From the IMG/VR virus record IMGVR_UViG_3300032116_000094, positions 1 through 64,000 of that record: a DNA stretch of 64,000 bases. One strand, written 5' to 3'. This document shows, one piece after another, positions 1 through 64,000 of this stretch. The position numbers were made by a program, and so were the translations under genes. The notes under the pieces were generated by a model. The model searched no databases. It worked only from the letters and a program-made list of their open reading frames with translations, and was not told the origin of the DNA. The DNA is from a virus. Taxonomy: Duplodnaviria > Heunggongvirae > Uroviricota > Caudoviricetes. The first letter of the stretch is position 1. Every line of letters starts with the position of its first letter.

Positions 1-177
1 GAAGTATACTATAACTATGAATTTAGAGACAAAATTTGTAAGTTAATTCGTTTAAAAAAGGTTGATTTTGAAATACTTCTGAGCAAATGGGTTGAAGATA
101 CCTTTCAAATGAAGGTTAAGACCATCGCTTCCGAGTATCCTTTCGCCTCAAAGCTGTTGAAGATACCAACCAAATAA
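1..177 (+). CDS. Array-A paralog, 3' partial (5' end upstream of window)
   Basis: In frame from nt 1. Nt 1-128 are identical to 343-470 of unit 190..516. Unique tail AS EYPFASK then LKIPTK*, stop TAA 175-177. Confidence 0.6.
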   Translation, partial: EVYYNYEFRDKICKLIRLKKVDFEILLSKWVEDTFQMKVKTIASEYPFASKLLKIPTK

Positions 178-189
178 AATCCAAATAAC

Positions 190-516
190 ATGAGCAAAGA
201 AGAATATTATAGTAAAATAAAAAAAATTGTTTACCGAAAGTTTGACGAACTGGAAGTGGTTGAACGTAACGATGGAGACGACATATATCTTCATTATAAA
301 AATAATAGATATGCTGAAATCCTAATTAAGAAAAAATCAGGTGAAGTATACTATAACTATGAATTTAGAGACAAAATTTGTAAGTTAATTCGTTTAAAAA
401 AGGTTGATTTTGAAATACTTCTGAGCAAATGGGTTGAAGATACCTTTCAAATGAAGGTTAAGACCATCGACGTAACCGATGTATTGCTCTATTTTCTGGT
501 TGAAGATACCAACTAA
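190..516 (+). CDS. Array-A paralog unit 1 (~108 aa; conserved body + unique C-terminal tail)
   Basis: ORF. N-term MSKEEYYSKIKK. WVEDTFQMKV motif. Tail KTIDVTDVLLYFL then VEDTN*. Confidence 0.7.
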   Translation: MSKEEYYSKIKKIVYRKFDELEVVERNDGDDIYLHYKNNRYAEILIKKKSGEVYYNYEFRDKICKLIRLKKVDFEILLSKWVEDTFQMKVKTIDVTDVLLYFLVEDTN

Positions 517-532
517 ATAAAAACTAAATGAT

Positions 533-862
533 ATGAGCAAAGAAGAATATTATAATAAAATAAAAAAATTAATTTACAGAAAGTTTGATGAACTAGAGGT
601 ATTCAAAAGTACTAATGGAAAGAAAATATATCTTCATTATAAAAATAGTGAATATGCAAATATCCTAATTAATAAAAAATCAGGTGAAGTATACTATCAT
701 TATAATTTTAGAGACAAATTTTTTTATACAATTCGTTTAGAAAATGCTGATTTTCAAATATTCTTGAAAGGATGGATTGAAAATACCTTTCAAATTAAGG
801 TAAGTCACCCTGCTGTAATCCCAAGCCACCTGATTCGTTGGTTGAAGATACCAACTAAATAA
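533..862 (+). CDS. Array-A paralog unit 2
   Basis: ORF. MSKEEYY N-term. Tail SHPAVIPSHLIRW then LKIPTK* (R2 read in a different frame). Confidence 0.7.
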   Translation: MSKEEYYNKIKKLIYRKFDELEVFKSTNGKKIYLHYKNSEYANILINKKSGEVYYHYNFRDKFFYTIRLENADFQIFLKGWIENTFQIKVSHPAVIPSHLIRWLKIPTK

Positions 863-874
863 AATTTAGATAAC

Positions 875-1189
875 ATGAGCAAAGAAGAATATTATAGTAA
901 AATAAAAAGATTCGTTTATAAAAGGTTTAATGAGCTGGAAGTTATTGACCGTAATAATGGAAATTTTTTGTATCTTGGTTATAAAAACAAAGGTTATGCT
1001 GAGATTGTGATCGATAAAAACTCAGGTTTGGTTTACTACTATACTGGATTCAAAGATAAAATTAATAAGATGGTTCCGTTGAAAATGCGTGATTTTGAAA
1101 TTCTTTTGGATAGATGGGTTGAAGATACCTTTAAAATAAAAGTGATCAATACCCTGTGGTACAGTAATTATTCATGGTACCGAATTTGA
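875..1189 (+). CDS. Array-A paralog unit 3
   Basis: ORF. Tail INTLWYSNYSWYRI*. Stop falls inside R2 (third frame). Confidence 0.7.
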   Translation: MSKEEYYSKIKRFVYKRFNELEVIDRNNGNFLYLGYKNKGYAEIVIDKNSGLVYYYTGFKDKINKMVPLKMRDFEILLDRWVEDTFKIKVINTLWYSNYSWYRI

Positions 1190-1218
1190 AGATACATCCC
1201 AAATAAAATTTATATAAC

Positions 1219-1551
1219 ATGAGCAAAGAACAGTATTATAATAAAATAAAAATATTCATTTACAGAAAGTTTGAAGAACTGGAAGTGGTTGAACGTGATA
1301 AAGGAAATGTTTTGTATATTCGTTATAATAATGAAATATATGCCCAGATATTAATTGAAAAAAAATCAGGTAAGGTTTACTACTCTTATAGGTTAAGTAA
1401 AAAAATGTATAAAATAATCCCGTTGGAAACGACTGATTTTGAGTTATTTTTGAGCAAATGGATTGAAAATACTTTTCAAGTGAAGGTAAAACAAATCTTA
1501 CATGGCAAAAAAACACGATCACGTGCTTGGCTAAAAATACCTTTAAAATAA
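1219..1551 (+). CDS. Array-A paralog unit 4
   Basis: ORF. MSKEQYY N-term. First ~90 nt identical to unit 1564..1902. Tail KQILHGKKTRSRAW then LKIPLK. Confidence 0.7.
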   Translation: MSKEQYYNKIKIFIYRKFEELEVVERDKGNVLYIRYNNEIYAQILIEKKSGKVYYSYRLSKKMYKIIPLETTDFELFLSKWIENTFQVKVKQILHGKKTRSRAWLKIPLK

Positions 1552-1563
1552 AATTTAGATAAC

Positions 1564-1902
1564 ATGAGCAAAGAACAGTATTATAATAAAATAAAAATAT
1601 TCATTTACAGAAAGTTTGAAGAACTGGAAGTGGTTGAACGTGATAAAGGAAATTATTTGTATCTTCGTCACAAAAATGACGAATTCGTTCAAATCATGAT
1701 TGATAAAAAATCTAGTTTGGTTTACTACTATACTAAATTCAGAGATAAAATTAATAAGATAGTTCGGTTGGAACAGACTGATTTTGAAATTCTTTTGAAG
1801 AGATGGGTTGAAGATACATTTAAAATAAAGGTGATCAATATCAAGATGAGGTTTTCACGGTGGAGCCCGATGGATGAACATAACTTTAAGATAAAATTTT
1901 AA
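1564..1902 (+). CDS. Array-A paralog unit 5
   Basis: ORF. Tail INIKMRFSRWSPMDEHNF then KIKF. Confidence 0.7.
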   Translation: MSKEQYYNKIKIFIYRKFEELEVVERDKGNYLYLRHKNDEFVQIMIDKKSSLVYYYTKFRDKINKIVRLEQTDFEILLKRWVEDTFKIKVINIKMRFSRWSPMDEHNFKIKF

Positions 1903-1906
1903 TAAA

Positions 1907-2221
1907 ATGAGTAAAGAAGAGTATTATAGTAAAATAAAAAGATTTGTTTACCGAAAGTTTAATGAATTGGAAGTGGTTGAACGTAATCTTGGCGATGCTT
2001 TGTTTCTTCGTTATAATAATGAACCATATGCTCAGATCCGAATTAATATAAAATCGGGTAATGTTTACTATTATCGTAACTTTAGAAACAAATTTATTAA
2101 GGTAATTCATATGGAAAATAGTGATTTTGAAATACTTTTGGGCAAATGGATTGAAGAAACCTTTCAAATTAAGGTTAGCGACATTATACCCCAAAAATAC
2201 ACCATTATACTCATTGATTGA
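1907..2221 (+). CDS. Array-A paralog unit 6
   Basis: ORF. Tail SDIIPQKYTIILID. Confidence 0.7.
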   Translation: MSKEEYYSKIKRFVYRKFNELEVVERNLGDALFLRYNNEPYAQIRINIKSGNVYYYRNFRNKFIKVIHMENSDFEILLGKWIEETFQIKVSDIIPQKYTIILID

Positions 2222-2250
2222 AGATACCTTCCAAATAAAAACTAAGTAAC

Positions 2251-2589
2251 ATGAGCAAAGAAGAATATTATAGTAAAATAAAAAGATTTGTTTACAGAAA
2301 GTTTGATGAACTGGAAGTAACTGAACGTAATAAACGAAATGACTTGTATCTTCATTATAAAAATAACGAATATGCTGAAATCCTAATTAAGAAAAAATCA
2401 GGTGAAGTATACTATAACTATAACTATGAACTTAGTGACAAATTTTTTATGACAATTAATTTAGAAAAGGTTGATTTTGAAATACTTCTGGGCAGATGGG
2501 TTGAAGATACCTTTCAAATGAAGGTGAATCACACCCATGAGTGCGTACTCGTGATCGAGCATATGATGTTGAAGATACCTTTCAAATAA
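2251..2589 (+). CDS. Array-A paralog unit 7
   Basis: ORF. Tail NHTHECVLVIEHMM then LKIPFK. Confidence 0.7.
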   Translation: MSKEEYYSKIKRFVYRKFDELEVTERNKRNDLYLHYKNNEYAEILIKKKSGEVYYNYNYELSDKFFMTINLEKVDFEILLGRWVEDTFQMKVNHTHECVLVIEHMMLKIPFK

Positions 2590-2601
2590 AATTTAGATAA
2601 C

Positions 2602-2937
2602 ATGAGCAAAGAAGAATATTATAGTAAAATAAAAAGATTTGTTTACCGAAAGTTTGACGAACTGGAAGTGATTCATAGTAGTCATAACAATGATTTGTAT
2701 ATTCGCTATAAAAATGATAAATATGCACAGATCGTAATCGGAAAAACAACTGGGTTTATTTTTTATTATTATGAATTTAAAGACAAAATTTGTAATATCA
2801 TTCAGTTGGAAACGCGTGATTTTAAAATACTTTTAGAACGATGGGTTCAAGATACTTTTCAAATAAAAGTGGAGCTCACTGTTAAAATTGATTACATGAG
2901 CGGTCTGCTCGTTGAAGATACCAATAAAATAACTTAA
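2602..2937 (+). CDS. Array-A paralog unit 8
   Basis: ORF. Tail ELTVKIDYMSGLL then VEDTNKIT. Confidence 0.7.
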   Translation: MSKEEYYSKIKRFVYRKFDELEVIHSSHNNDLYIRYKNDKYAQIVIGKTTGFIFYYYEFKDKICNIIQLETRDFKILLERWVQDTFQIKVELTVKIDYMSGLLVEDTNKIT

Positions 2938-2942
2938 ATGAC

Positions 2943-3272
2943 ATGAGTAAAGATAGGTTATATAAAGGAATAAAAAATATCATTTATCGGGAAATTGATT
3001 CGCTGCAAGTTAGCGAACGTAATGATGGAATTTACGTTTATCTTCATTATAAAAATCCTGACCGTGCTCAGATTGTAATTGAAAAAAATTCGGGTTGGGT
3101 TTTCTATTATTATAGATTCAAAGACAAAATTTTTAAGAAAATTCCGCTGGAAAACCGTGATTTTGAAATACTTTTAGAGCAATGGGTTGAAGATAAATTT
3201 CAAATAAAAGTGACCGGCATCTGGAGATCGAAGTTTCTTTCAATGGCTGCATTGAATATACCTCCCAAATAA
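2943..3272 (+). CDS. Array-A paralog unit 9
   Basis: ORF. MSKDRLY N-term. Tail TGIWRSKFLSMAAL then NIPPK. Tail is near-identical to the next unit. Confidence 0.7.
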   Translation: MSKDRLYKGIKNIIYREIDSLQVSERNDGIYVYLHYKNPDRAQIVIEKNSGWVFYYYRFKDKIFKKIPLENRDFEILLEQWVEDKFQIKVTGIWRSKFLSMAALNIPPK

Positions 3273-3284
3273 AAATTAAATGAT

Positions 3285-3614
3285 ATGAGCAAAAAGGAAT
3301 ATTATAGTAAAATAAAAAGATTTGTTTACAGAAGGTTTGATGAACTGGAAGTGGCTGAAGGTGATAATGGGAATATTTTGTGTTTTGGTTATAAAAACAA
3401 AGGTTATGCGGAGATTGTGATCTATAAAAACTCAGGTCGGGTTTTCTATTCTAAAAGATTCAGAGACAAAATTAATAAGATATTTCGGTTTGAAGAGATT
3501 GATTTTAAAATTTTTTTGAAGAAATGGGTTGAAGATAAATTTAAAATAAAAGTGACCGGCGTCTGGATATCGAAGTTTCTTTCAATGGCAGCATTGAATA
3601 TGCCACCCAAATAA
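3285..3614 (+). CDS. Array-A paralog unit 10
   Basis: ORF. Tail TGVWISKFLSMAAL then NMPPK (recent duplicate of unit 9 tail). Confidence 0.7.
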   Translation: MSKKEYYSKIKRFVYRRFDELEVAEGDNGNILCFGYKNKGYAEIVIYKNSGRVFYSKRFRDKINKIFRFEEIDFKIFLKKWVEDKFKIKVTGVWISKFLSMAALNMPPK

Positions 3615-3626
3615 AAATTAAATGAC

Positions 3627-3971
3627 ATGAGTAAAGAAAAATATTACAACAAAATAAAAAGATACATTTACAGAAAGTTTGAGGAACTGGAGGTATTCGA
3701 AAGTAATGATGGAAATTATTTGTATCTTCGTTACAAACATGCTGAATTTGCTAAAATAGTGGTTAATAAAAGCTTACTTAAAGTTTCCTACTATACTGGA
3801 TTCAGAGATAAAATTAATAAGATAGTTCCGTTGGAAAAACGTGATTTTGAAATTCTATTGAAGAGATGGATTAAAGATACATTTCAAATGAAGATGAAAA
3901 ATGCCAACGCGATAAAGTACGCAGAGGTGCTGCTAGTCGTTGAAGATACTTTTAAAATAAAATTTAGATAA
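3627..3971 (+). CDS. Array-A paralog unit 11
   Basis: ORF. Tail KNANAIKYAEVLLV then VEDTFKIKFR (R2 read in frame a through to KFR*). Confidence 0.7.
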   Translation: MSKEKYYNKIKRYIYRKFEELEVFESNDGNYLYLRYKHAEFAKIVVNKSLLKVSYYTGFRDKINKIVPLEKRDFEILLKRWIKDTFQMKMKNANAIKYAEVLLVVEDTFKIKFR

Positions 3972-3972
3972 C

Positions 3973-4296
3973 ATGAGCAAAGAACAGTATTATAATAAAA
4001 TAAAAAGGTACATTTACAGAAAGTTTGATGAACTGGAAGTGATTAATAAAGGAGCTTATGTGTATCTTCGTTATAAAAACGATGATTATGCCGACATCCT
4101 AATTCGAAAAGAATTAGGTTATGTTTACTATTATTCTGGATTTAAAAAGAAAATTATTAATATAACCCGGTTGGAGACACGTGATTTTGAAATACTTCTG
4201 TACAGATGGATTGAAAATACCCTTCAAATAAAGGTTAATGAGATCTATTCTAAGGGTGGAGAAACCTTCGACAGATTTGAGATTCCTTTCAAATAA
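3973..4296 (+). CDS. Array-A paralog unit 12
   Basis: ORF. Tail NEIYSKGGETFDRFE then IPFK. Confidence 0.7.
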   Translation: MSKEQYYNKIKRYIYRKFDELEVINKGAYVYLRYKNDDYADILIRKELGYVYYYSGFKKKIINITRLETRDFEILLYRWIENTLQIKVNEIYSKGGETFDRFEIPFK

Positions 4297-4308
4297 AATT
4301 TTAATGAT

Positions 4309-4638
4309 ATGAAAAAAGAAGAATATTATAATAAAATAAAAAGATTGGTTTATAGAAAGTTTAACGAACTGGAATTGGTTGAACGTAATAATCGAAATGA
4401 GTTGTATCTTCGTTATAAAAATGGTGACTCCGCTCAAATCATGATCAATAAAAACTCAGGTTGGGTTTACTATTTTAGAAGATTCAGATACAAAATTGAT
4501 AACATGATTCGGTTGGAACAGGATGATTTTGAAATACTTCTAACTAAATGGGTTGAAGATACCTTTAAAATAAAGGTGATCAACACCCATTGCACCGGGT
4601 TCGTTCACCAATTTCCGTTGAAGATACCTTTAAAATAA
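4309..4638 (+). CDS. Array-A paralog unit 13 (followed by a second repeat-spacer module)
   Basis: ORF. Tail INTHCTGFVHQFP then LKIPLK. Downstream 4617-4716 holds another full repeat plus an unrelated spacer. Confidence 0.7.
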   Translation: MKKEEYYNKIKRLVYRKFNELELVERNNRNELYLRYKNGDSAQIMINKNSGWVYYFRRFRYKIDNMIRLEQDDFEILLTKWVEDTFKIKVINTHCTGFVHQFPLKIPLK

Positions 4639-4716
4639 AGGTGATCAACACCATACAGCGGCTGTACTCAAATATATTGCAGGTTGAAGATACCCTTCAA
4701 ATAAAATTTAAATAAC
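4552..4716 (+). repeat. Repeat-spacer-repeat-spacer-repeat module at the 3' end of unit 13
   Basis: gttgaagatacctttaaaataaaggtgatcaaca occurs exactly twice (4552-4585, 4617-4650). A degenerate third copy is at 4683-4706. Intervening segments of 31 and 32 nt are unrelated. Confidence 0.85.
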
Positions 4717-5046
4717 ATGAGCAAAGAACAGTATTATAATAAAATAAAAAAATTCGTGTACAGAAAGTTTGACGAACTGGAAGTGAGCAAACGTAATCTT
4801 GGAAACGATATATTTCTTCATTATAACAATGCGAAATATGATCAGATCCTAATTCAAAAAAAATCGGGTTATATTTACTATCAATCTAAATATAGAGATA
4901 AAATTATTAAACCAATAGCATTGGAAAATGTTGATTTTGAAATACTTTTAAAGCGATGGGTTGAAGATACCTTTCAAATGAAAGTTAATGACACCGGGCT
5001 CAAGTATATGAGCAACGCCACAGAGTTAAAGAAACCTCCCAAATAA
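4717..5046 (+). CDS. Array-A paralog unit 14
   Basis: ORF. Tail NDTGLKYMSNATE then LKKPPK. Confidence 0.7.
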   Translation: MSKEQYYNKIKKFVYRKFDELEVSKRNLGNDIFLHYNNAKYDQILIQKKSGYIYYQSKYRDKIIKPIALENVDFEILLKRWVEDTFQMKVNDTGLKYMSNATELKKPPK

Positions 5047-5058
5047 AAATTAAATGAT

Positions 5059-5403
5059 ATGAGTAAAGAAGACTATTACAGCAAAATAAAAAGATACATT
5101 TACAGAAAGTTTGAGGAACTGGAGGTATTTGAAAGTAGTGATGGAAATGAGATATACCTTTATTATAAAGGTGAAAAATATGCTGAGATCCGAGCTAAAA
5201 GAACTGTAGGTGAACTAATCTATTATTATGGGTTTAGCAACAAAATTATTAAGCCAATTCCTATAGAAAATCGTGATTTTGAAATACTTTTGAGGGTATT
5301 TATTGAAGATACATTTCAAATGAAAGTTAATGAAATCTATGGCTGGGATGGACACAAGACTATCACCGCGTTAAGAATACCTTACAGGTTAAAAGATAAC
5401 TGA
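5059..5403 (+). CDS. Array-A paralog unit 15
   Basis: ORF. Tail NEIYGWDGHKTITA then LRIPYRLKDN. Confidence 0.7.
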   Translation: MSKEDYYSKIKRYIYRKFEELEVFESSDGNEIYLYYKGEKYAEIRAKRTVGELIYYYGFSNKIIKPIPIENRDFEILLRVFIEDTFQMKVNEIYGWDGHKTITALRIPYRLKDN

Positions 5404-5404
5404 T

Positions 5405-5737
5405 ATGAATAAAGAAAAATATTATAATAAAATAAAAAAGTACATTTACAGAAAGTTTAATGAATTAGAAGTTATTGAACGTGATAATGGGAACGACATA
5501 TATCTTCGGTATAAAAATGATGATTATGCTAAGATCCTAGTTAAAAGAAATTCAGGTGAAGTAATTTATTATTATAGATTTAGAAGCAAAATTCTTAAGC
5601 CAATCCCTATAGAAAAGCGTGATTTTGAAATACTTTTGAGCAGATGGGTTGAAGATAAATTCAAAATTAAGGTTAACTATATCCTAATTTTGTCTCCAGG
5701 GTCATTCACAATCAGGTTAAAAATACCTCCCAAATAA
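5405..5737 (+). CDS. Array-A paralog unit 16
   Basis: ORF. MNKEKYY N-term. Tail NYILILSPGSFTIR then LKIPPK. Confidence 0.7.
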   Translation: MNKEKYYNKIKKYIYRKFNELEVIERDNGNDIYLRYKNDDYAKILVKRNSGEVIYYYRFRSKILKPIPIEKRDFEILLSRWVEDKFKIKVNYILILSPGSFTIRLKIPPK

Positions 5738-5749
5738 AAATTAAATGAT

Positions 5750-6064
5750 ATGAGAAAAGAAAAATATTATAATATAATAAAAAAGTACATCTACAGAAAG
5801 TTTGATGTACTGGAAGTGGTTAAACGTAATGATGGCAATACTTTGTATCTTCGTTATAAAAATAACGAATATGCTGAAATCATAATTAATAAAAAATTTG
5901 GCGAAGTATACTATTATTCTGAATATAAGAAGAAAATTTGTTATATGATTGGCATTAATCAGGTTGATTTTGAAATACTTTTGAAGAGCTGGGTTGAAGA
6001 AACCTTTCAAATGAAGGTGAGTTACACCTCAGGAAGTTTTGGTGTTAATTGGCTTGTTCGTTGA
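5750..6064 (+). CDS. Array-A paralog unit 17
   Basis: ORF. Tail SYTSGSFGVNWLVR. Confidence 0.7.
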   Translation: MRKEKYYNIIKKYIYRKFDVLEVVKRNDGNTLYLRYKNNEYAEIIINKKFGEVYYYSEYKKKICYMIGINQVDFEILLKSWVEETFQMKVSYTSGSFGVNWLVR

Positions 6065-6093
6065 AGATACCTTTCAAATAAAAATTAAATGAT

Positions 6094-6423
6094 ATGAGCA
6101 AAGAAGAATATTATAGTAAAATAAAAAAAATCATTTACAGAAAGTTTGACGAACTGGAAGTGGTTAAACGTAATAGAGGAAATAATTTGTATCTTCGTTA
6201 TAAAAATGAAGAATACGCTCAGATTCGAATTAATAAAAAATCAGATTTTGTTTACTATTCTTATACTTTAAGTGACAAAATTTGTAAGATATTTCAGTTG
6301 GAAAAGCGTGATTTTGAAATAATCTTAAGGGCCTGGATTGAAGATACCTTTAAAATTAAACAAATACTTATCCAAAGATGTAATGTGCTGCTGTCATCAA
6401 CGTTGTACATACCTTTGAAATAA
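6094..6423 (+). CDS. Array-A paralog unit 18
   Basis: ORF. Tail QILIQRCNVLLSSTLY then IPLK. Confidence 0.7.
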   Translation: MSKEEYYSKIKKIIYRKFDELEVVKRNRGNNLYLRYKNEEYAQIRINKKSDFVYYSYTLSDKICKIFQLEKRDFEIILRAWIEDTFKIKQILIQRCNVLLSSTLYIPLK

Positions 6424-6435
6424 AAATTCAATGAT

Positions 6436-6777
6436 ATGAGCAAAGAAAAGTATTATAATAAAATAAAAAGATTCATTTATAAAAGGTTTAATGAATTGGA
6501 ACTGATTGAACGTAATAATGGAGAGTATTTGTATCTTCGTTATAAAAATGAAGAATACGCTCAAATCAAGATTAATAAAAAATCAGGTAGGGTTCTTTAT
6601 TATTTTAGATTCAGAAACAAAATTTGTAAGACAATTAGTTTGGAAAAGACTGATTTTGAAATACTTCTGAGCAAATGGGTTGAAGATACCTTTCAAATAA
6701 AAATGATCAGCACCGCTGTACGGACACTGAAACAATCAATGTTGGTTGAAAATACCAACCAAATAAAACTTAAATGA
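6436..6777 (+). CDS. Array-A paralog unit 19
   Basis: ORF. Tail ISTAVRTLKQSML then VENTNQIKLK. Confidence 0.7.
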   Translation: MSKEKYYNKIKRFIYKRFNELELIERNNGEYLYLRYKNEEYAQIKINKKSGRVLYYFRFRNKICKTISLEKTDFEILLSKWVEDTFQIKMISTAVRTLKQSMLVENTNQIKLK

Positions 6778-6778
6778 T

Positions 6779-7093
6779 ATGGATAAAGAAGAATATTATA
6801 ATAAAATAAAAAGATTCATTTATAAAAGGTTTAATGAATTGGAAGTGATTGAACATAATAACGGAAATCTTATATATCTTCATTATAAAAATGAAGGTCA
6901 TGTTGAGGTCATAATTCAAAAAGAATTTGGTAGTGTTTTAAATTACTATAAATTCAGACAAAAAATTTGTAAAATGGTTGACTTGAAAGTGGTTGATTTT
7001 GAAATACTTTTGAACAGATGGGTTGAAGATACCTTAAAAATAAAGGTTGTACGCAACTCAGAATTTGACTTTAAAGTTGTGTTTTCTGGTTGA
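6779..7093 (+). CDS. Array-A paralog unit 20
   Basis: ORF. MDKEEYY N-term. Tail VRNSEFDFKVVFSG. Confidence 0.7.
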   Translation: MDKEEYYNKIKRFIYKRFNELEVIEHNNGNLIYLHYKNEGHVEVIIQKEFGSVLNYYKFRQKICKMVDLKVVDFEILLNRWVEDTLKIKVVRNSEFDFKVVFSG

Positions 7094-7122
7094 AGATGCC
7101 TCCAAAATAAAACTTAAATGAT

Positions 7123-7422
7123 ATGGATAAAGAAGAGTATTATAATAAAATAAAAAATTGGGTGTACAGGAAGTTTGATGAGCTTGAACCACACAAAATT
7201 TATAGTGAGGACACAATATGCCTTCGTTATAAAAATAATAAATATACTCAGATCATAATTAACAAAAAATTAGGCGATGTAGTCTATTATACAGACTACA
7301 GAAACAAAATTTGTAAGCCTATTAGATTGCTACGAGATGATTTTGATATCCTTCTGAGCGAATGGATTGAAGATAGATTTAAAATCAAGGTTACTGACAT
7401 GGCCGGTAGATACTTTTTATAG
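7123..7422 (+). CDS. Array-A paralog unit 21
   Basis: ORF. Tail TDMAGRYFL. Confidence 0.65.
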   Translation: MDKEEYYNKIKNWVYRKFDELEPHKIYSEDTICLRYKNNKYTQIIINKKLGDVVYYTDYRNKICKPIRLLRDDFDILLSEWIEDRFKIKVTDMAGRYFL

Positions 7423-7465
7423 TTGATGAACGTTAAATATGCCTCCAAAATAAAACTTAAATAAT

Positions 7466-7804
7466 ATGGATAAAGAAAAATATTATAATAAAATAAAAAA
7501 ATGGATATATGAAAAGTTCAATGGGCTGAATATATATGAAAGTTATAATGGAAGCACAATATATCTTCATTATAAAAATGATGACCAAGTTCAGATCAAA
7601 ATTAGAAAAAATAGTGGCATAATTCAGTATTATAATGGTTTTATGGATAAAATTATTAAACCAATTTCTTTGAATCCTAATGATTTCGAAATACTCCTAG
7701 GCAGATGGGTTGAAGAAAAGTTTAAAACAGATGTTATTCACATCCGGTCTATTGGTGTTGTGCGTGTTCTGTTTGTTGAACATAAATTCAAAAGGAAAAT
7801 TTAA
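7466..7804 (+). CDS. Array-A paralog unit 22
   Basis: ORF. Tail IHIRSIGVVRVLF then VEHKFKRKI. Confidence 0.65.
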   Translation: MDKEKYYNKIKKWIYEKFNGLNIYESYNGSTIYLHYKNDDQVQIKIRKNSGIIQYYNGFMDKIIKPISLNPNDFEILLGRWVEEKFKTDVIHIRSIGVVRVLFVEHKFKRKI

Positions 7805-7815
7805 TTAAATTAATC

Positions 7816-8127
7816 ATGGATAAAGAAAAATTTTATAATAAAATAAAAATTTGGATATACAGAAAGTTTGATGAACTGGAAGTTAGTGAAAGCTCCGATG
7901 GGACAATAATATGCCTTCGTTACAAAGATAATGCTTACATTCAGGTCAGTATTGAAAAAACATACAACCAAATTATCTATAATGCCGCTTTCAGGGACAA
8001 TATTTCTAAGCTGATTCGATTGCAAAAGCGTGACTTTGAAACACTTCTAAGCAATTGGATTAAAAAGACCTTTAAAATGAAAGTGGCCACCATCATTCCG
8101 GGGTATACAGGTACATTATGTTATTGA
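7816..8127 (+). CDS. Array-A paralog unit 23
   Basis: ORF. Tail ATIIPGYTGTLCY. Confidence 0.65.
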   Translation: MDKEKFYNKIKIWIYRKFDELEVSESSDGTIICLRYKDNAYIQVSIEKTYNQIIYNAAFRDNISKLIRLQKRDFETLLSNWIKKTFKMKVATIIPGYTGTLCY

Positions 8128-8162
8128 AAAAACCTTTCAACTAAAAGTTAAATTATAATAAT

Positions 8163-8480
8163 ATGAGTAAAGAAGAATATTATGATAGAATAAAAAAATG
8201 GCTTTATATTAAGTTTGATGAACTGAAAGTAATTGAAAGCCTTAATGGAAATAACTTATTTTTTAAATATAAAAATCAAAAATATTGTGATATACGAATT
8301 CAAAAAAATTCAGGTATAGTTTTTTATTATTATATGTTTAGTGAGAAATTTTTTAACAGGATTCGTTTGAAAGAGGCTGATTTTGAAATAATTCTGAGCA
8401 AATGGATTGAAGATAGATTTAAAATTAAGGTAACTAAAATGGTTAAAAGGATCGTCGGAAGAGAAATCATTGTTGATTGA
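8163..8480 (+). CDS. Array-A paralog unit 24
   Basis: ORF. Tail TKMVKRIVGREIIVD. Confidence 0.65.
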   Translation: MSKEEYYDRIKKWLYIKFDELKVIESLNGNNLFFKYKNQKYCDIRIQKNSGIVFYYYMFSEKFFNRIRLKEADFEIILSKWIEDRFKIKVTKMVKRIVGREIIVD

Positions 8481-8517
8481 TACCTTTCAAGTGATGGCTA
8501 ATAATAAATAATACGGC

Positions 8518-8835
8518 ATGGATAAAGAACAATATTATAATAAAATAAAAAATTGGTTATCTAACAAGCTTGATAAGCTGTACATAATTGAAACCTCTGA
8601 AGGTACTTTATACCTATATAAAAAGAATGATGATTTTCCTCAGCTCCGGATTCATAAAAGTTCAGGCTTAGTTTGTTATTATATTGGATTCGCAAACGAT
8701 CTGCTTAAAAAGGTTCCAATGGGTATTATTGATTTTGAAATAATTCTGGGTGCATATATTGAAGATATTCTTGAAATTAAGGTGACTGTAATTTCCCCCC
8801 TTCCAACGGTGTATGATGTTGATGATAAATTCTAA
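8518..8835 (+). CDS. Array-A paralog unit 25
   Basis: ORF. Divergent body. Tail TVISPLPTVYDVDDKF. Confidence 0.65.
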   Translation: MDKEQYYNKIKNWLSNKLDKLYIIETSEGTLYLYKKNDDFPQLRIHKSSGLVCYYIGFANDLLKKVPMGIIDFEIILGAYIEDILEIKVTVISPLPTVYDVDDKF

Positions 8836-8857
8836 TTAACAGTATAAATATTTAAAT

Positions 8858-9172
8858 ATGGATAAAGAACAATATTATAATAGAATAAAAAAATGGGTTT
8901 ATGGAAAGTTTGATGAACTGGAAGTGATTAAAAGAAAGAAAGGGAGTAACGTGTATCTTCGTTATAAAAATGGCGAATATACTCAGGTTGAAATTGATAA
9001 AAAATTTGGTCATGTTTACTATTATTATGAATTCAGCGAGAAAATTTGTAAACATCTTCGCATTGAAAAGCATGACTTTGAAATACTTTTGAAAAGATGG
9101 GTCGAAGAGACCTTTCAAATGAAGGTGGATAATGTCATAATTTGTGTAGTACGTAGCCGCCCGATAGCTTAA
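8858..9172 (+). CDS. Array-A paralog unit 26
   Basis: ORF. Tail DNVIICVVRSRPIA. Confidence 0.65.
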   Translation: MDKEQYYNRIKKWVYGKFDELEVIKRKKGSNVYLRYKNGEYTQVEIDKKFGHVYYYYEFSEKICKHLRIEKHDFEILLKRWVEETFQMKVDNVIICVVRSRPIA

Positions 9173-9198
9173 TAAAGGTAAACTATAAATCTTTAAAT

Positions 9199-9525
9199 AT
9201 GGATAAAGAGCAATATTATAATAGCATAAAAAAATTGTTATATAAAAAGTTCGACGAGCTAAAATTATATGATAACCCTAATGGGCTTGTAAGTTATTTA
9301 CATTACGATAGAGATGATTACGCTCAGATCCTAATTTTTAAACACACAGGCCGAGTTTTTTATTATCATGGTTTCGCAAAGAAACTTTTTAAGTTTATTC
9401 GACTAGAATATGAAGATTTTGAAATACTCTTGGGTAGATGGGTTGAAGAAAAATTTAAAATACATGTGAAAAGTATCAGACAGACAACAGATGTCCGCAT
9501 ACCTGGTTTTAACTCTAATTTTTAA
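9199..9525 (+). CDS. Array-A paralog unit 27
   Basis: ORF. Tail KSIRQTTDVRIPGFNSNF. Confidence 0.65.
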   Translation: MDKEQYYNSIKKLLYKKFDELKLYDNPNGLVSYLHYDRDDYAQILIFKHTGRVFYYHGFAKKLFKFIRLEYEDFEILLGRWVEEKFKIHVKSIRQTTDVRIPGFNSNF

Positions 9526-9530
9526 ATGGC

Positions 9531-9824
9531 ATGTATAAAGAAAAATATCATAATAGCATAAAAAAATGGGTTTATAGCAAATTTGATGAACTGCACGTAA
9601 TCTCAAACTGTGAAGAAAATTTATATTTCGGTTATAAAAATGATTCTTTTTTTGTTATACGAATTTATAAAGCCACAGGTAATGTTTATTATACACATCG
9701 CTTGAGAGACCTAGTTAGTAAAAAACTTGCCTTAAATATCATTGATTTTGAGATTCTTTTACGTAGATGGATTGAAAGTAAATGTGAAATTAAAATAAAT
9801 AAAATCATTGACCTCCTTTTTTAA
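9531..9824 (+). CDS. Array-A paralog unit 28
   Basis: ORF. MYKEKYH N-term. Short tail NKIIDLLF. Confidence 0.6.
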   Translation: MYKEKYHNSIKKWVYSKFDELHVISNCEENLYFGYKNDSFFVIRIYKATGNVYYTHRLRDLVSKKLALNIIDFEILLRRWIESKCEIKINKIIDLLF

Positions 9825-9870
9825 TTTGTACATATCCCCCCCATTTTAGCTCCCCCAATTTATTTTTAAT

Positions 9871-9904
9871 TATTTGAATTTGTTAATTTTATCCTGTACC
9901 TTTG
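9871..9904 (+). promoter_or_regulatory. Internal Bacteroidetes-type promoter inside array A
   Basis: TTTG at 9873-9876. ~20-nt spacer. TAccTTTG at 9897-9904. ATG at 9914. Preceded by an unusual C-rich tract (9830-9860). Confidence 0.45.
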
Positions 9905-9913
9905 TTCTTTACT

Positions 9914-10219
9914 ATGAACGAAGATAAGCTATATACTATAACTCAAAAATGGTTACAAAGGAAACTTAGTAATCTGGTCGTATCTGAAGATATCGAAAAA
10001 ATATCACTTAAGCGTAAAGGTGATACTGACTCAACTATTGTGATCTATAAAAATCGTAATCTTGTTTGTTATTTAGGAGGATATAGAAATAAACTTACTA
10101 GTATGTTACCAATGAAAATCAGCCTATTTAATTTCTTATTGAAGAATTGGGTTAAAGATAATTATAACATTGAAATAATAGAAGTTTCCTCTAGTGCTAG
10201 CATGTACAATCATGGATAA
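9914..10219 (+). CDS. Array-A paralog, divergent subfamily (no duplicated R2)
   Basis: ORF 9902..10219. Start moved to ATG 9914 (MNEDKLYTI) because a TAccTTTG -7 box lies at 9897-9904. Motif NWVKDNYNIEI. Confidence 0.55.
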   Translation: MNEDKLYTITQKWLQRKLSNLVVSEDIEKISLKRKGDTDSTIVIYKNRNLVCYLGGYRNKLTSMLPMKISLFNFLLKNWVKDNYNIEIIEVSSSASMYNHG

Positions 10220-10553
10220 AGAAAAGCTATATAACATAGCCGGAAAATGGATTAATAATAAGTTCGATACTCTGGTGAAAGAACAAGACAATGAGCCATC
10301 TTGCATTACTCTGTGTTCTTGTCTCAACAATAAGACTATTATTCGAATTTACAAAAGTGATGGTTGTGTATGTTATAACGTAGATTACATGAAAAAAATA
10401 ATTAAGTTATTCCCCATGCAAATCGAAGATTTCGAATTACTGCTAAAAAAATGGGTACAATATAAATTTGATATTAAAGTAACTGAAGTCATAGCTTTTG
10501 ACTTGTTAATAGTTAACCCCCAAGTTAGTTATATGATTTATGCTCAAAGATAA
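10212..10553 (+). CDS. Array-A paralog, divergent subfamily
   Basis: ORF 10194..10553. Family-type start MDKEKLYNIAGKW at 10212. Overlaps previous stop by 8 nt. Confidence 0.55.
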   Translation: MDKEKLYNIAGKWINNKFDTLVKEQDNEPSCITLCSCLNNKTIIRIYKSDGCVCYNVDYMKKIIKLFPMQIEDFELLLKKWVQYKFDIKVTEVIAFDLLIVNPQVSYMIYAQR

Positions 10554-10836
10554 ATTATACCGTGTGGCTCAAAAATGGACCTACAGGAAGTTTAATAACC
10601 TGGGTGTATGGGAATCTGATCATGTTGTAGAACTTCGCCATGACGACGATCCTCGCATTACTATTCACATTTATAAAGAGCTTGAAAGGGTTTTTTATTA
10701 CGAAGATTACATGCAAAGGATCATTAATGTATTCCCCATGCAAATAGAAGACTTCGAATTGCTTTTATGTCAATGGATTGACGAAAAATTTAAAGTTAAA
10801 ATAAATAACATATATAGAATGAGATTCCGGCCATAA
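10540..10836 (+). CDS. Array-A paralog, divergent subfamily
   Basis: ORF. MLKDKLYRVAQKW..QWIDEKFKVKI. Overlaps previous unit by 14 nt. Confidence 0.55.
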   Translation: MLKDKLYRVAQKWTYRKFNNLGVWESDHVVELRHDDDPRITIHIYKELERVFYYEDYMQRIINVFPMQIEDFELLLCQWIDEKFKVKINNIYRMRFRP

Positions 10837-10873
10837 TATGAAGATGTTATATTTATTAAGATAAAAGATTATT

Positions 10874-11179
10874 ATGGATGATAAATTATATCTAGCGGCA
10901 AGAAGGGTTCTTTATAAGAAATTTGATGTGTTGTTCGTGAGAGAAGATGAGGATAAAATAGACCTTAGCCCTTACGACGACGAATATTCTGTAATTAGAA
11001 TATATAAAAAGTTCGGCATTGTTTATTATATGACAGATTTCAAGAAAAAAGTCATTCAAAAATTTCCGGTACCAAACGTTGATTTTGAAATACTTTTAAT
11101 TATGTGGGTCGAACATAAATTCGGAATTAAAGTTAAAAAAGTCAACAGCTACAGTTGGTATTTAAATGCTTTACTTTGA
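10874..11179 (+). CDS. Array-A paralog, divergent subfamily
   Basis: ORF. MDDKLYLAARR..DFEILLIMWVEHKFGIKV. Confidence 0.6.
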   Translation: MDDKLYLAARRVLYKKFDVLFVREDEDKIDLSPYDDEYSVIRIYKKFGIVYYMTDFKKKVIQKFPVPNVDFEILLIMWVEHKFGIKVKKVNSYSWYLNALL

Positions 11180-11221
11180 AGATATATTTCAGGCTATTGA
11201 ATCTTAAAAACATTTGCCAAT

Positions 11222-11521
11222 ATGAGTAAACTAAAATTTTATGTTAAAGCCGGGAGATGGTTTTATAATCAGTTTGAAAAGTTGACAATTGTCACTGAAC
11301 GCAAAGTTTTACATCTTCACACATATATTGATTTTAAATGCGATATTCGAATTTATCTAAATTATGGTGAAGTATTTTACGATGTAAATTATATGCACAA
11401 GTTGTTTAAACTGTTCCCGATATCACAATCCGACTTTGACACTATTTTAGCCAATTGGGTTGAAAATAAATTCAATATAAATGTGCGAATTATCCGGCCA
11501 TTCAATGAATCGGTTTATTAA
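11222..11521 (+). CDS. Array-A paralog, divergent subfamily
   Basis: ORF. ..SDFDTILANWVENKFNINV. Confidence 0.6.
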   Translation: MSKLKFYVKAGRWFYNQFEKLTIVTERKVLHLHTYIDFKCDIRIYLNYGEVFYDVNYMHKLFKLFPISQSDFDTILANWVENKFNINVRIIRPFNESVY

Positions 11522-11530
11522 AATAGTATT

Positions 11531-11830
11531 ATGAGTAAAGAACTATTATATCTTAAAACCAGGAGATGGTTTTACAAGAAATTTGATCAGTTGATTGTGA
11601 CTGTAGATGAAGATAATATAAATCTCAGTAGTAAAGATAATAAATCGAAATTTGTTCGGATTTATATATATGATGATGAGATTTTGGTATATTATTATAT
11701 TAGATTCAAATATCAGTTAACTAAAATAATACCATTAGAAAGATTGGACTTTGAATTTTTCTTGAAAGAATGGATCGAAGATAAATTCGGCCTAAAAATC
11801 GATTATGTATATGAAAGTGATTATAAGTAA
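11531..11830 (+). CDS. Array-A paralog, divergent subfamily
   Basis: ORF. Near-duplicate of 11857..12156. Ends ..WIEDKFGLKIDYVYESDYK. Confidence 0.6.
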   Translation: MSKELLYLKTRRWFYKKFDQLIVTVDEDNINLSSKDNKSKFVRIYIYDDEILVYYYIRFKYQLTKIIPLERLDFEFFLKEWIEDKFGLKIDYVYESDYK

Positions 11831-11856
11831 TATGGCCCAATCAAAGTATATGTTAT

Positions 11857-12156
11857 ATGAGCGAAAATAAGTTATATATTAAAGTCATAAGATGGTTTTA
11901 CATGAAATTTGATCAGTTGATTGTGACCGCAGATGAAAATCGTATAATCCTCAGTAGTAAAGATAATAAATCGAAATTTGTTCGGATTTATATATATGAT
12001 GATGAGATTTTGGTATATTATTATGCCGGATTCAGATATTATTTAACTAAAATAATACCATTAGAAACATCGGATTTTGAATTGTTCTTGGTAAAATGGA
12101 TCGAAGAGAAATTCGGCCTAAAAATCGATGATGTACGTGAAAGTGATTATAACTAA
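11857..12156 (+). CDS. Array-A paralog, divergent subfamily
   Basis: ORF. Near-duplicate of previous unit, including the shared intergenic block tatggcccaatcaaagtatatgttatATG. Confidence 0.6.
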   Translation: MSENKLYIKVIRWFYMKFDQLIVTADENRIILSSKDNKSKFVRIYIYDDEILVYYYAGFRYYLTKIIPLETSDFELFLVKWIEEKFGLKIDDVRESDYN

Positions 12157-12182
12157 TATGGCCCAATCAAAGTATATGTTAT

Positions 12183-12467
12183 ATGAGCGAAAATAAGTTA
12201 TATCTTAAAACCAGGAGATGGTTTTATAACCAATTTGATAAGTTGAAAGAATCTGAGGACACTGAAAAAATAGTGCTTAGGGATAAGCATGAGTTTTCTG
12301 TGGTCCGTATATATAAATCGGAAAAAGAAGCATTTTATTTCGTATTCTTCAGGTATGATCTGGTTAGTGTTATCCCTATTAAAAATGCAGATTTTGAAAT
12401 GTTTCTGAGAGAATGGATCGAAGATAAATTCAAAATAAAACTAACTAAAATGCACGTCAAAATCTAA
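12183..12467 (+). CDS. Array-A paralog, divergent subfamily
   Basis: ORF. ..DFEMFLREWIEDKFKIKL. Confidence 0.6.
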   Translation: MSENKLYLKTRRWFYNQFDKLKESEDTEKIVLRDKHEFSVVRIYKSEKEAFYFVFFRYDLVSVIPIKNADFEMFLREWIEDKFKIKLTKMHVKI

Positions 12468-12480
12468 GAAACACAGGATC

Positions 12481-12780
12481 ATGAAGAATGAAAAATCATA
12501 TATTAAAATCAGGAAATGGTTTTATCACAAGTTTGATATGCTGACGTTTTATACTACCAATGAAAAAATAAATCTTTTTGATATAGAAGAAGATTCTGTT
12601 ATACGAGTATATTTGATAAACAATGAAGGTGAAATCTTTTATTATGAAGATTTTATGCTTGATCTAGTTAAAATTATACCAATAAGTATCAACGACTTCG
12701 AACTGTTTTTAACATCCTGGATCGAAGATAAATTTAAAATAAAAGTAATTAAGATACACGCAAGTTCAATATCACAATAG
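12481..12780 (+). CDS. Array-A paralog, divergent subfamily
   Basis: ORF. ..DFELFLTSWIEDKFKIKV. Confidence 0.6.
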   Translation: MKNEKSYIKIRKWFYHKFDMLTFYTTNEKINLFDIEEDSVIRVYLINNEGEIFYYEDFMLDLVKIIPISINDFELFLTSWIEDKFKIKVIKIHASSISQ

Positions 12781-12819
12781 TCAAAAAATTTTTAAAATTA
12801 AACTAACAAATTAATTATT

Positions 12820-13125
12820 ATGGACAACCATAAATCATATCGTAGAACCATGAACTGGTTCTATTCCAGGTTTGACAAGCTGATTGTCATTGAAAACAAA
12901 AATAATATAGAGCTTTACAATAAAGATGATCGTGCCTCTATCGTCCGCATTCACTGGACCGGTGTTGTGTATTACTATAAAAGATTCAGAGATGATCTTA
13001 CTAAGATAGTCCCAGTATCAAAAGAAGACTTTGAAATGATTTTTAGTTCCTGGATTGAGAATAAATTTGAAATTCATATAAATACTATTAAAGAGGTTAC
13101 ATATAAACTTCATACACCAAAGTAA
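12820..13125 (+). CDS. Array-A paralog, divergent subfamily (last unit)
   Basis: ORF. ..DFEMIFSSWIENKFEIHI. Confidence 0.6.
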   Translation: MDNHKSYRRTMNWFYSRFDKLIVIENKNNIELYNKDDRASIVRIHWTGVVYYYKRFRDDLTKIVPVSKEDFEMIFSSWIENKFEIHINTIKEVTYKLHTPK

Positions 13126-13135
13126 TTATACTATT

Positions 13136-13187
13136 AGTATGAATAAAAAAAACGATTACCAGGTATTACCCTAGTAATCGTCATACT
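13136..13187. terminator. Long imperfect palindrome at the distal end of array A (candidate bidirectional terminator or recombination site)
   Basis: AGTATGA-A9-CGATTAC - loop 14 nt - GTAATCG-TCATACT. Two 7-bp stems. Lies between the convergent array end and the minus-strand gene 13206..13412. Confidence 0.35.
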
Positions 13188-13205
13188 ATGTTTATATAAT
13201 ATATT

Positions 13206-13412
13206 TTATGGTAAGCCAGACGCTGTGTAGATCTGATTTTGTAGTTCTGTCAATTTTCTTTGGCTTTCAATTGCAGTCATAAAACTCTCCGGAGTCAATT
13301 CATCGAGAGAGTTAATATTGAATTTCTGCGTTTTTATAGTAAAAACTTCATATCCGCTATTTGTTTTGGAGATAGTAATACCGTCTTCAATAAATTCTTT
13401 TAGTTCTTTCAT
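13206..13412 (-). CDS. Hypothetical small protein (68 aa)
   Basis: ORF 13206..13463 trimmed to the internal ATG (MKELKEF) so that it does not overlap the tRNA at 13433-13563. Confidence 0.4.
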   Translation of the reverse strand: MKELKEFIEDGITISKTNSGYEVFTIKTQKFNINSLDELTPESFMTAIESQRKLTELQNQIYTASGLP

Positions 13413-13432
13413 AAGAATAAGTTTTAAGTAAT

Positions 13433-13563
13433 CAGTCAGGGCAGGACTCGAACCTGCAACCATGTATGTGTAGCTCTACAAGCTGACCCGGTTTTCATCC
13501 ATCATAGAGCTACTACTCTTTTTCGGATTTAGACCGGGGCGTTACCAATTCCGCCACCTGACT
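13433..13563 (-). tRNA. Class-II tRNA (Ser-TGA-like) with ~33-nt insertion in the anticodon loop, plus an oversized variable region
   Basis: Minus strand AGTCAGG-TG-GCGGAATTGGTAACGCC-CCGGT-CT[AAATCC..GATGGA]TGAAA-ACCGG ... GCAGGTTCGAGTCCTGC-CCTGACT-G. The 7-bp acceptor pairs. The T-arm is GGTTCGAGTCC. Anticodon stem CCGGT/ACCGG is as in bacterial tRNA-Ser. No CCA encoded. Confidence 0.45.
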
Positions 13564-13618
13564 AAAATGGATTACAAAAATAAAGTTACTACTATTATAT
13601 CAAATAGTCAAATGTTTT

Positions 13619-14086
13619 TTATCGCTGAGTAAAAAAGTCTTTCAGGTCGACGGATTCTTGCTTCTCTGTACGAATAATGGCCACATCATAATTTTGTCCG
13701 TCAATAGCAAAAGTAATTACTTCTGTAGCGATATTGGCCAACGGTGATGTTTCAATGTCGCTATCTCTAGGAATCATTAGAACCGTAGTATTGTCCATAA
13801 CTTCGTCATCAGAATTAAGATATATAATCCTTCCTCCGCATGACGTGGGCGTCATAAGACCATCCATAACATGCATCCACATCGGCATACCTTTTATATG
13901 CTTATCATTATACATGTATGTGCGTTCCATTCTCCAGGGAAACATAAAAATATCTGGATCATCAGGAGTCTCATATAGATAGCTTGCATGAAGCATTACG
14001 TTAGAGTCACCAATTCTGATAATGTATTCATCATAATTGGTTTTTACTTTTTTGTTAGGTTCAAGGTCTGTGTATCTGGCAATCAT
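13619..14086 (-). CDS. Family-5 paralog (C-terminal-domain-only version)
   Basis: ORF. RYTDLEPN..TSCGG shared with 14875..15711 (RYTDLTPN..LKCGG) and 17240..17971. Confidence 0.5.
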   Translation of the reverse strand: MIARYTDLEPNKKVKTNYDEYIIRIGDSNVMLHASYLYETPDDPDIFMFPWRMERTYMYNDKHIKGMPMWMHVMDGLMTPTSCGGRIIYLNSDDEVMDNTTVLMIPRDSDIETSPLANIATEVITFAIDGQNYDVAIIRTEKQESVDLKDFFTQR

Positions 14087-14092
14087 TTTATT

Positions 14093-14854
14093 TTATGTTA
14101 AAATGGTGAAATCAAGATTTGAATTAGACAATATTGAAAATGTTGACACATTGGATCTTGTACATATTAATTTTCTTGTTTGTGATAAGGCAAAAACACT
14201 GAAAACAAGTTCTTTAATATGTTCTTCTATCAAGATTTGTGGGTTCTTTTTGCTAAAGAAAACCATAGAGTCTTCTGATGCTGTCCTATCGAAAAACAAA
14301 AGTTTTTCACCATATCGTTGTTTAAATTTGAAATACTCATTTTTAGAATCGGTTGCCAAAAATATATGATCAAACTCTTCCGCTTCAATAGCCTCAAATA
14401 TTTTATTAATATGAACTATAGGATGATGTAAAGTAATATCTGTCGTTCGGTAATGAACACCAATTGTTTTGCTTAAATCATAATTAATAAAACGATTATA
14501 CAATAATTTTTTAATATCACCATTTATTATATAATGCTTCGCTATTATCTGCTCTGTTTTTAATCTTAAATCATTGTCAAAATATGTTTGATATGTGTTG
14601 ATACCTGGCTGATAATACTCGATGTTCTCATACTTGTTATTTTTGTAGTCATCATGATCTTGTTTCTCAAACGCTACATCAAACATATTCCCCGAACCGT
14701 ACCCTGGCATATCCCACAAATCAAAATATAGTATTAAGTCTGAATTATAACCTTTATGATCATAATAAGTTACTAAGTTACCAACAGCTTCAGTTAAATA
14801 TGAGAAATAACCTCTGCGTGTCTCTTTTGCTCTAGCTGGTTTATAAAAACGCAT
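14093..14854 (-). CDS. Putative glycosyltransferase (fucosyltransferase-like)
   Basis: ORF 253 aa. VGVHYRTTD (HxRxxD) and FLATDS motifs resemble motifs I/II of GT11/GT23 fucosyltransferases. Weak. Confidence 0.35.
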   Translation of the reverse strand: MRFYKPARAKETRRGYFSYLTEAVGNLVTYYDHKGYNSDLILYFDLWDMPGYGSGNMFDVAFEKQDHDDYKNNKYENIEYYQPGINTYQTYFDNDLRLKTEQIIAKHYIINGDIKKLLYNRFINYDLSKTIGVHYRTTDITLHHPIVHINKIFEAIEAEEFDHIFLATDSKNEYFKFKQRYGEKLLFFDRTASEDSMVFFSKKNPQILIEEHIKELVFSVFALSQTRKLICTRSNVSTFSILSNSNLDFTILT

Positions 14855-14874
14855 TTTCTTATTTTTTTTATTTT

Positions 14875-15711
14875 TTATTCGAAAAGCTGATTAAGCTCAA
14901 TCGACGTTTTATCTTCAGGAGATACTATGCAACATTCATAAGTCGCACTTCCTAAGTTAAATAGTTTAACATTATGTGACAAGCTTTGAAGAACCATAGG
15001 TGTTTTGTCATTTTTGGGATAATAATTATGTGCAACATATAATGTATGTTGCGTCACATGTTGATTTAGATCTGTTATATCGAACAGAATGCCACCACAT
15101 TTAAGGTTTGTTAATGTACCAGTCAATGTATACATATGAATAGGCATTTCGTCCCTATAATACTTACTACCAACGTGTGTTGATGTTCTTACAACAGTAT
15201 ATGGTAGTCTTTTAATATCTAATTCAAACTCTGGCCCAATTAACTGTTTAGGGTATAACTTAATAACAATATTAGTGGTACCCAACCTAATAACAATAGC
15301 GTCATTTGCTGCTTTAACAAGTGTATTTGGCGTTAAATCCGTATACCGCATTTTTTTTGGCTCAGTAATTTCTGCCGGATTAACTTCAATGAATGTTAAA
15401 TTACTAACATCAACAGAAAACGATCTACCACCTGGGAATACAAGCTTAAACTCCATATCACGGATATGTTCTACACATAACGCAACATCGTGGCGTGTAA
15501 CACCATCAATAATTCCATTTATATGATAGTGCTTACCAACCTCAGGCATCTTAAGTTCAGAATATGTAAGGCTGGATAGTGGAACAAAGTAATGCATCCC
15601 CATTTGATATAAACTAACATGGGTCCTATAAACAGCTAAGCAATGAACTCTAAGCCCGGTCAAAGCTCCGCCGGTATCTGTTTTTATAAGATAAAATTTT
15701 CCTGCTTCCAT
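14875..15711 (-). CDS. Family-5 paralog (278 aa)
   Basis: ORF. TAtcTTTG box at 15718-15725 immediately upstream. Paralogous to 17240..17971 and 13619..14086. Confidence 0.6.
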   Translation of the reverse strand: MEAGKFYLIKTDTGGALTGLRVHCLAVYRTHVSLYQMGMHYFVPLSSLTYSELKMPEVGKHYHINGIIDGVTRHDVALCVEHIRDMEFKLVFPGGRSFSVDVSNLTFIEVNPAEITEPKKMRYTDLTPNTLVKAANDAIVIRLGTTNIVIKLYPKQLIGPEFELDIKRLPYTVVRTSTHVGSKYYRDEMPIHMYTLTGTLTNLKCGGILFDITDLNQHVTQHTLYVAHNYYPKNDKTPMVLQSLSHNVKLFNLGSATYECCIVSPEDKTSIELNQLFE

Positions 15712-15791
15712 GCAACAAAGATAAGACTATTATATGAAATTATAAAAAGTTTTTTTTTAAATTCTAGATATTTATTGTTAAAATAATAGTT

Positions 15792-16202
15792 ATGAAAAGA
15801 ACTATAAGGTTGACTGAAGATGATTTAACCAGGATTGTTAAAAAAGTAATTAATGAACAAAAAAACTTAGACGAGGCTTTTATTCGTAGTATATTCACTT
15901 CAGAAAATGATGAAATGTTAGAAAATATCTTTAAAATTATCAAAGATAATTTTAATCTAGATGATTTATCTCTATATCCTAATGGATATATGTATGAATA
16001 CAGAATTTTTGGAGGTTCTGCTGGAGTTTTAAGGGTGGTGAATGCTTGGTTATCTTTACCCCCAGACAGTAACATGATTGTATTATTAGATGGTAAGGAG
16101 ATTCGTTGCTCGTATATAATGGCCAGAAAAATATGGAATTTCTTTAAATCAAAATCAATTATTAAACCTATTAATAAGCCCAAAAGGATCGTAAAAAAAT
16201 GA
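15792..16202 (+). CDS. RLTEDDL N-module protein (136 aa)
   Basis: ORF. N-term MKRTIRLTEDDLTRIVKKVINEQKNLDEAF shared with 16262, 16752, 27016. Confidence 0.65.
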   Translation: MKRTIRLTEDDLTRIVKKVINEQKNLDEAFIRSIFTSENDEMLENIFKIIKDNFNLDDLSLYPNGYMYEYRIFGGSAGVLRVVNAWLSLPPDSNMIVLLDGKEIRCSYIMARKIWNFFKSKSIIKPINKPKRIVKK

Positions 16203-16230
16203 ACAATCGCCAATGATTGTGTTTTTTTTT
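16203..16230 (+). terminator. Rho-independent terminator
   Basis: ACAATC-gccaat-GATTGT hairpin followed by T9, directly after the stop at 16202. Confidence 0.6.
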
Positions 16231-16261
16231 ATTATAGATATTTATTATTAAAAAAATAATT

Positions 16262-16642
16262 ATGAAAAGAATTATAAGATTGACTGAAGATGATTTAACA
16301 AAAATTGTTAAAAAAGTCATTAATGAACAAAAAAAGTTAGACGAGGCTTTTTTTGATAAAAAAATAACTTCAGATGAGGATAAAAAATTAAGTGAGATAT
16401 TAGATTATATTGAAAACACATTTAATCCTAAAAATCTATCTGTAAAATCTAATTATTCTATCATCAAGTATAGGCTCCATGACGAAACATATTTAGAGAT
16501 TGAAGATACATCTATACCTGTTTTACTTATGAATAGTTTAATTGTTAGGTATGATAATAAAGTAATTGATTGCTCTTACAGCATGGCTAAAAAAATATGG
16601 AAATTCTTAGTCAAGAAATTTGATGAAATGGAAAATAACTAA
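16262..16642 (+). CDS. RLTEDDL N-module protein (126 aa)
   Basis: ORF. MKRIIRLTEDDLTKIVKKVINEQKKLDEAFF. C-terminal region ..CSYSMAKKIWKF similar to 15792 (CSYIMARKIWNF). Confidence 0.65.
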   Translation: MKRIIRLTEDDLTKIVKKVINEQKKLDEAFFDKKITSDEDKKLSEILDYIENTFNPKNLSVKSNYSIIKYRLHDETYLEIEDTSIPVLLMNSLIVRYDNKVIDCSYSMAKKIWKFLVKKFDEMENN

Positions 16643-16665
16643 TAACTATGTCCCCCACATAAAAA

Positions 16666-16697
16666 TGCACAATCGCCAATGATTGTGCATTTTTTTA
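16666..16697. terminator. Bidirectional rho-independent terminator (shares hairpin core with 16203-16230)
   Basis: TGCACAATC-gccaat-GATTGTGCA followed by T7. Lies between convergent genes. Confidence 0.6.
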
Positions 16698-16751
16698 TTG
16701 TATGATAATTATTGATTATCTTTTTTAAGAAATAAATTATGAAGTTTAAGG

Positions 16752-17150
16752 TTAACTTACGACTTCGAAAGCGTCTGCGTGATTATAGTGAAGCTGTACA
16801 AGATCTTCATATCTAGGCTTATATCCAGCTTTTTGATTCTTTTTTATATATTCTGGATGCGTGGTATCTTGACTATATAGAGCCTCTTTGTTTAGAGGCC
16901 TTAACTTCATCACGTTTCCGTCCATTCTCACAAACTCATACATTTCTCTTCCGTCTTTTATTACTTCTCCATCATCATCTACTCTCCATTTACGTTTTAT
17001 CTTTGTACCCGGTTCAAACGGAGGATTTTTCTTGTTTTTTCCTCCATATATACGATAATAATCCGTATGTTTTGATTTTTTTTCTTCGCTAATAATTCGT
17101 TTAACAATCCTTGTTAAATCATCTTCAGTTAGTCTTATAATTTTTTTCAT
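16752..17150 (-). CDS. RLTEDDL N-module protein (132 aa)
   Basis: ORF. MKKIIRLTEDDLTRIVKRIISEEKK. Confidence 0.65.
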   Translation of the reverse strand: MKKIIRLTEDDLTRIVKRIISEEKKSKHTDYYRIYGGKNKKNPPFEPGTKIKRKWRVDDDGEVIKDGREMYEFVRMDGNVMKLRPLNKEALYSQDTTHPEYIKKNQKAGYKPRYEDLVQLHYNHADAFEVVS

Positions 17151-17239
17151 AATTATTATTTTTAATAATAAATATCTTGATAAAAAAAAAACTACAATAA
17201 TTTACGGTTGTGCATTTTTTTTATCTACAAACCTCACAG

Positions 17240-17971
17240 TTACTTAATCTGATCAATGTCAACAATCTCAGAAAGATTAATCGCATCTGTATAATCACTT
17301 CTAAAAAGGCCTAGTGTAAAATTATCATTACCGATTTGTACTTTATTATAATGGTTTACAAGATCACCAAAATAATTAAGATCGCAATTAACGTCAGCAT
17401 CTAGCAATAATAATGTATAATCATCATCCGGATTACCTAGATATACATGAAATAACTTCGCCCCACAGGTTGTATATTTCAAGCTGCCTTTAGCATGAAG
17501 ACTCCAAGCGGGCATTTTATCAGCGTCGTAATAATCCTCAGGCAAAATAGATGATGTCCGAATAGGGCTAAACGGTAGACGATACTGTATCTTATCATTT
17601 TCATGACCATAGAGCATGTCAAACCAAAGAATCAAATTGGTATTACCAAATCGATACAAATAACCTTTCTTATTCTTGATAATCTTATTACCATGAATTT
17701 GCCCATATTCTAGCGGTTTTGGCTTCGCGTCATAGGTATACGACCACGTATATGCCGTGAACGCAGGTCCTTCAACTGTAGGTGTTGGTTCCGGTGTTGC
17801 TGGCGGCAAATTTACTTTATTGTATGTAATAGTTGATAGATCTATATCATAAGATACAACACCACATCTTAGAGTGCAAGTATTGTCGTTAACCTCAACA
17901 CAAAACACAAGTTTATTAGTGAGAAAATTGTGTGTGTGATTTGTTATATAATAATAGTTTCCAGCTACCAT
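17240..17971 (-). CDS. Family-5 paralog (243 aa)
   Basis: ORF. N-term MVAGNYYYI like MEAGKFYLI of 14875. C-term TTCGAKLF. Confidence 0.6.
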   Translation of the reverse strand: MVAGNYYYITNHTHNFLTNKLVFCVEVNDNTCTLRCGVVSYDIDLSTITYNKVNLPPATPEPTPTVEGPAFTAYTWSYTYDAKPKPLEYGQIHGNKIIKNKKGYLYRFGNTNLILWFDMLYGHENDKIQYRLPFSPIRTSSILPEDYYDADKMPAWSLHAKGSLKYTTCGAKLFHVYLGNPDDDYTLLLLDADVNCDLNYFGDLVNHYNKVQIGNDNFTLGLFRSDYTDAINLSEIVDIDQIK

Positions 17972-17991
17972 GATATTTTTTTGAAATATGT

Positions 17992-18378
17992 TTAATTTGT
18001 AAAAGATTCATCAACCCACCAATAATCACCATTGTCAATATCTATCAGATATATGTAACATTTATACTCTTCAGTATAACGGACTTCGACAATCTTACAA
18101 TCTTTTCCGAGATATTCCTCAATTCCTGTATTATCGTTTCGTCGATATAATATATGTGTTCTTAGAAGGCTACATATATTTTCTTTAGTTCTAACGCTGT
18201 CACCAACTGAATGTTGTGACGGAACACCGTCACAATGTGTAAGTAATTTTTCACTCATATAACCTGAGTTTTTAATTATATTAACAGAAAAAAAGATTAT
18301 TATAAATGTGAGAATTATACCAAGAATAACTATAATCTCCAGATATAGTTCTGTTAGTTCAAATCTCTTTAGTTTCAT
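17992..18378 (-). CDS. Hypothetical membrane-anchored protein (128 aa)
   Basis: ORF. N-terminal hydrophobic segment. TAtcTTTG box at 18386-18393 (leader ~8 nt). Confidence 0.5.
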   Translation of the reverse strand: MKLKRFELTELYLEIIVILGIILTFIIIFFSVNIIKNSGYMSEKLLTHCDGVPSQHSVGDSVRTKENICSLLRTHILYRRNDNTGIEEYLGKDCKIVEVRYTEEYKCYIYLIDIDNGDYWWVDESFTN

Positions 18379-18460
18379 GCTACAAAGATAATACGTTTAT
18401 TTAATCCATGCAAGTTTTTTTTTCTTTCCACTGAAATTTTCTATCCGTATTGCATTTTTA

Positions 18461-18883
18461 TCATTCGAAATTATATTTTACCTGGATGAAATCTTCATAT
18501 TCTAATCCGTGATCTTGACAAATCTCTTTAATACTTTCAAGATTTTTATTGATTTTATTCAATACTTTGTTAAATTTCTTGTTTGCTTCAACTAGTTCAT
18601 AAATTTCATCTTCTATAGAAGTACTATTATTAGTACTATCCCAGATCTCATGATATAAATAATTATCTCCGTCACCAACTTTAGCAAAAAATTGAATGAT
18701 CACACAATCATCTTCTTCTGTTTCCAAATCATATTCAACTTGAATATAACAGGGAAGCGAAGATACGAAAACTTCGTACACACAACCAATATTATCTGTA
18801 TCCAACAAATTAAATCGTGTCTTAGATGATTTAAGACATGATTCAATTTGTTCTTGAACATCATATTTTAACACTTCAGCCAT
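18461..18883 (-). CDS. Hypothetical acidic protein (140 aa)
   Basis: ORF. Acidic composition. Confidence 0.5.
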   Translation of the reverse strand: MAEVLKYDVQEQIESCLKSSKTRFNLLDTDNIGCVYEVFVSSLPCYIQVEYDLETEEDDCVIIQFFAKVGDGDNYLYHEIWDSTNNSTSIEDEIYELVEANKKFNKVLNKINKNLESIKEICQDHGLEYEDFIQVKYNFE

Positions 18884-18920
18884 TTTTTTAAAAATGTTAA
18901 GTTAATTGAGTAAAAGATTG

Positions 18921-18999
18921 TGACCAGGACAGGATTCGAACCTGTAAAACCAATGCAGTCTGTCTTATATGGTACGTCTGCCAATTCCGCCACCTGACC
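18921..18999 (-). tRNA. tRNA (identity unresolved; 5' half near-identical to tRNA at 13433-13563)
   Basis: GGTCAGG-TGGCGGAATTGGCAGACG... ACAGGTTCGAATCCTGT-CCTGGTC-A. Acceptor pairs with two G-U. Anticodon arm does not fold canonically by eye (possible small insertion). Confidence 0.45.
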
Positions 19000-19153
19000 A
19001 ATAAATAAATAATGCTCGATACGTTTCCGTAAGACCCGTGTATTCCTCAGCTCGTTTTGAGCCTCATTCGAGAGTAACTGATGCCTTTTGCGCTTTAAAG
19101 AATTCGGGACCTTCAGCAAACTTAATAGTTTGGTCTCCTACTTCATTATTATT

Positions 19154-19375
19154 TTATTTTGGGTTTTTATCTTTCTCAGATAATTTATCCTCCAGAATCG
19201 AAATATTCGTGTTAACTACTGATACAATCAAACCACATAAGCAACCTGTAAAGCAAAATGCATAAAAATACACATCTTTACCCTGCCCGATTTTTACCAA
19301 TGAGAAGAACATTACAAGATTGTAAAGCAGACCTTCAATAATTTTTAGCATTTTTTTTTGTTTTTTTTTGTTCAA
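19154..19375 (-). CDS. Small hydrophobic protein (73 aa)
   Basis: ORF with TM-like segment. Preceded by a structured leader and promoter at 19380-19525. Confidence 0.4.
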   Translation of the reverse strand: MNKKKQKKMLKIIEGLLYNLVMFFSLVKIGQGKDVYFYAFCFTGCLCGLIVSVVNTNISILEDKLSEKDKNPK

Positions 19376-19418
19376 CGATTAGGCTGTTTTCCGGCGGTCA
19401 CATTTAACCCCACTTACA

Positions 19419-19470
19419 CACCCCCTAGCGGAAGTGCGGGATTCGAACCCTATTGTGAAGCACCCCATCA
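19419..19470 (-). ncRNA. tRNA 3'-half-like element (T-arm GGGTTCGAATCCC nested in a GTGC/GCAC stem) within a 5' leader
   Basis: Minus strand GGGGTGC-TTCACAA-TAGGGTTCGAATCCC-GCACTTCC. No matching acceptor 5' strand or D/anticodon arms found. Confidence 0.3.
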
Positions 19471-19477
19471 CCCTTTA

Positions 19478-19525
19478 TTTAACACTGCAAAGATATATCC
19501 TTTATTTGATACTAGCAAATATTTT
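19478..19525 (-). promoter_or_regulatory. Bacteroidetes-type promoter (copy 1 of extended promoter family)
   Basis: Minus strand AAAAAATATTTGCTAGTATCAAATAAAGGATATATCTTTGCAGTG. TTTG then 19 nt then TAtcTTTG. Confidence 0.5.
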
Positions 19526-19729
19526 TTCAAGTTTAAACAAAAAATACAAATAACAAACACAATAACAATATAAATGCTATAAAAACAAACACATTCTCAA
19601 ATTCCTTTTGATATTTCTCATATACACTAATAGGTAATGCCATTGCAAAAAGCAAAATGAAAATTTCAATAAAAATGAAAATGAACAATAATGAGCAAGT
19701 ATTTTGGAAATTAAACATGATTGTTGGTT

Positions 19730-20131
19730 TTAAATTGAATTAATAATAGTTTCGATCCTTTCGTTAATCCGATTGAGTTTTTCACCGTAAGATTTGATCT
19801 TAGGATCATCATTAGCTTCTTTGGTTCTGGCAATATGCTTCTCAAGATCAATGTACTGATACGCTCTAGACCATTCATAGTGCTTCTGAATCCTGTCCTC
19901 CAAGATAGACTTTGCAATACTTAGCTCATTAAGTGACATCATTCCAAGCGAATGCCCAGGTTTATTCTCAGCAAACAAGCCATCATTCATAGCATATAGT
20001 TTATCATAAATATTCGACTTCTCAATGCCATATGCCATCAAGGCATTAATTATTAGAGACGATTCATCAGGTGTAAACATGTTATTGATTTTTTTTAAGA
20101 GAAAACATAAATTGCAATAAGAATAAAACAC
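19730..20131 (-). CDS. Hypothetical protein (133 aa)
   Basis: ORF. Confidence 0.5.
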   Translation of the reverse strand: MFYSYCNLCFLLKKINNMFTPDESSLIINALMAYGIEKSNIYDKLYAMNDGLFAENKPGHSLGMMSLNELSIAKSILEDRIQKHYEWSRAYQYIDLEKHIARTKEANDDPKIKSYGEKLNRINERIETIINSI

Positions 20132-20292
20132 GTATCAATCGTAGAGTCCAAAAACGCTTCTGTAGTTTTTTTACCCTTATCTTTCGCCATTAAGTAAGCG
20201 AACAAAATTATAAATAAAATTACTGCATCACTAAAAATTTCAGTCTTGATCATGATGTGATTTTTTTTAGATAACGCAACACGCGATTACCT

Positions 20293-20342
20293 TTGTTTGA
20301 TACTGCAAAGATATAACCATTATTTGAGACTACCAAATATTT
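20293..20342 (-). promoter_or_regulatory. Bacteroidetes-type promoter (copy 2, ~85% identical to 19478-19525)
   Basis: Minus strand AAAAATATTTGGTAGTCTCAAATAATGGTTATATCTTTGCAGTATC. Upstream of an unlisted ~51-aa ORF starting near 20254. Confidence 0.5.
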
Positions 20343-20346
20343 TTTT

Positions 20347-20913
20347 CTACGATTCAATTATCTCTAACAAATAATCACAAGAATTAGATAAATTATGCGA
20401 TAATTCATATTGTTTACCCATAATATAACCAAGCAAATCTTCTAATCGATCATCATATCCATCATATAAATTTTCCGCATCAATACTCAGCTCATCTATC
20501 TTTTTAAGATACAACTCAAGATCTTTTAAAACCTGCCTCTGAAAACTATCTATAAAGCTTACTAGCCTATAATCAGGCTGCAAATTATCCATAATTACAT
20601 TAATAGTCTCTTTTATCTTAACTATCTCACCCCGCAAAAAAGACGCATACCCGGCGTTTAATATTTTTCTATTAAAAGAGTCCTCCCGATTACTCACAAT
20701 GTCATCATCAACAAAATCATAATTAACATCTCTAACTATGAGATTGTTTTTATTGATGAACTCTAATATAGAGTTTGTTATAAAATATAATTTATATGCC
20801 GCTTTCTTAAGCGAACTAAGACTTTCTTCTTGCTCAAATATGACATTTTTAACTATATTGTTAAGCTGGGTTTCTGTTATTATTAACTTATTCATAATAA
20901 TATATATACTCAC
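20347..20913 (-). CDS. Hypothetical protein (188 aa), N-terminus weakly RLTE-module-like
   Basis: ORF. N-term ..LIITETQLNNIVKNVIFEQEE. Confidence 0.5.
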   Translation of the reverse strand: MSIYIIMNKLIITETQLNNIVKNVIFEQEESLSSLKKAAYKLYFITNSILEFINKNNLIVRDVNYDFVDDDIVSNREDSFNRKILNAGYASFLRGEIVKIKETINVIMDNLQPDYRLVSFIDSFQRQVLKDLELYLKKIDELSIDAENLYDGYDDRLEDLLGYIMGKQYELSHNLSNSCDYLLEIIES

Positions 20914-20964
20914 GCATAAAAAAAATGGGTCACGAAACTAATTCGTGACCCAAATAAAACTTAA

Positions 20965-21843
20965 CTACTTAATAAGTCCCCCCGGTAGCATAATACCGGT
21001 ATTCCCACTAAGAGAAGTTTGAGGAAGTGCCCCATCCCACTTGTCAATAAACATCGACTGGATAACCAAAGGAGATAGGGTTTGTTGTTTAAGACGCCTA
21101 GCTTCAGAATCAGCTTTCGCCGTGATAAGCATCGCCTCAGCATCCGCTTTAGCCGTAGCCAACTTTACAGCCGCTTGAGCATTCGCCTTCTCAACCTCAG
21201 CCTTGGCCGCATAAACCGTTTGCAAAGCTTCGTTCTTAGCCTGGTTGGTCCTTAGAATGCTCGATGGAGGCGTTACTCCTGTGACAAAATTATCAAGCAC
21301 AAAACCTACCCGCTTAAACCCAATACGAACAGAATCCTCCAGCATCCTCTGAACCCGAACCTTGTCATCCATCATAATAGTGTCCTTCAGTGACCCAATA
21401 ATTTCAGTAAATGAATTACGAATGATCGGAGTTAGAATGTACTGACCTACAGAACTCAAAAACTTGTCGTCTTCACCACTAGCCAAAAAAGAGTTATACC
21501 TGTGACAAATTCGAACAGCTTGCTCCCGATCAATCGAAAACGTGAATTGCGGATCTACTGTCCATTCACCATTTTCTTTCGATAGAACAACCGATTTTTC
21601 GAGGTCGATACTATACGATTGACTAGGAATCACGAATGACCTTGTGAGTGGAGAGAAGTCAACCGGAAAATATCCGGTCCAGACCTGATAATCTGATTCA
21701 CCATTCATACCCCCATTTGTCATCCATACACCAACTTGGTTGGGTTTGACGTAGGTTCGCATGATGAGGTTGAGTACCAGATACGAAAGAAGAATCACCC
21801 CGACCACAATGGCCGAGTACTTTACTGTGTTGCTTTTAAACAT
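20965..21843 (-). CDS. SPFH/band-7 (stomatin/prohibitin/HflKC-like) membrane protein
   Basis: ORF 292 aa. N-terminal TM segment. Ala-rich coiled coil AKAEVEKANAQAAVKLATAKADAEAML typical of SPFH proteins. Promoter TAccTTTG at ~21903-21914. Confidence 0.55.
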   Translation of the reverse strand: MFKSNTVKYSAIVVGVILLSYLVLNLIMRTYVKPNQVGVWMTNGGMNGESDYQVWTGYFPVDFSPLTRSFVIPSQSYSIDLEKSVVLSKENGEWTVDPQFTFSIDREQAVRICHRYNSFLASGEDDKFLSSVGQYILTPIIRNSFTEIIGSLKDTIMMDDKVRVQRMLEDSVRIGFKRVGFVLDNFVTGVTPPSSILRTNQAKNEALQTVYAAKAEVEKANAQAAVKLATAKADAEAMLITAKADSEARRLKQQTLSPLVIQSMFIDKWDGALPQTSLSGNTGIMLPGGLIK

Positions 21844-21928
21844 ATGATTTGAGTTTGTTTAGAAAAAAAAGATATCGAGATTTTGCTCTCGTTTTTTGAT
21901 ACCGCAAAGGTATGTATTTTATTTCTAA

Positions 21929-23347
21929 CTATCTAGGTGGATAATATGATTTTACAAAAGTTTTGATTTCATGATCAAAGATTTCTCCTTCATGCCATTC
22001 ACCTTGAAACCATTTTCCATCACGCCAAAATCCCATAACAAATGTTCCATAAAACCATCTACTATCTTTAAATGTGCCATTATGCCATGTACCATTATTC
22101 CATGTACTATAATTAAATATACCATCATGCCATGTACCATTATTCCATGTACTATCATTAGTAAATGTACCTTTATGCCATGTACCATCATTCCATCTAC
22201 TATTATTAGTAAATGTGCCATTAAGCCATCTGCCGTTTTCCCACCGGCTATCATTAAATATACCATTATGCCATGTACCATTATGCCATGTGCCACCAAA
22301 AAATTTGCCATCAATCCAATCTCCATCATACCACTCTCCTTCAAGAAATATTATTTTTAAATCGTCATCGTCATTGTTTTTATGCTGAACAGAAAACACA
22401 GCATTACTGAAAGATGCTTCCGCTAACCAAGGTGCTATAATAAAAAGTCTTTCAGGTGTTAAGTTTCCAAGTAACCTACTAGTTTGTTTAGATAATTTAT
22501 CAATCTTTCTCTGATAATATACGTCATTAACTATTGGAACCGCGTTATTTGAATCGTATAATTTACTATCTTGGACAAAAACCCCAGTTTTACCTTTCTG
22601 GCAATAATCAAAAATTCTTAACAACGTTTTGGGATAATTTTTATTATGTAAACCATATTTAGTAAAAGAGTCATATTCAACGCCATACAATATATCAGTT
22701 CTCTTGTCTATAGAATAATAAGGTTTTATTAAAATCCTAGCTATTGGTCTTTTAATATTAAGATCATGTCGTTTTATCAAATAAGACACAATAGTGCCTT
22801 GAGTTATGTCTAACGGGAGATATTTGTTATATTGAGAAACTTTATCATCTCTTATATTCATGCAGGAAGTCCAATTTCTATCTGTACTCATACCTACTAT
22901 GTCATATGGATGCTTGCTAATAACAATTAAATAATCGTCACCAATAGATAATAAACTTTTCTCCCCAGCATATTTTTTTAATAGATCAAGTGCCTCTTTA
23001 TCCCTTTTACCTAAAAAAGTTAAAACTTTACCAATATTGATAATATTTTTATCATTAAATTTTTTTACTTTTCCTTTGTAAAAATTTACAACCTCATAAC
23101 CTCTATATCCTAGAAATTTTGTAATAATAGGCTCACATTCCAGGATATGTTTATCATCAGAGTCGTTTTTAACGTCATCTAATGTGAAATATAATCTATC
23201 CCCAGATTTGTTTTTGTAATTAGCTATTTTTTTTAAGTTATCCCATACATTTTCTATTCTTTGATTAGCTAGCCGACGATCAAGCCCCATATAAGGCCTA
23301 ATCTCAGATGGTTTTAAAGCCTCAAAAAGTTGTTTTTTGTTCCGCAT
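21929..23347 (-). CDS. Protein with C-terminal tandem W-x-(N/D)-G 8-residue repeats (472 aa)
   Basis: ORF. C-term GTWHNGTWHNGIFNDSRWENGRWLNGTFTNNSRWNDGTWHKGTF... with ~14 repeats, MORN- or cell-wall-binding-like. The nucleotide repeats create spurious ORFs on both strands. Confidence 0.6.
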   Translation of the reverse strand: MRNKKQLFEALKPSEIRPYMGLDRRLANQRIENVWDNLKKIANYKNKSGDRLYFTLDDVKNDSDDKHILECEPIITKFLGYRGYEVVNFYKGKVKKFNDKNIINIGKVLTFLGKRDKEALDLLKKYAGEKSLLSIGDDYLIVISKHPYDIVGMSTDRNWTSCMNIRDDKVSQYNKYLPLDITQGTIVSYLIKRHDLNIKRPIARILIKPYYSIDKRTDILYGVEYDSFTKYGLHNKNYPKTLLRIFDYCQKGKTGVFVQDSKLYDSNNAVPIVNDVYYQRKIDKLSKQTSRLLGNLTPERLFIIAPWLAEASFSNAVFSVQHKNNDDDDLKIIFLEGEWYDGDWIDGKFFGGTWHNGTWHNGIFNDSRWENGRWLNGTFTNNSRWNDGTWHKGTFTNDSTWNNGTWHDGIFNYSTWNNGTWHNGTFKDSRWFYGTFVMGFWRDGKWFQGEWHEGEIFDHEIKTFVKSYYPPR

Positions 23348-23565
23348 AAAATATGTGAATATTATATGTAATAAATATTCACATATTTTAATTTATCTAG
23401 TTGTTGATTTTACGCGAGTATTTAATTTGCATTCTTGTGCAGAAGCAAATGTAATGAAAGGACCATCTCACACGGACAAGCCCAACAGTAGCGATACAAA
23501 TAATCGACTCAAAGAGCTCAACAAATGCAAGCCCAAAACTGGTAACTAAGAAGTTACTCCAAAAT

Positions 23566-23868
23566 TTAAAGAGAAGTTTGTTGACCATATCTAACAAGTT
23601 TATGTCGGCCATCAATGAGCCCCACGATAATCTCGTTTATGAACTCTTGTCCGGATGTGAATTGACTAGGAACGCCTTCTTCTTGATTAACCTGAAGGTA
23701 AAACAGGCTGTCTTCAGATTCAGTACCAAAATCAACATCTGTTGTGTCAGCAAGAGATGTCTCACCATTTAAAAGAATATCGATATAGCAATCTTTCGGA
23801 AAGCTATCCAATACCTGGTTTGTTTTGTGAAAACATTTAGGTGAAACTTGTGTGAATGTGTCAGTCAT
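23566..23868 (-). CDS. Hypothetical protein (100 aa)
   Basis: ORF. Promoter copy 3 at 23884-23930. Confidence 0.5.
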   Translation of the reverse strand: MTDTFTQVSPKCFHKTNQVLDSFPKDCYIDILLNGETSLADTTDVDFGTESEDSLFYLQVNQEEGVPSQFTSGQEFINEIIVGLIDGRHKLVRYGQQTSL

Positions 23869-23883
23869 GTCTTTTTTTTTCTT

Positions 23884-23930
23884 GATGCAAAGATATAGGG
23901 TTATTCTGAATCTACCAAATATTTTTTTAT
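23884..23930 (-). promoter_or_regulatory. Bacteroidetes-type promoter (copy 3 of extended family)
   Basis: Minus strand AAAAAAATATTTGGTAGATTCAGAATAACCCTATATCTTTGCATCAAG. ~17 nt to ATG at 23868. Confidence 0.5.
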
Positions 23931-24313
23931 TATTCTACTAATCGATTATGTAGATACAGCATAATGTCATCCAGGTTTTCACTGAAAAAAAGCCGAGCAC
24001 AGTTGTTTGTATCTGACGTAGTTCCGCTAACAGAATATAAAGATGAAGTAACAAGATAATTAATTAAATAAACAACTCCGCCAGAGTATGCACACGCAAA
24101 ATAATCCGTGATCGATAGATCTTTCTTAAGAAATGTATCAACATCTACCAATTTAGTAATTGGTAGGTTAGATTTTTTTACAGCATCAAAAAAGTACTCA
24201 TAAACACGCCTCTTTTCCGCAATAATAGTTAGTTTATCATACTCATTTTTAAGAGATTCCAGAGTTTCTTCTGCGATTCTAATTTGTTCTTCTATTTCAT
24301 TAATAGTTTGCAT
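23930..24313 (-). CDS. Hypothetical protein (127 aa)
   Basis: ORF. Confidence 0.5.
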   Translation of the reverse strand: MQTINEIEEQIRIAEETLESLKNEYDKLTIIAEKRRVYEYFFDAVKKSNLPITKLVDVDTFLKKDLSITDYFACAYSGGVVYLINYLVTSSLYSVSGTTSDTNNCARLFFSENLDDIMLYLHNRLVE

Positions 24314-24326
24314 GTGTTTTATTATT

Positions 24327-24599
24327 TTAGTTTTCGTTTAATTCACATTCTTTATCATATATTTTACACCAATAATCACGACCATGTGGTGTTTTACGCC
24401 AGTCGAAACCCGCAAGTATACAATCTGGGGGGTACTTTGAGTAACTAGATTTACTCTTAATATAATTCATTAAATCATTCGCCTCAACACTATCAGATCT
24501 AGACGATCTAAGCATATAGTTGTAATAACAAGAGATGGCATCTTCGGCCCAGGGTTTGCCCTGTTTTTTTGCTTCACAAAAATATTCAAGTATTTTCAT
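24327..24599 (-). CDS. Small paralog pair member A (90 aa)
   Basis: ORF 24327..24725 trimmed to MKILEYFCEAKKQGKPWAED. Paralog of 24586..24861. Confidence 0.5.
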   Translation of the reverse strand: MKILEYFCEAKKQGKPWAEDAISCYYNYMLRSSRSDSVEANDLMNYIKSKSSYSKYPPDCILAGFDWRKTPHGRDYWCKIYDKECELNEN

Positions 24600-24861
24600 G
24601 TAATAGATCAGTGTGATAAATATTATGCCAGTAATTGTAGCCTTCACTGGTCGATGCCCACTCGAAGGCATAAAATAAAATATCTCTAGTATTTGTAATA
24701 TCAACAGAACTATTAAATATATCATCTAAATCACTACGAGTTATTTTGCCCTTATCACGTCTAATATGTTTAATACGAGATTTATAAAAATTGTATATTG
24801 CCATATCAGCCCAAGATTTCCCTTCTTTTTTAGCTTTAACTAAATAATCTAATATTTTCAT
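24586..24861 (-). CDS. Small paralog pair member B (91 aa)
   Basis: ORF 24586..24963 trimmed to MKILDYLVKAKKEGKSWADM. Overlaps member A by 14 nt. Confidence 0.5.
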   Translation of the reverse strand: MKILDYLVKAKKEGKSWADMAIYNFYKSRIKHIRRDKGKITRSDLDDIFNSSVDITNTRDILFYAFEWASTSEGYNYWHNIYHTDLLHENT

Positions 24862-24974
24862 AATACAATTTTTAATAAGGTTGCAATATATAACCAAAAA
24901 TCTTTGAGCACTGTTCGATACAACCCGCACCAAATCAATGCTCAAAAATTTTTTAAACCACAAATCACACAGGA

Positions 24975-25238
24975 CTACACAGCATACTCAGCCTTTTCCA
25001 TCAATTCGAGCTTCATTTTAAAACTGTCAACTATTTCCTCAAGTTCTTCAATCGAATCATCAACATGTTCTTCAAGATCATACAAAGATGTCTTGAATTC
25101 ATAATACTCGTTTTCAAGGTCCTCAAGTTTGGAATTCATCTCATTTAGTTGTTCCTTCAGGTAATCATTTTCATCTTTAATGACTCCAAGTTCAATCTGA
25201 AGGGTTTCAATTTTCTCAATGATTTCTTTAATGTCCAT
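24975..25238 (-). CDS. Acidic coiled-coil protein (87 aa)
   Basis: ORF. Heptad-like E/L-rich sequence. TAccTTTG box at ~25263-25275. Confidence 0.5.
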   Translation of the reverse strand: MDIKEIIEKIETLQIELGVIKDENDYLKEQLNEMNSKLEDLENEYYEFKTSLYDLEEHVDDSIEELEEIVDSFKMKLELMEKAEYAV

Positions 25239-25307
25239 GTTTATTATTGTTTTTTTTTTGTTTCAACAAAGGTAAGGGCTTTTTAGGACCTGTGCAAGTT
25301 TTTTTTT

Positions 25308-26006
25308 TCAATGACGAAAAGAAGTTTTCTTGTCAAAACCGTGAGAAGTCAATTTCTCAACATCCGTTCTTTGATCAATAACTGCGATATCTTGCCGTTC
25401 AAGTAGCCAATTCGTGATTTTCAAGTACATTTCTTCAGCCGGAATGATGCTACTTATCTTCCAGTCAGATAAAACTGGATTTTTAAATGCACCACGATTA
25501 TTAGCAATAACAACAGGGCAATCCATAATGTTGTTCCAGTCCCTATACATCGAATGGTATTTTGGATTTTTGTTAGCACTGTTGAAATTATTGATGAATA
25601 TTTGTTTATATTCATCAAATGTTACCGGCTCAGTTAACACATACTCACGACTGAATATCTTATCCGATTTACTCGCTCTAAGGATAAGGCTAACAATCTT
25701 TCTAGAAGTGTTAGGTACGTAATAATATGTCCTTTTATTATTGTAGGTAATCTTTTGCTCATTGCATAAGTCAATGATATCTTCACCCATCAATAGTTTC
25801 TTATTGTTAACATCAACCAGAACATCAATAACAAGCCCGCAGATAAAGAATCTGTTCAACAGTAGATCTGTGACAAACATATTAATACCTCTATTCACAA
25901 ATTTAAATTCATACTCACAGTTCCTTTCATATCTAACAAGAGGATCTTCCCCCATGAAAGCCTTGCAGTAGTCGTAGTAGTCTTTATATTTAGAGTCGAT
26001 TATCAT
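25308..26006 (-). CDS. Hypothetical protein (232 aa)
   Basis: ORF. Promoter TTTG..TAccTTTG at ~26020-26060. Confidence 0.55.
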   Translation of the reverse strand: MIIDSKYKDYYDYCKAFMGEDPLVRYERNCEYEFKFVNRGINMFVTDLLLNRFFICGLVIDVLVDVNNKKLLMGEDIIDLCNEQKITYNNKRTYYYVPNTSRKIVSLILRASKSDKIFSREYVLTEPVTFDEYKQIFINNFNSANKNPKYHSMYRDWNNIMDCPVVIANNRGAFKNPVLSDWKISSIIPAEEMYLKITNWLLERQDIAVIDQRTDVEKLTSHGFDKKTSFRH

Positions 26007-26194
26007 GATCAGTTGTTTTAGACCACAAAGGTAAGACTAGTTTTTCAAATTACCAAAAAGAAAATAACAAAAAAATACTGCGACGGCACAAAATGCAAAA
26101 AATCCAAGAATTGCATACATAATCCACCAAAAGATGTCATATAGTTTTTGCATAAAATTTTTGTTCAACCAATTTTCCAACATAATATATTTTT

Positions 26195-26425
26195 TTAGTT
26201 TTCTTCAAAAAATTCAGCGATTAGATTCCCGGTATGATTACGAAAAACATTTGTCCCGTCAGAGTCAAACATAATGATCTTACCACTATCAGTTGCAAAC
26301 TCACAATAAATAGAATCCATTTTACCCTCTGAGTTCCAGCAAAGGCTGGTCACATTCTTAATACCGAAAGAGTTACCATGAATGTCTTTAACGATTACTT
26401 TTGGTTGCCTTTTAAATTTATTCAT
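26195..26425 (-). CDS. Hypothetical protein (76 aa)
   Basis: ORF. Confidence 0.45.
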   Translation of the reverse strand: MNKFKRQPKVIVKDIHGNSFGIKNVTSLCWNSEGKMDSIYCEFATDSGKIIMFDSDGTNVFRNHTGNLIAEFFEEN

Positions 26426-26436
26426 ACATTTAAATA

Positions 26437-26799
26437 TTAGATAATCACAATCTTATTATGGTAATTCGCATCATTGATAATATCATTAATCATACCCCAA
26501 ATAAACTCTTTAGTCAGATCTTCACCAAAGAACAAGATAGCTTCACAAGTGGCATGTCTGAGAAATAGTTTAAGTATACCTTTGTGTTCGAGATTAAGAT
26601 TATAGTATAACAACAAATCACACCCGATATATCCGGCAGGAACTTCATCCGTTGGTTCCTGCCGATACATTCCACTAACTATTTCTGCACCAACATTATA
26701 TGGAGATGCCTTAATAACACATATAACTTCTTTGATTTGTTCGCTTATATTTGGCGGTATTTCATTCTGAGTGTTAATTGTTAAAGTACTAATTACCAT
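26437..26799 (-). CDS. Hypothetical protein (~120 aa)
   Basis: ORF 26437..26847 trimmed to the internal ATG at 26799 to avoid a long overlap with 26789..26974. Confidence 0.45.
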   Translation of the reverse strand: MVISTLTINTQNEIPPNISEQIKEVICVIKASPYNVGAEIVSGMYRQEPTDEVPAGYIGCDLLLYYNLNLEHKGILKLFLRHATCEAILFFGEDLTKEFIWGMINDIINDANYHNKIVII

Positions 26800-26974
26800 G
26801 TTTAAGAAAGGCTGCCCAAAAAAGATAAATAAATGCCGTGACCGCAATAGAAATACCGCAACTAAGCATTACATGAAAAATAGTTTTGAAATGAAAGCTA
26901 AGAAATATTCCTAAAGTTAGTGCTAAAAAAACTGAAGGAAACAACCAAGGGTGCTGTTTATTTTTATTTTTCAT
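26789..26974 (-). CDS. Small membrane protein (61 aa)
   Basis: ORF. Hydrophobic. Confidence 0.35.
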   Translation of the reverse strand: MKNKNKQHPWLFPSVFLALTLGIFLSFHFKTIFHVMLSCGISIAVTAFIYLFWAAFLKHGN

Positions 26975-27015
26975 GTTGTTATGTTTTTTTAATTGTTTCT
27001 AGTTTGTCAGAAATA

Positions 27016-27555
27016 TTAATCAATATTATCCGCAAAGTCCATTTCAGTTTCTTTATATGGAGGAGTAGAATGAACAGGTAAGCCCATACCAGTAAATAAC
27101 TCATTACTCATGAGTTTATTATAAAGGTTTGGTGACATGGCTCCAGAAGGCTTTAAAGTTAAAAGAAACTTTATCCTAGTTAACTTTATCTTGTTCGCCA
27201 TTGTATTAACTATATAGTCATTTGATTCTTTGTATCTAATAGACTTTTCGATATTATCATTTAATACGTCTAGAAATTGTACATCTTTAACGTAAAAAGT
27301 ATTCTTACTTAAGCCACGTCCACGTGCTCCCGTAACAGCGTTAGCATCTTCTTTATTACAAAAAGCAATAATTTTTTTACCATTAGTTAGTTCATAAAGT
27401 AATCTATAACCTGTTAATTCATACATATTACCATCATGTATGAAATACGATCTACCTAAAATAACATCTTTTAAAGCTTCACGATCAGAATTCTCGTTAA
27501 TCACCTTTCTAATTAAATGTGTTAGTTCTGACTCTGTTAATCTTATCTTTTTCAT
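27016..27555 (-). CDS. RLTE N-module protein (179 aa)
   Basis: ORF. MKKIRLTESELTHLIRKVINEN. Promoter TTTG..TAccTTTG at ~27607-27650. Confidence 0.6.
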   Translation of the reverse strand: MKKIRLTESELTHLIRKVINENSDREALKDVILGRSYFIHDGNMYELTGYRLLYELTNGKKIIAFCNKEDANAVTGARGRGLSKNTFYVKDVQFLDVLNDNIEKSIRYKESNDYIVNTMANKIKLTRIKFLLTLKPSGAMSPNLYNKLMSNELFTGMGLPVHSTPPYKETEMDFADNID

Positions 27556-27646
27556 TTACAATTTTTTAATTATAAATATCATAAAGATGATGTTTTATTT
27601 CAGGCTACAAAGGTAAAATGTTTATACTAAACCAACAAATATTTTT

Positions 27647-27856
27647 TCAAAAAGATAGCACCATATTTTTAAAGTCATTACAAGCATTAAATCCTCTAAC
27701 ATACTCAGCGCGCATTTTTTCGTATATTAGCAGCTTATTTAGCTCAAACCATTCTTCAAATGGCATTTCATTATTTTTGCCGGCATTGTAAGCGTCCTCA
27801 AATTCATAAATAATCGTACTGTGATCAGAAAAAAATAAATCGATAGCGTCTTTCAT
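27647..27856 (-). CDS. Hypothetical protein (69 aa)
   Basis: ORF. Confidence 0.45.
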   Translation of the reverse strand: MKDAIDLFFSDHSTIIYEFEDAYNAGKNNEMPFEEWFELNKLLIYEKMRAEYVRGFNACNDFKNMVLSF

Positions 27857-27936
27857 AATAATGTATATTTTTTTGCTAAATAATATAAAATTACCACCAA
27901 CAGTTCAAGATATTTAAGTATTAATTTATATTTATC

Positions 27937-28503
27937 ATGTATACAAATAAAAAATATAAAAGTATGATAAGAACAATATCTAGCAGTTATTTGTCTAATT
28001 TTTCAACTACACCTATCAGATATGGTAGTTATGATCCTAAAACCCCTCAATATTATGACAATTATTGTGTGTATATTACCATTGATACCTGGAGTAATTT
28101 TATTACAACATTAGAAAATATGGATATCTTGAACAAGGATAGGTTTATTTTTCCAGATAAAGTATCCATACTTAATACTGTTCCATCTTACAAGAGTAAG
28201 TATAGGTCCGAATATTTGATCCCAGATAAATTTCAATTTAATTATAATTTAACTTTACATGATTTTGGCTTAGTACAATTACATAAAAACATGGAAGCAG
28301 GCACTATTACTATGTTTAATACATACCCAATAAGTATTCCAAATAATCTATATAACGCAAGTTATATTAAAATAATTGATGATATCAATGATGGCGATAT
28401 GGAATTTTATTATGAATCTTATTTAAAAAAACGATCAGATGTCTTTAATTATAAGTTTGACAACACTATGGGAAATAAATTGACGCTTATAACAAAAAAA
28501 TAA
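27937..28503 (+). CDS. Array-C paralog, subfamily a (188 aa)
   Basis: ORF. ..TWSNF..NLTLHDFGLVQL..PNNLYNAS shared with 28619, 29155, 29723. Confidence 0.6.
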   Translation: MYTNKKYKSMIRTISSSYLSNFSTTPIRYGSYDPKTPQYYDNYCVYITIDTWSNFITTLENMDILNKDRFIFPDKVSILNTVPSYKSKYRSEYLIPDKFQFNYNLTLHDFGLVQLHKNMEAGTITMFNTYPISIPNNLYNASYIKIIDDINDGDMEFYYESYLKKRSDVFNYKFDNTMGNKLTLITKK

Positions 28504-28618
28504 TATATGAATATATCGAAATTTAATGAATTTTATAACGAAGTTGTATTGTCGCGTGAATCAAATTTTATATTTGAAAAAGACAAGATTAATATTTTAT
28601 TAAAGCCAAAATAAAAGT

Positions 28619-29158
28619 ATGATAAAAATAACTAATTTAGAATTATTTAAGGGATTTTCCACTATACCTAGAACACAACGTAATGATCCGGAAGCTTTTT
28701 TTAGTAAAAAACATGCTGATATTTACATAAATACCTGGCTAAACTTTAATTCATATATTACACTTGCTAAACAGTACGGAGAACAGATGGGTAATGCTGA
28801 GATATATGGTCATCTAGAAATTTTTGGCGACGAGGATAGATATAGTAGAAAATACTTAAGAAGTAAAATATTTGCTGACAATTTATATATCGAACAATTA
28901 ACGTTAAAAAATTTAGGTTATATAAAATTACCTGAAAATTTTGTATCAGGTAGTATTTCATGCCAAAAAACGTTCTTAATTGATATGCCTAATAACTTGT
29001 ATAATGCTAGTAGAGTGCATTACTCTGGTACTCCAGAAGAAGAGGATGCGTTTCTGAAATATTATGAAGGTAATCTTAAAAAATTAGAAAATAAATTTAA
29101 CGTAAAAAAAGACTTAAGGCTTTTTCCTACAATTGATATTACAAATAAATTTTTATGA
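28619..29158 (+). CDS. Array-C paralog, subfamily a (179 aa)
   Basis: ORF. ..NTWLNFNSY..LTLKNLGYIKLPENF..DMPNNLYNAS. Confidence 0.6.
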   Translation: MIKITNLELFKGFSTIPRTQRNDPEAFFSKKHADIYINTWLNFNSYITLAKQYGEQMGNAEIYGHLEIFGDEDRYSRKYLRSKIFADNLYIEQLTLKNLGYIKLPENFVSGSISCQKTFLIDMPNNLYNASRVHYSGTPEEEDAFLKYYEGNLKKLENKFNVKKDLRLFPTIDITNKFL

Positions 29159-29721
29159 ATATAATAAATAAAAGTGATTTAGAATCTTTTATTCTAAATA
29201 ATGACGAACGTATAGAATATACTACAAATTTATGGCCATTATCTTACGCTGATGATAATATCATATATGTACCAATTAATATATGGTTAAGATATGTTAG
29301 TCATATCAATCGAATAATGATTTCTGATCCTAGCCTTCGTTTTTCAGTTGAAATACCTGAGCTAGATGCTCTCTATATACAGAATAACAATGAAAGAGGA
29401 CCTGGGTCTCTCGATATATCCTCAAATGAAGTCATAATGCCCGATCAATTTACAGTCAATTGTGATGTTTATTTATCAGATTTAGGTGATATTTCAATTC
29501 CTGATAATTTTATTATTAAAAATAAAACAATAGCCTGTGGTGATACACGTCTTAGGGAAATACCATTACATTTATTCGGTGCAGAAGTAATAAGTTTTTC
29601 ATGTGGTTTGCATACAACAGAAAATCTTAAAAACTATTACGACTCAACATTATTACCGCTTAAAAAATCATTAAACATCACGATAGAAAGTAAGTATAGG
29701 GTCACAGTTAAAAAAAGATAA
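29155..29721 (+). CDS. Array-C paralog, subfamily a (188 aa)
   Basis: ORF. ATGA overlap with previous gene. ..INIWLRYVSHIN..SDLGDISIPDNF. Confidence 0.6.
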   Translation: MNIINKSDLESFILNNDERIEYTTNLWPLSYADDNIIYVPINIWLRYVSHINRIMISDPSLRFSVEIPELDALYIQNNNERGPGSLDISSNEVIMPDQFTVNCDVYLSDLGDISIPDNFIIKNKTIACGDTRLREIPLHLFGAEVISFSCGLHTTENLKNYYDSTLLPLKKSLNITIESKYRVTVKKR

Positions 29722-29722
29722 A

Positions 29723-30235
29723 ATGAATATACCAGACTTTACATTATTTAAAACTTCTAATAACGAAACTGTTGATTGTTATTTTAGTTATCTGGACATA
29801 GATATTGAGGTATGGTTACGAATATGTAACTATATTAACGCTATTAGTACTGTCTCAAGTTTTACGGATGAGCCTTTCGACTATCATTTAAATATTACCT
29901 GCAAAAAATCTTTATATGAATATAAAGATACAGATATACTTCCAGATAATTTTAAATTATCACACAAGAAAAATTTGACTTTAGATAATTTTGGTTACAT
30001 CAAATTGCCCCAGTCTTTTAATATGTTTCATGGCACTATTATTCTTAATAATACTTATTTATTAGATTTACACGAACACTTATATTTCAGCAAATTTATA
30101 TATTTCAAGGCTGATACTGATGACTACATTAATGAATTAAGTAAATATAAGGACGAATATTTAATTCCTGCATCAAAAAAACTTAATTTTAAAATTACAT
30201 TATATGATGAGAGAACAGTTATTATTCAATGTTAA
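29723..30235 (+). CDS. Array-C paralog, subfamily a (170 aa)
   Basis: ORF. ..EVWLRICNYIN..LTLDNFGYIKLPQSF. Confidence 0.6.
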   Translation: MNIPDFTLFKTSNNETVDCYFSYLDIDIEVWLRICNYINAISTVSSFTDEPFDYHLNITCKKSLYEYKDTDILPDNFKLSHKKNLTLDNFGYIKLPQSFNMFHGTIILNNTYLLDLHEHLYFSKFIYFKADTDDYINELSKYKDEYLIPASKKLNFKITLYDERTVIIQC

Positions 30236-30256
30236 AAAAATGGCTAGCTGTGATTG

Positions 30257-30535
30257 CTAGCCATTTAAAATTGATAACTCTTTTATCTGATAAAAATTAT
30301 GTGTTATGTTAATTTCATCTGAGAGCTCAGACATAACCTCTATAGTAACATAAAAAACACCATCTAAGTAATAAGATTCGTCAAAAATTTGCATTTCAAC
30401 GACCTCATCATTATTAAATAAAAGTAAAGAGTCTGGATTAATCTTAATCGAAGAAACCTCAAAAACAATATCGGCTAACTTATCTTGTGTTGCCCAGGAA
30501 GGATGATGACGTCCATTTGAAAATTTAATTATCAT
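30257..30535 (-). CDS. Hypothetical protein (92 aa)
   Basis: ORF. Confidence 0.5.
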   Translation of the reverse strand: MIIKFSNGRHHPSWATQDKLADIVFEVSSIKINPDSLLLFNNDEVVEMQIFDESYYLDGVFYVTIEVMSELSDEINITHNFYQIKELSILNG

Positions 30536-30873
30536 AGTCTGTTTTTATTTTTCTTTTTTTTCTTATATCCGTCACCAAAATGTGACGAGTAAATTTCAGC
30601 AATATTTGAGATAATATGTTTGTGACTGTCTTTCATAGATGTCTCAAAATTCTTTTTCTCCACTGCTTTACCAACAACCTTGTTGTTTTTTATTTTAACC
30701 AAAATAAGCTTATCTTTGAACGGATCACTTTGTACGATTAAATAATGATCTTCATCAACCAAATATTTACTTTGGATAAACTTTCCTTTAAGATCCTCTT
30801 GTTCAACTGATTGTGAAATGGCGACAAAGCCATTATTACTTGATTTCCTGAAAATATTTTTAAATGCTAACAT
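30532..30873 (-). CDS. Hypothetical protein (113 aa)
   Basis: ORF. TAtcTTTG at ~30897-30904. Confidence 0.5.
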   Translation of the reverse strand: MLAFKNIFRKSSNNGFVAISQSVEQEDLKGKFIQSKYLVDEDHYLIVQSDPFKDKLILVKIKNNKVVGKAVEKKNFETSMKDSHKHIISNIAEIYSSHFGDGYKKKKKNKNRL

Positions 30874-31078
30874 ATCTTATATTTTTTTGTCCAACAAAGA
30901 TACGTGATTTCATTTTATATTTCAAAGAAAATTTATTTTTTTTTATTTAAACAAAGTTATGATATTGAGGTTATACATAATGAACGGTAGTGAATGACGT
31001 ATAACCGATAAATCATAACTAAAGCAATGTTTATAATACGATTTAATATATTTATGAAAGATAGAAAAACTATTAAAT

Positions 31079-31567
31079 ATGAATATTCTACCACAGATAG
31101 ACAACTTTAGAACTAAACCTAATTCTATTTTAGATGCTGAGCATACTATCACTCTTGATGATTGGTGTTTAGCATTAAATTATATGGAAACTATCGGGGG
31201 CAGTTTTACACATGACGGAATCATAAGGATTATGAAAGGTTCTGATCTTCCAAGTGATTCTATTTTAAATAAAAAATTGTTAATACCAAAAAATTTTACC
31301 TGTACAGAGAGAATCGTCCTTAGAAATTTAAAAATCGTAGAATTACCAGAAGATTTAACGATAACTGGGGTTGGGTTAATTCTTTTCGATACATTCTCTT
31401 TTTCAAAATTAGACTTAAATAAAATTAACTACATTTATATTGAAATATCAGGAGATCAACCAGATTACGATCTTGAAAAGATAGATAATTTTATTATGGA
31501 GCATTATGGCCCTAAGGCTGAAAAAGAATTCTTAGGAAGTTTGATTACATACACAATATTGTCATAG
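31079..31567 (+). CDS. Array-C paralog, subfamily b (162 aa)
   Basis: ORF. ..LALNYMETIGGSF.. shared YM..IGG.F motif with 32192, 32669, 33969. LRR-like LxxLxLxxLP segments. Confidence 0.55.
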   Translation: MNILPQIDNFRTKPNSILDAEHTITLDDWCLALNYMETIGGSFTHDGIIRIMKGSDLPSDSILNKKLLIPKNFTCTERIVLRNLKIVELPEDLTITGVGLILFDTFSFSKLDLNKINYIYIEISGDQPDYDLEKIDNFIMEHYGPKAEKEFLGSLITYTILS

Positions 31568-32137
31568 TATTTTATTCATAAATGACCGTATTGCTGATAT
31601 ATCCTCAAGAACAGGCTGACCGGATGCAAAATTTGGTATCTGATTAGATTGGTTGGGTAAGACAACTCTTGTACCGTCAACAAAATTTGAAGAGTCTTTA
31701 GGAAAAAATCTAGGAGCTTCTGAAGGAATGTTAGTCGTATTAGATACATGTATATGATTATAATGACCCTTAGTTTGCCACAATATAGCCTTAGGTATAT
31801 TATACTCTGACCCAGTATTTGTATATCCCATACTAACTAATGTTTTCACTAATAAATCACCCAATTCTTTAAATTCTTTAGGATTAGATCCCTGGCCAAT
31901 ACCATTAAGCCTAGATATATCAACAGCCATACCCTTTCCATGTCTACTAAGCCTATTAGTACCTTTAACATACTTAGAGTGATTACTAACCGCTGATGTT
32001 ATAATAGCGACAAAATCATGTCTAATATGAGTTCTGATATAGTCACAAGCATTTTTTAAATCTGTAACCAATGCAGGATTTATCTTGTCATTACTTACAA
32101 CATTATCTAATTTTAAAGAATTACTAATATTTACCAT
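31562..32137 (-). CDS. Putative zinc peptidase, M15/LAS family (peptidoglycan peptidase-like)
   Basis: ORF 191 aa. SRHGKGMAVDIS (SxHxxGxAxD) and HYNHIHVS (HxH) motifs. Confidence 0.5.
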   Translation of the reverse strand: MVNISNSLKLDNVVSNDKINPALVTDLKNACDYIRTHIRHDFVAIITSAVSNHSKYVKGTNRLSRHGKGMAVDISRLNGIGQGSNPKEFKELGDLLVKTLVSMGYTNTGSEYNIPKAILWQTKGHYNHIHVSNTTNIPSEAPRFFPKDSSNFVDGTRVVLPNQSNQIPNFASGQPVLEDISAIRSFMNKIL

Positions 32138-32191
32138 TAACTTTGTATTTATTAGTATAAATATCTCAAATTAGTAAAAAATAAACATGAT

Positions 32192-32665
32192 ATGGAATTT
32201 ATAACATTACCAGAATATAAATGTTTTTCAACTCAAAGTGATAAAAATTGCGATATATGGCAAAGAATGCTTGATTATATGCACGCCGTTGGCGGTAATT
32301 TCATTTATGACGGTTATGGTACCAGATTTGCTCCGGAATATTGTTTAAATATTGATAACGTATTATCTTCAGATTTAACAGAATTAAATTTTCCTGGGCA
32401 CATGATTATTAGGTCTCATGTTTTTGCTATTAAAGATGCCGGTAAATTACAACTGCCAGATAATACTACATTTGATGTAGATTTTTTGTATATTGAAAAT
32501 ACATTGGTTGTAAATATACCTGAAAATACTAAAGTTTTAGGTGAGATAGACTTTAACATGTCTCTTTTAGATGAAGAATACTTTACATACGACAAAGAAA
32601 ACCAAAAAATAATAACAGAAACGATTAACAATCTAAAAAAAATAGGCAAAGTAAATTTTATATAA
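32192..32665 (+). CDS. Array-C paralog, subfamily b (157 aa)
   Basis: ORF. ..MLDYMHAVGGNFIYDG. Confidence 0.55.
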   Translation: MEFITLPEYKCFSTQSDKNCDIWQRMLDYMHAVGGNFIYDGYGTRFAPEYCLNIDNVLSSDLTELNFPGHMIIRSHVFAIKDAGKLQLPDNTTFDVDFLYIENTLVVNIPENTKVLGEIDFNMSLLDEEYFTYDKENQKIITETINNLKKIGKVNFI

Positions 32666-32668
32666 AAA

Positions 32669-33100
32669 ATGGAGTTAATTTTACCTGATCTAGAATCATT
32701 TAAAACGGATGAAGAAGATTCACAATATTTAAACTTATTCAAATACATGAATAATATTGGTGGTATTTTTGTTGCAAAAACAGTTAATTTTGTAATAAAC
32801 CCCTGGAATTACGGTACAGAAACTGACCACTATAATTTATCTTTCCCTGGAACGCTAAAAGTACTTGGTAATGTAAAGTTTTATGATGCCGGGTTTATTA
32901 ATATAGGGTTTAAATTAGAAGTTTATGGTGATTTAATCGTTTCTGAAACAATATTTATTAATCCTGATATAAAAGTTATTAATGGACGTGTTAGGTATTT
33001 TATTAGTGCAGCAGATTGTAGGGCTAATGAATCTATTTGTCTAAAAAATGTAGATTATCTTTCTAAATTATCATCTGATTTTAGATATGAATTTGATTGA
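32669..33100 (+). CDS. Array-C paralog, subfamily b (143 aa)
   Basis: ORF. ..LFKYMNNIGGIFVAK. Confidence 0.55.
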   Translation: MELILPDLESFKTDEEDSQYLNLFKYMNNIGGIFVAKTVNFVINPWNYGTETDHYNLSFPGTLKVLGNVKFYDAGFINIGFKLEVYGDLIVSETIFINPDIKVINGRVRYFISAADCRANESICLKNVDYLSKLSSDFRYEFD

Positions 33101-33108
33101 AAAAATAT

Positions 33109-33139
33109 TTTGCGTTTTAATAAATTAGTTTTACCTTTG
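33109..33139 (+). promoter_or_regulatory. Bacteroidetes-type promoter for 33165..33899
   Basis: TTTG at 33109-33112. 19-nt spacer. TAccTTTG at 33132-33139. ~25 nt to ATG. Confidence 0.5.
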
Positions 33140-33164
33140 CGGTTCACAAATAAAAAAAACAACG

Positions 33165-33899
33165 ATGAAGTATATTGACGTCAAACAAAAACTGCAAGAT
33201 AAAGGTTTTAATCCAGAGTATGTACAAACTGGAGGTTATCTAGGTATCCTTTCATTTGTAAACCCTAATATTGAAGGTGAAATTATGGTTCATTTTGTTG
33301 ATCCAGAGGATGAAAATTCTATACCTGAAGAGATCGATTACATGGATAGTGAATTTCTTCATAATATCCCCGTAAAAGTTGTCACATTGCTTATCGATAA
33401 CCTAAATATCCCATACATGTCAGATGACATTCTTGACATTTATGGTGACAGGCACAATAACATTATTACTCTACTTAATGATGATATTGACAAGTACCTA
33501 GATACTTGCCTCAATATTGTTTGTGATCATGAGTATTTTTTGAATTTCATTGTTAGATATAACAATGAAGCTAACTCTTTCTTGATGAAAGTATTGAGCT
33601 TAAAAAATCAAATTGTTGCAGATGGACAATACAAGTTTTGTTTTTTCGCGACAAATGGTAATGAAAATAGTGTCTGCCCTTCAGTTGAAGCTCGATATTC
33701 CCTAGAACATGATACCTTCGTTCTATTTTTCACAATGGATACAATTTCATTTAAGAAAGAAGTCGGGATATCTGCTATAGGCGATCAATATATGTTTGAT
33801 ATTGATCATAATATTGAAGATATAAAAGAGACTTTTAACTCACAACTTGCTAATTGGCTTAGTCATAAAGAAACATGGCCTGATTATGTTTACGCATAA
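33165..33899 (+). CDS. Hypothetical acidic protein (244 aa)
   Basis: ORF. Confidence 0.55.
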   Translation: MKYIDVKQKLQDKGFNPEYVQTGGYLGILSFVNPNIEGEIMVHFVDPEDENSIPEEIDYMDSEFLHNIPVKVVTLLIDNLNIPYMSDDILDIYGDRHNNIITLLNDDIDKYLDTCLNIVCDHEYFLNFIVRYNNEANSFLMKVLSLKNQIVADGQYKFCFFATNGNENSVCPSVEARYSLEHDTFVLFFTMDTISFKKEVGISAIGDQYMFDIDHNIEDIKETFNSQLANWLSHKETWPDYVYA

Positions 33900-33968
33900 T
33901 CAGGTTTTTTATTATTTTTATACCATGTTCGGATATTTATAAAAATAATACTAAGAAAATTTATTTTT

Positions 33969-34433
33969 ATGATACATAGACTACCCTCACTAAGATATTT
34001 TTTATATGATGATGATGGGCCTGGACATGAAAACTCAACTATAAGCTACGCTAGATCTGAATATAACAAAGCTCTGCCTTTAGCTGTTGAATACATGGAT
34101 AACATAGGCGGTAAGTTTGAAACAAAAGAAAATATCGGGATATATAAGAAAAAAATTAACACAGGAAGATTGTACTCTGTCCATAGCTTATATTTAGGAA
34201 TAAATGCTGAGCAAGACTCGTTTCCTAATATAGAAATTGTTAATAAGTATATCATAATCGATATAAACGGCAATATTAAACATTTAAATAATATTACTCA
34301 TTGTGAGCAAATTATATGCAATAATGTTATATTGTTAGATATAACAGATAATTGGTCCGAAACAAACTCAAACTATCCTTTTAAATATGAAATAAACGGA
34401 AAAATTGTCAATTGCAAAAAAGCTATTAAGTAA
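33969..34433 (+). CDS. Array-C paralog, subfamily b (154 aa)
   Basis: ORF. ..AVEYMDNIGGKFETK. Confidence 0.55.
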   Translation: MIHRLPSLRYFLYDDDGPGHENSTISYARSEYNKALPLAVEYMDNIGGKFETKENIGIYKKKINTGRLYSVHSLYLGINAEQDSFPNIEIVNKYIIIDINGNIKHLNNITHCEQIICNNVILLDITDNWSETNSNYPFKYEINGKIVNCKKAIK

Positions 34434-34499
34434 TAGCCCCCCTGATGTTCTTATATATAAAATGGACGCAGATTAGTTTCTGCGTCCATTGTTTTTTTA

Positions 34500-34859
34500 C
34501 TATGAATATTTTTTAAGTATTTCATTAAAAAAATCAGAAGATATACTTTTTAGGCTACACTCCTCATACTCCGGCATACAAGATATTTCTAAAACAGTTT
34601 TACCTTTATATTTCAGCATGACCAATGTTTCATCTTCACTGTTTTTCAGATTTGATCTAATGTCAAGATCTAAATTTGTTTTCAAATCATCAAAGCATTC
34701 ATCTTTATCACAGATTTTTTCTGTTATGTCATCTATTAAACCCACAGAGTTGTCTGGATACCCTAAATGATCAACGTATTCTTTTATAAATTTAACTAAT
34801 TCAACATTTTTAGCTTCAATCTTCCTTTCTTGAAATAACTCAACCAATAAATTTTTCAT
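34500..34859 (-). CDS. Hypothetical acidic protein (119 aa)
   Basis: ORF. Confidence 0.5.
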   Translation of the reverse strand: MKNLLVELFQERKIEAKNVELVKFIKEYVDHLGYPDNSVGLIDDITEKICDKDECFDDLKTNLDLDIRSNLKNSEDETLVMLKYKGKTVLEISCMPEYEECSLKSISSDFFNEILKKYS

Positions 34860-34871
34860 AATATTTTATTT

Positions 34872-35696
34872 TTAAACTTGGCTAGATTCCTTAAGCATTT
34901 CGTAAGCCCTAGCTAACCTTGTTAAACCAATACCTCCACCAAATCGCTCAAAGAAATTTAAACTAAGAAATTCTTCCAATTCTTTCTCAACTCGTTCTCT
35001 ACCAAATAATTCAAAAAGTTTATTGGCATATGCCCCATCCATTATGTTATAGAACATTTGCCTCATATAATTAACGTCACAAGATCTTTCCGCAGATCCA
35101 ATTGTTTCCTGCCCATAAAGGATAATATCTATCTTATTAAATAGATCATTTCCAGCATGTTTCATATTCCAAAATGGAGATGTCCTGTATGGAAATTTCT
35201 CTAAAGATATAACATTACCAAGTTCTTTCCACATCCTAGATTCGTGCTCATCCTCTAAAATAGGAACCCCTCCGTATTCATCACACATATCGTCATAGTT
35301 TCTACTAACCGGGCTAGAAAATCCTAGATAATCTAGAAGTTCAGCCTCCAATTTTTTAAGCTCAGCAAATCCCCCCTTTGACTCAAATTCAAACATAGGG
35401 AAAATTTTCTCATGTCTTCCAGGGATCGGGTTTTTCTCATTACGGTATGATGTGGAGACGCAAAACACACCTGGCCAATCAGGGTTCTTCAGAAGCTCAT
35501 ATTCAAGCCACATTTGACCCGTTTGTGGTAGAGGCCATACTACTCCATCGTATTCAAAAGTCGCCACAGAGTGGGGATTTTCGCACGCAGCGAGTATTGA
35601 TAATCTGGACTGAGTAGGTACCTCAATCCATCCTTTAGATAAAAAGAAAGATCTCATTTTAGAGACTAGTTCGTGATATGTTTTTGTTTGTTTCAT
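34872..35696 (-). CDS. AsnA-like / truncated class-II aminoacyl-tRNA-synthetase catalytic core (AsnRS/AspRS-type), no anticodon-binding domain
   Basis: ORF 274 aa. Motif 2-like YRNEKNPIPGRHEKIFPMFEFE. ETIGSAER. Motif 3-like FERFGGGIGLTRLARAYE. Confidence 0.55.
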   Translation of the reverse strand: MKQTKTYHELVSKMRSFFLSKGWIEVPTQSRLSILAACENPHSVATFEYDGVVWPLPQTGQMWLEYELLKNPDWPGVFCVSTSYRNEKNPIPGRHEKIFPMFEFESKGGFAELKKLEAELLDYLGFSSPVSRNYDDMCDEYGGVPILEDEHESRMWKELGNVISLEKFPYRTSPFWNMKHAGNDLFNKIDIILYGQETIGSAERSCDVNYMRQMFYNIMDGAYANKLFELFGRERVEKELEEFLSLNFFERFGGGIGLTRLARAYEMLKESSQV

Positions 35697-35742
35697 TTTA
35701 TTTATTTAGATCAAAAATAATAAATAAATGATGGTTTGTAAA

Positions 35743-36669
35743 TCATAACTGCTCAATTAATTCAGGTTTCCCAACAACTAGACTATATCTATTATGAAGA
35801 TTAGAATTGGTTGCTACTGTAATATACATTAAAACTAAGGTCATATATATATGTTCAACTAACTCATTTTTAGTTTTCTTAAAATATTCATAATTAAATA
35901 TTTCCGGCCTATTTGTTAATAGGTTATATTTAACATTTATTTCTGAATTTTTAACTACCATATCTGTTATCACAATATATTTAGTTAGATTTCTATTACT
36001 TGAAACATCAATAAACTTCTTGCTCATAACATGTTTTTTAAATTGTTCAAAAAAATACATAGTTAAATTATGTATTATCACATATATTTCTGTTGTTCTT
36101 TGTTTTAACGCAAATTCTAAATCAAATGTAGTTGCCTGTCTGATAATATGTTTTAATTGTTTACCATAAAAAGATTTCGACATAATATTAGGATCACTAT
36201 GATATTTGTTAATATTTTGAATAATATTAACATTATTGTAGGCAATATAATTTATTTCCCCCCCAATTTCACGGCATACGTATTTTTTATCCCTACCTTT
36301 ATACCACTCACCAACTACAATTCCCGAAATAAATGGAAATCCACACAAACCTAATAATAAAGATTCATTAGTACTTACAGGAAAAACTAATTTAGACCCA
36401 AAAATATCTTTTTCTGTTATTTTTGAACGAGGAATACCTTTCACTCTGGATAATTCTGTTAAATAACGATATCTGAGCGTGAAAATAAATGGAGGTAAAT
36501 CAAATATCTTATCCAAAGAAAATGTCTCAACTAACTTTATAAAAGTTCTATAAGGATAACTACTCATGTCAATCATAGCTAAAGAAAATTCTTCTGAGCT
36601 TAATTCAGAGAATCTCTTTTCTATTAGAGAATATACTTTAAATTCTAAATCAGAAATTTTAGGCTTCAT
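35743..36669 (-). CDS. Array-B paralog (308 aa)
   Basis: ORF. Shared family motifs (..Y.YL.LLS.KLN.P...IT..D.., W...G.GYKYV, NG.FYY). Confidence 0.6.
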   Translation of the reverse strand: MKPKISDLEFKVYSLIEKRFSELSSEEFSLAMIDMSSYPYRTFIKLVETFSLDKIFDLPPFIFTLRYRYLTELSRVKGIPRSKITEKDIFGSKLVFPVSTNESLLLGLCGFPFISGIVVGEWYKGRDKKYVCREIGGEINYIAYNNVNIIQNINKYHSDPNIMSKSFYGKQLKHIIRQATTFDLEFALKQRTTEIYVIIHNLTMYFFEQFKKHVMSKKFIDVSSNRNLTKYIVITDMVVKNSEINVKYNLLTNRPEIFNYEYFKKTKNELVEHIYMTLVLMYITVATNSNLHNRYSLVVGKPELIEQL

Positions 36670-36685
36670 TAGTTTGTTGTGGTTT

Positions 36686-37582
36686 TTATATATAATTGAC
36701 TGCGCATCGATAATTGTAATTCAAAAACTCAGTTTTCTTTATAAGGAATTCTTTGTATTGGCGATCAAGATATTGTTGACCAGAATATAAGCTAATTTTA
36801 TCCATAAATTTATTTATTTTACGGCAATAAAAATTTACTGTTCTATCTTCATGATTTACAACAACATTATCTAAAATAATACTAAAAACGTCTTTTAATT
36901 TAATATGAACTAAACGTGCATCATCACTTTTTATGTAAGTTTTAAAGTCATCAGTGATTGTTCTTAATATAACAGCTACAATATAATCGAAGTCAGCATC
37001 CGAACTTTGGTTTAAAACTATATTAAGATCATTCTTTTTGCATTTTGCAATAATACACTGTTTATTATTCATTACATCATATATATTATAGTATTTAGTA
37101 AAAAGATCATTTTCATGAAAAACCATGTTATTAAATGAAACTAAATTTATCATCCCCGTAGGATTTCTACCAACATATTTAAACCCATTTTTTCTATGCT
37201 CCCATTTGGAATGAAAATTATCAGACATAATAGGAAACCCAAATGCAACCAGTTCTCCTATTACCGAATAACCAACATTAATGTTAAGGACATTATTTAT
37301 TATATCATCAACGGTAATCTGACTTAGGCTTTTATTCAATTTTTCGGATAATAAAGTTAAATAATAGTATCGCATATAAAACAATTTGGTAGGATACCCT
37401 GTACTATCTTCAACATTTAAAGTCTCCATTAATTTTACAAATCTGGTATATAATTTACCTCCACTAATAAAACTAGCATATCCTGGGGCATATTTAAACA
37501 TCATTTTTTTTGGATCATACCCCATAAATTTATTAAATGTTCTATATAAATTAGGTTCAAAACTGAATATCTTTGGTTCCAT
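36686..37582 (-). CDS. Array-B paralog (298 aa)
   Basis: ORF. Family motifs. Confidence 0.6.
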   Translation of the reverse strand: MEPKIFSFEPNLYRTFNKFMGYDPKKMMFKYAPGYASFISGGKLYTRFVKLMETLNVEDSTGYPTKLFYMRYYYLTLLSEKLNKSLSQITVDDIINNVLNINVGYSVIGELVAFGFPIMSDNFHSKWEHRKNGFKYVGRNPTGMINLVSFNNMVFHENDLFTKYYNIYDVMNNKQCIIAKCKKNDLNIVLNQSSDADFDYIVAVILRTITDDFKTYIKSDDARLVHIKLKDVFSIILDNVVVNHEDRTVNFYCRKINKFMDKISLYSGQQYLDRQYKEFLIKKTEFLNYNYRCAVNYI

Positions 37583-37603
37583 ATTTTTATTTAATAATTT
37601 TTA

Positions 37604-38527
37604 CTACGTATTAAAATTTAAGTTAATATTTAAATTATATAACTCACTTAATTTTGATTTACTATAAACATAGTCAGAATATTGTTTATAAATACCATGC
37701 CACCAGGTACTCTTAATATTATCTATAAGCTGATCATCATAATCATCTGGAGCACTAACTATATTTATGTTTACTGTCATTTTTTTAGCCCTTGAATCTA
37801 CTTCAAATGTTGCATTCGCGGAATAAAAAAAATCCCACTCACGATAAAAACCCGTAACACCAAAATGATCCTTAGCATTATCACAGAAAGACTCCGTAAG
37901 GTTTTCACTAATTGCCCCAATTATATCCCGATTTTTTGTGTTTAATATAACCCTAAGATCCTCTTGTTTACAAGGAACTATACCATTAAGCCAGATAACT
38001 ACATCAAATAATTCTTCATCGTAATAAAAAATACCATTTTCAAGAATAATACCAAGTAAAATATTATCTGAAGTTCTAGCTACATATCTTTTTGATTTTA
38101 TATCCCAAGAACCGACAATACTTTTATTAGATGGAGATTTAAAAATCCATATTTTTTTTGCTGTAAAAGGAAATCCCCCCCGGATAATTCCAAACATTTC
38201 CTCAGCATAAAATGTGGGAATTTGTATTGGCTTTGCATTATAAACGTCAGACTCTGTTATTTCGTTTACAGGTTTATTTAATTTTTGTGATAGTAATTTT
38301 AAATAGATATAACGAGAAACCGCCATATTAATCGTAAAAGACTGAAATTTATAGCTAGGCATTTTTAGTTTTTCAAGACGTCTGGTCATCCTATGAATAA
38401 CAACGCCTAAACTAAAACTATCAGACATTATGTTTTGGTTAAAATCTTCTAGGTATATTTTAAGTTCTCTTTCAATCAATACTCTAAGAGCTTTCTCTAA
38501 TGGAGAAATTGTAAGCATTATTTTCAT
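37604..38527 (-). CDS. Array-B paralog (307 aa)
   Basis: ORF. Family motifs. Confidence 0.6.
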   Translation of the reverse strand: MKIMLTISPLEKALRVLIERELKIYLEDFNQNIMSDSFSLGVVIHRMTRRLEKLKMPSYKFQSFTINMAVSRYIYLKLLSQKLNKPVNEITESDVYNAKPIQIPTFYAEEMFGIIRGGFPFTAKKIWIFKSPSNKSIVGSWDIKSKRYVARTSDNILLGIILENGIFYYDEELFDVVIWLNGIVPCKQEDLRVILNTKNRDIIGAISENLTESFCDNAKDHFGVTGFYREWDFFYSANATFEVDSRAKKMTVNINIVSAPDDYDDQLIDNIKSTWWHGIYKQYSDYVYSKSKLSELYNLNINLNFNT

Positions 38528-39465
38528 ACATCAATAACCGTCTTAAAATTAAATTTATATGTACTCCATAATCTACTATCACAATCTGCGTTTAGTTTAA
38601 TTTGGGTTAGAAAATATTCAGTAATCTTATTTTCAAAATTTTTATCTTTTTTTATTTTTAAAAAGATATCTTCTAAATCAACAGTATTTTTGTTTACCTC
38701 ACGTCTAACCTTATTCTTATCTACGGATACGTGCAGTGTAATATTCAGATCTTTTAAACGAACTTTTTCTAGTGTTAAATCTAATAATATAGTTTCACCA
38801 TCAATGAAATAATAATGCTCAAAATTTTTAAGTTCAGTGTATAGAAATTTTTTAATACAATCTATAAATTTAGTTTTTACTAAACCCAAAATAGACTCAT
38901 AATTTAAATTAGGTAGTTTGCTAATTGCAGCCATATCTGAATGGCTAACAGGTATAATAAATAAAGATTTAAGTTCTATAAAAATACTTGTGTTAACTAA
39001 ACCATAGTACCCATAATGTTTTACGCCATTATAAAGATAAACGATGTCATTAGTATCAGTATCCCGAATAATATATTTATACCCATTTCCCTCGTCAACC
39101 CAATTCGATTTATATTTTTCACTTAAAAACTTAATTTTAAATTTTATTAGTTGAGCTGTCATTTCATTATCAGCGTCTATATTATATATCTCCGCATTAA
39201 TAATATCATCTATTGTTAATTTAGATATCTTTTTTTTGCGTATCTGGGATAAAACTGTTAAAGCAAAATATACTATGTAACACTTACGTGACGCGCTATT
39301 AAACTTATTTGGTATACCAAAATATTTTAATATACGAGATATATGATCATGCAACTCATCTCCAGATATAAGATCATATAATTTAGGACCACCTAAAGTA
39401 AGACCTATCTGTTTGTCTATGGTGTTAAATATAACAATATCTTGCTTGGTTAATCCTTCTAACAT
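38524..39465 (-). CDS. Array-B paralog (313 aa)
   Basis: ORF. Family motifs. 4-nt overlap with previous. Confidence 0.6.
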   Translation of the reverse strand: MLEGLTKQDIVIFNTIDKQIGLTLGGPKLYDLISGDELHDHISRILKYFGIPNKFNSASRKCYIVYFALTVLSQIRKKKISKLTIDDIINAEIYNIDADNEMTAQLIKFKIKFLSEKYKSNWVDEGNGYKYIIRDTDTNDIVYLYNGVKHYGYYGLVNTSIFIELKSLFIIPVSHSDMAAISKLPNLNYESILGLVKTKFIDCIKKFLYTELKNFEHYYFIDGETILLDLTLEKVRLKDLNITLHVSVDKNKVRREVNKNTVDLEDIFLKIKKDKNFENKITEYFLTQIKLNADCDSRLWSTYKFNFKTVIDV

Positions 39466-39493
39466 AATTTTTTAATACTATATTTATAAATAT

Positions 39494-40432
39494 CTACTCA
39501 TTGAGTAGTAGAGAAAAAACTAAAGTTCCCAAATTTAATACTTTACTTTTTGGGCTATATTTATAATAAACCTCAAAAACCAATGGCAATAGTTCATGCC
39601 TTAAATTAGTTTTAACCTCATCGTCAATCGGATCAGTTGTAAAGTGAAACTTTAAATCTTTTTTATTAAAAACTATTTTAGATAACCTAACATTAAAAGG
39701 ATAGTTTTCGAATATCAAAGCAAACCTGCGTATCTTAATAATCTTTTTGTACAATCTTTCAACTCGTTTAGCTTCAAGCTCAAGAAGCTTATTGCGCACT
39801 CCATCATAATCTAAATCAAGTTTTTCAATAACTTTCAAATCGTATGCATTCGCACTAACGTATTTTTTGCTAAATTCTGGAGAAACCTCTGATGAGGTAT
39901 AAAATTCGTTTACGTATTGTACCCCGTTAGAAAATATAGATACAAGATTAGTTCTACTATAGTAGTATAAATATTTTAACCCTTTAGATTTATCCCAGAG
40001 TCCAGATGAATCATAATGACCACGTGTAGAGCGAAAAGGAAATAAATAATACAAACAAATATTATCCATGAAACCTTCATTGATTATAATTTGTTCCGAA
40101 TTCGAGATATCAGTAAACGTCAATTCACTTCTACTTTTACCCAGCTTATATGCTATCTGTGTAGCAATAAGATACTTATAAAAGTAATAAGTTTCATAAT
40201 TACTATTCGGTTTTAACCCAAGAAACTTACTTTGCTTGTAAAAAACCACCCTAATATTATAATTTAAAGACAGAATATCTTTCGTAGTGTAAAAAAATAT
40301 ATCAAAAATTCCTGGGGGGATATCATACGGTTTAAGTCTTCTTTCCGAAAGAAATTTTTTAATATAAGCACGTAGTGATTTATCAATTAAATCAAAAGCT
40401 CTTACTTCGAAATTACTAAAATATTTGGCCAT
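39494..40432 (-). CDS. Array-B paralog (312 aa)
   Basis: ORF. Family motifs. Confidence 0.6.
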   Translation of the reverse strand: MAKYFSNFEVRAFDLIDKSLRAYIKKFLSERRLKPYDIPPGIFDIFFYTTKDILSLNYNIRVVFYKQSKFLGLKPNSNYETYYFYKYLIATQIAYKLGKSRSELTFTDISNSEQIIINEGFMDNICLYYLFPFRSTRGHYDSSGLWDKSKGLKYLYYYSRTNLVSIFSNGVQYVNEFYTSSEVSPEFSKKYVSANAYDLKVIEKLDLDYDGVRNKLLELEAKRVERLYKKIIKIRRFALIFENYPFNVRLSKIVFNKKDLKFHFTTDPIDDEVKTNLRHELLPLVFEVYYKYSPKSKVLNLGTLVFSLLLNE

Positions 40433-41346
40433 TATATATATTTTTTACCATTTATGTATATACTAGTTTCGCCAGAATCTAACAAACGGCTATGAAAGAT
40501 GAAAGCACTACGTTGTAAATTATTCATTACATGAAGAAGCGTTTTAGCCACATTATTTAATAATTCATCTGTTTTTATTTTTGATTTAAAATAAAAATTT
40601 ATATTTTCTTTTCCGGAGTAATCAATTTTAATTAGCTTGGACTGAGTTTCTGCAAGATATTTTATATATTTTCCATCTTCATGTACTTCATACATACGTT
40701 TCAATTCTTTTATACTTAATTTCTTTATTTTATCTATATAACCACTATAATCTAAATCATAGGTTTCTATAACTTCAAGATCACGGATTGAACAAGGTCT
40801 AGCAAAATCACTAAAAATACTTGGGATAGTGAAATTATATGTATCATAATTATAGTAGAACTCCCCATTTGTATATATAAACCAAAGTCCTGAACTATAA
40901 ACTTTATACTTAAGACCATTCTTGTTAACCCAAACAGCTTTCATATCATCCCCAGTGAAAGGTATCAAATTAGCAATTGCTGCTGTCGCCCACTCGTTAT
41001 CTTTTACTAAGATATCTTTCGCATTTATAATATCCTTTTGTGTCAAATAATTTATGTGCTTATCTAACTTTGCCGCTATTTCTGAGCAAAGTATATATTT
41101 GACATATAAAACGGTTAAATCACCTTGTATTCCAAAAAATTTAGCTTTTTTAATGAAAATTTCTTCCGATTTTTGAGCAAAACCTGCTGATAGGTAAATA
41201 TATCGATATAAATCGAAACTAATTTTCAGTTTTCTAACTGGATTATAATACTGAAAAGTCTTCGCAGCTTCATATAATGACTCTTCAACTTTTTTTAAAA
41301 AAAATATTTCACGACTATTAAATACTATGCCCATAATTATAAACAT
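40432..41346 (-). CDS. Array-B paralog (304 aa; start may be internal)
   Basis: ORF. Family motifs. 5' end overlaps the upstream paralog by ~29 nt. Confidence 0.55.
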   Translation of the reverse strand: MFIIMGIVFNSREIFFLKKVEESLYEAAKTFQYYNPVRKLKISFDLYRYIYLSAGFAQKSEEIFIKKAKFFGIQGDLTVLYVKYILCSEIAAKLDKHINYLTQKDIINAKDILVKDNEWATAAIANLIPFTGDDMKAVWVNKNGLKYKVYSSGLWFIYTNGEFYYNYDTYNFTIPSIFSDFARPCSIRDLEVIETYDLDYSGYIDKIKKLSIKELKRMYEVHEDGKYIKYLAETQSKLIKIDYSGKENINFYFKSKIKTDELLNNVAKTLLHVMNNLQRSAFIFHSRLLDSGETSIYINGKKYI

Positions 41347-42262
41347 TAATACCGTTTATGTTTAACCGAACCCTAGAGTATGAAAAGTTAGATAAGTTAC
41401 CTATGTTATTATATGACATATGAATAAAAGTTGCAATGCCGTCTCCAAGTTTATGTATACTTTTTTCCGATAAATTAGAAATATCACGGTTAAGTGGTGT
41501 TTTAAGATCAACGATTAATATTTTATCTAATATTTTAAAATCATCCAAAACCAACCCTTCATCTTTAAAATTAGCATCAAATTTCAGTTGCTCTGTCAAA
41601 AATTTTTTTAATTTTTTAAAATTTAATTTTGTAAGATAATCAACTAACTCTTCATGGCTAAAATCATGATTCATAATTATATTTAATTCACGAGCAGTCG
41701 ATTTTTCTTTATTTGGTAAATATGTCCCAATATATGGGGGACTTGAATGATTAAATACGTTATCATTATAATAATATACCCCATTAGTATAAACTAGAGC
41801 TAAATTTTGATTTTTTTTAACAACATATTTTAAGCCATTAACTTCAACCCAATTTGAGATAAATGATTTTGATCTGCTTGGCACCAATAACGATATTGCC
41901 GGTAAAAAATCAGGCCTTGATACAAGGATAGGTGTAAAATTAATTACATCTGACATTGTTAGATCTTTAACCGGTTTATTATTTCTTGCAGCAATCTCTG
42001 AATACAAAAGATATTTGACAATCTCTCGTCGTGGATTAACATTATAATAACCCAATTTATTTAATAACTTCATAAGTTCTTTAAATGAAAATTGACTAAA
42101 ATCAGGTAAATAAATATAATCATCATATATTTTTGTGAGGAAACTAGGATTTATATACTTCTCCGGCGGGCTATCACCAAAATATTTGCGATAAATATGA
42201 TTAATATATTTATTAATTATACCATAAGAAATAACATCTCTATTATTTAATAATCTTTCCAC
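41318..42262 (-). CDS. Array-B paralog (314 aa)
   Basis: ORF. Family motifs. Confidence 0.6.
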   Translation of the reverse strand: MERLLNNRDVISYGIINKYINHIYRKYFGDSPPEKYINPSFLTKIYDDYIYLPDFSQFSFKELMKLLNKLGYYNVNPRREIVKYLLYSEIAARNNKPVKDLTMSDVINFTPILVSRPDFLPAISLLVPSRSKSFISNWVEVNGLKYVVKKNQNLALVYTNGVYYYNDNVFNHSSPPYIGTYLPNKEKSTARELNIIMNHDFSHEELVDYLTKLNFKKLKKFLTEQLKFDANFKDEGLVLDDFKILDKILIVDLKTPLNRDISNLSEKSIHKLGDGIATFIHMSYNNIGNLSNFSYSRVRLNINGINVYNYGHSI

Positions 42263-42325
42263 AACCCGCTTTTAATTTTTAAATGTTTATGTATATACTT
42301 ATCAAGATACTCATATAGTGCGGTT

Positions 42326-43255
42326 TCACTTTTTGTTATTAGATTTTCCATATATTTTAATTTCTACGTTTATTTCATATTTATTCGGAATATCAAGAGC
42401 ATATTCATATGGCTCCCCCATTATAGATTTTAATAATCTATCTTTCACTACATCCTCAAAATAAGCTTTAGATCCTGAAGTTATTGAATTTTTCTCAGAA
42501 GTAATTTTAAAATTAAAGCCATTTTTTGTTTTTTTAACTTCATTGACTAAAAATTTTTCAGAAACATGGCCAGCTATATTAACGGTTATAGACCCAAAGT
42601 ATACCTGGAAATATTCATATACTTTTTTATGAACAAATTTTTTAACTTGTTCCAAAGTATAGTCATTTTCGGCAATATAATTTATTAAACTTGGTCCAAC
42701 AGAAATAAGGTTAAATTTTTTTGCAATATTATCAAAAGGAATATTTGGTGCAAAATAATAGTATTCTCCATTTGAATATACAAATGATGCCTGATCTTCG
42801 ATAGAATTGTTATAATAAACATAATTATTGCCTTTATCCTTAATCCATTTGGATGCTCCAACAGCTCCTTGAGCTGTTTTAAATGGAATTTTAGAAATTA
42901 AAAGAGCCGGAATAAATGAAACTACAGTTTTTTGTTGCGGCAGTTTCATTAAATCATTAATATCTATTTCTGAATAATTTTTACCAAATAAATTTTTTAT
43001 CGTTGAAAAATGTATGTATCTACCAAAATAATAATTAAACATCATCCCTGCTGTAGATACCCCCAATCTAGATAAAACAGATTTAAACGTTTTCATAATA
43101 AATTCTCTATTCACAATGTTATTAACATATGCACTAGCCATATCACCAATAAATTCGTCAGCCATAGATGGAGCATATAACATAAATTTTTGATAAATTA
43201 ACCTATCAGCCGCACTAAAAAGTGTTATATCAAATTTAGATAAAACTCTACTCAT
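42326..43255 (-). CDS. Array-B paralog (309 aa)
   Basis: ORF. Family motifs. Confidence 0.6.
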   Translation of the reverse strand: MSRVLSKFDITLFSAADRLIYQKFMLYAPSMADEFIGDMASAYVNNIVNREFIMKTFKSVLSRLGVSTAGMMFNYYFGRYIHFSTIKNLFGKNYSEIDINDLMKLPQQKTVVSFIPALLISKIPFKTAQGAVGASKWIKDKGNNYVYYNNSIEDQASFVYSNGEYYYFAPNIPFDNIAKKFNLISVGPSLINYIAENDYTLEQVKKFVHKKVYEYFQVYFGSITVNIAGHVSEKFLVNEVKKTKNGFNFKITSEKNSITSGSKAYFEDVVKDRLLKSIMGEPYEYALDIPNKYEINVEIKIYGKSNNKK

Positions 43256-43256
43256 A

Positions 43257-44156
43257 TTACTCTACTTCAATTATAAAATTTAATTTTGATATATCTATCA
43301 AATTACGATAAATTCTTATTATGTAAGAATTAATAAGAGCAACTTTTATCGCTCCGCCGTTTATTAGTTCTTCATATAAACTGTTAGTAAGATATTGGCC
43401 TATAACTTTAAACTTAAATTTAAATGTCCTCTTAGAGAAAGATACGCCAATAATTTTTAAATCCACATTTTTTTCAGAAAGAGTTCTCGCTGTCAATAAT
43501 AAATCGATATATGTTTTAGCTTTTCGACCCATACTAATTATTGCTGCTTTTTCGATATCTGCTGAACGATTATCATATATAATCGACATCTCAGGATCAT
43601 TCACTAAACGGATGTCTGGCCCAAGATTTGATGTGTCAAATTCTTGCCAGTCAGGAAAAGCTATTTTATTCCTATAAAGAATACCTCCAGAATAAATCCA
43701 AGAAATAATCCGGCTCCCATTTATATCAGTAATTACAACATATTTTTGTCCTTTAAAATTTACCCATTTACCTATAGATTTAAGTGTAAATGGTACTTTA
43801 AAAAAAATCGCAGCAGAAACTGCTGACTGATTATGCATAAAACCAGGACCACGTATATGACTTTCCATAAAATCTTCTTGAGTTAAAGATTTACGGTTTT
43901 TATTATGTTTATAACAAACATGTGAGCTAAAAATATATTTAAAAAACATAAATCCAAAGTTATCTCTTTGATAACCAAAAAAAGGTATTTTTTTTAAAAA
44001 AGCATTTTTTATCTCATCATGATATTTGTTATACATAGAAAGCATATCTTTCTGCTGGTCATTTTGAAAGACAATATTAGATAATACATTTTCACTAATG
44101 TATTTATCTATGCTTTCAAATGCAACTATTTCCCTTTTTGTGAAAAATTCTGGCAT
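43257..44156 (-). CDS. Array-B paralog (299 aa)
   Basis: ORF. Family motifs. Confidence 0.6.
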   Translation of the reverse strand: MPEFFTKREIVAFESIDKYISENVLSNIVFQNDQQKDMLSMYNKYHDEIKNAFLKKIPFFGYQRDNFGFMFFKYIFSSHVCYKHNKNRKSLTQEDFMESHIRGPGFMHNQSAVSAAIFFKVPFTLKSIGKWVNFKGQKYVVITDINGSRIISWIYSGGILYRNKIAFPDWQEFDTSNLGPDIRLVNDPEMSIIYDNRSADIEKAAIISMGRKAKTYIDLLLTARTLSEKNVDLKIIGVSFSKRTFKFKFKVIGQYLTNSLYEELINGGAIKVALINSYIIRIYRNLIDISKLNFIIEVE

Positions 44157-44167
44157 AAAAATATTGA

Positions 44168-45127
44168 TTAGAATTTAATATTTATATCTGACAAATCTAT
44201 AGAATCCGCACTAAAAACACTTGTATTTAAATCATACCCATGTTTATCAAATTGAATTAAAAAATACACCTTATCATGCACCCTATTTTTAATAGCAATT
44301 TTTTCATCTAGGCTAAGATCCTTAGGGTTAATTTTTGAGTTGTTTTCAGCATCTATTATATTGATTATTTTTATATCAAAAATAATTTTTTCATTTTCAT
44401 TTCTTATACTAGTAAATTTAAAGTAAATATCCGTATCTTCATCTGGTGGGGCTGAAATATAATATCTGTTTTGCTGATCATCCCCTAACTTAAACCCTTT
44501 AGTAAAATCAACAGCAAGTTGATCGTATATGGCTTTTTTAAATGAATTATCTTTGTCAATTTTACTATTAATAACGGTCTCTAACTCAAATAACGTAACA
44601 TGACGAGTTTCGTCAGTTATTCCTTTCGGTAACTTTATATTACGGCCAAAAGTATTTACCGTGTTGTATTTTAACTTATATTTCTCATTATTTACATAAG
44701 CAAAAAAAGGCACCACATCACTAAACCTTTTTTCATAACATACATATTTAAGCCCAGTATCTGATTGATTAATCCAGCGGCTTATTGTAGAAGCGTCTAC
44801 ACAATCATACTCTAAAAAATTTAGAATAAATGCATTTTGTAACTCGCGATTTCTAATTTTAAATTTTTGACCAATCAAATCTTTAAAATCAAGATCAATT
44901 AATTTTTTATTTCTATTTTTTGCTATTATATTATAACACAAATATTTAATACCATAATAGTCGTCAGAATTAGGGTACAAAATCCCGAAATATCTTAAAT
45001 ATTTGCGAACGAATAATATCATTCCAAAATAATTTTCATTAGACACTGAAAACAGATCCTTGTTTTTTAATTTTTTATCTAAATAACTAAATAATTTAAT
45101 TTCGAAGTCCGATACTAACTTAATCAT
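44168..45127 (-). CDS. Array-B paralog (319 aa, most divergent)
   Basis: ORF. Weaker family similarity. Confidence 0.5.
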   Translation of the reverse strand: MIKLVSDFEIKLFSYLDKKLKNKDLFSVSNENYFGMILFVRKYLRYFGILYPNSDDYYGIKYLCYNIIAKNRNKKLIDLDFKDLIGQKFKIRNRELQNAFILNFLEYDCVDASTISRWINQSDTGLKYVCYEKRFSDVVPFFAYVNNEKYKLKYNTVNTFGRNIKLPKGITDETRHVTLFELETVINSKIDKDNSFKKAIYDQLAVDFTKGFKLGDDQQNRYYISAPPDEDTDIYFKFTSIRNENEKIIFDIKIINIIDAENNSKINPKDLSLDEKIAIKNRVHDKVYFLIQFDKHGYDLNTSVFSADSIDLSDINIKF

Positions 45128-45177
45128 ACAAATTATATAATAGCAAATTAGCCCCCATTTTAGGTGGGGGCTTTCAG

Positions 45178-45498
45178 TTAATTAACATCAACAAAAGAAT
45201 TAGGAAACATTTTACACGCTCTGAGATAATTCTCCAATAATGGGATAAATTCTTTGTAAGCAGTTTTTATCTTCTCATCTTCTGAGTTTATATAAACGTC
45301 TTCTTGTTCTTTTAATTTATCTAGGCCACTGCTTATAGGTTTTATCAATTCTCTGGCAGCTTTTATTCCAACCGCATTAGGTTTCCAAAGAATTCTATAA
45401 AGGCCAACATTTGTCGCAATTTCACATAAATTTCTAGATAATTTTGTTGAAAAAACCGTATCTTGGTTTTTTGATGTTAAACACAATGTTTGTTCCAT
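45178..45498 (-). CDS. Hypothetical protein (106 aa)
   Basis: ORF. Confidence 0.5.
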   Translation of the reverse strand: MEQTLCLTSKNQDTVFSTKLSRNLCEIATNVGLYRILWKPNAVGIKAARELIKPISSGLDKLKEQEDVYINSEDEKIKTAYKEFIPLLENYLRACKMFPNSFVDVN

Positions 45499-45501
45499 AA
45501 T

Positions 45502-45939
45502 TTAACTTAGGTATTTTAGTTTATACAAGGTAGAATATATTAATTCCAATATAGTATCTACCTGATTTTGAAGATAAGAATCTTTTATCTCTTTCCTGGA
45601 TATTTCGATGTTATCTGCTAGGCCTTTAAAATAAGAGATTACTTGTTCTGAACTACTGTAATTCTCAATACCTTCACAGTCAAAACTTCCAATTATGCCG
45701 TATTTCCCTTGATAAGATTCAACAAATCCATCAATTAAATCACCAATACCCTCATAATATGAGCCCAACGCCTTGTGCTCTGCATATGATTTTGTTTGTA
45801 AATGAAAAACATGAGATTGATTCCTGGATGTTAATATATCCGATACAAACATATCAACACCTTCAGTTTTTGTTATTTTAACAGTGTCTTGCTCGCCGAT
45901 CAATGAATTGATCAAGTCAGCCTTCGTAAATTTGCTCAT
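45502..45939 (-). CDS. Hypothetical protein (145 aa)
   Basis: ORF. Confidence 0.5.
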   Translation of the reverse strand: MSKFTKADLINSLIGEQDTVKITKTEGVDMFVSDILTSRNQSHVFHLQTKSYAEHKALGSYYEGIGDLIDGFVESYQGKYGIIGSFDCEGIENYSSSEQVISYFKGLADNIEISRKEIKDSYLQNQVDTILELIYSTLYKLKYLS

Positions 45940-45972
45940 AATAGTATTTTTTTATATAAATATCTGAAGAAA

Positions 45973-46662
45973 TTATTTATCCAACCCGTGAGCGGATAAT
46001 GTGTATTTAAAAGGATTTCCTGGTATATTTTTAATGCACTCAAGCATCTTATCAGCAACCATGTGGATCTCAAGCTGAGCTGTTTTATCGGCTCTAAGCA
46101 TATAAAAATGATAAAATGATCTCCAGTTAAAAGATGTATCCAATGTCAGCATAGAGTTCATTGTCCTAAAGAAACGAGAGCTTTCCTTTGCCCTTTTTCT
46201 TGTCAATACAGGTGTTAGTTCACTGGCGGATCTGTGATATAAAAAGTTCCCCAATTCAGTATAAACTCTAAGCATATCTGCCCAAGTTTCAACTGAAACT
46301 TTATTCATATCCAAATAAGGAATATCACTGATGTCATTTATTTTAACTCCCTCCCAATCTTCAGGAATGTAAAATTTGTCTGTGAGTTCTTTGTATCTTG
46401 CAGACTCACCATTTACCGAAACGCCAATCCTGTGCTTTAATGTGTGGATGTGTGAGGCCTGTTCCACCTCTATATTAAAGTGGAATAGTGATTTCTCAAA
46501 AGGTGTTTCATGTTTATGCTCTGCTAGATATTTCAATAGATCTGGCATCCTTTCAAGTTTCTCATCTGTGATTTCTCTGTCTGTGGATGTCCAAGCACTT
46601 TGAGCATGGGTTTTATCGCTACCATAGTAGCCAATAAGTTCTACTGTAATCTTTCTGTTCAT
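45973..46662 (-). CDS. thyX: Flavin-dependent thymidylate synthase ThyX-like
   Basis: ORF 229 aa. KHRIGVSVNGESARY resembles the ThyX RHR..S..RY signature. Size fits ThyX. Confidence 0.55.
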   Translation of the reverse strand: MNRKITVELIGYYGSDKTHAQSAWTSTDREITDEKLERMPDLLKYLAEHKHETPFEKSLFHFNIEVEQASHIHTLKHRIGVSVNGESARYKELTDKFYIPEDWEGVKINDISDIPYLDMNKVSVETWADMLRVYTELGNFLYHRSASELTPVLTRKRAKESSRFFRTMNSMLTLDTSFNWRSFYHFYMLRADKTAQLEIHMVADKMLECIKNIPGNPFKYTLSAHGLDK

Positions 46663-47018
46663 AGTAAATATTCAATTGAAAAAATGTTAATGTCATCTTC
46701 CGAAAACTCGTTGTTTGCGTATTTTACACACGAGTTGATGGGTTTGTCTAAAGATACATAAAAACTATGGTATGTTAAAGCACCTCTAAACACTATTAAT
46801 AAATTTTTAAGCTGATCTATCTCATAATCAACTAAATATGAATTTGGCATGTTCTGGAAATAATCGTTATTGACGAATATTTTTATAAACCATAATTTGG
46901 TTAGGTCTTCTAAGGCCCCATGCGTTTTATGTACTGAAAATAGTGTATGATACTGGTATACAAACCTTTGCACTAAATGAAATAGTACTAACTCCGAAAC
47001 TGATAATTTGACTTTCAT
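46659..47018 (-). CDS. Hypothetical protein (119 aa)
   Basis: ORF. ATGA overlap with thyX-like gene. Confidence 0.5.
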   Translation of the reverse strand: MKVKLSVSELVLFHLVQRFVYQYHTLFSVHKTHGALEDLTKLWFIKIFVNNDYFQNMPNSYLVDYEIDQLKNLLIVFRGALTYHSFYVSLDKPINSCVKYANNEFSEDDINIFSIEYLL

Positions 47019-47255
47019 ATAAAAAAATAGCTTTTACGCTTATTTAGTGCGTAAAAGCTATTAAGTAAATAGTTGCTAAAATCTACTTATTAAATAATTC
47101 CTCTTCTCCAAACAACGTAATTAAAACTTCTTGTGCAATATCCGCTAGTTCTTTTGCCGGATCAGCGTTTTTCGTTCTAATAACCTCGTCCAGAACTTCA
47201 CCATAACAACCTAATTTTTCTGATCTCCAAAGTAATTCTTCAAAAAGCCTGTCAT

Positions 47256-47543
47256 TCATTTTGTACCTATAATTAAATCGTCGAAATTTATATTGGGGTT
47301 TTTATTATTCTTAATATCTCCAGAATTAACAATTCTCGCAATGTTAATTATCTCAGAATGGCATACAGATATTTTATCTCTTAAATTTTCAGTCATTTGA
47401 TATTGTTCAGATTCAATAACTTGCCACAAATTTTCACAAATTACTGACATCTCATGTAACTTAGTTTTAAGATCTTCCCCATCCTGAGATGGCTCTCTAA
47501 CGAGAGTCGCTAATTGTTCCGTTGTTATTATAATTTTGGCCAT
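47256..47543 (-). CDS. Hypothetical protein (95 aa)
   Basis: ORF. Confidence 0.5.
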   Translation of the reverse strand: MAKIIITTEQLATLVREPSQDGEDLKTKLHEMSVICENLWQVIESEQYQMTENLRDKISVCHSEIINIARIVNSGDIKNNKNPNINFDDLIIGTK

Positions 47544-47558
47544 ATTAAATAAATATCA

Positions 47559-47825
47559 CTAATCAGATCTTTTAAGACCATAGTTACAAATAAAAAAATT
47601 AACATTGCTTTCAGCAATATATTTTGGCCATTTTTTTAATTTCTGCACATGTTTAATTGCCTCTTGTTTAAACGATTTTTCTTTTTCTTCGGTTATAGTC
47701 CAATCATGATACCATGCATCTTGCCTATTTACTACGTCATCGTAAGTAACATTGACTTCAGCATGTTTAAACATCATGTTAACAAGATCTTTTATGATAT
47801 TATCGTTATCCATTATTAATGTCAT
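47559..47825 (-). CDS. Hypothetical protein (~88 aa)
   Basis: ORF 47559..47882 trimmed to the internal ATG to avoid overlap with the phosphoesterase gene. Confidence 0.4.
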   Translation of the reverse strand: MTLIMDNDNIIKDLVNMMFKHAEVNVTYDDVVNRQDAWYHDWTITEEKEKSFKQEAIKHVQKLKKWPKYIAESNVNFFICNYGLKRSD

Positions 47826-48414
47826 TAAAGTTAAAAATGTATTGTTCAAGTTCATCGAGGCAGATAAATCTAACACCATCAATTATTTCATTCAAAGAAT
47901 GATGATGATGTCCGAAGATCCAAAAATCCGGTTTATGATCATCAAGCATAGCTTGTAGTGCTTGCCTGGTTGTAGATTTATCCGTATAACCAAATAGCAT
48001 ACTCATAATTCTTTGTGGGCAATCATGAGATACTACTATTTTAGGTTTAATTTTAAGATAGTTATCAACAACTTGTAGGCTTTCAGCGTAACTCATCTCT
48101 TCATTACTGAAGAAAGTTTTACCTTCAACCCTATGATGTTTGTCAATAGAATCAGCACCTCTAACTGTAAAAATTGAATATTCCTCAAAGTATTTGCTAT
48201 TGCCTGTTGACGGATATTCGTCTTTTACGGCCATAGGCATATAGTCGTGATTACCAGGATTAATCCAATGATTAGGTCCAATATTTTTGATATGCCAAGT
48301 CCATTCTTTTTTAAAACCAAAATCACCAACACATATGGACATGTGACAATCTTTGATTGCTTTTTTGTATTTTCTCAGCTCACCATGAGCATCTCCAATT
48401 ATCTTTATTTTCAT
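47806..48414 (-). CDS. Metallophosphoesterase (calcineurin-like phosphoesterase)
   Basis: ORF 202 aa. Motifs GDAHG, GDFG, GNHD, GHHHH in canonical order. Confidence 0.75.
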   Translation of the reverse strand: MKIKIIGDAHGELRKYKKAIKDCHMSICVGDFGFKKEWTWHIKNIGPNHWINPGNHDYMPMAVKDEYPSTGNSKYFEEYSIFTVRGADSIDKHHRVEGKTFFSNEEMSYAESLQVVDNYLKIKPKIVVSHDCPQRIMSMLFGYTDKSTTRQALQAMLDDHKPDFWIFGHHHHSLNEIIDGVRFICLDELEQYIFNFNDINNG

Positions 48415-48415
48415 A

Positions 48416-48709
48416 TCACACTTTTTGTTCTAGGCCTGAACGTAGGTTTTCAAGTATAATTTCACCATCAGTAAGTTTAGCTATGACTGAGGTGGAAACT
48501 ATACAATTTTTTAATACAACATTTGGAATGTTGATAAGAAAATCCTCCCCATTAAAAAATCTCAGGTGGTTTTCTCCATTTAGACACCCATCAATAGATT
48601 TAAGGAATAGTTTAAATTGCGTAGGATTTAAAAATGTCTCATCGCAAATCAGACCAAATTTTTCGTGAATTATTTTTACTCGGCAAATTTTTGTTGTGTC
48701 CATGTTCAT
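48416..48709 (-). CDS. Hypothetical protein (97 aa)
   Basis: ORF. TAtcTTTG at ~48722-48729. Confidence 0.5.
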   Translation of the reverse strand: MNMDTTKICRVKIIHEKFGLICDETFLNPTQFKLFLKSIDGCLNGENHLRFFNGEDFLINIPNVVLKNCIVSTSVIAKLTDGEIILENLRSGLEQKV

Positions 48710-48764
48710 TTTTTTTGATAGGACAAAGATACAAAATCTTTTCTGAATAAATAAAATATTCTAC

Positions 48765-49352
48765 CTAAATTTTTAACCCAGGAATAAATCTTGCTGTTAT
48801 ATGATCTTTAAAAGACGACCAGCTTTCAAATTTAACTCTAACACCTTTTTCTTGTACATATTTTTCAATACAATATCGGAAAAATTTATCTCTTTTATTT
48901 ATTGCTTCTTTATAGTCATTTTCAGTATATGGTGATAATGAATTTTTAAACATAAATTTTATGGCTTTTAAAAATTCTTTATCCCAAATAAATAAAGGCT
49001 TATAAATAATTGATTTAATACAAATAAAAGATTTTAAATTTTGATATGTTTTAATAACTGAATAACGACCCATAAGGTAATCTAAAAGCCAAATTATATT
49101 AGACGCTAATTTGAAAGGATGATTGTTTTTTGTTAATTTATATTTTCTACCAACACTTCTTAAGTCAACTAGTACGTCATATGTTAACTCTAAACGATTA
49201 GAATCATCTTCAACCTCAATAAATAATACATCTATTATATACTCAAACCCATCGACAGAAAAGGTTGAATAAACTCTATTATCATCAGCTAAATAAGTAC
49301 TATAATTTGACGGCTGAGAAAATGTCTCATATATCAATTGCCTCTTTCTCAT
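48765..49352 (-). CDS. Hypothetical protein (195 aa)
   Basis: ORF. Confidence 0.5.
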   Translation of the reverse strand: MRKRQLIYETFSQPSNYSTYLADDNRVYSTFSVDGFEYIIDVLFIEVEDDSNRLELTYDVLVDLRSVGRKYKLTKNNHPFKLASNIIWLLDYLMGRYSVIKTYQNLKSFICIKSIIYKPLFIWDKEFLKAIKFMFKNSLSPYTENDYKEAINKRDKFFRYCIEKYVQEKGVRVKFESWSSFKDHITARFIPGLKI

Positions 49353-49650
49353 ATTTATATAAATACTCTAAATTACGCAAATATTCTTCAATATTTGATA
49401 AAGTGCTTTCTAATCGATTACCCTTTAGAAAAGTAAATCCTAACCTTGATTTACAAATCAATATATTTGATCCATCTGAGAAGTTAATGAAATTAGAACC
49501 TCGATTTATAACATAAATCTTGCCTGATTTTCCGACATAAAAATCATCTACTTTGAATCCGGAGATTACCAATAATTGTGCTTTAGTTCTGAAATCCATT
49601 TTTTTAATTTTAAATGTTACAAAAGAAATGACCAGCAGAGTGCCGGTCAT
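49327..49650 (-). CDS. Hypothetical protein (107 aa)
   Basis: ORF. 26-nt overlap with previous. Confidence 0.45.
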   Translation of the reverse strand: MTGTLLVISFVTFKIKKMDFRTKAQLLVISGFKVDDFYVGKSGKIYVINRGSNFINFSDGSNILICKSRLGFTFLKGNRLESTLSNIEEYLRNLEYLYKYEKEAIDI

Positions 49651-49699
49651 TATAACTAAGCCACAAATTTATGGCAATTTTCTAAAATGAGGTAATAAA

Positions 49700-50540
49700 A
49701 AATAAAAAGCTGAGATTACACTTTTTAACAGTTGCCTTTATAAGGATTATTGGTTCCCTTAATATCCACTAACATCTTTTGGATGGTAGCAACCAATGCC
49801 GACTTTTATGTGAGTCACACATTCTTGACGCTACTCTCTCTCTTACTAATCTATTCTCTTCAATCCGGCAAGACTGACTAAGCTTTCGAGGGCCTAGAGA
49901 TATTTTGTAAGAATACATAACAACTTGCGGTCATTATATGCCACGAACTGCTCGTGACTATGTAGGCATTTCTTTTCGTAGCGTCCGGTAGACACTTTTG
50001 CTATAATTATTCAGTAGTTATTCATTCTAAACATAAATAATGAACTTTTTTAGTTAAGTTGTGGATAAAATCAAGTTGCGGTCTACCGTCAAAGCTATCT
50101 AACCTTTTGAGTTAAATAATACTTTACAACTCGATATGATGTCCCCATCATCATGCTTCAAGACATCTCTTCGATACAGACTGGTAATCTGTAAGGAGCG
50201 TAATACCAGCACCACCTGAAATACTACATTACCTTTCGGTTTTAAGACACCTATTACATTGGATACCGCAATAATTAGACTGGATATTCCTAATCTCTTG
50301 CAAGAACCCTATGAGTTAATCTTATTGGTCTTCCGACCTCAACCCCGCAATCCACATTTACGGGATTATTACTCCATTTCGCCTACACCGTCGGCCTCAA
50401 CTACTGAGGAATAATAATATCTCACTTGTGTGCTCAAGCTCGGTAACAAGCCGCAGTAGTATGTTTTTAGCATACTAACCACTTTATCCTGCTTTCGCAG
50501 TTTATTTAATGACCACACACGGCCAATATCTTCTATCAAA
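49700..50540. other. ORF-free, GC-elevated ~0.85-kb block (candidate structured ncRNA or decayed gene)
   Basis: No ORF >=60 aa in any frame across ~840 nt in an otherwise gene-dense region. Composition visibly GC-richer than surroundings. Directly abuts the 3' end of tRNA-Met. Confidence 0.3.
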
Positions 50541-50551
50541 GAACTAATTTG

Positions 50552-50623
50552 TGGCGGAGCCTGGACTCGAACCAGGACCTTTAGGTTATGAGCCTAATGA
50601 AGTAACCCTTTTTCCACTCCGCA
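50552..50623 (-). tRNA. tRNA-Met (anticodon CAT; initiator/elongator/Ile2 not distinguishable)
   Basis: Minus strand TGCGGAG-T-G-GAAAAAGGGTTACTTCA-TTAGG-CTCATAA-CCTAA-AGGT-CCTGGTTCGAGTCCAGG-CTCCGCC-A. Clean anticodon stem-loop with CAT. T-arm. Acceptor pairs 2-7. 1:72 mismatch. No CCA. Confidence 0.6.
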
Positions 50624-50899
50624 ATATAACGAACAATAAATATCAATATTTATCAGATTAGTCAAGTAGTTTTTAAGAAAAATTTACAACAACATGATAT
50701 TTATTCAAGATAAACCAAAACCAGGAAAATCTTTTACTTTGTAACATTTCTTCTATAACAGGTTGTAATTCACGATCACTACTAATAACAAGTTGTTTTT
50801 TTGGTATACAATTATCTAAATAATTTCCCAAAGTGTCAACATCTTCTCTATCATTTATTTTACTTATAAAACCCAGTAAAAATTGTAAATTTCATATGT

Positions 50900-51289
50900 T
50901 TATACGGGTGTTGTATTTTGAGGTGTGGTAATATAATTATAAGCAAACGTTAATAATTCTTCAAGCCTGTCATCAGGTAATTGATTATACATTGCCTGAT
51001 ATAACATAAAAGATTTAGTCCGTTCATTAACTTCAGTTCTTAGTAAATAATCTAATCTATCTCTAAAATTAAATTTAGAAACATTTTCAACATGTTCGTG
51101 CGGAACTGAGGCTATATCTAAATATTTATATTGTAAAATCTCTACAGGCCATTCGCCCGTTGGTAACGAATCTAAAATTGCTTTATAATTACGAATATTT
51201 AAATCGTATGAATTTACTTCGAGCTCTCTACTTACAGTATTTATTGCTAATGTTTTTAATTTTTGCTCTTCGCTAACAGAATTTATCAT
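50900..51289 (-). CDS. Hypothetical protein (129 aa)
   Basis: ORF. Confidence 0.5.
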   Translation of the reverse strand: MINSVSEEQKLKTLAINTVSRELEVNSYDLNIRNYKAILDSLPTGEWPVEILQYKYLDIASVPHEHVENVSKFNFRDRLDYLLRTEVNERTKSFMLYQAMYNQLPDDRLEELLTFAYNYITTPQNTTPV

Positions 51290-51314
51290 TTTTTTGTTTT
51301 TTTATTTTTTTTAT

Positions 51315-52511
51315 TTATGCAAATGAATTTGCAAGATCTAATGATGTTCTAGTTGGTTCTTGAGCAGGTAATGCCAATTTATATGCTATATTACCTGAAA
51401 CTCCATTTGCCCCCCAAACATAAACGTTAGCTTTTGGTGTTGTGTCTCCTGCTGTTATAATATACCTATCATTAATTCCAAACCATTTGATAATTCTAGG
51501 ATTGGTGCCTGGAAGAGTTGTTGTAAGAGTTATTTCTGTACCGAAACCATAATCAGCATTATTTGAACCAGTCCAATTATAAATTCTAAAAACTGGTGGT
51601 GAATTAAATGCTAACGCCACATACTTCTGATCTGAACTGAAAGCTGCTGATACAGATGTTATAAATGTGGTTGGATTTATATATCTTGTACCAACACCAT
51701 TACCTGTCCAAGGGAAAATACACACAGTTGCAACAGGAGTGTTTGTTGTTGTTGTGGAAGCTATTAACATATCACCTTTAGGTGAAAATTTAACATCTCT
51801 AAAATCACCACCTGAAGTATCTATCACTATTTTTGTACCATAAGCCAAAGGAGATCCTGAAACAGGGTATATATTTAATGCCCCATCGTTTGTTGCTGAT
51901 GTGGCCCCTATAGCTAAATAATTACTATCTGGATGCCAACCGCAACAAAGGCAAAATGTCGCACTTGTTGGGAATGACCCTGGATTTGAAAGTTTTGTAC
52001 CTAACGGAGGATTTGATGTAGAACCTGTTACATTATATGATGCAAAGCAATTACTATCAGCAATAGGAATTGTTAGAACATTACCATCCGGGCTAAACCT
52101 GAGTTTATTAACAGTACTTGTGATTACTGTTGTGATATCTGATGGATTAGTTAATAGTGTTCCAAGTGGGGACGTCCCTCCTGTTAATGAATACATATTT
52201 AGGCGTGGTGATGAAAGCCCGCCTAACGCCAAAATACTATTTGATGGATGAAAATCAATTCCTTGAGTATAATTAATATTGAACGAACCTGGCACAGCTA
52301 TTCTTGTACTAAAACCAAATGTTCCGGTTTGGCCCGTCATATTATATAAGTTAAACCCTTCCCCCACTGTAGTATCATTGTTCGCCCAACAAATATAGGC
52401 GGGAGGATTTTGAACATTCGCCCCACCCAAATATTCACTACGCTCTCTAGTAACAGAATTAACTGTTGTTATAGCTGTGAAAAAAACTCCACCGATTTTA
52501 CTTATTGTCAT
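51315..52511 (-). CDS. G/T/S/N-rich beta-propeller-like repeat protein (PD40/YVTN-like repeats)
   Basis: ORF 398 aa. Recurring FSPDGNVL, FHPSNSILA, WHPDSNYLA, FSPKGDMLIA, FSSDQKYVALA blocks. Structural or receptor-binding candidate. Confidence 0.5.
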   Translation of the reverse strand: MTISKIGGVFFTAITTVNSVTRERSEYLGGANVQNPPAYICWANNDTTVGEGFNLYNMTGQTGTFGFSTRIAVPGSFNINYTQGIDFHPSNSILALGGLSSPRLNMYSLTGGTSPLGTLLTNPSDITTVITSTVNKLRFSPDGNVLTIPIADSNCFASYNVTGSTSNPPLGTKLSNPGSFPTSATFCLCCGWHPDSNYLAIGATSATNDGALNIYPVSGSPLAYGTKIVIDTSGGDFRDVKFSPKGDMLIASTTTTNTPVATVCIFPWTGNGVGTRYINPTTFITSVSAAFSSDQKYVALAFNSPPVFRIYNWTGSNNADYGFGTEITLTTTLPGTNPRIIKWFGINDRYIITAGDTTPKANVYVWGANGVSGNIAYKLALPAQEPTRTSLDLANSFA

Positions 52512-52921
52512 TTTTTAATAGATAATGCTTTAAATATAAGATGTGTTAATTCATCACTAATTGGCGACGGTAATTTTTTTGGCGAAAAATATCCGCACTG
52601 AGTGTGCTCAAATCCATCCTTAGCTTTTTTTAAATCAGGTATAATTGGTTTGTCGTATTCAACCCAATAAATATATACCACACTATCTAAATATCCTCGT
52701 CTACTTATATTTTTTATTTTATCCAAAAAAAATATTTCTTTATCTAGATCAATATCTGTTTCTTCATAAAATTCGCGATATGCTGCCTGAATAGGCGTTT
52801 CATTATCCTCAATTTTACCAGAAGGAACTGACCATTCATTAGGACGTGAAGCATCTGGACTTCTTTTACATAAAAGAATTTTGCCTTTACTTTTTAAAAT
52901 TATTCCCGAATATTCATTCAT
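52508..52921 (-). CDS. NUDIX hydrolase
   Basis: ORF 137 aa. Nudix box SGKIEDNETPIQAAYREFYEETDI (Gx5Ex7REUxEExxU). Confidence 0.75.
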   Translation of the reverse strand: MNEYSGIILKSKGKILLCKRSPDASRPNEWSVPSGKIEDNETPIQAAYREFYEETDIDLDKEIFFLDKIKNISRRGYLDSVVYIYWVEYDKPIIPDLKKAKDGFEHTQCGYFSPKKLPSPISDELTHLIFKALSIKK

Positions 52922-52979
52922 AATTAAGTAATATAACTATTATATATATTATTTTTAAAAAGTAAAATATTTATTATTA

Positions 52980-53324
52980 ATGTTATTAAAAATAAATAAT
53001 AATAAATTTAATGTTAAATTAGCCATTAGCCCTGATGAAAGAAGTGAGGGTATGATGAATAAAAAGTTTAATGAAGAATATAATGGAATGCTTTTTGTTG
53101 AAGATGAAAGTGATGTCCATTGTTTCTGGATGAAAAATTGCATAATATCTCTAGATATTATTTTTATACAAAAAGGTACAATTACCAAAATACACGAGAA
53201 CTGCCCCCCCTGTGTTACAGATAGCTGTGAAACATATTGTGGTTACGGAAATTTAGTTCTAGAAGTTGCCGGTGGCACTTGCGCAAAACTAGGAATTAAG
53301 AAAGGTGATAAGATGACCTCATAA
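52980..53324 (+). CDS. DUF192-family protein
   Basis: ORF 114 aa. LAISPDERSEGMM..GMLFVEDESDVHCFWMKNCIISLDIIFI..CPPC..YVLE-like order matches the DUF192 (COG1430) pattern. Confidence 0.65.
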   Translation: MLLKINNNKFNVKLAISPDERSEGMMNKKFNEEYNGMLFVEDESDVHCFWMKNCIISLDIIFIQKGTITKIHENCPPCVTDSCETYCGYGNLVLEVAGGTCAKLGIKKGDKMTS

Positions 53325-53371
53325 CACCTAAATAATCAATTAAATTTTACTGGTGACAAATAATAACACGC

Positions 53372-53971
53372 ATGATAACTTCATGTAAAAAAAAACATTT
53401 GCCTATGAAACAACTAAAAAACATTTTAACGATTACTGTCGCATTATTTATCGGATTTACTATTGGTTACTATAAAAAAATATCTGAATTATTAACGAAT
53501 AAGCCCGTTCCAAAAGTTATCCAACATCAAAAAGATGATTCCCCAATTTCAATTAAGATGTATAATACCATCCGCGAGAAATCAAGAGAGTATCAGATAC
53601 CTACATACATTGCATTCAACATAGCGTACCTGGAAACCAGGTATAGAGGCCCGTTCGATTCAAAATATAACCCAGCATTAATTTCATCAGTAGGAGCTGT
53701 GGGTCCAATGCAATTAAGAGAATCAACAGCAGAATTTATTACTAAAAGAGATATAGATAACGAACAACTTAAAAACGACATATCTCTTAATGTAGAAATT
53801 AGCATGAAACTTTTAAAATATCTTTACGATAGATACGGATCATGGGAAATAGCGTGTAGCTACTATAACACAGGTAAGGCCAAAAAAAATAGTTTCGGAT
53901 CTTATTGTGTAGAAAATGTTGACTACACATATAAATGGGAAAATTATAATAAAACCATTTTCACGCCATAA
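53372..53971 (+). CDS. Lytic transglycosylase (SLT domain), N-terminal TM/signal
   Basis: ORF 199 aa. ..YLETRY..ISSVGAVGPMQL..SYYNTGK resembles the SLT catalytic E-S/T..GLMQ..AYN.G pattern. Start may be internal (MKQLKNILTI at ~53405). Confidence 0.6.
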   Translation: MITSCKKKHLPMKQLKNILTITVALFIGFTIGYYKKISELLTNKPVPKVIQHQKDDSPISIKMYNTIREKSREYQIPTYIAFNIAYLETRYRGPFDSKYNPALISSVGAVGPMQLRESTAEFITKRDIDNEQLKNDISLNVEISMKLLKYLYDRYGSWEIACSYYNTGKAKKNSFGSYCVENVDYTYKWENYNKTIFTP

Positions 53972-54549
53972 TATACACCATCTCTATATTCTATTAGATA
54001 ATATACATTTAACCCCCCCCTATTTCTTCCCCTTATATTAGCCAAATATTCGGCGTCTAATGGACTATCATGTATCGAGAGTACGACACCAAAGGGTGTT
54101 ATTAATATCGCCCTGTAAGCCAAGCTACGGCTAAAATTAACGATGCTATCCTGAACGACAATAGTATCGTTACCAGGGTGATCAGGAAACCTACAGCCCC
54201 TAACGATATATTTGTAATGGCTAAAATATACAAGCCCATTAAAGTCATAATCGGCTTTCTTTAGGTATACTGTTCCAATAGAATCAAAATTTAAAATGTA
54301 TGTCTCTGAGTAAGATAGAGAGTCATATGGGGGATCAAAAACATAATCCTCAGGTATTGTGCTGTAGTCGCAAGTCGTACTATCAATAACGTATACTACG
54401 CCATTCTGCCTTAAAGTACCACCTAAGTGCTGCTCGTTAGTTAGATGCAAAGTATCACCCCTACAAACAAAAATTGTCGTATCAACAGCTTGTGCTAATG
54501 ATACGACAAAGTTTGTTACAAATAGAATTATAGTTATAAATGTCTTCAT
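53944..54549 (-). CDS. Secreted hypothetical protein (201 aa)
   Basis: ORF. N-terminal signal peptide MKTFITIILFVTNFVVSLAQA. Confidence 0.55.
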   Translation of the reverse strand: MKTFITIILFVTNFVVSLAQAVDTTIFVCRGDTLHLTNEQHLGGTLRQNGVVYVIDSTTCDYSTIPEDYVFDPPYDSLSYSETYILNFDSIGTVYLKKADYDFNGLVYFSHYKYIVRGCRFPDHPGNDTIVVQDSIVNFSRSLAYRAILITPFGVVLSIHDSPLDAEYLANIRGRNRGGLNVYYLIEYRDGVYYGVKMVLL

Positions 54550-54752
54550 AATTATAACTATCGCAAAAAATCAATTAAGACGTTTTTGGCGGATAAACTT
54601 TAGGCCTACGTCTAGGTTTGTAAGACTTTTTTTTAACCGGCTTAGCCAAAAGCTCTGTCTCAGAAAAATCCTTCACATAGTTATTCGTAATAGGATTAGT
54701 TCGGTTAAATAGTTTTGAAAATGTTTTTTTAAAAAATTCTAGGATCATAATA

Positions 54753-54974
54753 TTATTTTGTTTCTTTTAATTTGTTAATCTTTCGAGAAAGATACCATAC
54801 AGCTTTCTCCAAATCTTCAATTTCTTTACTTGGATCTTTCTTGCCGGATCTAACTATGTATTTCAAAGCATTTCCATTGTGGAAGTCTAAATTGTAGTGT
54901 TCTATGATTTTAATTACTTCAAATGGATTGTCCGCACCCCCATAGTGCTCCGGGTGATCTACGTTTTTATTCAT
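54753..54974 (-). CDS. DUF3310-like phage-associated small protein
   Basis: ORF 73 aa. HPEHY..GNALKYIVRSGKK..DLEKAVWYL pattern typical of phage DUF3310 proteins. Confidence 0.5.
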   Translation of the reverse strand: MNKNVDHPEHYGGADNPFEVIKIIEHYNLDFHNGNALKYIVRSGKKDPSKEIEDLEKAVWYLSRKINKLKETK

Positions 54975-54978
54975 ATAT

Positions 54979-55740
54979 TTAAGTTAATTTTTTGATTTCA
55001 TTAATCTTAACCGACTGCATAATATATGACATAACTTTACGCTTAAAAAGCGGTGCCAATGTCTCTTCTATTGGGAAACTTTGGGGTATTTTAACAAAAA
55101 ATACCGGTGCTTTTCGTTTATTCTTTGTTATCAACTTTGTTGAGTTAGAAATATGATAGTCCAGATCATATGACTTAGAGTCCCCAGAAAATATCAAATT
55201 TAAGTCAGTATTGTTCTCCGCGATAGTAAATACATTTTTGGTTATTAGATACTCCCAAATATATACATTATTATCCGTTTCATCAACATAAACTATCACA
55301 CCAAAGTTATAATTTTTTATGTTATTTTTATTCCTCTTAGGAATTAATTCGATATTATCATAGATATACGACCAATAATGCCTAACTATCTCAAAATACT
55401 CATAAATTTTCATAGTAGAAAATTTAACTGAGTTAATAATTTCTATCTGCTCAACCTCGTTAAATTCTGGCAATTCTTTAAAACTCAAATCTTGTAATAT
55501 AACTTCATCATCGTATGATTTAAATTTTTTATCAGTATAAACCATCATATGTTCGTGCATGATAGCGTGTAGATTAGCTAAGTGCAACGATATTTCTATA
55601 AATGTTGGATACAATTTGTGCTCATTTATTAATGCATCAATTTTTTTTAGATACCCCAATAAAACATACTGCTTATGTTCAAAGTCTATCGGCTCCTGGA
55701 TAACCCAATCTGTATCCATAATAAATTTAATTTTACTCAT
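54979..55740 (-). CDS. Hypothetical protein (253 aa)
   Basis: ORF. Confidence 0.55.
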   Translation of the reverse strand: MSKIKFIMDTDWVIQEPIDFEHKQYVLLGYLKKIDALINEHKLYPTFIEISLHLANLHAIMHEHMMVYTDKKFKSYDDEVILQDLSFKELPEFNEVEQIEIINSVKFSTMKIYEYFEIVRHYWSYIYDNIELIPKRNKNNIKNYNFGVIVYVDETDNNVYIWEYLITKNVFTIAENNTDLNLIFSGDSKSYDLDYHISNSTKLITKNKRKAPVFFVKIPQSFPIEETLAPLFKRKVMSYIMQSVKINEIKKLT

Positions 55741-55784
55741 AAATCATATTCTAGTTCATAATGATAAATAATATTTTACTAATT

Positions 55785-57080
55785 TTAAAGTGAACCGCCA
55801 TCTTCATAATATATATGATATCCAACTCTATTAATAACAGAATAACCTAAAGGCCCTTCACCATGTAAAATATATTGTTCTTCGCCGTCACTTCGAAGAA
55901 CATCCATAACCCAAGCATTTTTATCTACAAATCCAGCTATAAATTTGGAATCATAGCCCATTTCCTTTAAAAAGCTAACCGGGTCATCTTTTATACTATC
56001 CAACCAGTTAGAGACATAGTTCTCAATAGCCTCTTCAGAATAAGTTTTTTCCTCTTCAATTGATTCTATTTCAGACTCTATCTCGGTTAACCTATCTCTA
56101 AGTTCCTCTATTTCATCTTCATCTTCCAATTCACCAATTTTATACTCTATTGTTTCTGCTTCACTTCTTAATATGTCAATTTCATTCATCTGACTTTCAG
56201 TTAGTTCCATATCATCCTCATCTAAATAAGATTCCGGAGACTCTCTAACCCATTCATCTATGGTACCCTCAAAAGAATCTCTAACTTCATCACCGTCAAC
56301 ATAATAATCAAGATCCATATTTGACATATCCATATCATCATATAAGCTATTAATATTTTCTGTCGCATATTGTGTACATTCGTCATCAGTAAGTACTATG
56401 AATGTCTTATCATAGGCAGTAGTGTTCTCACCTTCAATCACAATATAATAGTCACGATTCGAACCATATCTAACTGGGAAGATAGAATATAATCCAAAAT
56501 TATTTTCGTGCAATTCATAAATCTCATTTTCAATTTCATCAATACGTTCTTTCAATTCTCCGTAAATAATGTTATCTTCACCAATACTTTCTAATCGACC
56601 TTGTAATTCTTCTAAATTAGTTTCTAAGGCTAATATCTTGTCTTGATATTCAGGGTCAATTATGTTCTCATCAACAAAATACTCATATAACGCATTAACT
56701 TTATTACTTTCTTCTGTATCATTTTCTATATTAAATAGACCTCTAACTTCATATAATTTCAGCTGTTCAAGACGGTCTTGCTTAATTTTACGTAATCTTT
56801 TACGCTCTAAAGGTGTATTTGAATCTGATGTATATCTACCAACCTTAATGTGACTGATGTTTGAAATATTGGTATTACTAATATTTAAGTAACCCTTAAC
56901 TTCAATAATACCTTCTAAGTTATCAATATTTGAACGACTTAAATCTAGACTGTCTGTTATTATAATATTTTTATTCCTTATCTTTGGTAACTTAAGCACT
57001 AATCTTGGATTACCCCCAGCAAATTTTAATAATTTACGATATTCTGCACTGGTTAATGATATAGTTTCTTTATCTTCCAT
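55785..57080 (-). CDS. Large acidic coiled-coil protein (431 aa)
   Basis: ORF. Long D/E-rich heptad-like central region. Confidence 0.55.
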   Translation of the reverse strand: MEDKETISLTSAEYRKLLKFAGGNPRLVLKLPKIRNKNIIITDSLDLSRSNIDNLEGIIEVKGYLNISNTNISNISHIKVGRYTSDSNTPLERKRLRKIKQDRLEQLKLYEVRGLFNIENDTEESNKVNALYEYFVDENIIDPEYQDKILALETNLEELQGRLESIGEDNIIYGELKERIDEIENEIYELHENNFGLYSIFPVRYGSNRDYYIVIEGENTTAYDKTFIVLTDDECTQYATENINSLYDDMDMSNMDLDYYVDGDEVRDSFEGTIDEWVRESPESYLDEDDMELTESQMNEIDILRSEAETIEYKIGELEDEDEIEELRDRLTEIESEIESIEEEKTYSEEAIENYVSNWLDSIKDDPVSFLKEMGYDSKFIAGFVDKNAWVMDVLRSDGEEQYILHGEGPLGYSVINRVGYHIYYEDGGSL

Positions 57081-57173
57081 CGAATTTTCAATTTAATCTT
57101 TTTTGCTCTATTTATATATTTATAAATATAAATATTATTGCAATAAATAAACTAACACTAAAACAAATTAAAT

Positions 57174-57326
57174 ATGGGATGCGGATGCAAAAACAAAGGC
57201 AATAATGCCGAACAACCAACAACTAACAGTACAACAACAAATACTCAACAGGCAACAAAGAGTGTAACAGAAAAGTTAAAAGAAGATATCCAACGTACTG
57301 TTAAAAAATACTATAACAATAGATAG
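57174..57326 (+). CDS. Small Cys-rich N-terminus ORF (50 aa), unlisted in ORF track
   Basis: ATG 57174, stop TAG 57324-57326. MGCGCKNKGNNAEQPTT... Followed directly by a strong terminator. Confidence 0.25.
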   Translation: MGCGCKNKGNNAEQPTTNSTTTNTQQATKSVTEKLKEDIQRTVKKYYNNR

Positions 57327-57334
57327 TATAAAAA

Positions 57335-57362
57335 AACCGCAATAATTGTTGCGGTTTTTTTT
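57335..57362. terminator. Bidirectional rho-independent terminator
   Basis: AACCGCAA-taattg-TTGCGGTT hairpin flanked by an A-run upstream and T8 downstream. Confidence 0.65.
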
Positions 57363-57417
57363 ATGTTATATTTATACTTATTTTTTTTTAATGTAAAATT
57401 ATAAAAAAATAATAATC

Positions 57418-58137
57418 ATGAGATTATCAAATAACATAACAAAACAAACTATCGTTAATTTATTGGCTGAATATATCTTAAATGAATTAGGCCCAGACAC
57501 AGCAACTCAGATAACAGTCATAGATCAAGGTAATTTTTTCGTCATATTAGGATGTACTAACACAAAAAAGAGTTTAAAACTCACAGAAATATTTATTCAA
57601 TTTACCGATAAGTATTCAGATTTAATATCTGAAGCTAACTATCCAAAAGAACTAAGTTTTGTAAATTTTATTCGGGCATCTAATGAAGACGATTTAGTAA
57701 CTTCTTGCGAAATAAATCTATACAATACTGAAAGGCCTTCAATCAACACAATTTGCGTACCTGCCGGTTTGATCCCCATTCATACTCCAGATCTTTTGTC
57801 CTCCCAATTCCCACATGGTTATGGGTTAAAAACTAACAGAGCATTATTATTATACTTTGAATATATTGCATATAATATAATGGACGGCACAAACACATCT
57901 GAGATGTGTATTTCTTTTCATAAAGAAAATGAATTCGAAGATAAATTACAGGTCAAGTCTGTATCTCTTAGAGACAATGAAAAAATAAAGTCCGCAATAC
58001 TAGATTTATTCGATCTAGATTACACTAAATTTATTAGTGAATATAATTCATATGATTTTACAGGCGAGGTATTAAACCCCATGATGGAGAAACCCTGGTT
58101 GAAAAAAGAAATTGATACTATTGATCTATTAATCTAG
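57418..58137 (+). CDS. Hypothetical protein (239 aa)
   Basis: ORF. Confidence 0.55.
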   Translation: MRLSNNITKQTIVNLLAEYILNELGPDTATQITVIDQGNFFVILGCTNTKKSLKLTEIFIQFTDKYSDLISEANYPKELSFVNFIRASNEDDLVTSCEINLYNTERPSINTICVPAGLIPIHTPDLLSSQFPHGYGLKTNRALLLYFEYIAYNIMDGTNTSEMCISFHKENEFEDKLQVKSVSLRDNEKIKSAILDLFDLDYTKFISEYNSYDFTGEVLNPMMEKPWLKKEIDTIDLLI

Positions 58138-58422
58138 TATCAATTTCTTTTTTATTATTTCTATCCCTTCATCTATACCATGATAATGTTGATCCGGAGC
58201 ATATAGTTCGCTATCAAGATTACCTTTTTCGTCTGTCTTTATTATCATAAAAGATGGCACATATTCGTTCCCACCCACAGCCTCAACGAATAATTCGAAT
58301 TCATCCGGATAAAGATCAATATCTCTATCGTGAAAAGAGATATTATTCTCTGTCAACATATCTTTCATCATCGTGCAGTATGGACACGATTTCATTGTAA
58401 ATAAAACTAGTTCTCCCCCCAT
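58129..58422 (-). CDS. Glutaredoxin
   Basis: ORF 97 aa. CPYC active site after a beta-strand start (LVLFTMKSCPYCTMMK). Confidence 0.8.
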   Translation of the reverse strand: MGGELVLFTMKSCPYCTMMKDMLTENNISFHDRDIDLYPDEFELFVEAVGGNEYVPSFMIIKTDEKGNLDSELYAPDQHYHGIDEGIEIIKKKLILD

Positions 58423-58730
58423 ATTGTCGCCATTTTAGTTATTTCTTCTTTAGACGTTATTCCTATTTTAGATTTTACTTCTTTACCTGAGTAAAATCCT
58501 TTAATTACCGGAACACTTCTTATACCCAAAGACATTGATAATTCTATATCAGTATCTACATCAAAAGTATACAATTTAGTTTCGTTACCCTCATTCTCAA
58601 GTTTTTCCATAACTTCCTCAAAAACAGGTTTAAGAACTTTACATGGCCCACACCATTGAGCATAAAACTCAACAAGGATTTTTTTATCTGAGTTTAGTAA
58701 CTCTTTTAACTTATCAGGACTAATATCCAT
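58407..58730 (-). CDS. Thioredoxin
   Basis: ORF 107 aa. WCGPC active site (FYAQWCGPCKVLKP). 16-nt overlap with glutaredoxin gene. Confidence 0.85.
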   Translation of the reverse strand: MDISPDKLKELLNSDKKILVEFYAQWCGPCKVLKPVFEEVMEKLENEGNETKLYTFDVDTDIELSMSLGIRSVPVIKGFYSGKEVKSKIGITSKEEITKMATIWGEN

Positions 58731-59118
58731 AATTTTTACTTTTATTTAGTTTATTTATCAGAATTTTTACAAATTCTAAATTTTCTTGCTGAAATATTAT
58801 TGTTAACGAATACCAAGAATTTTCATCCGAATTCCAATCTTTACCCATACTAGGGTTTGCCGGTACTCTACTCAAATATAAATATATATTTTTACCAAAT
58901 TCTAAAATATATTCATAGCCAACGATTTTAGAGTCATTATCCGAACTTTGCTGATATTGAGCTACAACTATTTTAAATTTATCTAATTCAAATATAGATT
59001 TGTTAAACGTACCATTTATCGTAATGGTTGAATAGTCGTATTTCGACTCTTTATTTATTTTTTTTAAAAATTTTTTCAAAAAACTCATAATGAAAAATTT
59101 GGGAGGATATTTTTGCAT
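58720..59118 (-). CDS. Hypothetical protein (132 aa)
   Basis: ORF. 11-nt overlap with thioredoxin gene (operon-like). Confidence 0.5.
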   Translation of the reverse strand: MQKYPPKFFIMSFLKKFLKKINKESKYDYSTITINGTFNKSIFELDKFKIVVAQYQQSSDNDSKIVGYEYILEFGKNIYLYLSRVPANPSMGKDWNSDENSWYSLTIIFQQENLEFVKILINKLNKSKNYGY

Positions 59119-59151
59119 ATCCCCCCATTTAAGCGGTTAACTTACAGTTTA

Positions 59152-59919
59152 TTATTGAAGATATTCTTCAGCCATCTTCCAAAGACCTGTATTAATATTG
59201 TTGATGAGTTTAATGTCTGTCAAAAATCGAACAGAAGTACGTCTCTGAGTTCCGGTGGAATATGTGATACCTCCGCGTACAAAGTTTTCCTGAAGTGTAT
59301 TAAATGTGTTCCAGAGATTAGGAACAACATCTTCATTCCTATTGGGCTTTACAAGTCTTTCAGGTGAAAGATTTTCAGGAATCCTTTCTTCTGGCCACCT
59401 TAGACTCATTGCTTTTCTAGCAAATTCATGTCGTTCATCATCAGTCATAATCCTTGACATCATTTCTTTGACATTTCCCTCAATCATTGGTAGCATTTCA
59501 GCGAAATTATCTGTAAGTTTTCGAACTTCAGATACATCGAAGTACTTGTGCTTCAAAGTAATTGTACCACTAAGTGATGTGGGCACTGTCAGACCATTAG
59601 AACAAGCCAGGCGGAAAAGACCAGCTTTAACTGAAAGAATGTTGCTACCATCATGTGAGTTAGATATTACAGCCTCAAACAGGCTATCACCAACAACTTT
59701 TGGAACACTTCCGTTCCTGAGCCTAATCTCATGCCTAGAATATTGGCCCCTACCAGTTTGTTTTGCACTAAAGATGTCCCATCCCTCAGCACTAAACTTC
59801 TCAAGAATATCTATTGTTGGGACGAAAACATACTTGCTCGAAAGCTTTGGCGATGGTGAGGTTGTGAAAATAGACGGAACGTTAGTTCTGAGTGTTTCAA
59901 ATTCAATTGGTGCTGCCAT
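59152..59919 (-). CDS. DUF932-like (phage/plasmid-like) protein; GC-richer than neighbours
   Basis: ORF 255 aa. ..AVISNSHDGSNILSVKAGLFRLACSNGL.. resembles the conserved core recalled for DUF932/TIGR03299 proteins. TAtcTTTG at ~59944-59951. Composition visibly less AT-rich. Confidence 0.4.
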   Translation of the reverse strand: MAAPIEFETLRTNVPSIFTTSPSPKLSSKYVFVPTIDILEKFSAEGWDIFSAKQTGRGQYSRHEIRLRNGSVPKVVGDSLFEAVISNSHDGSNILSVKAGLFRLACSNGLTVPTSLSGTITLKHKYFDVSEVRKLTDNFAEMLPMIEGNVKEMMSRIMTDDERHEFARKAMSLRWPEERIPENLSPERLVKPNRNEDVVPNLWNTFNTLQENFVRGGITYSTGTQRRTSVRFLTDIKLINNINTGLWKMAEEYLQ

Positions 59920-59978
59920 GTGTCGTTGTTTTTTAATTGTGCTGCAAAGATACGATAATCGTATTCACAATTGCAAAT

Positions 59979-60260
59979 TTAATTTGAAGAAAAATTAAAG
60001 TTTTTTCCTGAGACCGAAAATTTAACAATTTTAAAGCTATCAGGCGGATTTTCAAACCTAACATTAGATATTGACTCTAATTGTTTAATAGTTAACGTTG
60101 GATCACCGTTATTATTATAATTTTTGTTTGCGATTTCACGAACTTTATCAAAAAATATTTCGTGCTCCATATCGCCAACTATTTTCTCAAATAACTCTAA
60201 ATTTTTTTCAAAAAAGTTTTTAACCCCAGATAAGTATATATCGACCTCAATTTTACTCAT
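59979..60260 (-). CDS. Hypothetical protein (93 aa)
   Basis: ORF. Confidence 0.45.
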   Translation of the reverse strand: MSKIEVDIYLSGVKNFFEKNLELFEKIVGDMEHEIFFDKVREIANKNYNNNGDPTLTIKQLESISNVRFENPPDSFKIVKFSVSGKNFNFSSN

Positions 60261-60444
60261 ATTATTATTCTCAATTTACTTTAATATAACAATTAAATAT
60301 ATTTAATGTTATATGAAAACTAAAGGATGTACAAGCTGTAAAGAAAAAAACTACAACTCTAATTTTGGTGAAATAGCTTTAGCTATATACTTAGCCGGAA
60401 CAATTATCTTAGGAAATATAGTGATAATTAAGTATATTATTAAC

Positions 60445-60957
60445 TTAATTAAGTAGCATATAAAATCCAAGACTACCACCATTTCGATTAATATCCGATA
60501 GTGATGTAACATACATTCCTTTAACAAAGAATTTTTCACTAAAGTTAGAATATATTACCACTTTATAGTCACCATCATAAAGTCTAAAATTTCTATAATT
60601 CTGATAACCTATGGCCAGTTTACAAAAATTAGCGTTTAGTCCAACTTCAAAATCGCTGGCAGTACCTATTAGTCCTCTAATAAATAGGTTTTCCCTGGTA
60701 TATTCAACGCCAACTAGAGTACTAAAAATTCTCCAACGATCCGATTCAACATTGTTTTTTAGAACTAGATCTACATTTGAATTACATTCAACTATTGGCT
60801 TGAAATATTCAAATTTATTTTCAAATTCAGCTCTAAAGGTGAAATTTGCGGTAGGAACTCTAGGACCGATTCCGCCGGTGAAACAAACATATTTATTAGA
60901 TTGTGAATAACCAAAAATTGGTAAAAAAATTAGAAATACTTTAAAAAAAATTTTCAT
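60445..60957 (-). CDS. Secreted/outer-membrane beta-barrel-like protein
   Basis: ORF 60445..60990 trimmed to MKIFFKVFLIFLPIFGYSQS (Bacteroidetes-style signal peptide). Alternating hydrophobic pattern. Confidence 0.45.
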   Translation of the reverse strand: MKIFFKVFLIFLPIFGYSQSNKYVCFTGGIGPRVPTANFTFRAEFENKFEYFKPIVECNSNVDLVLKNNVESDRWRIFSTLVGVEYTRENLFIRGLIGTASDFEVGLNANFCKLAIGYQNYRNFRLYDGDYKVVIYSNFSEKFFVKGMYVTSLSDINRNGGSLGFYMLLN

Positions 60958-61026
60958 GCTTTTATATTGTGTTTTATGTGTAAATGACATTTTTTTTAAT
61001 TTTTAACAACACAAAAAATATTATAT

Positions 61027-61671
61027 ATGGATAAAAAATACTCTGTAGTTGTTTTTAAAAACAAAAAACTAAGAAAAATATTAAAAAGGTTTAAGACTAA
61101 AGATGGTGCGAATAAATTTTATGAAAAGAAACTATCTGATAGCAATTCTATTATTTTTGATAAAAAAATAGAAAATGGAAGAGCGGTTTATTTTGAATTG
61201 GCATTAATTTCAAATGAAAAAAGTGATGACATTATATATAAATCAGATGACTTAGGTCGAAATATTCCTGTCATATCTGAAAATGACAATTTTTCTATAA
61301 AAAAAATTGCTGACTTTAAATTAATTGAAAAAATCCAAAAAATAAATAGCCAGGAAAAATTAACTCTAGTCCAAATTGTTAATTCATACCTCAAAGGTAA
61401 TTCAATTAAATTAATTTCCAAACTAAATAATAAAATTATTATCCAGGATGATGATTCTTTTATTCTATTTAGCTGTAAATCAAATGATGATGCTGATCGT
61501 TTTATTTCTACACTTGAAGATTACTTACTAAATACCAATAAAAAAAATGCAATACTAGTACGAGATACTGATATTGCACAAAAAAAATATTTGTATGATA
61601 TGTTTGAAAAACTAGGATATAGTAGAGATATGTTGTATAGAGTATCAACTACTCATTTAAAACAAAAATGA
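61027..61671 (+). CDS. Hypothetical protein (214 aa)
   Basis: ORF. Confidence 0.55.
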   Translation: MDKKYSVVVFKNKKLRKILKRFKTKDGANKFYEKKLSDSNSIIFDKKIENGRAVYFELALISNEKSDDIIYKSDDLGRNIPVISENDNFSIKKIADFKLIEKIQKINSQEKLTLVQIVNSYLKGNSIKLISKLNNKIIIQDDDSFILFSCKSNDDADRFISTLEDYLLNTNKKNAILVRDTDIAQKKYLYDMFEKLGYSRDMLYRVSTTHLKQK

Positions 61672-61873
61672 ATTCAATGTTAGATATAACAATTTTAAAC
61701 ATTTTATCTTCATTACCAATAACATTGGTAAGTTCATTAATAGTTGAATTAAAATCATCCTTTGACACTTCAAAAACAACTGTTTTATTACCGGTATATA
61801 GCTGATCCAGTCCTTCTGAGATTAAAGCTAATTTACCTAAAATCCCATCAAAACTTTTTTTATCTTTGTCCAT
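61649..61873 (-). CDS. Hypothetical protein (74 aa)
   Basis: ORF. Confidence 0.35.
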   Translation of the reverse strand: MDKDKKSFDGILGKLALISEGLDQLYTGNKTVVFEVSKDDFNSTINELTNVIGNEDKMFKIVISNIEFIFVLNE

Positions 61874-62025
61874 AAGGTATGTTGTTTAGGTTCTTCGTCC
61901 AAAATTTGTGATTTCTTCAATCCAGCCAAAGATTTTGCAAATTCTTGCTTTTCTTTTTCAAGCTCGGCTTGGTCTTTTTGTTTTTCACTGTTCAGCCAGT
62001 TCTGTAGTTTCTGTAATCTGCTCAT
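61837..62025 (-). CDS. Hypothetical small protein (62 aa)
   Basis: ORF. K/E-rich. Confidence 0.3.
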   Translation of the reverse strand: MSRLQKLQNWLNSEKQKDQAELEKEKQEFAKSLAGLKKSQILDEEPKQHTLWTKIKKVLMGF

Positions 62026-62410
62026 TGTTTATTTTTGTAGTATCTTTCTTTATATCAAAAGTTAGATTGTATAAATCGCTTATTGGGTATTTACTGAAAA
62101 AGGTATCCAGCTCATTTTTTTTCTGCACCAATAACAATTCTTTTGCTTCATTTTCCTTATTATATTGAATAAGACCTTTAATATTGTCAAATTGTGATTC
62201 CATTGATAAATCATTTAATTCACAAAAAAAAGAAAAAGTCCTGTAGCCTTCAGAAATTTGTTTCTGTTCTGCAACTGTTTCTTTGTCAACAAATTTCTTA
62301 ATGAGTTTCCATTTTTCCGGGAAAGAGACATCTATGCTCAAAAACTTATCCAATTTCCTTATAGAAATTAAATAAGGTAAAATTTGCTCTAAATTTTCAT
62401 ATAATTTCAT
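61985..62410 (-). CDS. Hypothetical protein (141 aa)
   Basis: ORF. Confidence 0.5.
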   Translation of the reverse strand: MKLYENLEQILPYLISIRKLDKFLSIDVSFPEKWKLIKKFVDKETVAEQKQISEGYRTFSFFCELNDLSMESQFDNIKGLIQYNKENEAKELLLVQKKNELDTFFSKYPISDLYNLTFDIKKDTTKINNEQITETTELAEQ

Positions 62411-62584
62411 TGCTAGTAAATAACGTAGGTTATTATGTATGATAACATCATACCATAGAAAATTAATTCTGTGTTTGTTAACTTAACATGTTTCGCCGGT
62501 GTACTAAGTATTGAAAATATAATGATAGCAAACAATCTTATAATTGCCAATATCGAAAAAACAAGTATGTAAAACAAACAAAGA

Positions 62585-62767
62585 TTAATCATTTTTATTC
62601 TTTCTTTCTTCTAAGATTGTTTTTCTTAATGCTAACATATCTTCCTTAATTTCAAGGGCAAGCTTCCTAGCTCTGGTTCCAGCACTATCATTACCTTGAC
62701 TAAACTTACGAAGTTCCATTGATATAGTCTCAGTTTTAGCTTTTAATTCATTAATAAATTTTTCCAT
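62585..62767 (-). CDS. Hypothetical small protein (60 aa)
   Basis: ORF. Confidence 0.35.
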   Translation of the reverse strand: MEKFINELKAKTETISMELRKFSQGNDSAGTRARKLALEIKEDMLALRKTILEERKNKND

Positions 62768-62804
62768 AATTAATTCTATTTAAATTTATGTTTATTGTAA
62801 AGAT

Positions 62805-63251
62805 TTATCTTATAATATTTTTGTCCAACAATTTATAAAATCTCAAACATAAGTCTAATTCATATTTGGTATGAGGCTTGTAGTGATCAAAAATGCCTGA
62901 GAAATACCGAATTATTTCATTTTTTAACTTGGCTTCATCATGAGAATAATAAATCTCTAAGAAAAGAGTTTTAAAATATTCATAATGCTCACCTTCTTCT
63001 CTGAAATAGATGTTTTCTTTCTTAAAATTTTGAATGGTATTGTTCCAGCACCATTTAAAATGGTTAATGTTATCGTTTAATGATGTCGTGATCCTTGTCT
63101 CAACAGGAACAGAGGTTCCTCCAAGATATGTTTTTTTTATTAGATTAGTAAGAGAGATTAAAAAATCTAAAAAAAGTTCACTTTTTTCTGGTATTAAGTT
63201 ATTAACGCTTAACCAGGTTTCGATATCTTCTTTAGTTATGTTTTTCGCCAT
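62805..63251 (-). CDS. Hypothetical protein (148 aa)
   Basis: ORF. Confidence 0.5.
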   Translation of the reverse strand: MAKNITKEDIETWLSVNNLIPEKSELFLDFLISLTNLIKKTYLGGTSVPVETRITTSLNDNINHFKWCWNNTIQNFKKENIYFREEGEHYEYFKTLFLEIYYSHDEAKLKNEIIRYFSGIFDHYKPHTKYELDLCLRFYKLLDKNIIR

Positions 63252-63317
63252 TTAAAAAAAAATTCCATAGATAAGTCTATGGAATTAATATAATAAAAAA
63301 AATAATTAAATTAAATA

Positions 63318-63998
63318 CTATTGTGTTGGTTTTGTGTAATTTGTTAAAACATTAATTCTATTGAACTCTTCATGTAATATTGTCTTTTCAGACTCATTTT
63401 TAGATTCTAACTTAGCTAATATATCCTGAGATGTCTTTTTAGTTTTAGCTTTACCTAAAGCACCCTTAGGCCCTAATTTACTACCAGCATAATCTATAGG
63501 TGTAGGATATCTTTTATATGACGCATTTTTTTGTTCCTGGCCGTAATAGTTGTTTTTATAATTTTTCATCATTCTCTCACCCAATTCACTTTCAACCGCA
63601 TTTGCATATTTTTGAGAATTACCTGATTTAGCATCACCTTTTAAATATCTCGCTATTCTCTCATCATCAAAATGTATTTCATCTGGTATTAAATTTGTCA
63701 TACCAGGATGTGAAAATGCGTCAACATATTCATCAACAGCATCTGAAGGGATATAGGCTTTCTTATCCATTTTAGCTAATTCACCATTACCCTTTGGAAA
63801 TCCTTTAGGGTTTGGATCAAATTTACCTTTAGATCCATCTTTAAGGTACTCATTCATTTTTTTAGCAACATCCTTAATAGCCTGGTTGTTTTCCTGCTTA
63901 GATTTTTTTAAAACTTTCTCTGTCTCAGCTAAACCTTTTGCTTTTTTTTGCTCAGAAACAATATTATATATCAAAAATCTAAGTTCAGATTCTGTCAT
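63318..63998 (-). CDS. Hypothetical protein (226 aa) with RLTE-module-like N-terminus
   Basis: ORF. N-term MTESELRFLIYNIVSEQKK. Start ATG at 63998, just inside the window. Confidence 0.5.
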   Translation of the reverse strand: MTESELRFLIYNIVSEQKKAKGLAETEKVLKKSKQENNQAIKDVAKKMNEYLKDGSKGKFDPNPKGFPKGNGELAKMDKKAYIPSDAVDEYVDAFSHPGMTNLIPDEIHFDDERIARYLKGDAKSGNSQKYANAVESELGERMMKNYKNNYYGQEQKNASYKRYPTPIDYAGSKLGPKGALGKAKTKKTSQDILAKLESKNESEKTILHEEFNRINVLTNYTKPTQ

Positions 63999-64000
63999 TT

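What the first reader, a model, noticed from the sequence alone, without database searches (positions are those of the whole stretch)
1..13125. Giant tandem array (>=39 units, running off the window) of a ~105-aa paralog family
Thirty-nine consecutive same-strand genes fill 13 kb with almost no intergenic space. Each has the same conserved ~90-aa K/Y-rich body and an idiosyncratic C-terminal tail. I do not recognise the family (no signal peptide, no known catalytic motif). Pairwise divergence ranges from identical stretches to roughly half the residues changed. This suggests continuous birth-and-death with gene conversion rather than one recent amplification. The first unit is truncated by the window edge, so the array is longer.
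Basis: seen in the sequence. Interest (0 to 1): 0.8.

Follow-up and report, generated by a model that had tools for sequence, protein, structure and literature searches.

The report
CRISPR-like cassettes inside amplified phage genes
A huge freshwater phage carries about 51 tandem copies of a small unknown gene, and each copy ends in a translated repeat–unique segment–repeat cassette whose size and repeat sequence match Cas13b-type (type VI-B) CRISPR arrays, a combination I could not find described.

Summary
The array is real. It has 38 complete units and 1 truncated unit of about 342 nt on the + strand, from 1 to 13125. The near-identical 277.6-kb contig has 44 units on the + strand and 7 divergent ones, about 51 in all.

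Each unit encodes a confidently folded domain of about 92 aa (pLDDT 89). It has no Pfam, PHROG, NCBIfam, PADLOC or PDB relative.

The "idiosyncratic tail" is a defined DNA cassette:
- R1 is a 36-nt repeat that also encodes the end of the domain.
- V is a unique segment of 28–33 nt.
- R2 is a second repeat copy, read in three different frames.

V has 44% GC against 28% for the array, and its GC3 lies 9 sd above the value expected from phage codon usage. It is at chance identity between units, although synonymous sites are 67% identical. Yet it is almost free of stops in the gene's frame.

The repeat matches published type VI-B (Cas13b) CRISPR repeats at 23–26 of 36 positions (z 5–7). Control II-C and V-A repeats do not match. 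The 36/30/66-nt geometry is the same as in VI-B arrays.

Sister phages carry one gene with 3–24 such modules in frame.

I found no protospacers, no cas genes in the window and no polarity of turnover. The origin of the cassettes and their function remain inferred.

The parts
1..178 (+). Truncated unit 0, cut by the window edge: 3' half of a body, then R1, V and R2.
   Evidence: The same unit is complete in locus L009 at 213-542.
190..8517 (+). Units 1-24. Each has a body of about 243 nt, a 36-nt repeat R1, a 28-33-nt unique segment V, and a second repeat copy R2 of about 36 nt that ends at the next ATG.
433..468 (+). Example of R1 (unit 1): GTTGAAGATACCTTTCAAATGAAGGTTAAGACCATC. It encodes VEDTFQMKVKTI, the end of helix 3 plus strand 5.
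   Evidence: It matches type VI-B repeats in the exact 36-nt register.
469..498 (+). Example of V (unit 1): a unique 30-nt segment, translated as DVTDVLLYFL.
   Evidence: It is identical in strains L001-L003 and L006.
499..534 (+). Example of R2 (unit 1): GTTGAAGATACCAACTAAATAAAAACTAAATGATAT. The first ~24 nt are conserved and the 3' half is degenerate. It holds the stop codon and ends at the next start codon.
4552..4718 (+). Unit 13 tail with two cassettes: R (4552-4587), V (4588-4616), an identical R (4617-4652), V (4653-4682), R2 (4683-4718). The second V is out of frame.
8518..9913 (+). Units 25-28, transitional. R1 is recognisable and R2 is weak or absent.
9914..13125 (+). Units 29-38, the most divergent paralogs (28-36% mean identity to the rest). 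Their tails are short and they have no R2 or V cassette.
13151..13182 (-). A 13-bp hairpin followed by a T-run, just after the last unit. It looks like a terminator for the converging minus-strand genes, so it would block antisense read-through into the array.

Best explanation
SHOWN
- The region is part of a tandem family of about 51 genes in a ~278-kb freshwater huge phage.
- Each gene encodes a ~92-aa alpha/beta domain of unknown fold.
- Each gene ends in a 36-nt sequence (R1) that is repeated about 30 nt downstream (R2).
- The ~30 nt in between (V) are unique to each unit.
- The repeat is related in sequence to type VI-B (Cas13b) CRISPR direct repeats of freshwater Bacteroidota. The geometry is the same: 36-nt repeat, 30-nt spacer, 66-nt period.
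- So every gene tail is a one-spacer, CRISPR-like mini-array that the ribosome reads through. This gives a constant 12-residue segment followed by a random-looking peptide of about 10 residues.
- Sister phages carry the same design as one gene with 3-24 in-frame modules.

INFERRED: ORIGIN AND TURNOVER
- The cassettes arose by events of the spacer-integration type, that is, duplication of the local 36 bp plus insertion of about 30 bp of foreign DNA. Alternatively they were captured from host arrays. Either way the site was a repeat-like gene end.
- Because 66 nt is 22 codons, stop-free insertions keep the reading frame.
- Unequal recombination and gene conversion between repeats and between bodies then shuffled the cassettes and amplified the units.

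INFERRED, WEAKEST STEP: FUNCTION
- The more than 90 repeat copies on the array transcripts interact with the host Cas13b system, as repeat mimics or decoys, or as guides.
- Translation through V is kept for one of two reasons. Either it holds the stop codon next to the following start, or the tail peptides are themselves used.
For: Cassette anatomy:
- R1 is 36 nt, V is 28-33 nt (mean 30.2), and the R1-to-R2 spacing is 64-69 nt.
- Some tails hold several cassettes with identical 36-mers and unrelated V: unit 13 here, and four in a row with period 66 in locus L008.

Repeat versus published type VI-B repeats:
- The repeats come from PMC5395568 Table 4 and from L015, which sits next to a Cas13b gene (PDB 6dtd, E = 1.7e-68).
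- Identity is 23-26 of 36, z = 5.1-7.0, with 0 of 2000 shuffles as good. II-C and V-A repeats from the same genomes give z of about 0.6.
- A scan of the whole window with the F. columnare VI-B repeat finds 24 sites at >= 21/36 on the minus strand. Of these, 22 lie in the array and 20 are in the exact R1 register, with a maximum of 26. The maximum outside the array is 22.
- The VI-B geometry of 36/30/66 nt is taken from bioRxiv 10.1101/092577 and PMC8092290.

V is foreign-like:
- GC at codon positions 1/2/3 is .47/.40/.44, against .35/.20/.26 for the bodies.
- The same peptides re-encoded with phage codon usage would give GC3 of .28 +/- .018.
- V identity between units is 26%, against 67% at third codon positions of the bodies.
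- The distribution of V identities between pairs is bimodal.
- Orthologous V segments diverge at about the neutral rate, 3.7% against pS of 4.2%. So there is no ongoing hypermutation.

V is translated:
- In-frame stops occur in 1 of 25 V segments here and 3 of 47 across strains. Shuffles give a mean of 11.2 V segments with an in-frame stop, and 9-10 V segments carry a stop in each of the other five frames.
- In the sister family, 2 of 175 V segments have an in-frame stop, against 67 and 94 in the other frames. Lengths are multiples of 3.

Other CRISPR-like traits:
- R2 is conserved (78%, 76% and 67% per 12-nt block) although it is read in three frames.
- Distal repeats are degenerate in the sister arrays.
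- In each lineage the repeat is a copy of the coding sequence for the last 12 residues of its own domain. That is what duplication of local sequence would produce.
Against: - No protospacer was found for 134 V segments against GenBank phages, for 7 V substrings against IMG/VR, or in about 70 kb of the phage's own sequence.
- There is no cas gene in the 64-kb window, and no ORF there exceeds 472 aa.
- Rfam CRISPR repeat models do not match.
- The canonical VI-B terminal stem GUUG/CAAC is imperfect (GUUG...CACC), and the predicted fold is no better than shuffles.
- The orientation relative to the CRISPR repeat is ambiguous.
- Turnover of modules in the sister family is not polarised. Between 15% and 24% of modules are shared at every position.
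- The motif WVE[DN]TF.xK[VG] is conserved at protein level across the whole superfamily. Third codon positions of R1 vary as much as those of the body. So R1 needs no constraint at nucleotide level.
- Stop avoidance, in-frame lengths and pN/pS of 0.5 point to selection at protein level.
Confidence: 0.45

Rival explanations
1. This is purely a protein-level system: a multigene family with a conserved ~92-aa domain and a hypervariable C-terminal peptide. That peptide could be a RiPP-like precursor core or a displayed library of peptides for binding or as decoys. Sister phages would hold the multi-core version. On this reading the resemblance to type VI-B repeats and the 36/30-nt geometry are coincidence.
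For: - V is kept open in frame.
- Sister modules are in frame, and 155 of 175 V segments are exactly 30 nt.
- Third codon positions wobble in the repeats, and pN/pS is 0.39.
- Some modules are widely conserved, for example EDGDWLDGDER.
- The design of conserved leader plus hypervariable core, present in many paralogs, parallels prochlorosin/NHLP precursors, cyanobactin PatE and the MSDIN family (own knowledge; long structured leaders are described in PMC10858898).
- The repeat motif is ancient at protein level.
Against: - GC3 of V is 9 sd above the value expected from phage codon usage. Protein selection cannot explain that.
- V lengths here vary in single-nucleotide steps from 28 to 33, so R2 is read in three frames yet stays conserved.
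- In cassettes beyond the first, V is usually out of frame or untranslated.
- No position inside V carries a motif. Entropy is 3.97-4.15 bits at all 10 positions.
- No protease, cyclase or other modifying enzyme lies near the genes.
- The match to VI-B repeats in the exact register has a chance probability of roughly 1e-6.
Confidence: 0.25
2. These are working viral CRISPR mini-arrays. Each unit would supply one crRNA (V plus the adjacent repeat) to the host's Cas13b, to attack competing phages or host transcripts. The ORF would overlap the array secondarily.
For: - Each unit has two repeats and one spacer, as in known viral mini-arrays (PMC11656645).
- The V segments are unique and are inherited stably between strains.
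- The part of R2 next to V is the conserved part.
- The geometry equals that of the 66-nt Cas13b crRNA.
Against: - The repeats are only 64-72% identical to known VI-B repeats, and the terminal stem is imperfect.
- No protospacer was found.
- A strong terminator blocks antisense read-through from the converging minus-strand genes just downstream.
- In the sense orientation the repeat that would follow V, namely R2, has a degenerate 3' half.
- Strong selection on the reading frame is not expected for a guide array.
Confidence: 0.12
3. This is an ordinary tandem gene amplification (a 'genomic accordion'). Gene conversion homogenises the bodies, and the non-homologous tails have simply drifted apart. 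R2 is conserved only as the translation-initiation region of the next gene.
For: - Tracts of mosaic identity and differences in unit number between strains.
- The phage has several other tandem paralog families.
- The 3' half of R2 abuts the next ATG.
Against: - Drift under the phage's AT-biased mutation pressure cannot produce 44% GC that is flat across codon positions.
- Drift does not give a narrow length of 28-33 nt, a bimodal identity distribution, or exact 36-nt duplications with unrelated inserts.
- It does not explain the sister multi-module genes.
- It does not explain the similarity to VI-B repeats.
Confidence: 0.08

Closest known systems
Type VI-B (Cas13b) CRISPR arrays of Bacteroidota, e.g. 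F. columnare CRISPR-2, F. branchiophilum, and the Chitinophagaceae MAG locus L015
   Same: - 36-nt repeat, 30-nt spacer and 66-nt period.
- 23-26 of 36 identity in the exact register.
- GTTG start, a central CCUU...AAGG hairpin, and a GGTATCTTCAAC-type end.
- Unique spacers and degenerate distal repeats.
   Different: - Embedded in protein-coding genes, translated, and with spacers kept free of stops.
- The terminal stem is imperfect.
- No adjacent cas13b gene, no protospacers found, and no polarised spacer turnover.
- Here there are about 51 separate one-spacer units, each preceded by a 243-nt gene body.
Viral CRISPR mini-arrays and solitary repeat units (Racrs) (PMC11656645; PMC10651486)
   Same: Phage-borne CRISPR-repeat-like elements without cas genes, carrying one or two spacers. 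A role in conflict with host CRISPR or with other viruses is plausible.
   Different: - Known examples are non-coding, have repeats identical or nearly identical to the host's, and lie downstream of promoters.
- The Racr survey found solitary repeat units for every CRISPR type except type VI.
- The elements here overlap ORFs and are amplified about 51-fold.
Ectopic ('neo-CRISPR') spacer integration by Cas1-Cas2 at off-target sites (own knowledge: Nivala et al. 2018 Nat Microbiol; it is cited in papers retrieved, but I did not read it here)
   Same: It duplicates a stretch of local sequence as long as a repeat and inserts a spacer-length fragment. It would therefore give R-V-R in which R is the lineage's own sequence.
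   Different: It is described in host chromosomes and plasmids. It has not been described in phage coding sequence, nor as a recurrent, retained and translated feature.
Multi-copy RiPP precursor families with a conserved leader and a hypervariable core (prochlorosin/NHLP, cyanobactin PatE, MSDIN)
   Same: - A sharp boundary between a conserved region and a hypervariable one.
- Many paralogs, or several cores in one precursor.
- Flanks conserved at nucleotide level.
   Different: - No modifying enzymes nearby and no cleavage motif.
- No residues inside V that could be modified.
- The downstream flank is read in three frames.
- V composition is foreign to the genome.

Membership tests
Type VI-B CRISPR array | Direct repeat of 36 nt | tested here: met
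   Identical 36-mers bound the cassettes in unit 13 and in loci L008 and L170. The feature definition is from 10.1101/092577.
Type VI-B CRISPR array | Spacers of about 30 nt, each unique | tested here: met
   V is 28-33 nt with a mean of 30.2, and 54 unique V segments were found across strains. In the sister family 155 of 175 are 30 nt.
Type VI-B CRISPR array | Repeat sequence related to known VI-B repeats | tested here: met
   23-26 of 36 identity, z = 5.1-7.0, with negative II-C and V-A controls. Hits fall in the exact register in the whole-window scan.
Type VI-B CRISPR array | Complementary ends 5'-GUUG...CAAC-3' and a poly-U loop forming the canonical fold | tested here: not met
   R reads GUUG...CACC and its reverse complement reads GGUG...CAAC. 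The minimum-energy fold lacks the terminal stem, with z of -0.3 to -0.7. A loop of only 3 U is present, and only in the antisense orientation.
Type VI-B CRISPR array | Non-coding array next to cas13b | tested here: not met
   The repeats lie inside ORFs. The window has no ORF longer than 472 aa.
Type VI-B CRISPR array | Spacers match protospacers in mobile elements | tested here: inconclusive
   No match in INPHARED, in 7 IMG/VR scans, or in the phage's own sequence. Metagenome and host databases could not be searched for V.
Type VI-B CRISPR array | Polarised spacer gain with degenerate distal repeats | tested here: inconclusive
   Distal repeats are degenerate, with 6.5-9.0 mismatches against 2.0-2.6 for proximal ones. 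But V sharing is flat at 15-24% along the array.
Viral CRISPR mini-array / Racr | Repeat (nearly) identical to the host's CRISPR repeat | not testable with these tools
   The host is unknown. The best known repeat is 72% identical.
Viral CRISPR mini-array / Racr | Small non-coding RNA expressed from its own promoter | not testable with these tools
   No expression data. The elements overlap ORFs.
RiPP precursor family (NHLP/prochlorosin/cyanobactin-like) | Conserved leader plus hypervariable core | tested here: met
RiPP precursor family (NHLP/prochlorosin/cyanobactin-like) | Cognate modifying enzyme or protease nearby, and a cleavage or modification motif in or beside the core | tested here: not met
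   No such Pfam domain in the window or in the L001, L178 or L179 contexts. Entropy inside V is about 4 bits at every position.
Diversity-generating retroelement target | A template repeat that differs from the variable repeat at adenines, plus a reverse transcriptase | tested here: not met
   V segments are unrelated to each other and to the rest of the locus. Orthologous V segments evolve at the neutral rate. No reverse transcriptase appeared among the 16 window ORFs (and 5 from the adjoining upstream locus L001) that were scanned against Pfam; most window ORFs were not scanned.
Pfam DUF7073 | Score above the gathering threshold | tested here: not met
   One unit reached E = 0.066 and 13.9 bits, against a cutoff of 27. 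None of 44 distant members hit.

The most novel reading that the evidence does not exclude
These phage genes grow by CRISPR-type spacer integration. A coding sequence that mimics a Cas13b repeat is used as an integration site, or is a captured array. Because 36 + 30 nt is 22 codons, each event adds a constant 12-mer plus a random decapeptide to the protein. The result is a dual-use element. At RNA level it gives dozens to hundreds of type VI-B repeat mimics or guides per genome, which would be the first type VI repeat mimicry reported in viruses. At protein level it gives a natural random-peptide library.
Probability: 0.3. Interest if true: 0.92.

Novelty: new variant of a known kind. Interest (0 to 1): 0.8.

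Why it matters
If the CRISPR link holds, three things follow:
- It would be the first type VI repeat-like element reported in viruses. The 2023 Racr survey found solitary repeat units for every CRISPR type except type VI.
- It would be the first case I know of in which repeat–spacer units are embedded in ORFs and translated.
- It would be a natural route by which spacer integration creates new coding sequence.

It would also give a testable handle on how huge freshwater phages deal with Cas13b. That system is common in Bacteroidota, and I know of no natural inhibitor of it.

Even if the link is coincidental, the finding stands on its own. The family is phage-restricted (at least 2341 clusters in the sister branch). 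It holds sharply bounded, fixed-length, sequence-unconstrained hypervariable cassettes that are out of compositional equilibrium with their genome. That is an unexplained diversification system.

Tried and rejected
1. I first read the cassettes as a plain non-coding CRISPR array. I rejected this because V is stop-free only in the gene's frame, and the sister arrays are in frame with third-position wobble.
2. L094 and L145 looked like a "genuine non-coding array". That was a wrong-strand artefact. The other strand is an ORF of the same family.
3. RNA structure in V: folding z-scores are about 0.
4. Ongoing hypermutation or a diversity-generating retroelement: orthologous V segments diverge at the neutral rate.
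5. DUF7073: not supported.
6. Fold recognition: nothing in the PDB. The afdb50 library was unavailable. BFVD returned only uncharacterised phage paralogs.
7. AlphaFold model of a multi-module protein: pLDDT 43, uninformative.
8. Protospacer searches: all negative.
9. Polarity of module turnover: none.
10. Sigma-70-like promoter hits at each unit start come from EYYN codons and are not enriched.
11. tblastn against INPHARED phages: no relative.
12. The search for related loci with the distant alignment failed because no stretch was conserved enough.

Full report
**1.

One search lists 38 complete ORFs of 94-119 aa on the + strand between 190 and 13125, plus a unit cut by the window edge at 1-178. 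The period is about 342 nt and the gaps between genes are tiny. The alignment shows one family, with 25-66% identity to unit 1 and conserved Y7, Y15, F18, Y55, D73, F74, L78 and W81. The region has 28% GC, so runs of 100 open codons are not chance.

The window is 99.87% identical to ENA contig ERZ27247984 k141_1797313, which is 277,584 bp long. An IMG/VR viral contig carries the same locus. In the long contig the array begins 5 units further upstream. Beyond a divergent 210-aa gene, 7 more units lie on the other strand. That gives about 51 units. Units 29-38 are the most divergent.

**2. The protein**

No Pfam, PHROG, NCBIfam or PADLOC family matches. A weak DUF7073 hit did not hold up. AlphaFold gives a confident model with pLDDT 89 and pTM 0.81. 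The order of elements is helix 1, strands 1-4, helices 2 and 3, strand 5, and then a disordered tail.

**3. The tails are DNA cassettes**

Reading the 3' ends as DNA shows a fixed layout in units 0 to about 25:
- R1 is a 36-nt sequence, GTTGAAGATACCTTTCAAATGAAGGTNNNNNNNNNC. It encodes VEDTFQxKVxxT, the end of helix 3 plus strand 5.
- V is a unique segment of 28-33 nt, with a mean of 30.2.
- R2 is a second copy of the repeat. Its first ~24 nt are conserved and it ends at the next ATG.

The spacing from R1 to R2 is 64-69 nt. V length is not a multiple of 3, so R2 is read in three frames. This gives VEDT..., LKIP.K, or an immediate TGA stop, and explains the "idiosyncratic" endings.

Some tails hold several cassettes with identical 36-mers and unrelated V segments. 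Unit 13 has two. Strain L008 has four with a period of 66.

**4. Properties of V**

- *Translated.* Only 1 of 25 V segments here, and 3 of 47 across strains, contain an in-frame stop. In each of the other five frames 9-10 V segments contain a stop, and shuffles give a mean of 11.2 with a minimum of 3 in 2000.
- *Foreign in composition.* GC is 43-44%, against 28% for the array. It is flat across codon positions at .47/.40/.44. The bodies have .35/.20/.26. The same peptides re-encoded with phage codon usage would give GC3 of .28 +/- .018.
- *Hypervariable beyond drift.* Mean identity between units is 26%, which is chance level. Third codon positions of the same genes are 67% identical, with pS of 0.43. 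The distribution of pairwise identities is bimodal, either at chance level or at 80% and above.
- *Not hypermutating.* V segments are identical across samples of the same population. Between strains they diverge by about 3.7%, close to the synonymous rate of 4.2%. pN/pS is 0.9 here and 0.5 in the sister family.
- *No RNA-structure signal*.
- *Sharp boundaries.* Units 0 and 1 are identical for about 130 nt up to V, unrelated across V, and similar again in R2.

**5. Sister architecture**

A three-copy pattern scan found many freshwater contigs with the repeat GTTGAAGATACCATTCAAAATGGGGTGAAACACACC, which matches R at 30 of 36 positions. In those contigs the repeats lie in one ORF. An N-terminal domain of about 90 aa, similar in pattern, is followed by 3-24 modules of the form [VEDTIQNGVKxT][10 variable residues].

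Of 175 unique V segments, 155 are exactly 30 nt and the other lengths are multiples of 3. Only 2 contain an in-frame stop, against 67 and 94 in the other two frames. Every position in V is essentially unconstrained, at 3.97-4.15 bits.

This branch is large, with at least 2341 clusters and contigs of up to about 290 kb. Modules are shuffled between strains. Only 15-24% are shared between proteins whose N-domains are at least 90% identical, with no positional bias. Repeats decay toward the distal end.

Other lineages repeat their own domain end, for example VEEVLNxKVxxT, VENALQMRVTDT and VEDTLKCGEITP. One of them has 28-29-nt inserts that are out of frame.

The gene context is early-type phage genes, including an RNA ligase, an AAA ATPase and HSP70, with no peptide-modifying enzymes. 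An AlphaFold model of a multi-module protein was uninformative, with pLDDT 43.

**6. The CRISPR link**

Type VI-B arrays have 36-nt repeats, 30-nt spacers and a 66-nt crRNA. Their repeats have 5'-GUUG...CAAC-3' ends and a poly-U loop (bioRxiv 10.1101/092577; PMC8092290).

I compared R with three repeats. Two are published, from F. columnare and F. branchiophilum (PMC5395568 Table 4). The third is from a Chitinophagaceae MAG array that lies next to a Cas13b gene (PDB 6dtd, E = 1.7e-68). R matches these at 23-26 of 36 positions, with z = 5.1-7.0 and 0 of 2000 shuffles as good. II-C and V-A repeats from the same genomes give z of about 0.6.

I then scanned the whole 64-kb window with the F. columnare VI-B repeat. 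It gave 24 sites at >= 21/36 on the minus strand. Of these, 22 are in the array and 20 are in the exact R1 register, with a maximum of 26. The maximum outside the array is 22. Control repeats hit only scattered AT-rich sites.

The best match for this window's repeat is antisense to the ORFs. In another lineage the sense strand matches better. That lineage's repeat ends in the reverse complement of the 12-mer with which this one begins. So the ancestral repeat probably had terminal inverted repeats, as VI-B repeats do, and the orientation remains ambiguous.

Several tests of CRISPR membership failed or were inconclusive:
- The canonical terminal stem is imperfect, and the predicted fold is no better than shuffles.
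- Rfam CRISPR repeat models do not match.
- There are no cas genes in the window.
- No protospacer was found for 134 V segments against GenBank phages, for 7 V substrings against IMG/VR, or within the phage's own sequence.

**7. Interpretation**

These points are shown. The region is a tandem family of about 51 genes. Each gene tail is a CRISPR-like repeat–unique segment–repeat cassette with VI-B geometry and a VI-B-related repeat. The cassette is translated, and the same design exists in multi-module form in sister phages.

The origin is inferred, and I give this overall reading a confidence of 0.45. The cassettes arose by events of the integration type, that is, duplication of the local 36 bp plus a foreign insert of about 30 bp. 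Alternatively they were captured from host arrays. This accounts for the geometry, the exact duplications, the fact that each lineage repeats its own sequence, the foreign composition of V and its uniqueness. Because 66 nt is 22 codons, stop-free insertions are tolerated. Recombination between repeats and between bodies then shuffles and amplifies the units.

The function is the weakest step. One possibility is that the array transcripts interact with host Cas13b as repeat mimics, decoys or guides. That would explain why R2 is conserved whatever its reading frame. It would also make the widespread LKIP ending a by-product of that conservation.

The requirement for translation has two candidate explanations. 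It could reflect coupling between termination in R2 and initiation at the next ATG. Alternatively the peptides themselves could be used.

The rivals are:
- a purely protein-level peptide library, or a RiPP-like family (0.25);
- working mini-arrays that guide Cas13b (0.12);
- plain amplification with drift (0.08).

**8. Novelty**

Viral mini-arrays and solitary repeat units are known (PMC11656645, PMC10651486). The Racr survey found none for type VI, and I found no description of repeat–spacer units embedded in ORFs and translated. I therefore rate this as a new variant of a known kind. There is a substantial chance (about 0.3) that it is a new way of building coding sequence and of countering Cas13b.

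Noticed in passing
window 49707-50134 (-), with tRNA-Met at 50551-50623 (-): A full-length GOLLD RNA (Rfam RF02032, 231.5 bits, E = 2.3e-64) lies next to a tRNA-Met gene in this huge phage.
   Followed up: no
window 13433-13563 (-): The Rfam tRNA model matches end to end (42.5 bits) across 131 nt, but ARAGORN calls no tRNA here. This may be an intron-containing or otherwise interrupted tRNA, just downstream of the array.
   Followed up: no
window 34872-45127 (-): A second tandem paralog array holds 11 consecutive ORFs of 274-319 aa. Eight of them cluster by BLASTP at 23-35% identity. The first ORF has a class-II aminoacyl-tRNA synthetase / asparagine synthetase A-like core (PF00152, E = 4.5e-8).
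   Followed up: partly
window 27937-30235 (+), 15792-17150, and 13619-17971 (-): Three further small paralog families, with 4, 3 and 3 members at 25-76% identity. The genome is unusually rich in tandem multigene families.
   Followed up: partly
L001 1231-1482 (-) and 2409-2798 (-): Upstream of the array lies an 83-aa ORF built of KWGTKTTCVLPEWGT-type repeats. Next to it is a 129-aa Trp/Gly-rich repeat protein (GIWKHGIWENGIWDGGFW...). Neither has a Pfam match.
   Followed up: no
L015 (Chitinophagaceae MAG CALLZY010000119.1), array at 1660-2157, cas13b at 2262-5588: A type VI-B locus with 8 repeats and 30-nt spacers. Its first two spacers are identical. A tyrosine integrase gene lies on the other side of the array, and a 193-aa ORF follows cas13b.
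   Followed up: partly
L178/L179 10744-17045: In sister huge phages, the multi-module gene is followed by a cREC_REC-domain protein, an RNA ligase, an AAA ATPase and a phage-encoded HSP70/DnaK homolog.
   Followed up: no
window 20965-21843 (-), 51315-52511 (-), 59152-59919 (-): An SPFH/Band 7 protein, a WD40 beta-propeller protein and a DUF932 protein are encoded in the same phage window.
   Followed up: no
L170 985-1758 and downstream to about 1960: In one sister strain the 8th V begins with TAA, which truncates the ORF. Two more modules and the conserved terminal module (EDGDWLDGDER) continue untranslated downstream. This is either a recent nonsense cassette or an assembly variant.
   Followed up: partly

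What the first reader, a model, noticed from the sequence alone, without database searches (positions are those of the whole stretch)
1..3614. Mosaic evolution: gene bodies are homogenised while tails stay unique, with occasional whole-tail duplication
The truncated unit 1-177 matches unit 190-516 at every position over 128 nt up to ..accatcg, then changes abruptly to an unrelated tail. Units 1219 and 1564 share an identical first ~90 nt but have different tails. Units 2943 and 3285 have diverged bodies but near-identical tails (TGIWRSKFLSMAALNIPPK vs TGVWISKFLSMAALNMPPK). Body and tail therefore have decoupled histories, as expected if tails are exchanged or inserted as modules.
Basis: seen in the sequence. 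Interest (0 to 1): 0.6.

Follow-up and report, generated by a model that had tools for sequence, protein, structure and literature searches.

The report
Phage gene tails are CRISPR-like spacers
In a ~278-kb freshwater phage, about 50 tandem small genes each end in a sequence resembling a Cas13b CRISPR repeat, followed by a unique ~30-base foreign insert and a truncated repeat copy, so each gene's "unique tail" is a CRISPR-style spacer that gets translated.

Summary
The cause is more specific than "modular tails".

**Unit structure.** Window 1-13125 is a tandem array of ~110-aa phage genes. In units 1 to ~8150:
- The last 12 conserved codons are a 36-bp repeat, R.
- R is followed by a unit-specific 28-33-bp insert. 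Its GC is 44%, against 28-30% around it.
- Then comes R', a copy that keeps only the first 23 bp of R. R' supplies stop codons in all three frames and abuts the next ATG.

**Evidence for CRISPR-type insertion.**
- Some units carry 2-4 inserts separated by exact 36-bp copies of their own R, with a 66-bp period.
- Related strains differ in insert content.
- R is 26-27/36 identical, in the same register, to the direct repeat of a genuine CRISPR array next to cas13b. It is 24-26/36 identical to the Flavobacterium columnare VI-B repeat.

The tails are therefore best explained as spacers integrated into repeat-like gene ends. The gene bodies evolve separately, by unit duplication, unit deletion and patchy gene conversion.

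**Not found.** No cas gene, host array or protospacer was found, so the biological role is unresolved. The spacers are depleted of in-frame stop codons (P=3e-4), which suggests that translation through them matters.

The parts
1..13125 (+). Tandem array of 38 complete ~94-119-aa paralogous genes plus one gene cut by the window start. The array continues upstream.
   Evidence: ORF lists. In the 277,584-bp contig the array starts at L001 6158, and a divergent arm of ~7 units lies on the other strand at L001 2525-5037. Coding is supported by body indels that are all multiples of 3, dN/dS ~0.46, and per-codon-position diversity of .315/.242/.367.
1..178 (+). Truncated unit: R 91-126, insert (spacer) 127-155 (29 nt), R' 156-178.
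   Evidence: Bases 1-127 are identical to 343-469. This unit is absent from strain L001.
190..521 (+). Unit: ORF 190-516, R 433-468, spacer 469-498 (30 nt), R' 499-521. R' is read as VEDTN*.
533..863 (+). Unit: ORF 533-862, R 776-811, spacer 812-840 (29 nt), R' 841-863. R' is read as LKIPTK*.
   Evidence: A diverged copy of this spacer sits in L001 unit 6501.
875..1207 (+). Unit: ORF 875-1189, R 1118-1153, spacer 1154-1184 (31 nt), R' 1185-1207. The ORF stops at the TGA at the start of R'.
1219..1552 (+). Unit: ORF 1219-1551, R 1462-1497, spacer 1498-1529 (32 nt), R' 1530-1552. The first 90 nt are identical to unit 1564.
1564..1895 (+). Unit: ORF 1564-1902, R 1807-1842, spacer 1843-1872 (30 nt), degenerate R' 1873-1895.
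   Evidence: The same spacer is present in L024.
1907..2239 (+). Unit: ORF 1907-2221, R 2150-2185, spacer 2186-2216 (31 nt), R' 2217-2239.
2251..2590 (+). Unit: ORF 2251-2589, R 2500-2535, spacer 2536-2567 (32 nt), R' 2568-2590 (exact 23-nt consensus).
   Evidence: This protein headed the alignment used for the AlphaFold model.
2602..2933 (+). Unit: ORF 2602-2937, R 2845-2880, spacer 2881-2910 (30 nt), R' 2911-2933.
2943..3273 (+). Unit: ORF 2943-3272, R 3186-3221, spacer 3222-3250 (29 nt), R' 3251-3273. The tail is duplicated in the next unit.
3285..3615 (+). Unit: ORF 3285-3614, R 3528-3563, spacer 3564-3592 (29 nt, 93% identical to that of unit 2943), R' 3593-3615.
4552..4705 (+). Two-spacer mini-array in unit 4309: R 4552-4587, spacer 4588-4616, identical R 4617-4652, spacer 4653-4682, R' 4683-4705.
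   Evidence: the repeat finder reports two 100% identical 36-nt copies plus a 67% third copy, spaced 65 and 66 nt.
8163..13125 (+). Older, more diverged distal units. R is still recognisable. R' is decayed (remnants in units 8163, 8518, 10540, 10874) or absent (units 11222-12820).
   Evidence: This part is collinear and ~92% identical in the related strain L023.

Best explanation
**What each unit is.** Each unit is a real phage gene. The last 12 conserved codons (WVEDTFQIKVxxx) are, at the DNA level, a 36-bp sequence homologous to a type VI-B (Cas13b) CRISPR direct repeat.

**What the tail is.** The unique tail is a CRISPR-type spacer. A ~30-bp piece of foreign DNA was integrated at that repeat, and the repeat was duplicated in the process. 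The downstream copy has decayed to R', which keeps the first 23 bp. R' still gives stop codons in all three frames and leads into the next gene. The result is about 50 one-spacer mini-arrays, occasionally with 2-4 spacers, each fused in frame to a gene.

**How bodies and tails evolve.** Gene bodies evolve by tandem duplication, unequal crossing-over and short gene-conversion tracts. Spacers are non-homologous, so they interrupt every such tract.

**Shown here.**
- The repeat-insert-repeat geometry.
- Exact duplication of each unit's own repeat.
- The foreign composition of the inserts.
- Differences in insert content between strains.
- Homology to repeats that sit next to cas13b.
- That the bodies are coding, and that in-frame stops are depleted in the inserts.

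**Inferred.**
- The enzyme is a Cas1-Cas2-type integrase. It most likely belongs to a Bacteroidota host and acts in trans, as the II-C adaptation module does on VI-B arrays in F. columnare.
- The insertions are tolerated, and filtered by selection for a readable gene, rather than maintained as working Cas13b guides.
For: **Geometry.**
- R-to-R' spacing is 64-69 nt in 23 window units. Inserts are 28-33 nt, with a mode of 29-30.
- Insert lengths fall in all three classes modulo 3, so R' is read as VEDT.., as LKIP.K, or stops at once at TGA. The element is therefore defined at the nucleic-acid level.

**Foreign origin.**
- Insert GC is 0.444, against 0.303 for random 30-mers from the rest of the window (Mann-Whitney p=1e-17).
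- Insert-to-insert identity is 0.26, while both flanks are ~0.7.

**Repeat duplication.**
- Window 4552-4705 and L001 7772-7928 are R-S-R-S-R' with 100% identical 36-37-nt repeats.
- L023 4097-4401 has four full repeats at a 66-nt period, four novel 30-31-nt inserts, and then R'.
- Internal repeats copy the unit's own R, including its unit-specific last 13 nt (types a, b and c).

**Turnover between strains.**
- L024 has R-[new]-R-[spacer 13]-R' where L001 has R-[spacer 12]-R-[spacer 13]-R'.
- L023 and L029 carry further novel inserts.

**Homology to Cas13b repeats.**
- A metagenome scan found L025 and L026, a CRISPR array with a 36-nt repeat and 30-nt spacers next to a 1149-aa protein. That protein matches NCBIfam Cas13b at E=2e-208, and its homologues are named Cas13b.
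- R is 26-27/36 identical to that repeat without gaps and in the same register. Outside the 16-nt core that the search pattern forced, 11-12 of 20 positions match (P~0.002-0.009 for random 36-mers).
- R is 24-26/36 identical to the F. columnare repeat. The two genuine repeats share 27/36 with each other.

**Precedent.** VI-B arrays lack cas1/cas2 and are loaded in trans by II-C Cas1-Cas2, which shares the leader-distal GTTGT motif and the 36-bp repeat length (PMC8092290).

**Body evolution.** Strain variants differ by whole-unit deletions or duplications. Exact tracts of 30-207 nt are scattered along the bodies.
Against: - No cas1, cas2, cas9 or cas13b was found among about 35 window and flank ORFs scanned with Pfam or PHROGs. 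None of the best 120 Cas13b homologues lies on the phage contig.
- No bacterial genome in the 185,579-species set carries an array with the 19-mer GTTGAAGATACCTTTCAAA, so the host and its repeat are unknown.
- No protospacer was found for any insert. I searched the rest of the window and the loci and INPHARED with all 46 inserts. I searched IMG/VR with four inserts, which matched only the array itself or nothing.
- Most R variants cannot form the terminal GUUG/CAAC stem that closes genuine Cas13b repeats. Synonymous sites in R are no more conserved than elsewhere in the body.
- Relative to repeat orientation, the copy that gets duplicated is the gene-proximal one. This is the opposite end from the leader-proximal repeat of the L026 array.
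- Insert lengths (28-33 nt, one of 41) are more spread than in the host-type array, where they are 30-31 nt.
Confidence: 0.75

Rival explanations
1. The arrays are a working phage weapon at the RNA level. Transcripts antisense to the genes would yield spacer-plus-repeat RNAs that load host Cas13b. These would act either as decoy guides that crowd out the host's anti-phage guides, or as guides against competing phages. This shares the integration origin of the best explanation but differs on function.
For: - The crRNA-sense orientation of R is the strand antisense to the ORFs: 26-27/36 versus 18-21/36 against L026, and 24-26 versus 19-22 against F. columnare. The orientation is anchored on the published PspCas13b guide.
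- On that strand each insert is followed by a full 36-nt repeat, which is the guide-repeat layout Cas13b uses (PMC13187072).
- Extraneous crRNAs can deplete real crRNAs and lower Cas13b defence (same paper).
- Viral mini-arrays and repeat mimics are known strategies (PMC6858448, PMC10651486, PMC11656645).
- The first 12 nt of R' stay conserved although they are read in three different frames (nucleotide diversity 0.21).
Against: - Most R variants lose the outer stem of the repeat hairpin, and R' does not fold at all.
- There is no extra constraint on synonymous sites of R.
- Stop codons are depleted in the sense reading frame only. That is not expected if the antisense RNA is the product.
- An inverted repeat followed by a T-run on the minus strand at about 13150-13190, read by eye, would block antisense read-in from downstream.
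- No targets were found for any insert.
- Activating Cas13b would harm the infected cell and therefore the phage itself.
Confidence: 0.2
2. Spacer integration is used, or at least retained by selection, to diversify the translated C-terminal tails of the protein family. The protein tails would then be the selected product.
For: - 41 of 46 distinct inserts lack a stop in the ORF frame, against 26-32 of 46 in the five other frames (binomial P=2.7e-4).
- 23 of 24 ORFs run through the insert and end in R', which has stops in all three frames.
- The family is kept at about 50 copies under purifying selection, with dN/dS ~0.46.
Against: - The AlphaFold model gives the tail low confidence (pLDDT ~58-61), so it looks disordered.
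- Frame, and hence the C-terminal motif, varies freely between units.
- Stop depletion can also be explained by a need for ribosomes to reach the next start codon 10-15 nt beyond R' (translational coupling).
- No function is known for the fold. There is no PDB match, and only uncharacterised phage paralogues match in BFVD.
Confidence: 0.12
3. The phage copied spacers from a host CRISPR array by homologous recombination between its R/R' and the host repeats, rather than by integrase action on phage DNA.
For: - R shares 26-27/36 bases with genuine Cas13b repeats.
- Replacement by recombination would keep one spacer per unit, which is the common state.
Against: - In multi-spacer units the internal repeats equal the unit's own R, with lineage-specific last 13 nt that track the body type. 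Three different types were seen (a, b, c), not one common host repeat.
- No host array with this repeat was found.
Confidence: 0.08
4. This is an ordinary tandem gene family. The disordered C-terminal tails evolve fast or under diversifying selection, and R' is just a conserved intergenic signal. A variant of this idea is a RiPP-like precursor family with a conserved leader and a hypervariable core.
For: - Tandem paralogues with conserved bodies and variable ends are common.
- The body is a folded domain and the tail is disordered.
- Two tail pairs do diverge by point mutation after duplication.
Against: - Tail lengths are not multiples of 3, and the downstream repeat is read in three frames.
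- Tail GC is 14 points above its surroundings.
- Tails are unalignable while both flanks are ~70% identical.
- Exact 36-bp repeat duplications separate unrelated inserts.
- R is homologous to Cas13b repeats.
- No RiPP-type enzymes were found among the neighbours scanned.
Confidence: 0.05

Closest known systems
Virus-borne mini-CRISPR arrays (Medvedeva et al. 2019, PMC6858448; review PMC11656645)
   Same: One or two spacers flanked by CRISPR-type repeats, carried in a viral genome with no cas genes nearby.
   Different: - Known mini-arrays are non-coding, few per genome, have repeats identical to the host's, and mostly target related viruses.
- Here there are about 50 per genome, and each is fused in frame to the 3' end of a paralogous gene.
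- The repeats are diverged from one another, and no targets or host array were found.
Cas-less CRISPR arrays of huge phages (Al-Shayeb et al. 2020, PMC7162821)
   Same: A phage of >200 kb carrying repeat-spacer units without an adaptation module. Host Cas proteins are presumed to act on them.
   Different: Those are conventional compact arrays with a median of six repeats. Here the repeats are separated by 277-nt gene bodies and are part of coding sequence.
Type VI-B (Cas13b) CRISPR arrays loaded in trans by II-C Cas1-Cas2 (Hoikkala et al. 2021, PMC8092290)
   Same: A 36-bp repeat starting with GTTG, an internal hairpin, ~30-bp spacers, and no cas1/cas2 at the locus. R is 24-27/36 identical to two such repeats.
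   Different: - The CAAC end and terminal stem are mostly lost.
- There is no cas13b and no recognisable leader.
- The locus is in a phage.
- The duplicated repeat is the gene-proximal one.
Off-target ('neo-CRISPR') spacer integration (Nivala et al. 2018, cited from my own knowledge; the term appears in bioRxiv 10.1101/148544)
   Same: A spacer-sized insert with duplication of a repeat-length stretch, at a site that only resembles a CRISPR repeat.
   Different: That phenomenon was described in E. coli chromosomes under Cas1-Cas2 overexpression. Here it would be natural, recurrent (more than 50 distinct inserts), inside phage genes, and inherited.
RNA anti-CRISPRs / solitary repeat units (Camara-Wilpert et al. 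2023, PMC10651486)
   Same: Phage-borne sequences that mimic host CRISPR repeats.
   Different: - Those are non-coding single repeats placed behind promoters.
- That survey found them for all CRISPR types except type VI.
- Here the repeats are coding, paired with spacers, and resemble type VI-B.
RiPP precursor families with hypervariable cores (cyanobactin patE, prochlorosins; own knowledge)
   Same: Many paralogues with a conserved N-terminal part and a short hypervariable C-terminal part bounded by conserved sequence.
   Different: In those families the boundaries are conserved as protein motifs, in frame. Here the downstream boundary is conserved as DNA and is read in three frames.

Membership tests
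CRISPR array (generic) | Near-identical direct repeats of 23-47 bp at a regular period | tested here: met
   The multi-spacer units have 100% identical 36-bp repeats at a 65-67-bp period. In single-spacer units, R' matches R only over the first 23 bp.
CRISPR array (generic) | Unique spacers of uniform length and foreign origin | tested here: met
   There are 46 distinct insert families of 28-33 nt, with mutual identity 0.26 and GC 0.444 versus 0.303. Five more are in L029.
CRISPR array (generic) | Spacer gain with repeat duplication, seen as polymorphism between strains | tested here: met
   L024 and L001 share the distal spacer but differ in the proximal one. L023 has a four-spacer unit with novel inserts.
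CRISPR array (generic) | Associated cas genes | tested here: not met
   None was found among about 35 ORFs of the window and flanks or on the phage contig among the top Cas13b homologues. About 200 kb of the phage genome was not examined.
CRISPR array (generic) | Spacers match protospacers in mobile elements | tested here: not met
   No match in the rest of the window or the loci, in INPHARED (all 46 inserts), or in IMG/VR (four inserts). Host genomes and metagenomes could not be searched with the spacers.
CRISPR array (generic) | Transcription and processing into crRNAs | not testable with these tools
   No expression data were available.
Type VI-B (Cas13b) direct repeat | 36-nt repeat with ~30-nt spacers | tested here: met
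   The L026 array has 36-nt repeats and 30-31-nt spacers.
Type VI-B (Cas13b) direct repeat | Sequence similarity, in register, to repeats adjacent to cas13b | tested here: met
   26-27/36 to the L026 repeat and 24-26/36 to the F. columnare repeat. The two genuine repeats share 27/36. Cas13b identity of the L026 protein is confirmed by NF038190 at E=2e-208.
Type VI-B (Cas13b) direct repeat | 5' GUUG and 3' CAAC ends pair so that the whole repeat forms one hairpin (PMC13187072) | tested here: not met
   The inner stem ACCUUU/AAAGGU is kept. The outer stem is possible only in type a, shifted by 3 nt, and is absent in types b and c and in most units.
Type VI-B (Cas13b) direct repeat | Bound and cleaved by Cas13b | not testable with these tools
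   Needs biochemistry.
Viral mini-CRISPR array | Repeats identical or nearly identical to the host's array | tested here: inconclusive
   The host is unknown. The genome-contig scan gave only ten single chance hits. The nearest genuine repeat is 75% identical and comes from a Bacteroidales-type contig.
Viral mini-CRISPR array | Spacers target related viruses | tested here: not met
   No hits.
RNA anti-CRISPR / solitary repeat unit | Non-coding solitary repeat behind a promoter, without a spacer | tested here: not met
   The repeats lie inside ORFs and are paired with inserts.
RiPP precursor family | Core peptide flanked by recognition motifs conserved at the protein level, in frame | tested here: not met
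   Insert lengths cover all classes modulo 3, so R' is read in three frames.
Diversity-generating retroelement target | Variable region alignable to a template repeat, differing mainly at adenines, with a reverse transcriptase nearby | tested here: not met
   Tails are unalignable to each other or to anything else in the window. No reverse transcriptase was found among the scanned ORFs.

The most novel reading that the evidence does not exclude
CRISPR-type spacer integration has been harnessed, or is selectively retained, in a phage to write new translated C-terminal peptides onto a ~50-member protein family. The phage would thus use CRISPR-integrase-driven insertion to diversify proteins. A related reading is that the repeat-bearing gene ends act as a high-copy decoy sink for the host's adaptation machinery.
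Probability: 0.12. Interest if true: 0.95.

Novelty: new variant of a known kind. Interest (0 to 1): 0.72.

Why it matters
- **A new arrangement.** CRISPR repeats and spacers are regarded as non-coding. Here about 50 repeat-spacer units sit inside genes of one phage and are translated. This arrangement is not described in any of the papers I found or read.
- **Direct evidence of integration into phage DNA.** If the inserts were made by a host Cas1-Cas2 acting on phage DNA, they are a natural, heritable record of off-target adaptation into a virus. It would show that a virus can tolerate or exploit such integration.
- **First type VI-like repeats in a virus.** A 2023 survey found viral repeat mimics for every CRISPR type except type VI (PMC10651486). 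These would be the first viral type VI-like repeats.
- **A testable host link.** The locus points to a Cas13b-bearing Bacteroidota host for an uncultured ~278-kb freshwater phage.
- **A tractable experiment.** Whether repeat-like gene ends serve as decoys, guides or protein diversifiers can be tested directly.

Tried and rejected
- **Pfam, PHROGs and NCBIfam on the unit proteins.** One member gave a weak full-length DUF7073 hit (E=0.066). Scanning all 38 members showed it was noise.
- **Rfam.** No CRISPR-DR family matched R, even at E<=10.
- **tracrRNA.** A duplex scan of all accessible non-array DNA for an anti-repeat found nothing beyond background (best -23 kcal/mol, at an array edge). A type II reading is therefore unsupported, although R' keeps exactly the 23 nt a type II crRNA would retain.
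- **Host search.** The single genome-contig scan returned only chance single matches, for example an acyl-carrier-protein-like ORF.
- **Protospacer searches.** None found.
- **More relatives in IMG/VR.** The alignment was too diverse for the tool. A distal unit found nothing. The protein family is confined to this phage lineage, with 52 clusters.
- **Fold search.** No PDB match. afdb50 was unavailable.
- **Extra nucleotide-level constraint on R.** Not seen at synonymous sites.
- **"Body-deletion" origin of multi-spacer units.** This would be recombination between R' of one unit and R of the next. I rejected it as the general cause because the internal repeats are exact copies of the unit's own R, including its unit-specific 13 nt.
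- **Diversity-generating retroelement and simple tandem duplication followed by divergence.** Rejected because the repeats are identical while the inserts are unrelated.

Full report
**Observation.**
- Window 1-127 equals 343-469 base for base, and the sequences then become unrelated.
- Units 1219 and 1564 share an identical first 90 nt.
- Units 2943 and 3285 have diverged bodies but nearly identical sequence from about unit position 225 onward.

With upstream sequence taken from an identical contig (L002), the first identity tract is 207 nt. It ends one base after a 36-nt repeat.

**Context.** The window starts inside a tandem array. It holds 38 complete ORFs of 94-119 aa plus one truncated ORF on the + strand up to 13125.
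- The same DNA lies on a 277,584-bp ENA contig (L001), a 103-kb IMG/VR contig (L020) and many short contigs from JGI, ENA, NCBI and Logan.
- In L001 the array begins at 6158, after a 150-nt intergenic region. A second arm of about 7 units runs divergently at 2525-5037.
- The rest of the window looks like a large phage. It carries ThyX, an SLT transglycosylase, a metallophosphoesterase, DUF932, an SPFH protein, a GOLLD RNA next to tRNA-Met, and mostly unknown proteins.
- The protein family is restricted to this phage lineage, with 52 clusters and no Pfam family.

**Anatomy of a unit.**
- The body is 243 nt in 24 of 28 units; the others are 237, 240 or 249 nt.
- It runs into a 36-nt element R. 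The consensus is GTTGAAGATACCTTTCAAATAAAGGTGATCAACACC, which codes VEDTFQIKVxxx.
- Next comes an insert of 28-33 nt.
- Then comes R', which repeats only the first 23 nt of R and continues AAATTTAGATAAC-ATG into the next gene.
- R' carries stop codons in all three frames (TGA at position 3, TAA at 20, TAA at 31). Of 24 ORFs, 23 read through the insert and end in R'.

**The tail is an insert, not a diverged segment.**
- Over 20 comparable units, pairwise identity is 0.66-0.76 in the body, 0.71 in R and 0.72 in R' plus spacer-to-ATG. In the insert it is 0.26, and only the duplicated pair 2943/3285 stands out.
- Insert lengths fall in all classes modulo 3, so R' is translated as VEDT.., as LKIP.K, or stops immediately. 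This excludes a protein-level boundary motif.
- Insert GC averages 0.444, against 0.303 for random 30-mers elsewhere in the window (p=1e-17).

**Repeat duplication and turnover.**
- Unit 4309 has R-insert-R-insert-R' with two identical 36-nt repeats (4552-4705). L001 7772-7928 has the same layout.
- A related strain from another sample (L023) has four full repeats at a 66-nt period, four novel 30-31-nt inserts, and then R'.
- In each case the internal repeats copy that unit's own R, including the last 13 nt, which differ between unit lineages (types a, b, c).
- L024 and L001 share the R'-proximal insert of a two-insert unit but differ in the body-proximal one.
- L029, from the same sample as the window, carries five further novel inserts.
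- Nearly identical strains differ only by loss or gain of whole units.
- Identical repeats separating unrelated inserts rule out tandem duplication followed by divergence. The only process I know that inserts ~30 bp while duplicating a ~36-bp repeat is CRISPR adaptation.

**Homology to Cas13b repeats.**
- A metagenome scan for two copies of the palindromic core at CRISPR spacing returned two contigs, L025 and L026. They carry a classical array with a 36-nt repeat (GTTGTAATAACCTTTCAAATAAAGGTCTTCCACAAC), 30-31-nt spacers, degenerate far-end repeats and a variable near end. A 1149-aa protein lies beside it.
- That protein matches NCBIfam Cas13b at E=2e-208, and its database homologues are named Cas13b of Bacteroidales.
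- R aligns to this repeat without gaps and with the same boundaries at 26-27/36. Outside the 16 nt forced by the search pattern, 11-12 of 20 positions match (P about 0.002-0.009).
- R also matches the F. columnare VI-B repeat at 24-26/36. I recalled that sequence from memory and then confirmed it in PMC5395568. The two genuine repeats share 27/36.
- Using the published PspCas13b guide orientation, the crRNA-sense strand of R is antisense to the ORFs.
- In folding, genuine repeats close their 5' and 3' ends. Phage R keeps the inner stem ACCUUU/AAAGGU, but the outer stem is possible only in type a and is displaced by 3 nt.

**The genes are real.**
- Body indels are multiples of three, dN/dS is about 0.46, and diversity by codon position is .315/.242/.367.
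- AlphaFold gives a confident alpha-beta domain (pLDDT 84.7). R encodes the end of helix 3 and strand 5, and the tail is disordered.
- There is no PDB neighbour. BFVD gives about ten uncharacterised paralogues, apparently from one uncultured freshwater phage.
- Inserts are depleted of stop codons in the ORF frame only: 41/46 stop-free, against 26-32/46 in the other five frames (P=2.7e-4).
- Synonymous sites in R are not unusually conserved.
- In R', positions 1-12 and 17-23 are conserved (diversity 0.21 and 0.03), while positions 13-16, which form part of the stem, decay (0.57).
- Distal units (8163-13125) keep R but have decayed or missing R', so the architecture is old.

**Body mosaicism.** Exact tracts of 30-207 nt between non-adjacent and adjacent units start and end throughout the body. 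Strain differences include a chimeric unit created by deletion between two units that share a 207-nt identity. This is ordinary unequal crossing-over and gene conversion. The inserts are non-homologous and therefore terminate such tracts.

**What was not found.**
- No cas genes in the window or flanks.
- No anti-repeat.
- No host array carrying the 19-mer.
- No protospacers.

About 200 kb of the phage genome, and the real host, could not be examined.

**Interpretation.**
- I consider it well supported (0.75) that the tails are CRISPR-type spacers integrated at a VI-B-like repeat that doubles as the gene's 3' end.
- The integrase is inferred. The best precedent is in-trans loading of cas1-less VI-B arrays by II-C Cas1-Cas2, which share the GTTGT end and the 36-bp ruler (PMC8092290).
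- Any integration into the single full repeat of a unit yields body-R-new-R-old-R'. The gene-proximal position of new repeats therefore does not require a leader on that side.
- Function is open.
  - The decayed hairpins, the sense-frame stop depletion and the lack of targets argue for tolerated insertions filtered for readable genes.
  - An RNA decoy or guide role (0.2) and a protein-diversifying role (0.12) remain possible.

**Comparison with known systems.** The closest known things are viral mini-arrays, Cas-less arrays of huge phages, and off-target "neo-CRISPR" integration. The differences are:
- about 50 units per genome;
- in-frame fusion to paralogous genes, with translated spacers;
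- type VI-like repeats, for which a 2023 survey found no viral mimics.

I classify it as a new variant of a known kind.

Noticed in passing
window 49707-50134 (-) and 50551-50623 (-): A full-length GOLLD RNA (Rfam RF02032, 231.5 bits) lies about 400 nt from a tRNA-Met gene.
   Followed up: no
window 13433-13563 (-): A tRNA-like gene matches the Rfam tRNA model end to end (42.5 bits). It has a 38-nt insertion in the anticodon loop and a long variable arm. ARAGORN did not call it. It may be an intron-containing type II tRNA in a phage.
   Followed up: partly
window 34872-45127 (-): A second tandem family of 10-11 adjacent genes of ~275-319 aa. Members are only 12-22% identical to each other, and the two tested have no Pfam or PHROG match.
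   Followed up: partly
window ~13150-13190: An inverted repeat, GATTACCAGGTATTACCCTAGTAATC, is preceded by an A-run on the + strand. It therefore looks like an intrinsic terminator for minus-strand transcripts, placed just before they would enter the array antisense. This was read by eye.
   Followed up: no
L001 887-1138 (-) and L001 2065-2454 (-): Two small ORFs upstream of the divergent arm are made of internal peptide repeats. One repeats KWGTKTTCVLPEWGT. The other has tryptophan-rich GxW repeats such as GIWKHGIWENGIWDGGFW.
   Followed up: no
L001 5372-6004 (-), between the two array arms: A 210-aa protein of unknown function sits exactly between the divergent arms, and a 137-aa ORF overlaps it. 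Neither has a Pfam match. It could be functionally linked to the array.
   Followed up: partly
inserts across the window, L001, L020, L023 and L024: The last base of the insert, just before GTTG of the next repeat, is G in 21 of 46 inserts. The base before it is T in 20 of 46. This may be a boundary preference of the insertion process or an echo of the TGG that precedes R in the body.
   Followed up: no
L029 280-357; L020 4094 unit; L027 3878-3939: Some inserts have atypical lengths: 41 nt in L029, 21 nt in an extra L020 unit (a deletion variant of a 32-nt insert), and 25 nt in L027. These point to indels arising after insertion.
   Followed up: partly
BFVD hits A0A6J5L9L5, L5U3, LB14, L6U7, L9N2, L9M7, L5S8, L5X4, L5T5, L9Q5: About ten proteins with near-consecutive accession numbers, all from "uncultured Caudovirales phage", share the fold of the unit protein (TM 0.5-0.68, 7-25% identity). 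The multi-copy family therefore seems to exist in at least one other phage. Whether that phage also has repeat-insert tails could not be checked.
   Followed up: no

What the first reader, a model, noticed from the sequence alone, without database searches (positions are those of the whole stretch)
433..9172. Hypervariable tail of each unit is a unique GC-rich insert bracketed by a duplicated 24-34-nt direct repeat, with stops in all three frames after the second copy
In the first ~28 units the conserved CDS ends with R1 (gttgaagatacctttcaaat[ag]aa[ag]gt, encoding VEDTFQIKV). A unique 30-50-nt segment follows, visibly GC-richer than the genome. R2 (gttgaagatacc[ttt/aac][c/t]aaataaaa) then appears, followed at once by tttagataacATG of the next unit. 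Example: R1 433-458, unique 459-498, R2 499-524, next ATG 533. Insert lengths are not multiples of three. R2 is therefore read in frame a (..VEDTN*), frame b (..LKIPTK*) or frame c (immediate TGA), and aactaaataaaatttagataa supplies a stop in every frame. The ancestral-looking units at 9914-13125 lack R2 and simply end ..W[IV]E[DN]KF.IK.-short tail-stop. The R1/R2 duplication therefore looks like a target-site or repeat duplication made when each unique segment was inserted. It does not look like ordinary point-mutational divergence. Mechanistically this resembles CRISPR spacer integration (repeat duplication), integron or cassette capture, or cdi/rhs orphan-module displacement, but it sits at the 3' end of a protein-coding paralog. 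Functionally it mimics RiPP precursor arrays: a long conserved leader plus a hypervariable 12-20-aa core.
Basis: partly seen in the sequence, partly recalled or inferred. Interest (0 to 1): 0.9.

Follow-up and report, generated by a model that had tools for sequence, protein, structure and literature searches.

The report
Mini-CRISPR arrays built into phage genes
The "hypervariable tails" of about 25 tandem phage genes are tiny CRISPR-type repeat–spacer arrays: the first 36-nt repeat encodes the end of the protein and the captured ~30-nt spacers, one of them copied from a Bacteroidota chromosome, are translated as its tail, an arrangement I did not find described and that ORF-masking repeat finders would skip.

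Summary
Window 1-13125 is a tandem array of ~100-aa paralogous genes of a ~277-kb AT-rich phage. In 25 units the last 36 nt of the conserved coding sequence (R1) is followed by a unique 28-33-nt segment and a second copy (R2). R2 matches R1 only over its first ~20 nt. The R1-to-R2 period is 64-69 nt.

The evidence points to CRISPR-type spacer integration with repeat duplication:
- Exact 36-nt repeats flank unrelated spacers in runs of 2-4, in the window (4552-4718) and in related strains.
- Two strains share the distal spacer of one unit but differ in the gene-proximal one.
- Spacer GC is 0.45 against 0.28 for the array.
- One spacer matches, 30/30, a chromosomal gene of a Saprospiraceae-like Bacteroidota bacterium.

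The same gene-plus-array design, with diverged repeats, occurs in phage-like metagenome contigs and at least 19 IMG/VR viral contigs. R1 is under nucleotide-level constraint. Spacers avoid stop codons in the gene's frame. The terminal repeat closes all three frames.

No cas gene was found in the sequence I could read, and no host array was found. The integrase, the RNA products and the function are inferred. The RiPP, integron and cdi/rhs readings are not supported.

The parts
1..13125 (+). Tandem array of paralogous ~95-115-aa genes (one partial and 38 complete units in the window, period ~342 nt). Each gene body acts as the 'leader' of its own mini-array.
   Evidence: The ORF is kept open in every unit and pN/pS is ~0.6. 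AF2 model has pLDDT 86.
91..191 (+). Mini-array of unit 0: repeat 91-126, spacer 127-155 (29 nt), terminal repeat 156-191.
   Evidence: This unit and its spacer are absent from strain L003 and present in L004 and L011.
433..534 (+). Mini-array of unit 1: repeat 433-468, spacer 469-498 (30 nt), terminal repeat 499-534.
   Evidence: The window stretch 1-~127 (end of the unit 0 body plus R1) reads identically to 343-~469 of unit 1, yet the spacers are unrelated.
776..876 (+). Mini-array of unit 2: repeat 776-811, spacer 812-840 (29 nt), terminal repeat 841-876.
   Evidence: A paralogous spacer with 7/29 differences sits in a paralogous unit (L003 6744).
1118..1220 (+). Mini-array of unit 3: repeat 1118-1153, spacer 1154-1184 (31 nt), terminal repeat 1185-1220.
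1462..1565 (+). Mini-array of unit 4: repeat 1462-1497, spacer 1498-1529 (32 nt), terminal repeat 1530-1565.
1807..1908 (+). Mini-array of unit 5: repeat 1807-1842, spacer 1843-1872 (30 nt), terminal repeat 1873-1908.
2150..2252 (+). Mini-array of unit 6: repeat 2150-2185, spacer 2186-2216 (31 nt), terminal repeat 2217-2252.
2500..2603 (+). Mini-array of unit 7: repeat 2500-2535, spacer 2536-2567 (32 nt), terminal repeat 2568-2603.
2845..2946 (+). Mini-array of unit 8: repeat 2845-2880, spacer 2881-2910 (30 nt), terminal repeat 2911-2946.
   Evidence: The spacer is identical in strain L001.
3186..3286 (+). Mini-array of unit 9: repeat 3186-3221, spacer 3222-3250 (29 nt), terminal repeat 3251-3286.
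   Evidence: The spacer is nearly identical to that of unit 10, indicating a recent unit duplication.
3528..3628 (+). Mini-array of unit 10: repeat 3528-3563, spacer 3564-3592 (29 nt), terminal repeat 3593-3628.
3870..3974 (+). Mini-array of unit 11: repeat 3870-3905, spacer 3906-3938 (33 nt), terminal repeat 3939-3974.
   Evidence: The L001 orthologue has a 100% identical body over 243 nt but 5 spacer changes.
4210..4311 (+). Mini-array of unit 12: repeat 4210-4245, spacer 4246-4275 (30 nt), degenerate terminal repeat 4276-4311.
4552..4718 (+). Two-spacer array of unit 13: exact repeats 4552-4587 and 4617-4652, spacers 4588-4616 (29 nt) and 4653-4682 (30 nt), terminal repeat 4683-4718.
   Evidence: The two spacers are unrelated. 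The closest unit of strain L001 (body 96.6% identical, at a different place in the array) has only the first spacer, with 4 changes.
4960..5060 (+). Mini-array of unit 14: repeat 4960-4995, spacer 4996-5024 (29 nt), terminal repeat 5025-5060.
5302..5405 (+). Mini-array of unit 15: repeat 5302-5337, spacer 5338-5369 (32 nt), degenerate terminal repeat 5370-5405.
5648..5751 (+). Mini-array of unit 16: repeat 5648-5683, spacer 5684-5715 (32 nt), terminal repeat 5716-5751.
5993..6095 (+). Mini-array of unit 17: repeat 5993-6028, spacer 6029-6059 (31 nt), terminal repeat 6060-6095.
6337..6437 (+). Mini-array of unit 18: repeat 6337-6372, spacer 6373-6401 (29 nt), terminal repeat 6402-6437.
6679..6780 (+). 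Mini-array of unit 19: repeat 6679-6714, spacer 6715-6744 (30 nt), terminal repeat 6745-6780.
7022..7124 (+). Mini-array of unit 20: repeat 7022-7057, spacer 7058-7088 (31 nt), terminal repeat 7089-7124.
7366..7467 (+). Mini-array of unit 21: repeat 7366-7401, spacer 7402-7431 (30 nt), terminal repeat 7432-7467. This is one of the few spacers with an in-frame stop.
7709..7810 (+). Mini-array of unit 22: diverged repeat 7709-7744, spacer 7745-7774 (30 nt), degenerate terminal repeat 7775-7810.
8059..8158 (+). Mini-array of unit 23: diverged repeat 8059-8094, spacer 8095-8122 (28 nt), degenerate terminal repeat 8123-8158.
8406..8507 (+). Mini-array of unit 24: diverged repeat 8406-8441, spacer 8442-8471 (30 nt), degenerate terminal repeat 8472-8507.
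8758..8853 (+). Decayed mini-array of unit 25: repeat-like 8758-8793, 24-nt segment 8794-8817, remnant repeat 8818-8853.
   Evidence: 11/14 match to the consensus at +60
8858..13125 (+). Units 26-38 of the same gene family without a second repeat. The gene ends shortly after the R1-homologous codons. These units are either decayed or never acquired an array.
11108..11194 (+). Unit 32: R1-homologue at 11108 and a repeat remnant TTTGAAGATATATTTCAGGC at 11175 (+67 nt).
   Evidence: 11/14; 4 of 2000 random placements reach this

Best explanation
Each unit is a phage-borne mini-CRISPR array fused to a protein-coding gene.

How I think it works:
1. The AT-rich gene body plays the part of the leader. 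The last 36 nt of the conserved coding sequence (GTTGAAGATACCTTTCAAATGAAGGTGAATCACACC, encoding VEDTFQ[MI]KVxx[IT]) is the first repeat.
2. A Cas1-Cas2-type integrase inserts a ~30-nt fragment of foreign DNA at the gene/repeat junction and duplicates the 36-nt repeat. It most likely belongs to the Bacteroidota host and acts in trans, as type II-C adaptation proteins do on cas1/2-less VI-B arrays. This step is inferred.
3. Older spacers are lost by repeat-repeat recombination. A unit therefore usually holds one spacer (up to four) plus an old terminal repeat.
4. Only the spacer-proximal ~20 nt of that terminal repeat is kept. Its remainder has become stop codons in all three frames plus the start region of the next gene.
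5. Because the array lies inside the ORF, each spacer is translated as a ~10-aa tail in whichever frame its length dictates.

Shown: repeat-spacer anatomy, exact repeat duplication, polarity, foreign origin of one spacer, nucleotide-level constraint on the repeat, and conservation of the design across diverged phages.

Inferred: who integrates, and the function. My preferred function, held weakly, is at the RNA level with the host's Cas proteins. The arrays would supply guides or decoy crRNAs or repeats during infection. The frame-proof terminal repeat and the avoidance of in-frame stops would keep translation and downstream gene expression intact despite recurrent insertions.
For: Anatomy:
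- 26 intervals in the window have a period of 64-69 nt (36-nt repeat plus 28-33-nt spacer).
- Exact 36-nt repeats flank unrelated spacers in window 4552-4718, L001 4098-4398 (4 spacers), L001 5502-5668, L002 10587-10754 and L003 7773-7941.
- In L001 the two gene-proximal repeats share a G4A variant that the two distal ones lack. That is expected if the proximal repeat is the one copied.

Polarity:
- In the same unit, L002 and L003 share the distal spacer ctgccgaaaacgg... but have different proximal spacers.

Foreign origin:
- Spacer GC is 0.45 against 0.28 for the array.
- The L002 proximal spacer matches 30/30 inside a choice-of-anchor-L/T9SS gene on contigs of GC 0.51-0.52. On L043 that gene lies near purL and SusC/RagA. 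Its homologues are named as Saprospiraceae or Bacteroidota MAGs.

Excess R1-R2 similarity: 15/20 against 6.4/20 background.

Constraint beyond coding:
- Thr codon ACC is used 14/19 times in R1 against 1/28 in gene bodies (p=4e-7).
- Lys codon AAG is used 14/24 times against 56/270 (p=1.6e-4).

Conserved design:
- Distant homologues have their own exact 36-nt repeats with 29-31-nt unique spacers (L017, L018, L019).
- 22 IMG/VR loci from 20 viral contigs of up to 294 kb matched the degenerate repeat: 19 further contigs plus the window lineage's own, L011. They show runs of up to 4 spacers, and nearly all have a terminal repeat (typically GTTGAGAATACCTAACTAAT) that again stops all three frames.
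- Every locus scanned with the unit-protein profile holds at least one unit-protein homologue.

Match to a known adaptation module: F. columnare II-C and VI-B arrays have 36-bp repeats and 28-32-bp (mostly 30) spacers, adaptation works in trans, and many VI-B spacers come from the host's own genome (PMC8092290).

Translation matters: only 8/81 spacers carry a stop in the ORF frame against 67/162 in the two other forward frames (p=1.7e-7). This holds in two independent spacer sets.
Against: - No cas gene was found among 30 window ORFs scanned with Pfam and 8 with PADLOC, in the ORF between the two arrays, or in the 10 largest flank ORFs of the IMG/VR loci. About three quarters of the phage genome could not be read.
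- No CRISPR array with this repeat exists in the 185,579 GTDB representative genomes.
- The repeat matches no Rfam CRISPR-DR family above threshold. The best is DR49, 18.5 bits, E=1.3, on the minus strand, and it is not replicated in other lineages.
- Only 1 protospacer was found. 0/6 spacers hit IMG/VR and 0/81 hit GenBank phages.
- First repeats differ between units by up to ~9 of 36 nt, which is more than usual for a working array.
- The repeat hairpin is weakly supported (77% of cells paired against up to 63% in shifted controls; the full stem is present in 21/62 repeats).
- A single-spacer unit has a good repeat on only one side of the spacer.
Confidence: 0.75

Rival explanations
1. Protein-diversification system. 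The point of the arrangement is the protein. CRISPR-type integration is used, or has been co-opted, to give a small scaffold protein family an ever-changing ~10-aa C-terminal peptide. The terminal repeat has evolved three-frame stops so that any insert gives a finished protein.
For: - Spacers are strongly depleted of stops in the ORF frame only, in two independent sets.
- The terminal repeat closes all three frames in two diverged repeat families.
- The repeat overlaps the last helix and strand of a confidently folded domain.
- The gene-repeat fusion is conserved across lineages where the protein is only profile-detectable.
- One orthologous spacer pair differs mostly at synonymous sites.
Against: - Peptides come from arbitrary frames of arbitrary DNA. 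The mapped spacer is read out of frame relative to its source gene.
- By my manual count, other orthologous or paralogous spacer pairs differ mainly by non-synonymous changes, so individual tails are not conserved.
- Stop avoidance and frame-proof termination are equally expected if selection merely protects translation of the operon from recurrent insertions.
Confidence: 0.2
2. Accidental 'neo-CRISPR'. The 3' end of this gene family merely happens to look like a leader-repeat junction to the host integrase. Insertions are neutral or slightly harmful scars without function.
For: - No cas genes were found nearby.
- The one mapped spacer comes from an ordinary host surface-protein gene rather than from a competitor phage.
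- First repeats are rather divergent between units.
Against: - The repeat is maintained by codons that are otherwise avoided (ACC 14/19 against 1/28). Simple synonymous changes would abolish recognition.
- The design persists in diverged lineages with co-diverged repeats.
- The terminal repeat shows adaptation to recurrent insertion.
- The units have been amplified to more than 40 copies per genome.
Confidence: 0.12
3. No insertion at all. An old internal duplication of the gene's 3' end was inherited by all units, and the stretch between the copies diverged fast under relaxed or diversifying selection.
For: - The degenerate half of R2 is homologous between units, so one ancient duplication did precede unit amplification.
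- Orthologous spacers accumulate point changes.
Against: - Identical 36-nt repeats flank unrelated segments.
- Spacer lengths fall in a narrow 29-33-nt range that ignores the reading frame.
- GC is 0.45 in a 0.28 genome.
- Strain-specific gene-proximal segments sit beside a shared distal one.
- One spacer matches a bacterial gene 30/30.
Confidence: 0.02
4. Recombinational cassette exchange, as in antigenic variation. Tails are swapped by gene conversion from silent donor copies elsewhere in the phage genome, using R1 and R2 as homology arms.
For: - R1 and R2 could serve as homology arms.
- The read stretch of the unit 0 body with its R1 (window 1-~127) is identical to the matching stretch of unit 1, yet the tails differ. 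This shows that conversion or unequal exchange operates in the array.
Against: - No second copy of any spacer exists outside array context in 363 kb of fetched sequence.
- This model does not explain repeat multiplication with each added segment, or the bacterial source of one spacer.
Confidence: 0.04
5. RiPP-like precursor array: a long leader plus a hypervariable core modified by neighbouring enzymes.
For: Superficial anatomy only: a conserved ~90 aa followed by a variable 10-20 aa.
Against: - The core is read in three different frames and ends in repeat-encoded residues.
- No rSAM, LanM or YcaO-type family matched among the 30 window ORFs scanned with Pfam.
- The variable part is demonstrably captured DNA.
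Confidence: 0.01

Closest known systems
Virus-borne mini-CRISPR arrays and compact cas-less arrays of huge phages (Medvedeva et al. 2019, PMC6858448; Al-Shayeb et al. 2020, PMC7162821)
   Same: - Short repeat-spacer arrays are carried by viruses without adaptation genes.
- They are presumed to use host Cas proteins.
- Some spacers match the host chromosome.
   Different: - Here the array is inside a protein-coding gene: the first repeat encodes the conserved C-terminus and the spacers are translated.
- There are more than 40 separate one-to-four-spacer arrays per genome, each with its own gene as 'leader'.
- The terminal repeat doubles as a three-frame stop and the next gene's start region.
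- No similarity to a known host repeat could be shown.
Bacteroidota type II-C / VI-B arrays with in-trans adaptation (Hoikkala et al. 2021, PMC8092290)
   Same: - 36-bp repeats, 28-32-bp (mostly 30) spacers, polarised insertion next to an AT-rich leader and a degenerate terminal repeat.
- Arrays without their own cas1/2 are filled by another locus's integrase.
- Many spacers come from the host's own genome.
- A Bacteroidota host is indicated here by the protospacer contig and by T9SS-sorted proteins in related phages.
   Different: - Subtype membership is not shown. There is only a weak minus-strand Rfam hit to CRISPR-DR49 (18.5 bits against a gathering score of 41).
- A resemblance of the plus-strand repeat to Cas13b direct repeats is recalled from memory, not tested.
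- The location is a phage ORF, not a host cas locus.
Solitary repeat units / RNA anti-CRISPRs (Racrs; Camara-Wilpert et al. 2023, PMC10651486)
   Same: Phage-encoded CRISPR-repeat mimics occur without cas genes. The many expressed repeat copies here could sequester host Cas proteins.
   Different: - Racrs are non-coding, sit downstream of a promoter and are at least 90% identical to a host repeat.
- Here the repeat is coding, carries spacers and has no known host counterpart.
- SRUFinder masks confident ORFs, so this class would not be found by it.
Off-target ('neo-CRISPR') spacer integration by Cas1-Cas2 at non-CRISPR sites (Nivala et al. 2018, recalled from memory, not read)
   Same: Integration into a sequence that merely resembles a leader-repeat junction, with duplication of the adjacent stretch, creates a new array.
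   Different: Here the site is conserved, constrained at the nucleotide level, amplified, and shared by diverged phages. That argues for maintenance, not accident.
Diversity-generating retroelements and RiPP precursor families (other ways to get hypervariable C-termini)
   Same: A conserved scaffold carries a hypervariable C-terminal stretch, encoded by mobile elements or multigene families.
   Different: - There is no template repeat with A-specific mutagenesis, and no RT or modifying-enzyme family matched among the window ORFs scanned.
- Variability is all-or-none replacement by foreign 30-mers.

Membership tests
CRISPR array | Near-identical direct repeats of 23-55 nt at regular spacing | tested here: met
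   36-nt repeats are exact within multi-spacer runs (L017; L023, L025 and L029). The period is 64-69 nt.
CRISPR array | Unique spacers of uniform length, unrelated to each other | tested here: met
   81 distinct spacers. Of these, 79 are 29-32 nt, one is 33 nt and one, from the decayed unit 25, is 24 nt. They are unrelated except where units are duplicates.
CRISPR array | Spacers copied from foreign DNA (protospacers) | tested here: met
   One spacer matches 30/30 in a Bacteroidota chromosomal gene. The other spacers tried gave nothing in IMG/VR or GenBank phages.
CRISPR array | Polarised addition at the leader end with duplication of the leader-proximal repeat; degenerate terminal repeat | tested here: met
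   L002 and L003 differ in the proximal spacer and share the distal one. Repeat-variant gradients occur in L001 and L023. The terminal repeat is degenerate in its distal 16 nt. This rests on comparison of strains, not on observed events.
CRISPR array | Association with cas genes (in cis, or a matching array plus cas genes in the host) | tested here: not met
   No Cas family was found among 30 window ORFs scanned with Pfam, 8 with PADLOC, the ORF between the two arrays, or 10 large flank ORFs of IMG/VR loci. No matching array exists in GTDB representatives. Whole phage genomes and the true host genome could not be examined.
CRISPR array | Non-coding locus transcribed and processed into crRNAs | tested here: not met
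   The first repeat and the spacers lie inside a conserved ORF. Transcription and processing are not testable with these tools.
Type II-C / VI-B repeat families of Bacteroidota | Repeat sequence and structure matching the family model | tested here: inconclusive
   Rfam CRISPR-DR49 gives 18.5 bits (gathering 41), E=1.3, on the minus strand, in L001 only. No CRISPR-DR hit appears in L017-L019. The 36/30 geometry fits.
Racr / solitary repeat unit | Non-coding single repeat at least 90% identical to a host CRISPR repeat, downstream of a promoter | tested here: not met
   The repeat is coding and followed by spacers. No host repeat was found. The promoter scan was uninformative.
RiPP precursor family | Core peptide in a fixed frame, with cognate modifying enzymes nearby | tested here: not met
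   The frame varies with spacer length. No rSAM, LanM or YcaO family matched among the window ORFs scanned.
Integron cassette array | IntI integrase, attI/attC sites, gene-sized cassettes | tested here: not met
   Inserts are 29-33 nt. No integrase family matched among the window ORFs scanned. attC sites were not searched for.
Diversity-generating retroelement | Reverse transcriptase plus a template repeat differing from the variable repeat at adenines | tested here: not met
   No RT family matched among the window ORFs scanned. Spacers have no second copy in the window.

The most novel reading that the evidence does not exclude
A group of huge Bacteroidota phages has domesticated CRISPR-type spacer integration as a generator of protein diversity. 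Foreign 30-mers are captured into the 3' end of a small scaffold gene, whose last helix and strand are encoded by the CRISPR repeat. They are expressed as a library of more than 40 different C-terminal peptides. The terminal repeat is engineered by selection to stop translation in any frame. In-frame-stop avoidance would then reflect selection on the peptides themselves.
Probability: 0.2. Interest if true: 0.95.

Novelty: new variant of a known kind. Interest (0 to 1): 0.82.

Why it matters
Phage-borne mini-arrays are known. In my searches of the held literature I found no report of repeat-spacer arrays that are part of a protein-coding gene, multiplied tens of times per genome, and conserved with co-diverging repeats across a clade of huge phages.

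- It shows that a Cas1-type integration substrate can coexist with, and be shaped by, coding constraints: unusual codons kept in the repeat, a frame-proof terminal repeat and stop-free spacers.
- It exposes a blind spot. Tools that mask ORFs (SRUFinder does) cannot see such arrays, so similar systems may be common.
- It gives a direct phage-host link. The spacer points to a Saprospiraceae-like chromosome for an uncultured jumbo phage.
- It makes several questions testable. Do phages divert or exploit host adaptation machinery? Do they load host effectors with their own guides or decoys? Can spacer capture be used to diversify proteins?

Tried and rejected
- Searching for the host array. The exact repeat core, and then a repeat-end/spacer/repeat-start pattern, gave 0 and 3 chance single hits in GTDB representatives.
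- Protospacer hunts. 45 and then 36 concatenated spacers against GenBank phages gave nothing. Six individual spacers against IMG/VR returned only the arrays themselves. There were no self-targets in the window or in 363 kb of related loci.
- A second apparent hit (sp42, 19/31, next to the real protospacer) was within the shuffle range and was dropped.
- Repeat hairpin covariation was weak. The association of CC (positions 11-12) with GG (24-25) gave p=0.19.
- Own-unit R1-R2 similarity was not greater than cross-unit similarity (p=0.087).
- Recent spacers were not more GC-rich than shared ones (0.48 against 0.46).
- The sigma-70 promoter scan of the array showed only periodic matches inside the coding repeat.
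- I could not retrieve Cas13b direct-repeat sequences from the held literature. That resemblance stays a memory-based lead.
- TIGR-Tas arrays were considered and rejected: by my recollection of the abstract they give 36-nt units with two ~9-nt spacers, whereas here the period is 66 nt.

Full report
**What the window is**

The window has about 28-30% GC. It carries a GOLLD RNA next to a tRNA-Met and phage-type genes: ThyX, an SLT lysozyme-like protein, a metallophosphatase and DUF932. The unit protein occurs on a 277,584-bp metagenomic contig and on many shorter ones, so this is a jumbo phage.

Positions 1-13125 are a tandem array of paralogous ~100-aa genes on the + strand, with a period of ~342 nt. 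The array starts about 1.6 kb left of the window. A second, divergently oriented array of the same family lies beyond a 210-aa ORF (L003 and L011).

The ORF is kept open in every unit, which is very unlikely by chance at 28% GC. Pairwise pN/pS is ~0.6. An AlphaFold model from the 38 paralogues is confident (pLDDT 86). It has no informative structural or family match.

**Checking the observation**

The R1 / unique segment / R2 layout is present in every unit up to ~8850. Three refinements matter.

- The repeat is 36 nt. Unit 13 contains two exact 36-nt copies (4552-4587 and 4617-4652), and protein conservation stops exactly there.
- With that boundary the unique segments are 28-33 nt and the R1-to-R2 period is 64-69 nt.
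- R2 resembles R1 only in its first ~20 nt (15.0/20 against 6.4/20 for background 20-mers). Its last 16 nt are at background and are the start region of the next gene.

Spacer GC is 0.45 against 0.28 for the array. Lengths ignore the reading frame, and R2 supplies a stop in each frame. Units 26-38 lack R2, except for a significant remnant in unit 32.

**Why this is CRISPR-type integration and not divergence**

1. Multi-spacer runs have exact repeats and unrelated spacers. There are two spacers in the window (4552-4718), in L002, in L003 and in L001 5502. There are four in L001 4098-4398.
2. Polarity. In the same unit, strains L002 and L003 share the distal spacer but carry different gene-proximal spacers. 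In the L001 run the two proximal repeats share a variant (GTTAAAG) that the distal two lack. That is expected if the proximal repeat is the one duplicated.
3. All-or-none differences occur in identical flanks. Unit 0 (absent from L003) and unit 1 read identically over window 1-~127 and 343-~469, which is the end of the gene body plus R1. Their proteins are identical after about the first 25 residues. Their spacers are unrelated.
4. Foreign origin. The proximal spacer of L002 (TATTTGGCTCTGAAGAGTACTGTGAGTATG) occurs 30/30 in non-array context. It lies inside the choice-of-anchor-L domain of a 1066-aa T9SS-sorted protein gene, on contigs with 51-52% GC. On L043 that gene lies near purL and a SusC/RagA gene. 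Its homologues are labelled Saprospiraceae, Saprospirales, Lewinellaceae or Bacteroidota MAGs, some on contigs larger than 1 Mb. The source is therefore a bacterial chromosome, very probably the host's.
5. Between more distant strains (L001 against L003 or the window), orthologous units keep the same spacer with 0-5 point changes. Strain-specific units carry unique spacers and the multi-spacer runs. Spacers are therefore inherited like any sequence, and new ones arrive by insertion.

**The design is conserved**

A profile of the unit protein finds only 60 clusters in 1.84 billion representatives. Even the most distant ones end in repeat / variable / 'L[KR]IP.K'-type tails.

- L017 has GTTGAGAATGCCCTACAGATGAGAGTCACAGATACC twice exactly, with unrelated 30-nt spacers and a degenerate third copy. 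L018 and L019 follow the same plan.
- A degenerate repeat pattern retrieved 22 IMG/VR loci from 20 viral contigs of up to 294 kb: 19 further contigs plus the window lineage's own, L011.
- Nearly all of these loci show ...AGATGG | 36-nt repeat | 29-31-nt unique segment | a terminal repeat, typically GTTGAGAATACCTAACTAAT. Runs reach four spacers, and stops again fall in all three frames.
- Every locus scanned with the unit-protein profile contains a homologue of the unit protein.
- Related phages encode T9SS-sorted proteins, which independently points to Bacteroidota hosts.

**Signs of selection on the arrangement**

R1 keeps codons that the gene bodies avoid. Thr ACC is used 14/19 times against 1/28, and Lys AAG 14/24 against 56/270. 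The repeat is therefore constrained as nucleic acid, not only as protein.

Spacers avoid stop codons in the ORF frame. In the window lineage the count is 4/45, against 13-20/45 in each of the five other frames. In the other lineages it is 4/36, against 15 and 17. Combined against the two other forward frames, p=1.7e-7.

Together with the three-frame stop in the terminal repeat, this means translation through the spacer matters. It could matter for the peptide, or for orderly termination just before the next start codon in a densely packed operon. By my manual count, most differences between related spacers are non-synonymous. Individual tails therefore do not look conserved. One pair is an exception, with 4 of 5 changes synonymous.

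**Mechanism and its gaps**

The geometry matches the adaptation module of Bacteroidota type II-C/VI-B systems: a 36-bp repeat, 28-32-bp spacers with a mode of 30, an AT-rich leader and a degenerate terminal repeat. In those systems arrays without cas1/2 are filled in trans and take up many host-derived spacers (PMC8092290).

I therefore infer integration by a Cas1-Cas2-type enzyme, probably the host's. This was not shown.

- No cas gene is present in the window or in any flank I scanned.
- Three quarters of the phage genome was out of reach.
- No array with this repeat exists in GTDB representative genomes.
- Subtype assignment is open. There is a weak minus-strand match to Rfam CRISPR-DR49 in one lineage only. 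The plus-strand resemblance to Cas13b repeats is a recollection, not a test.

**Function**

Three readings remain.

- RNA-level use with host Cas proteins, as guides against host or competitors or as decoy crRNAs or repeats, in the sense of huge-phage arrays (PMC7162821), mini-arrays (PMC6858448) or Racrs (PMC10651486).
- Diversification of the protein's C-terminus.
- Functionless scars.

Nucleotide-level maintenance, amplification and conservation across lineages argue against scars. The data do not separate the first two readings. I weakly prefer the first, with stop avoidance and the frame-proof terminal repeat acting as damage control.

**Comparison with the known, and novelty**

Cas-less compact arrays and mini-arrays on viruses are known, as is host-chromosome targeting by phage spacers. 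The new elements are these.

- The array is fused to an ORF. The first repeat encodes the last helix and strand of a folded domain, and the spacers are translated.
- It is multiplied to more than 40 mini-arrays per genome.
- The terminal repeat has a dual role.

SRUFinder masks confident ORFs, which would hide this class. I file the finding as a new variant of a known kind.

The RiPP, integron, cdi/rhs and DGR readings each fail defining features that I tested.

Noticed in passing
window 49707-50134 (-) and 50551-50623 (-): A full-length GOLLD RNA (231 bits, gathering score 150) lies ~420 nt from a tRNA-Met gene.
   Followed up: no
window 13433-13563 (-): Rfam tRNA match (42.5 bits) spread over 131 nt and not called by ARAGORN. 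It may be a tRNA with an insertion or intron, just right of the gene array.
   Followed up: no
window 35743-45127 (-): A second multigene family: 11 tandem ~300-320-aa ORFs. The one tested (44168-45127) has no Pfam, PADLOC or PHROG hit.
   Followed up: partly
window 13619-14086 (-) and 14875-15711 (-): Two neighbouring ORFs share a '[RK]YTDL.PN..VK...D..I[IV]R.G..N' module, at the N-terminus of one and mid-protein in the other. Neither has a family hit.
   Followed up: no
L011 3445-6289 (+); L003 2525-4974 (-); left of the window: A second, divergently oriented array of the same gene family has its own strain-specific spacers. It is separated from the main array by a 210-aa ORF (L011 2478-3110) with no family hit.
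   Followed up: partly
window 1-533 against L003 7751-8283: The window and L004/L011 carry one whole extra unit (spacer GCTTCCGAG..., 127-155) that the 277-kb contig L003 lacks. Array length is therefore polymorphic between co-occurring strains.
   Followed up: partly
L024 2667-3674, L025 8025-9035 (-), L034 5036-6601 (-), L025 2569-4437 (-): Related huge phages encode proteins with T9SS C-terminal sorting domains (Por_Secre_tail, CHU_C), PKD and MopE motifs, and a full-length Hsp70.
   Followed up: partly
window 34872-35696 (-): A 274-aa ORF matches the class II aminoacyl-tRNA synthetase core (tRNA-synt_2, E=4.5e-8) without an anticodon-binding part.
   Followed up: no
L001 1456-1785 against L003 11377-11721: Orthologous units have 100% identical 243-nt bodies but 5/33 differences in the spacer, 4 of them synonymous in the ORF frame. 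Their terminal repeats also differ.
   Followed up: partly
window 4638-4716: In two-spacer unit 13 the ORF stops inside the second repeat, which is read in the 'LKIPLK*' frame. This leaves ~78 nt untranslated before the next ATG. Gene callers left the homologous unit uncalled in L004-L006.
   Followed up: no
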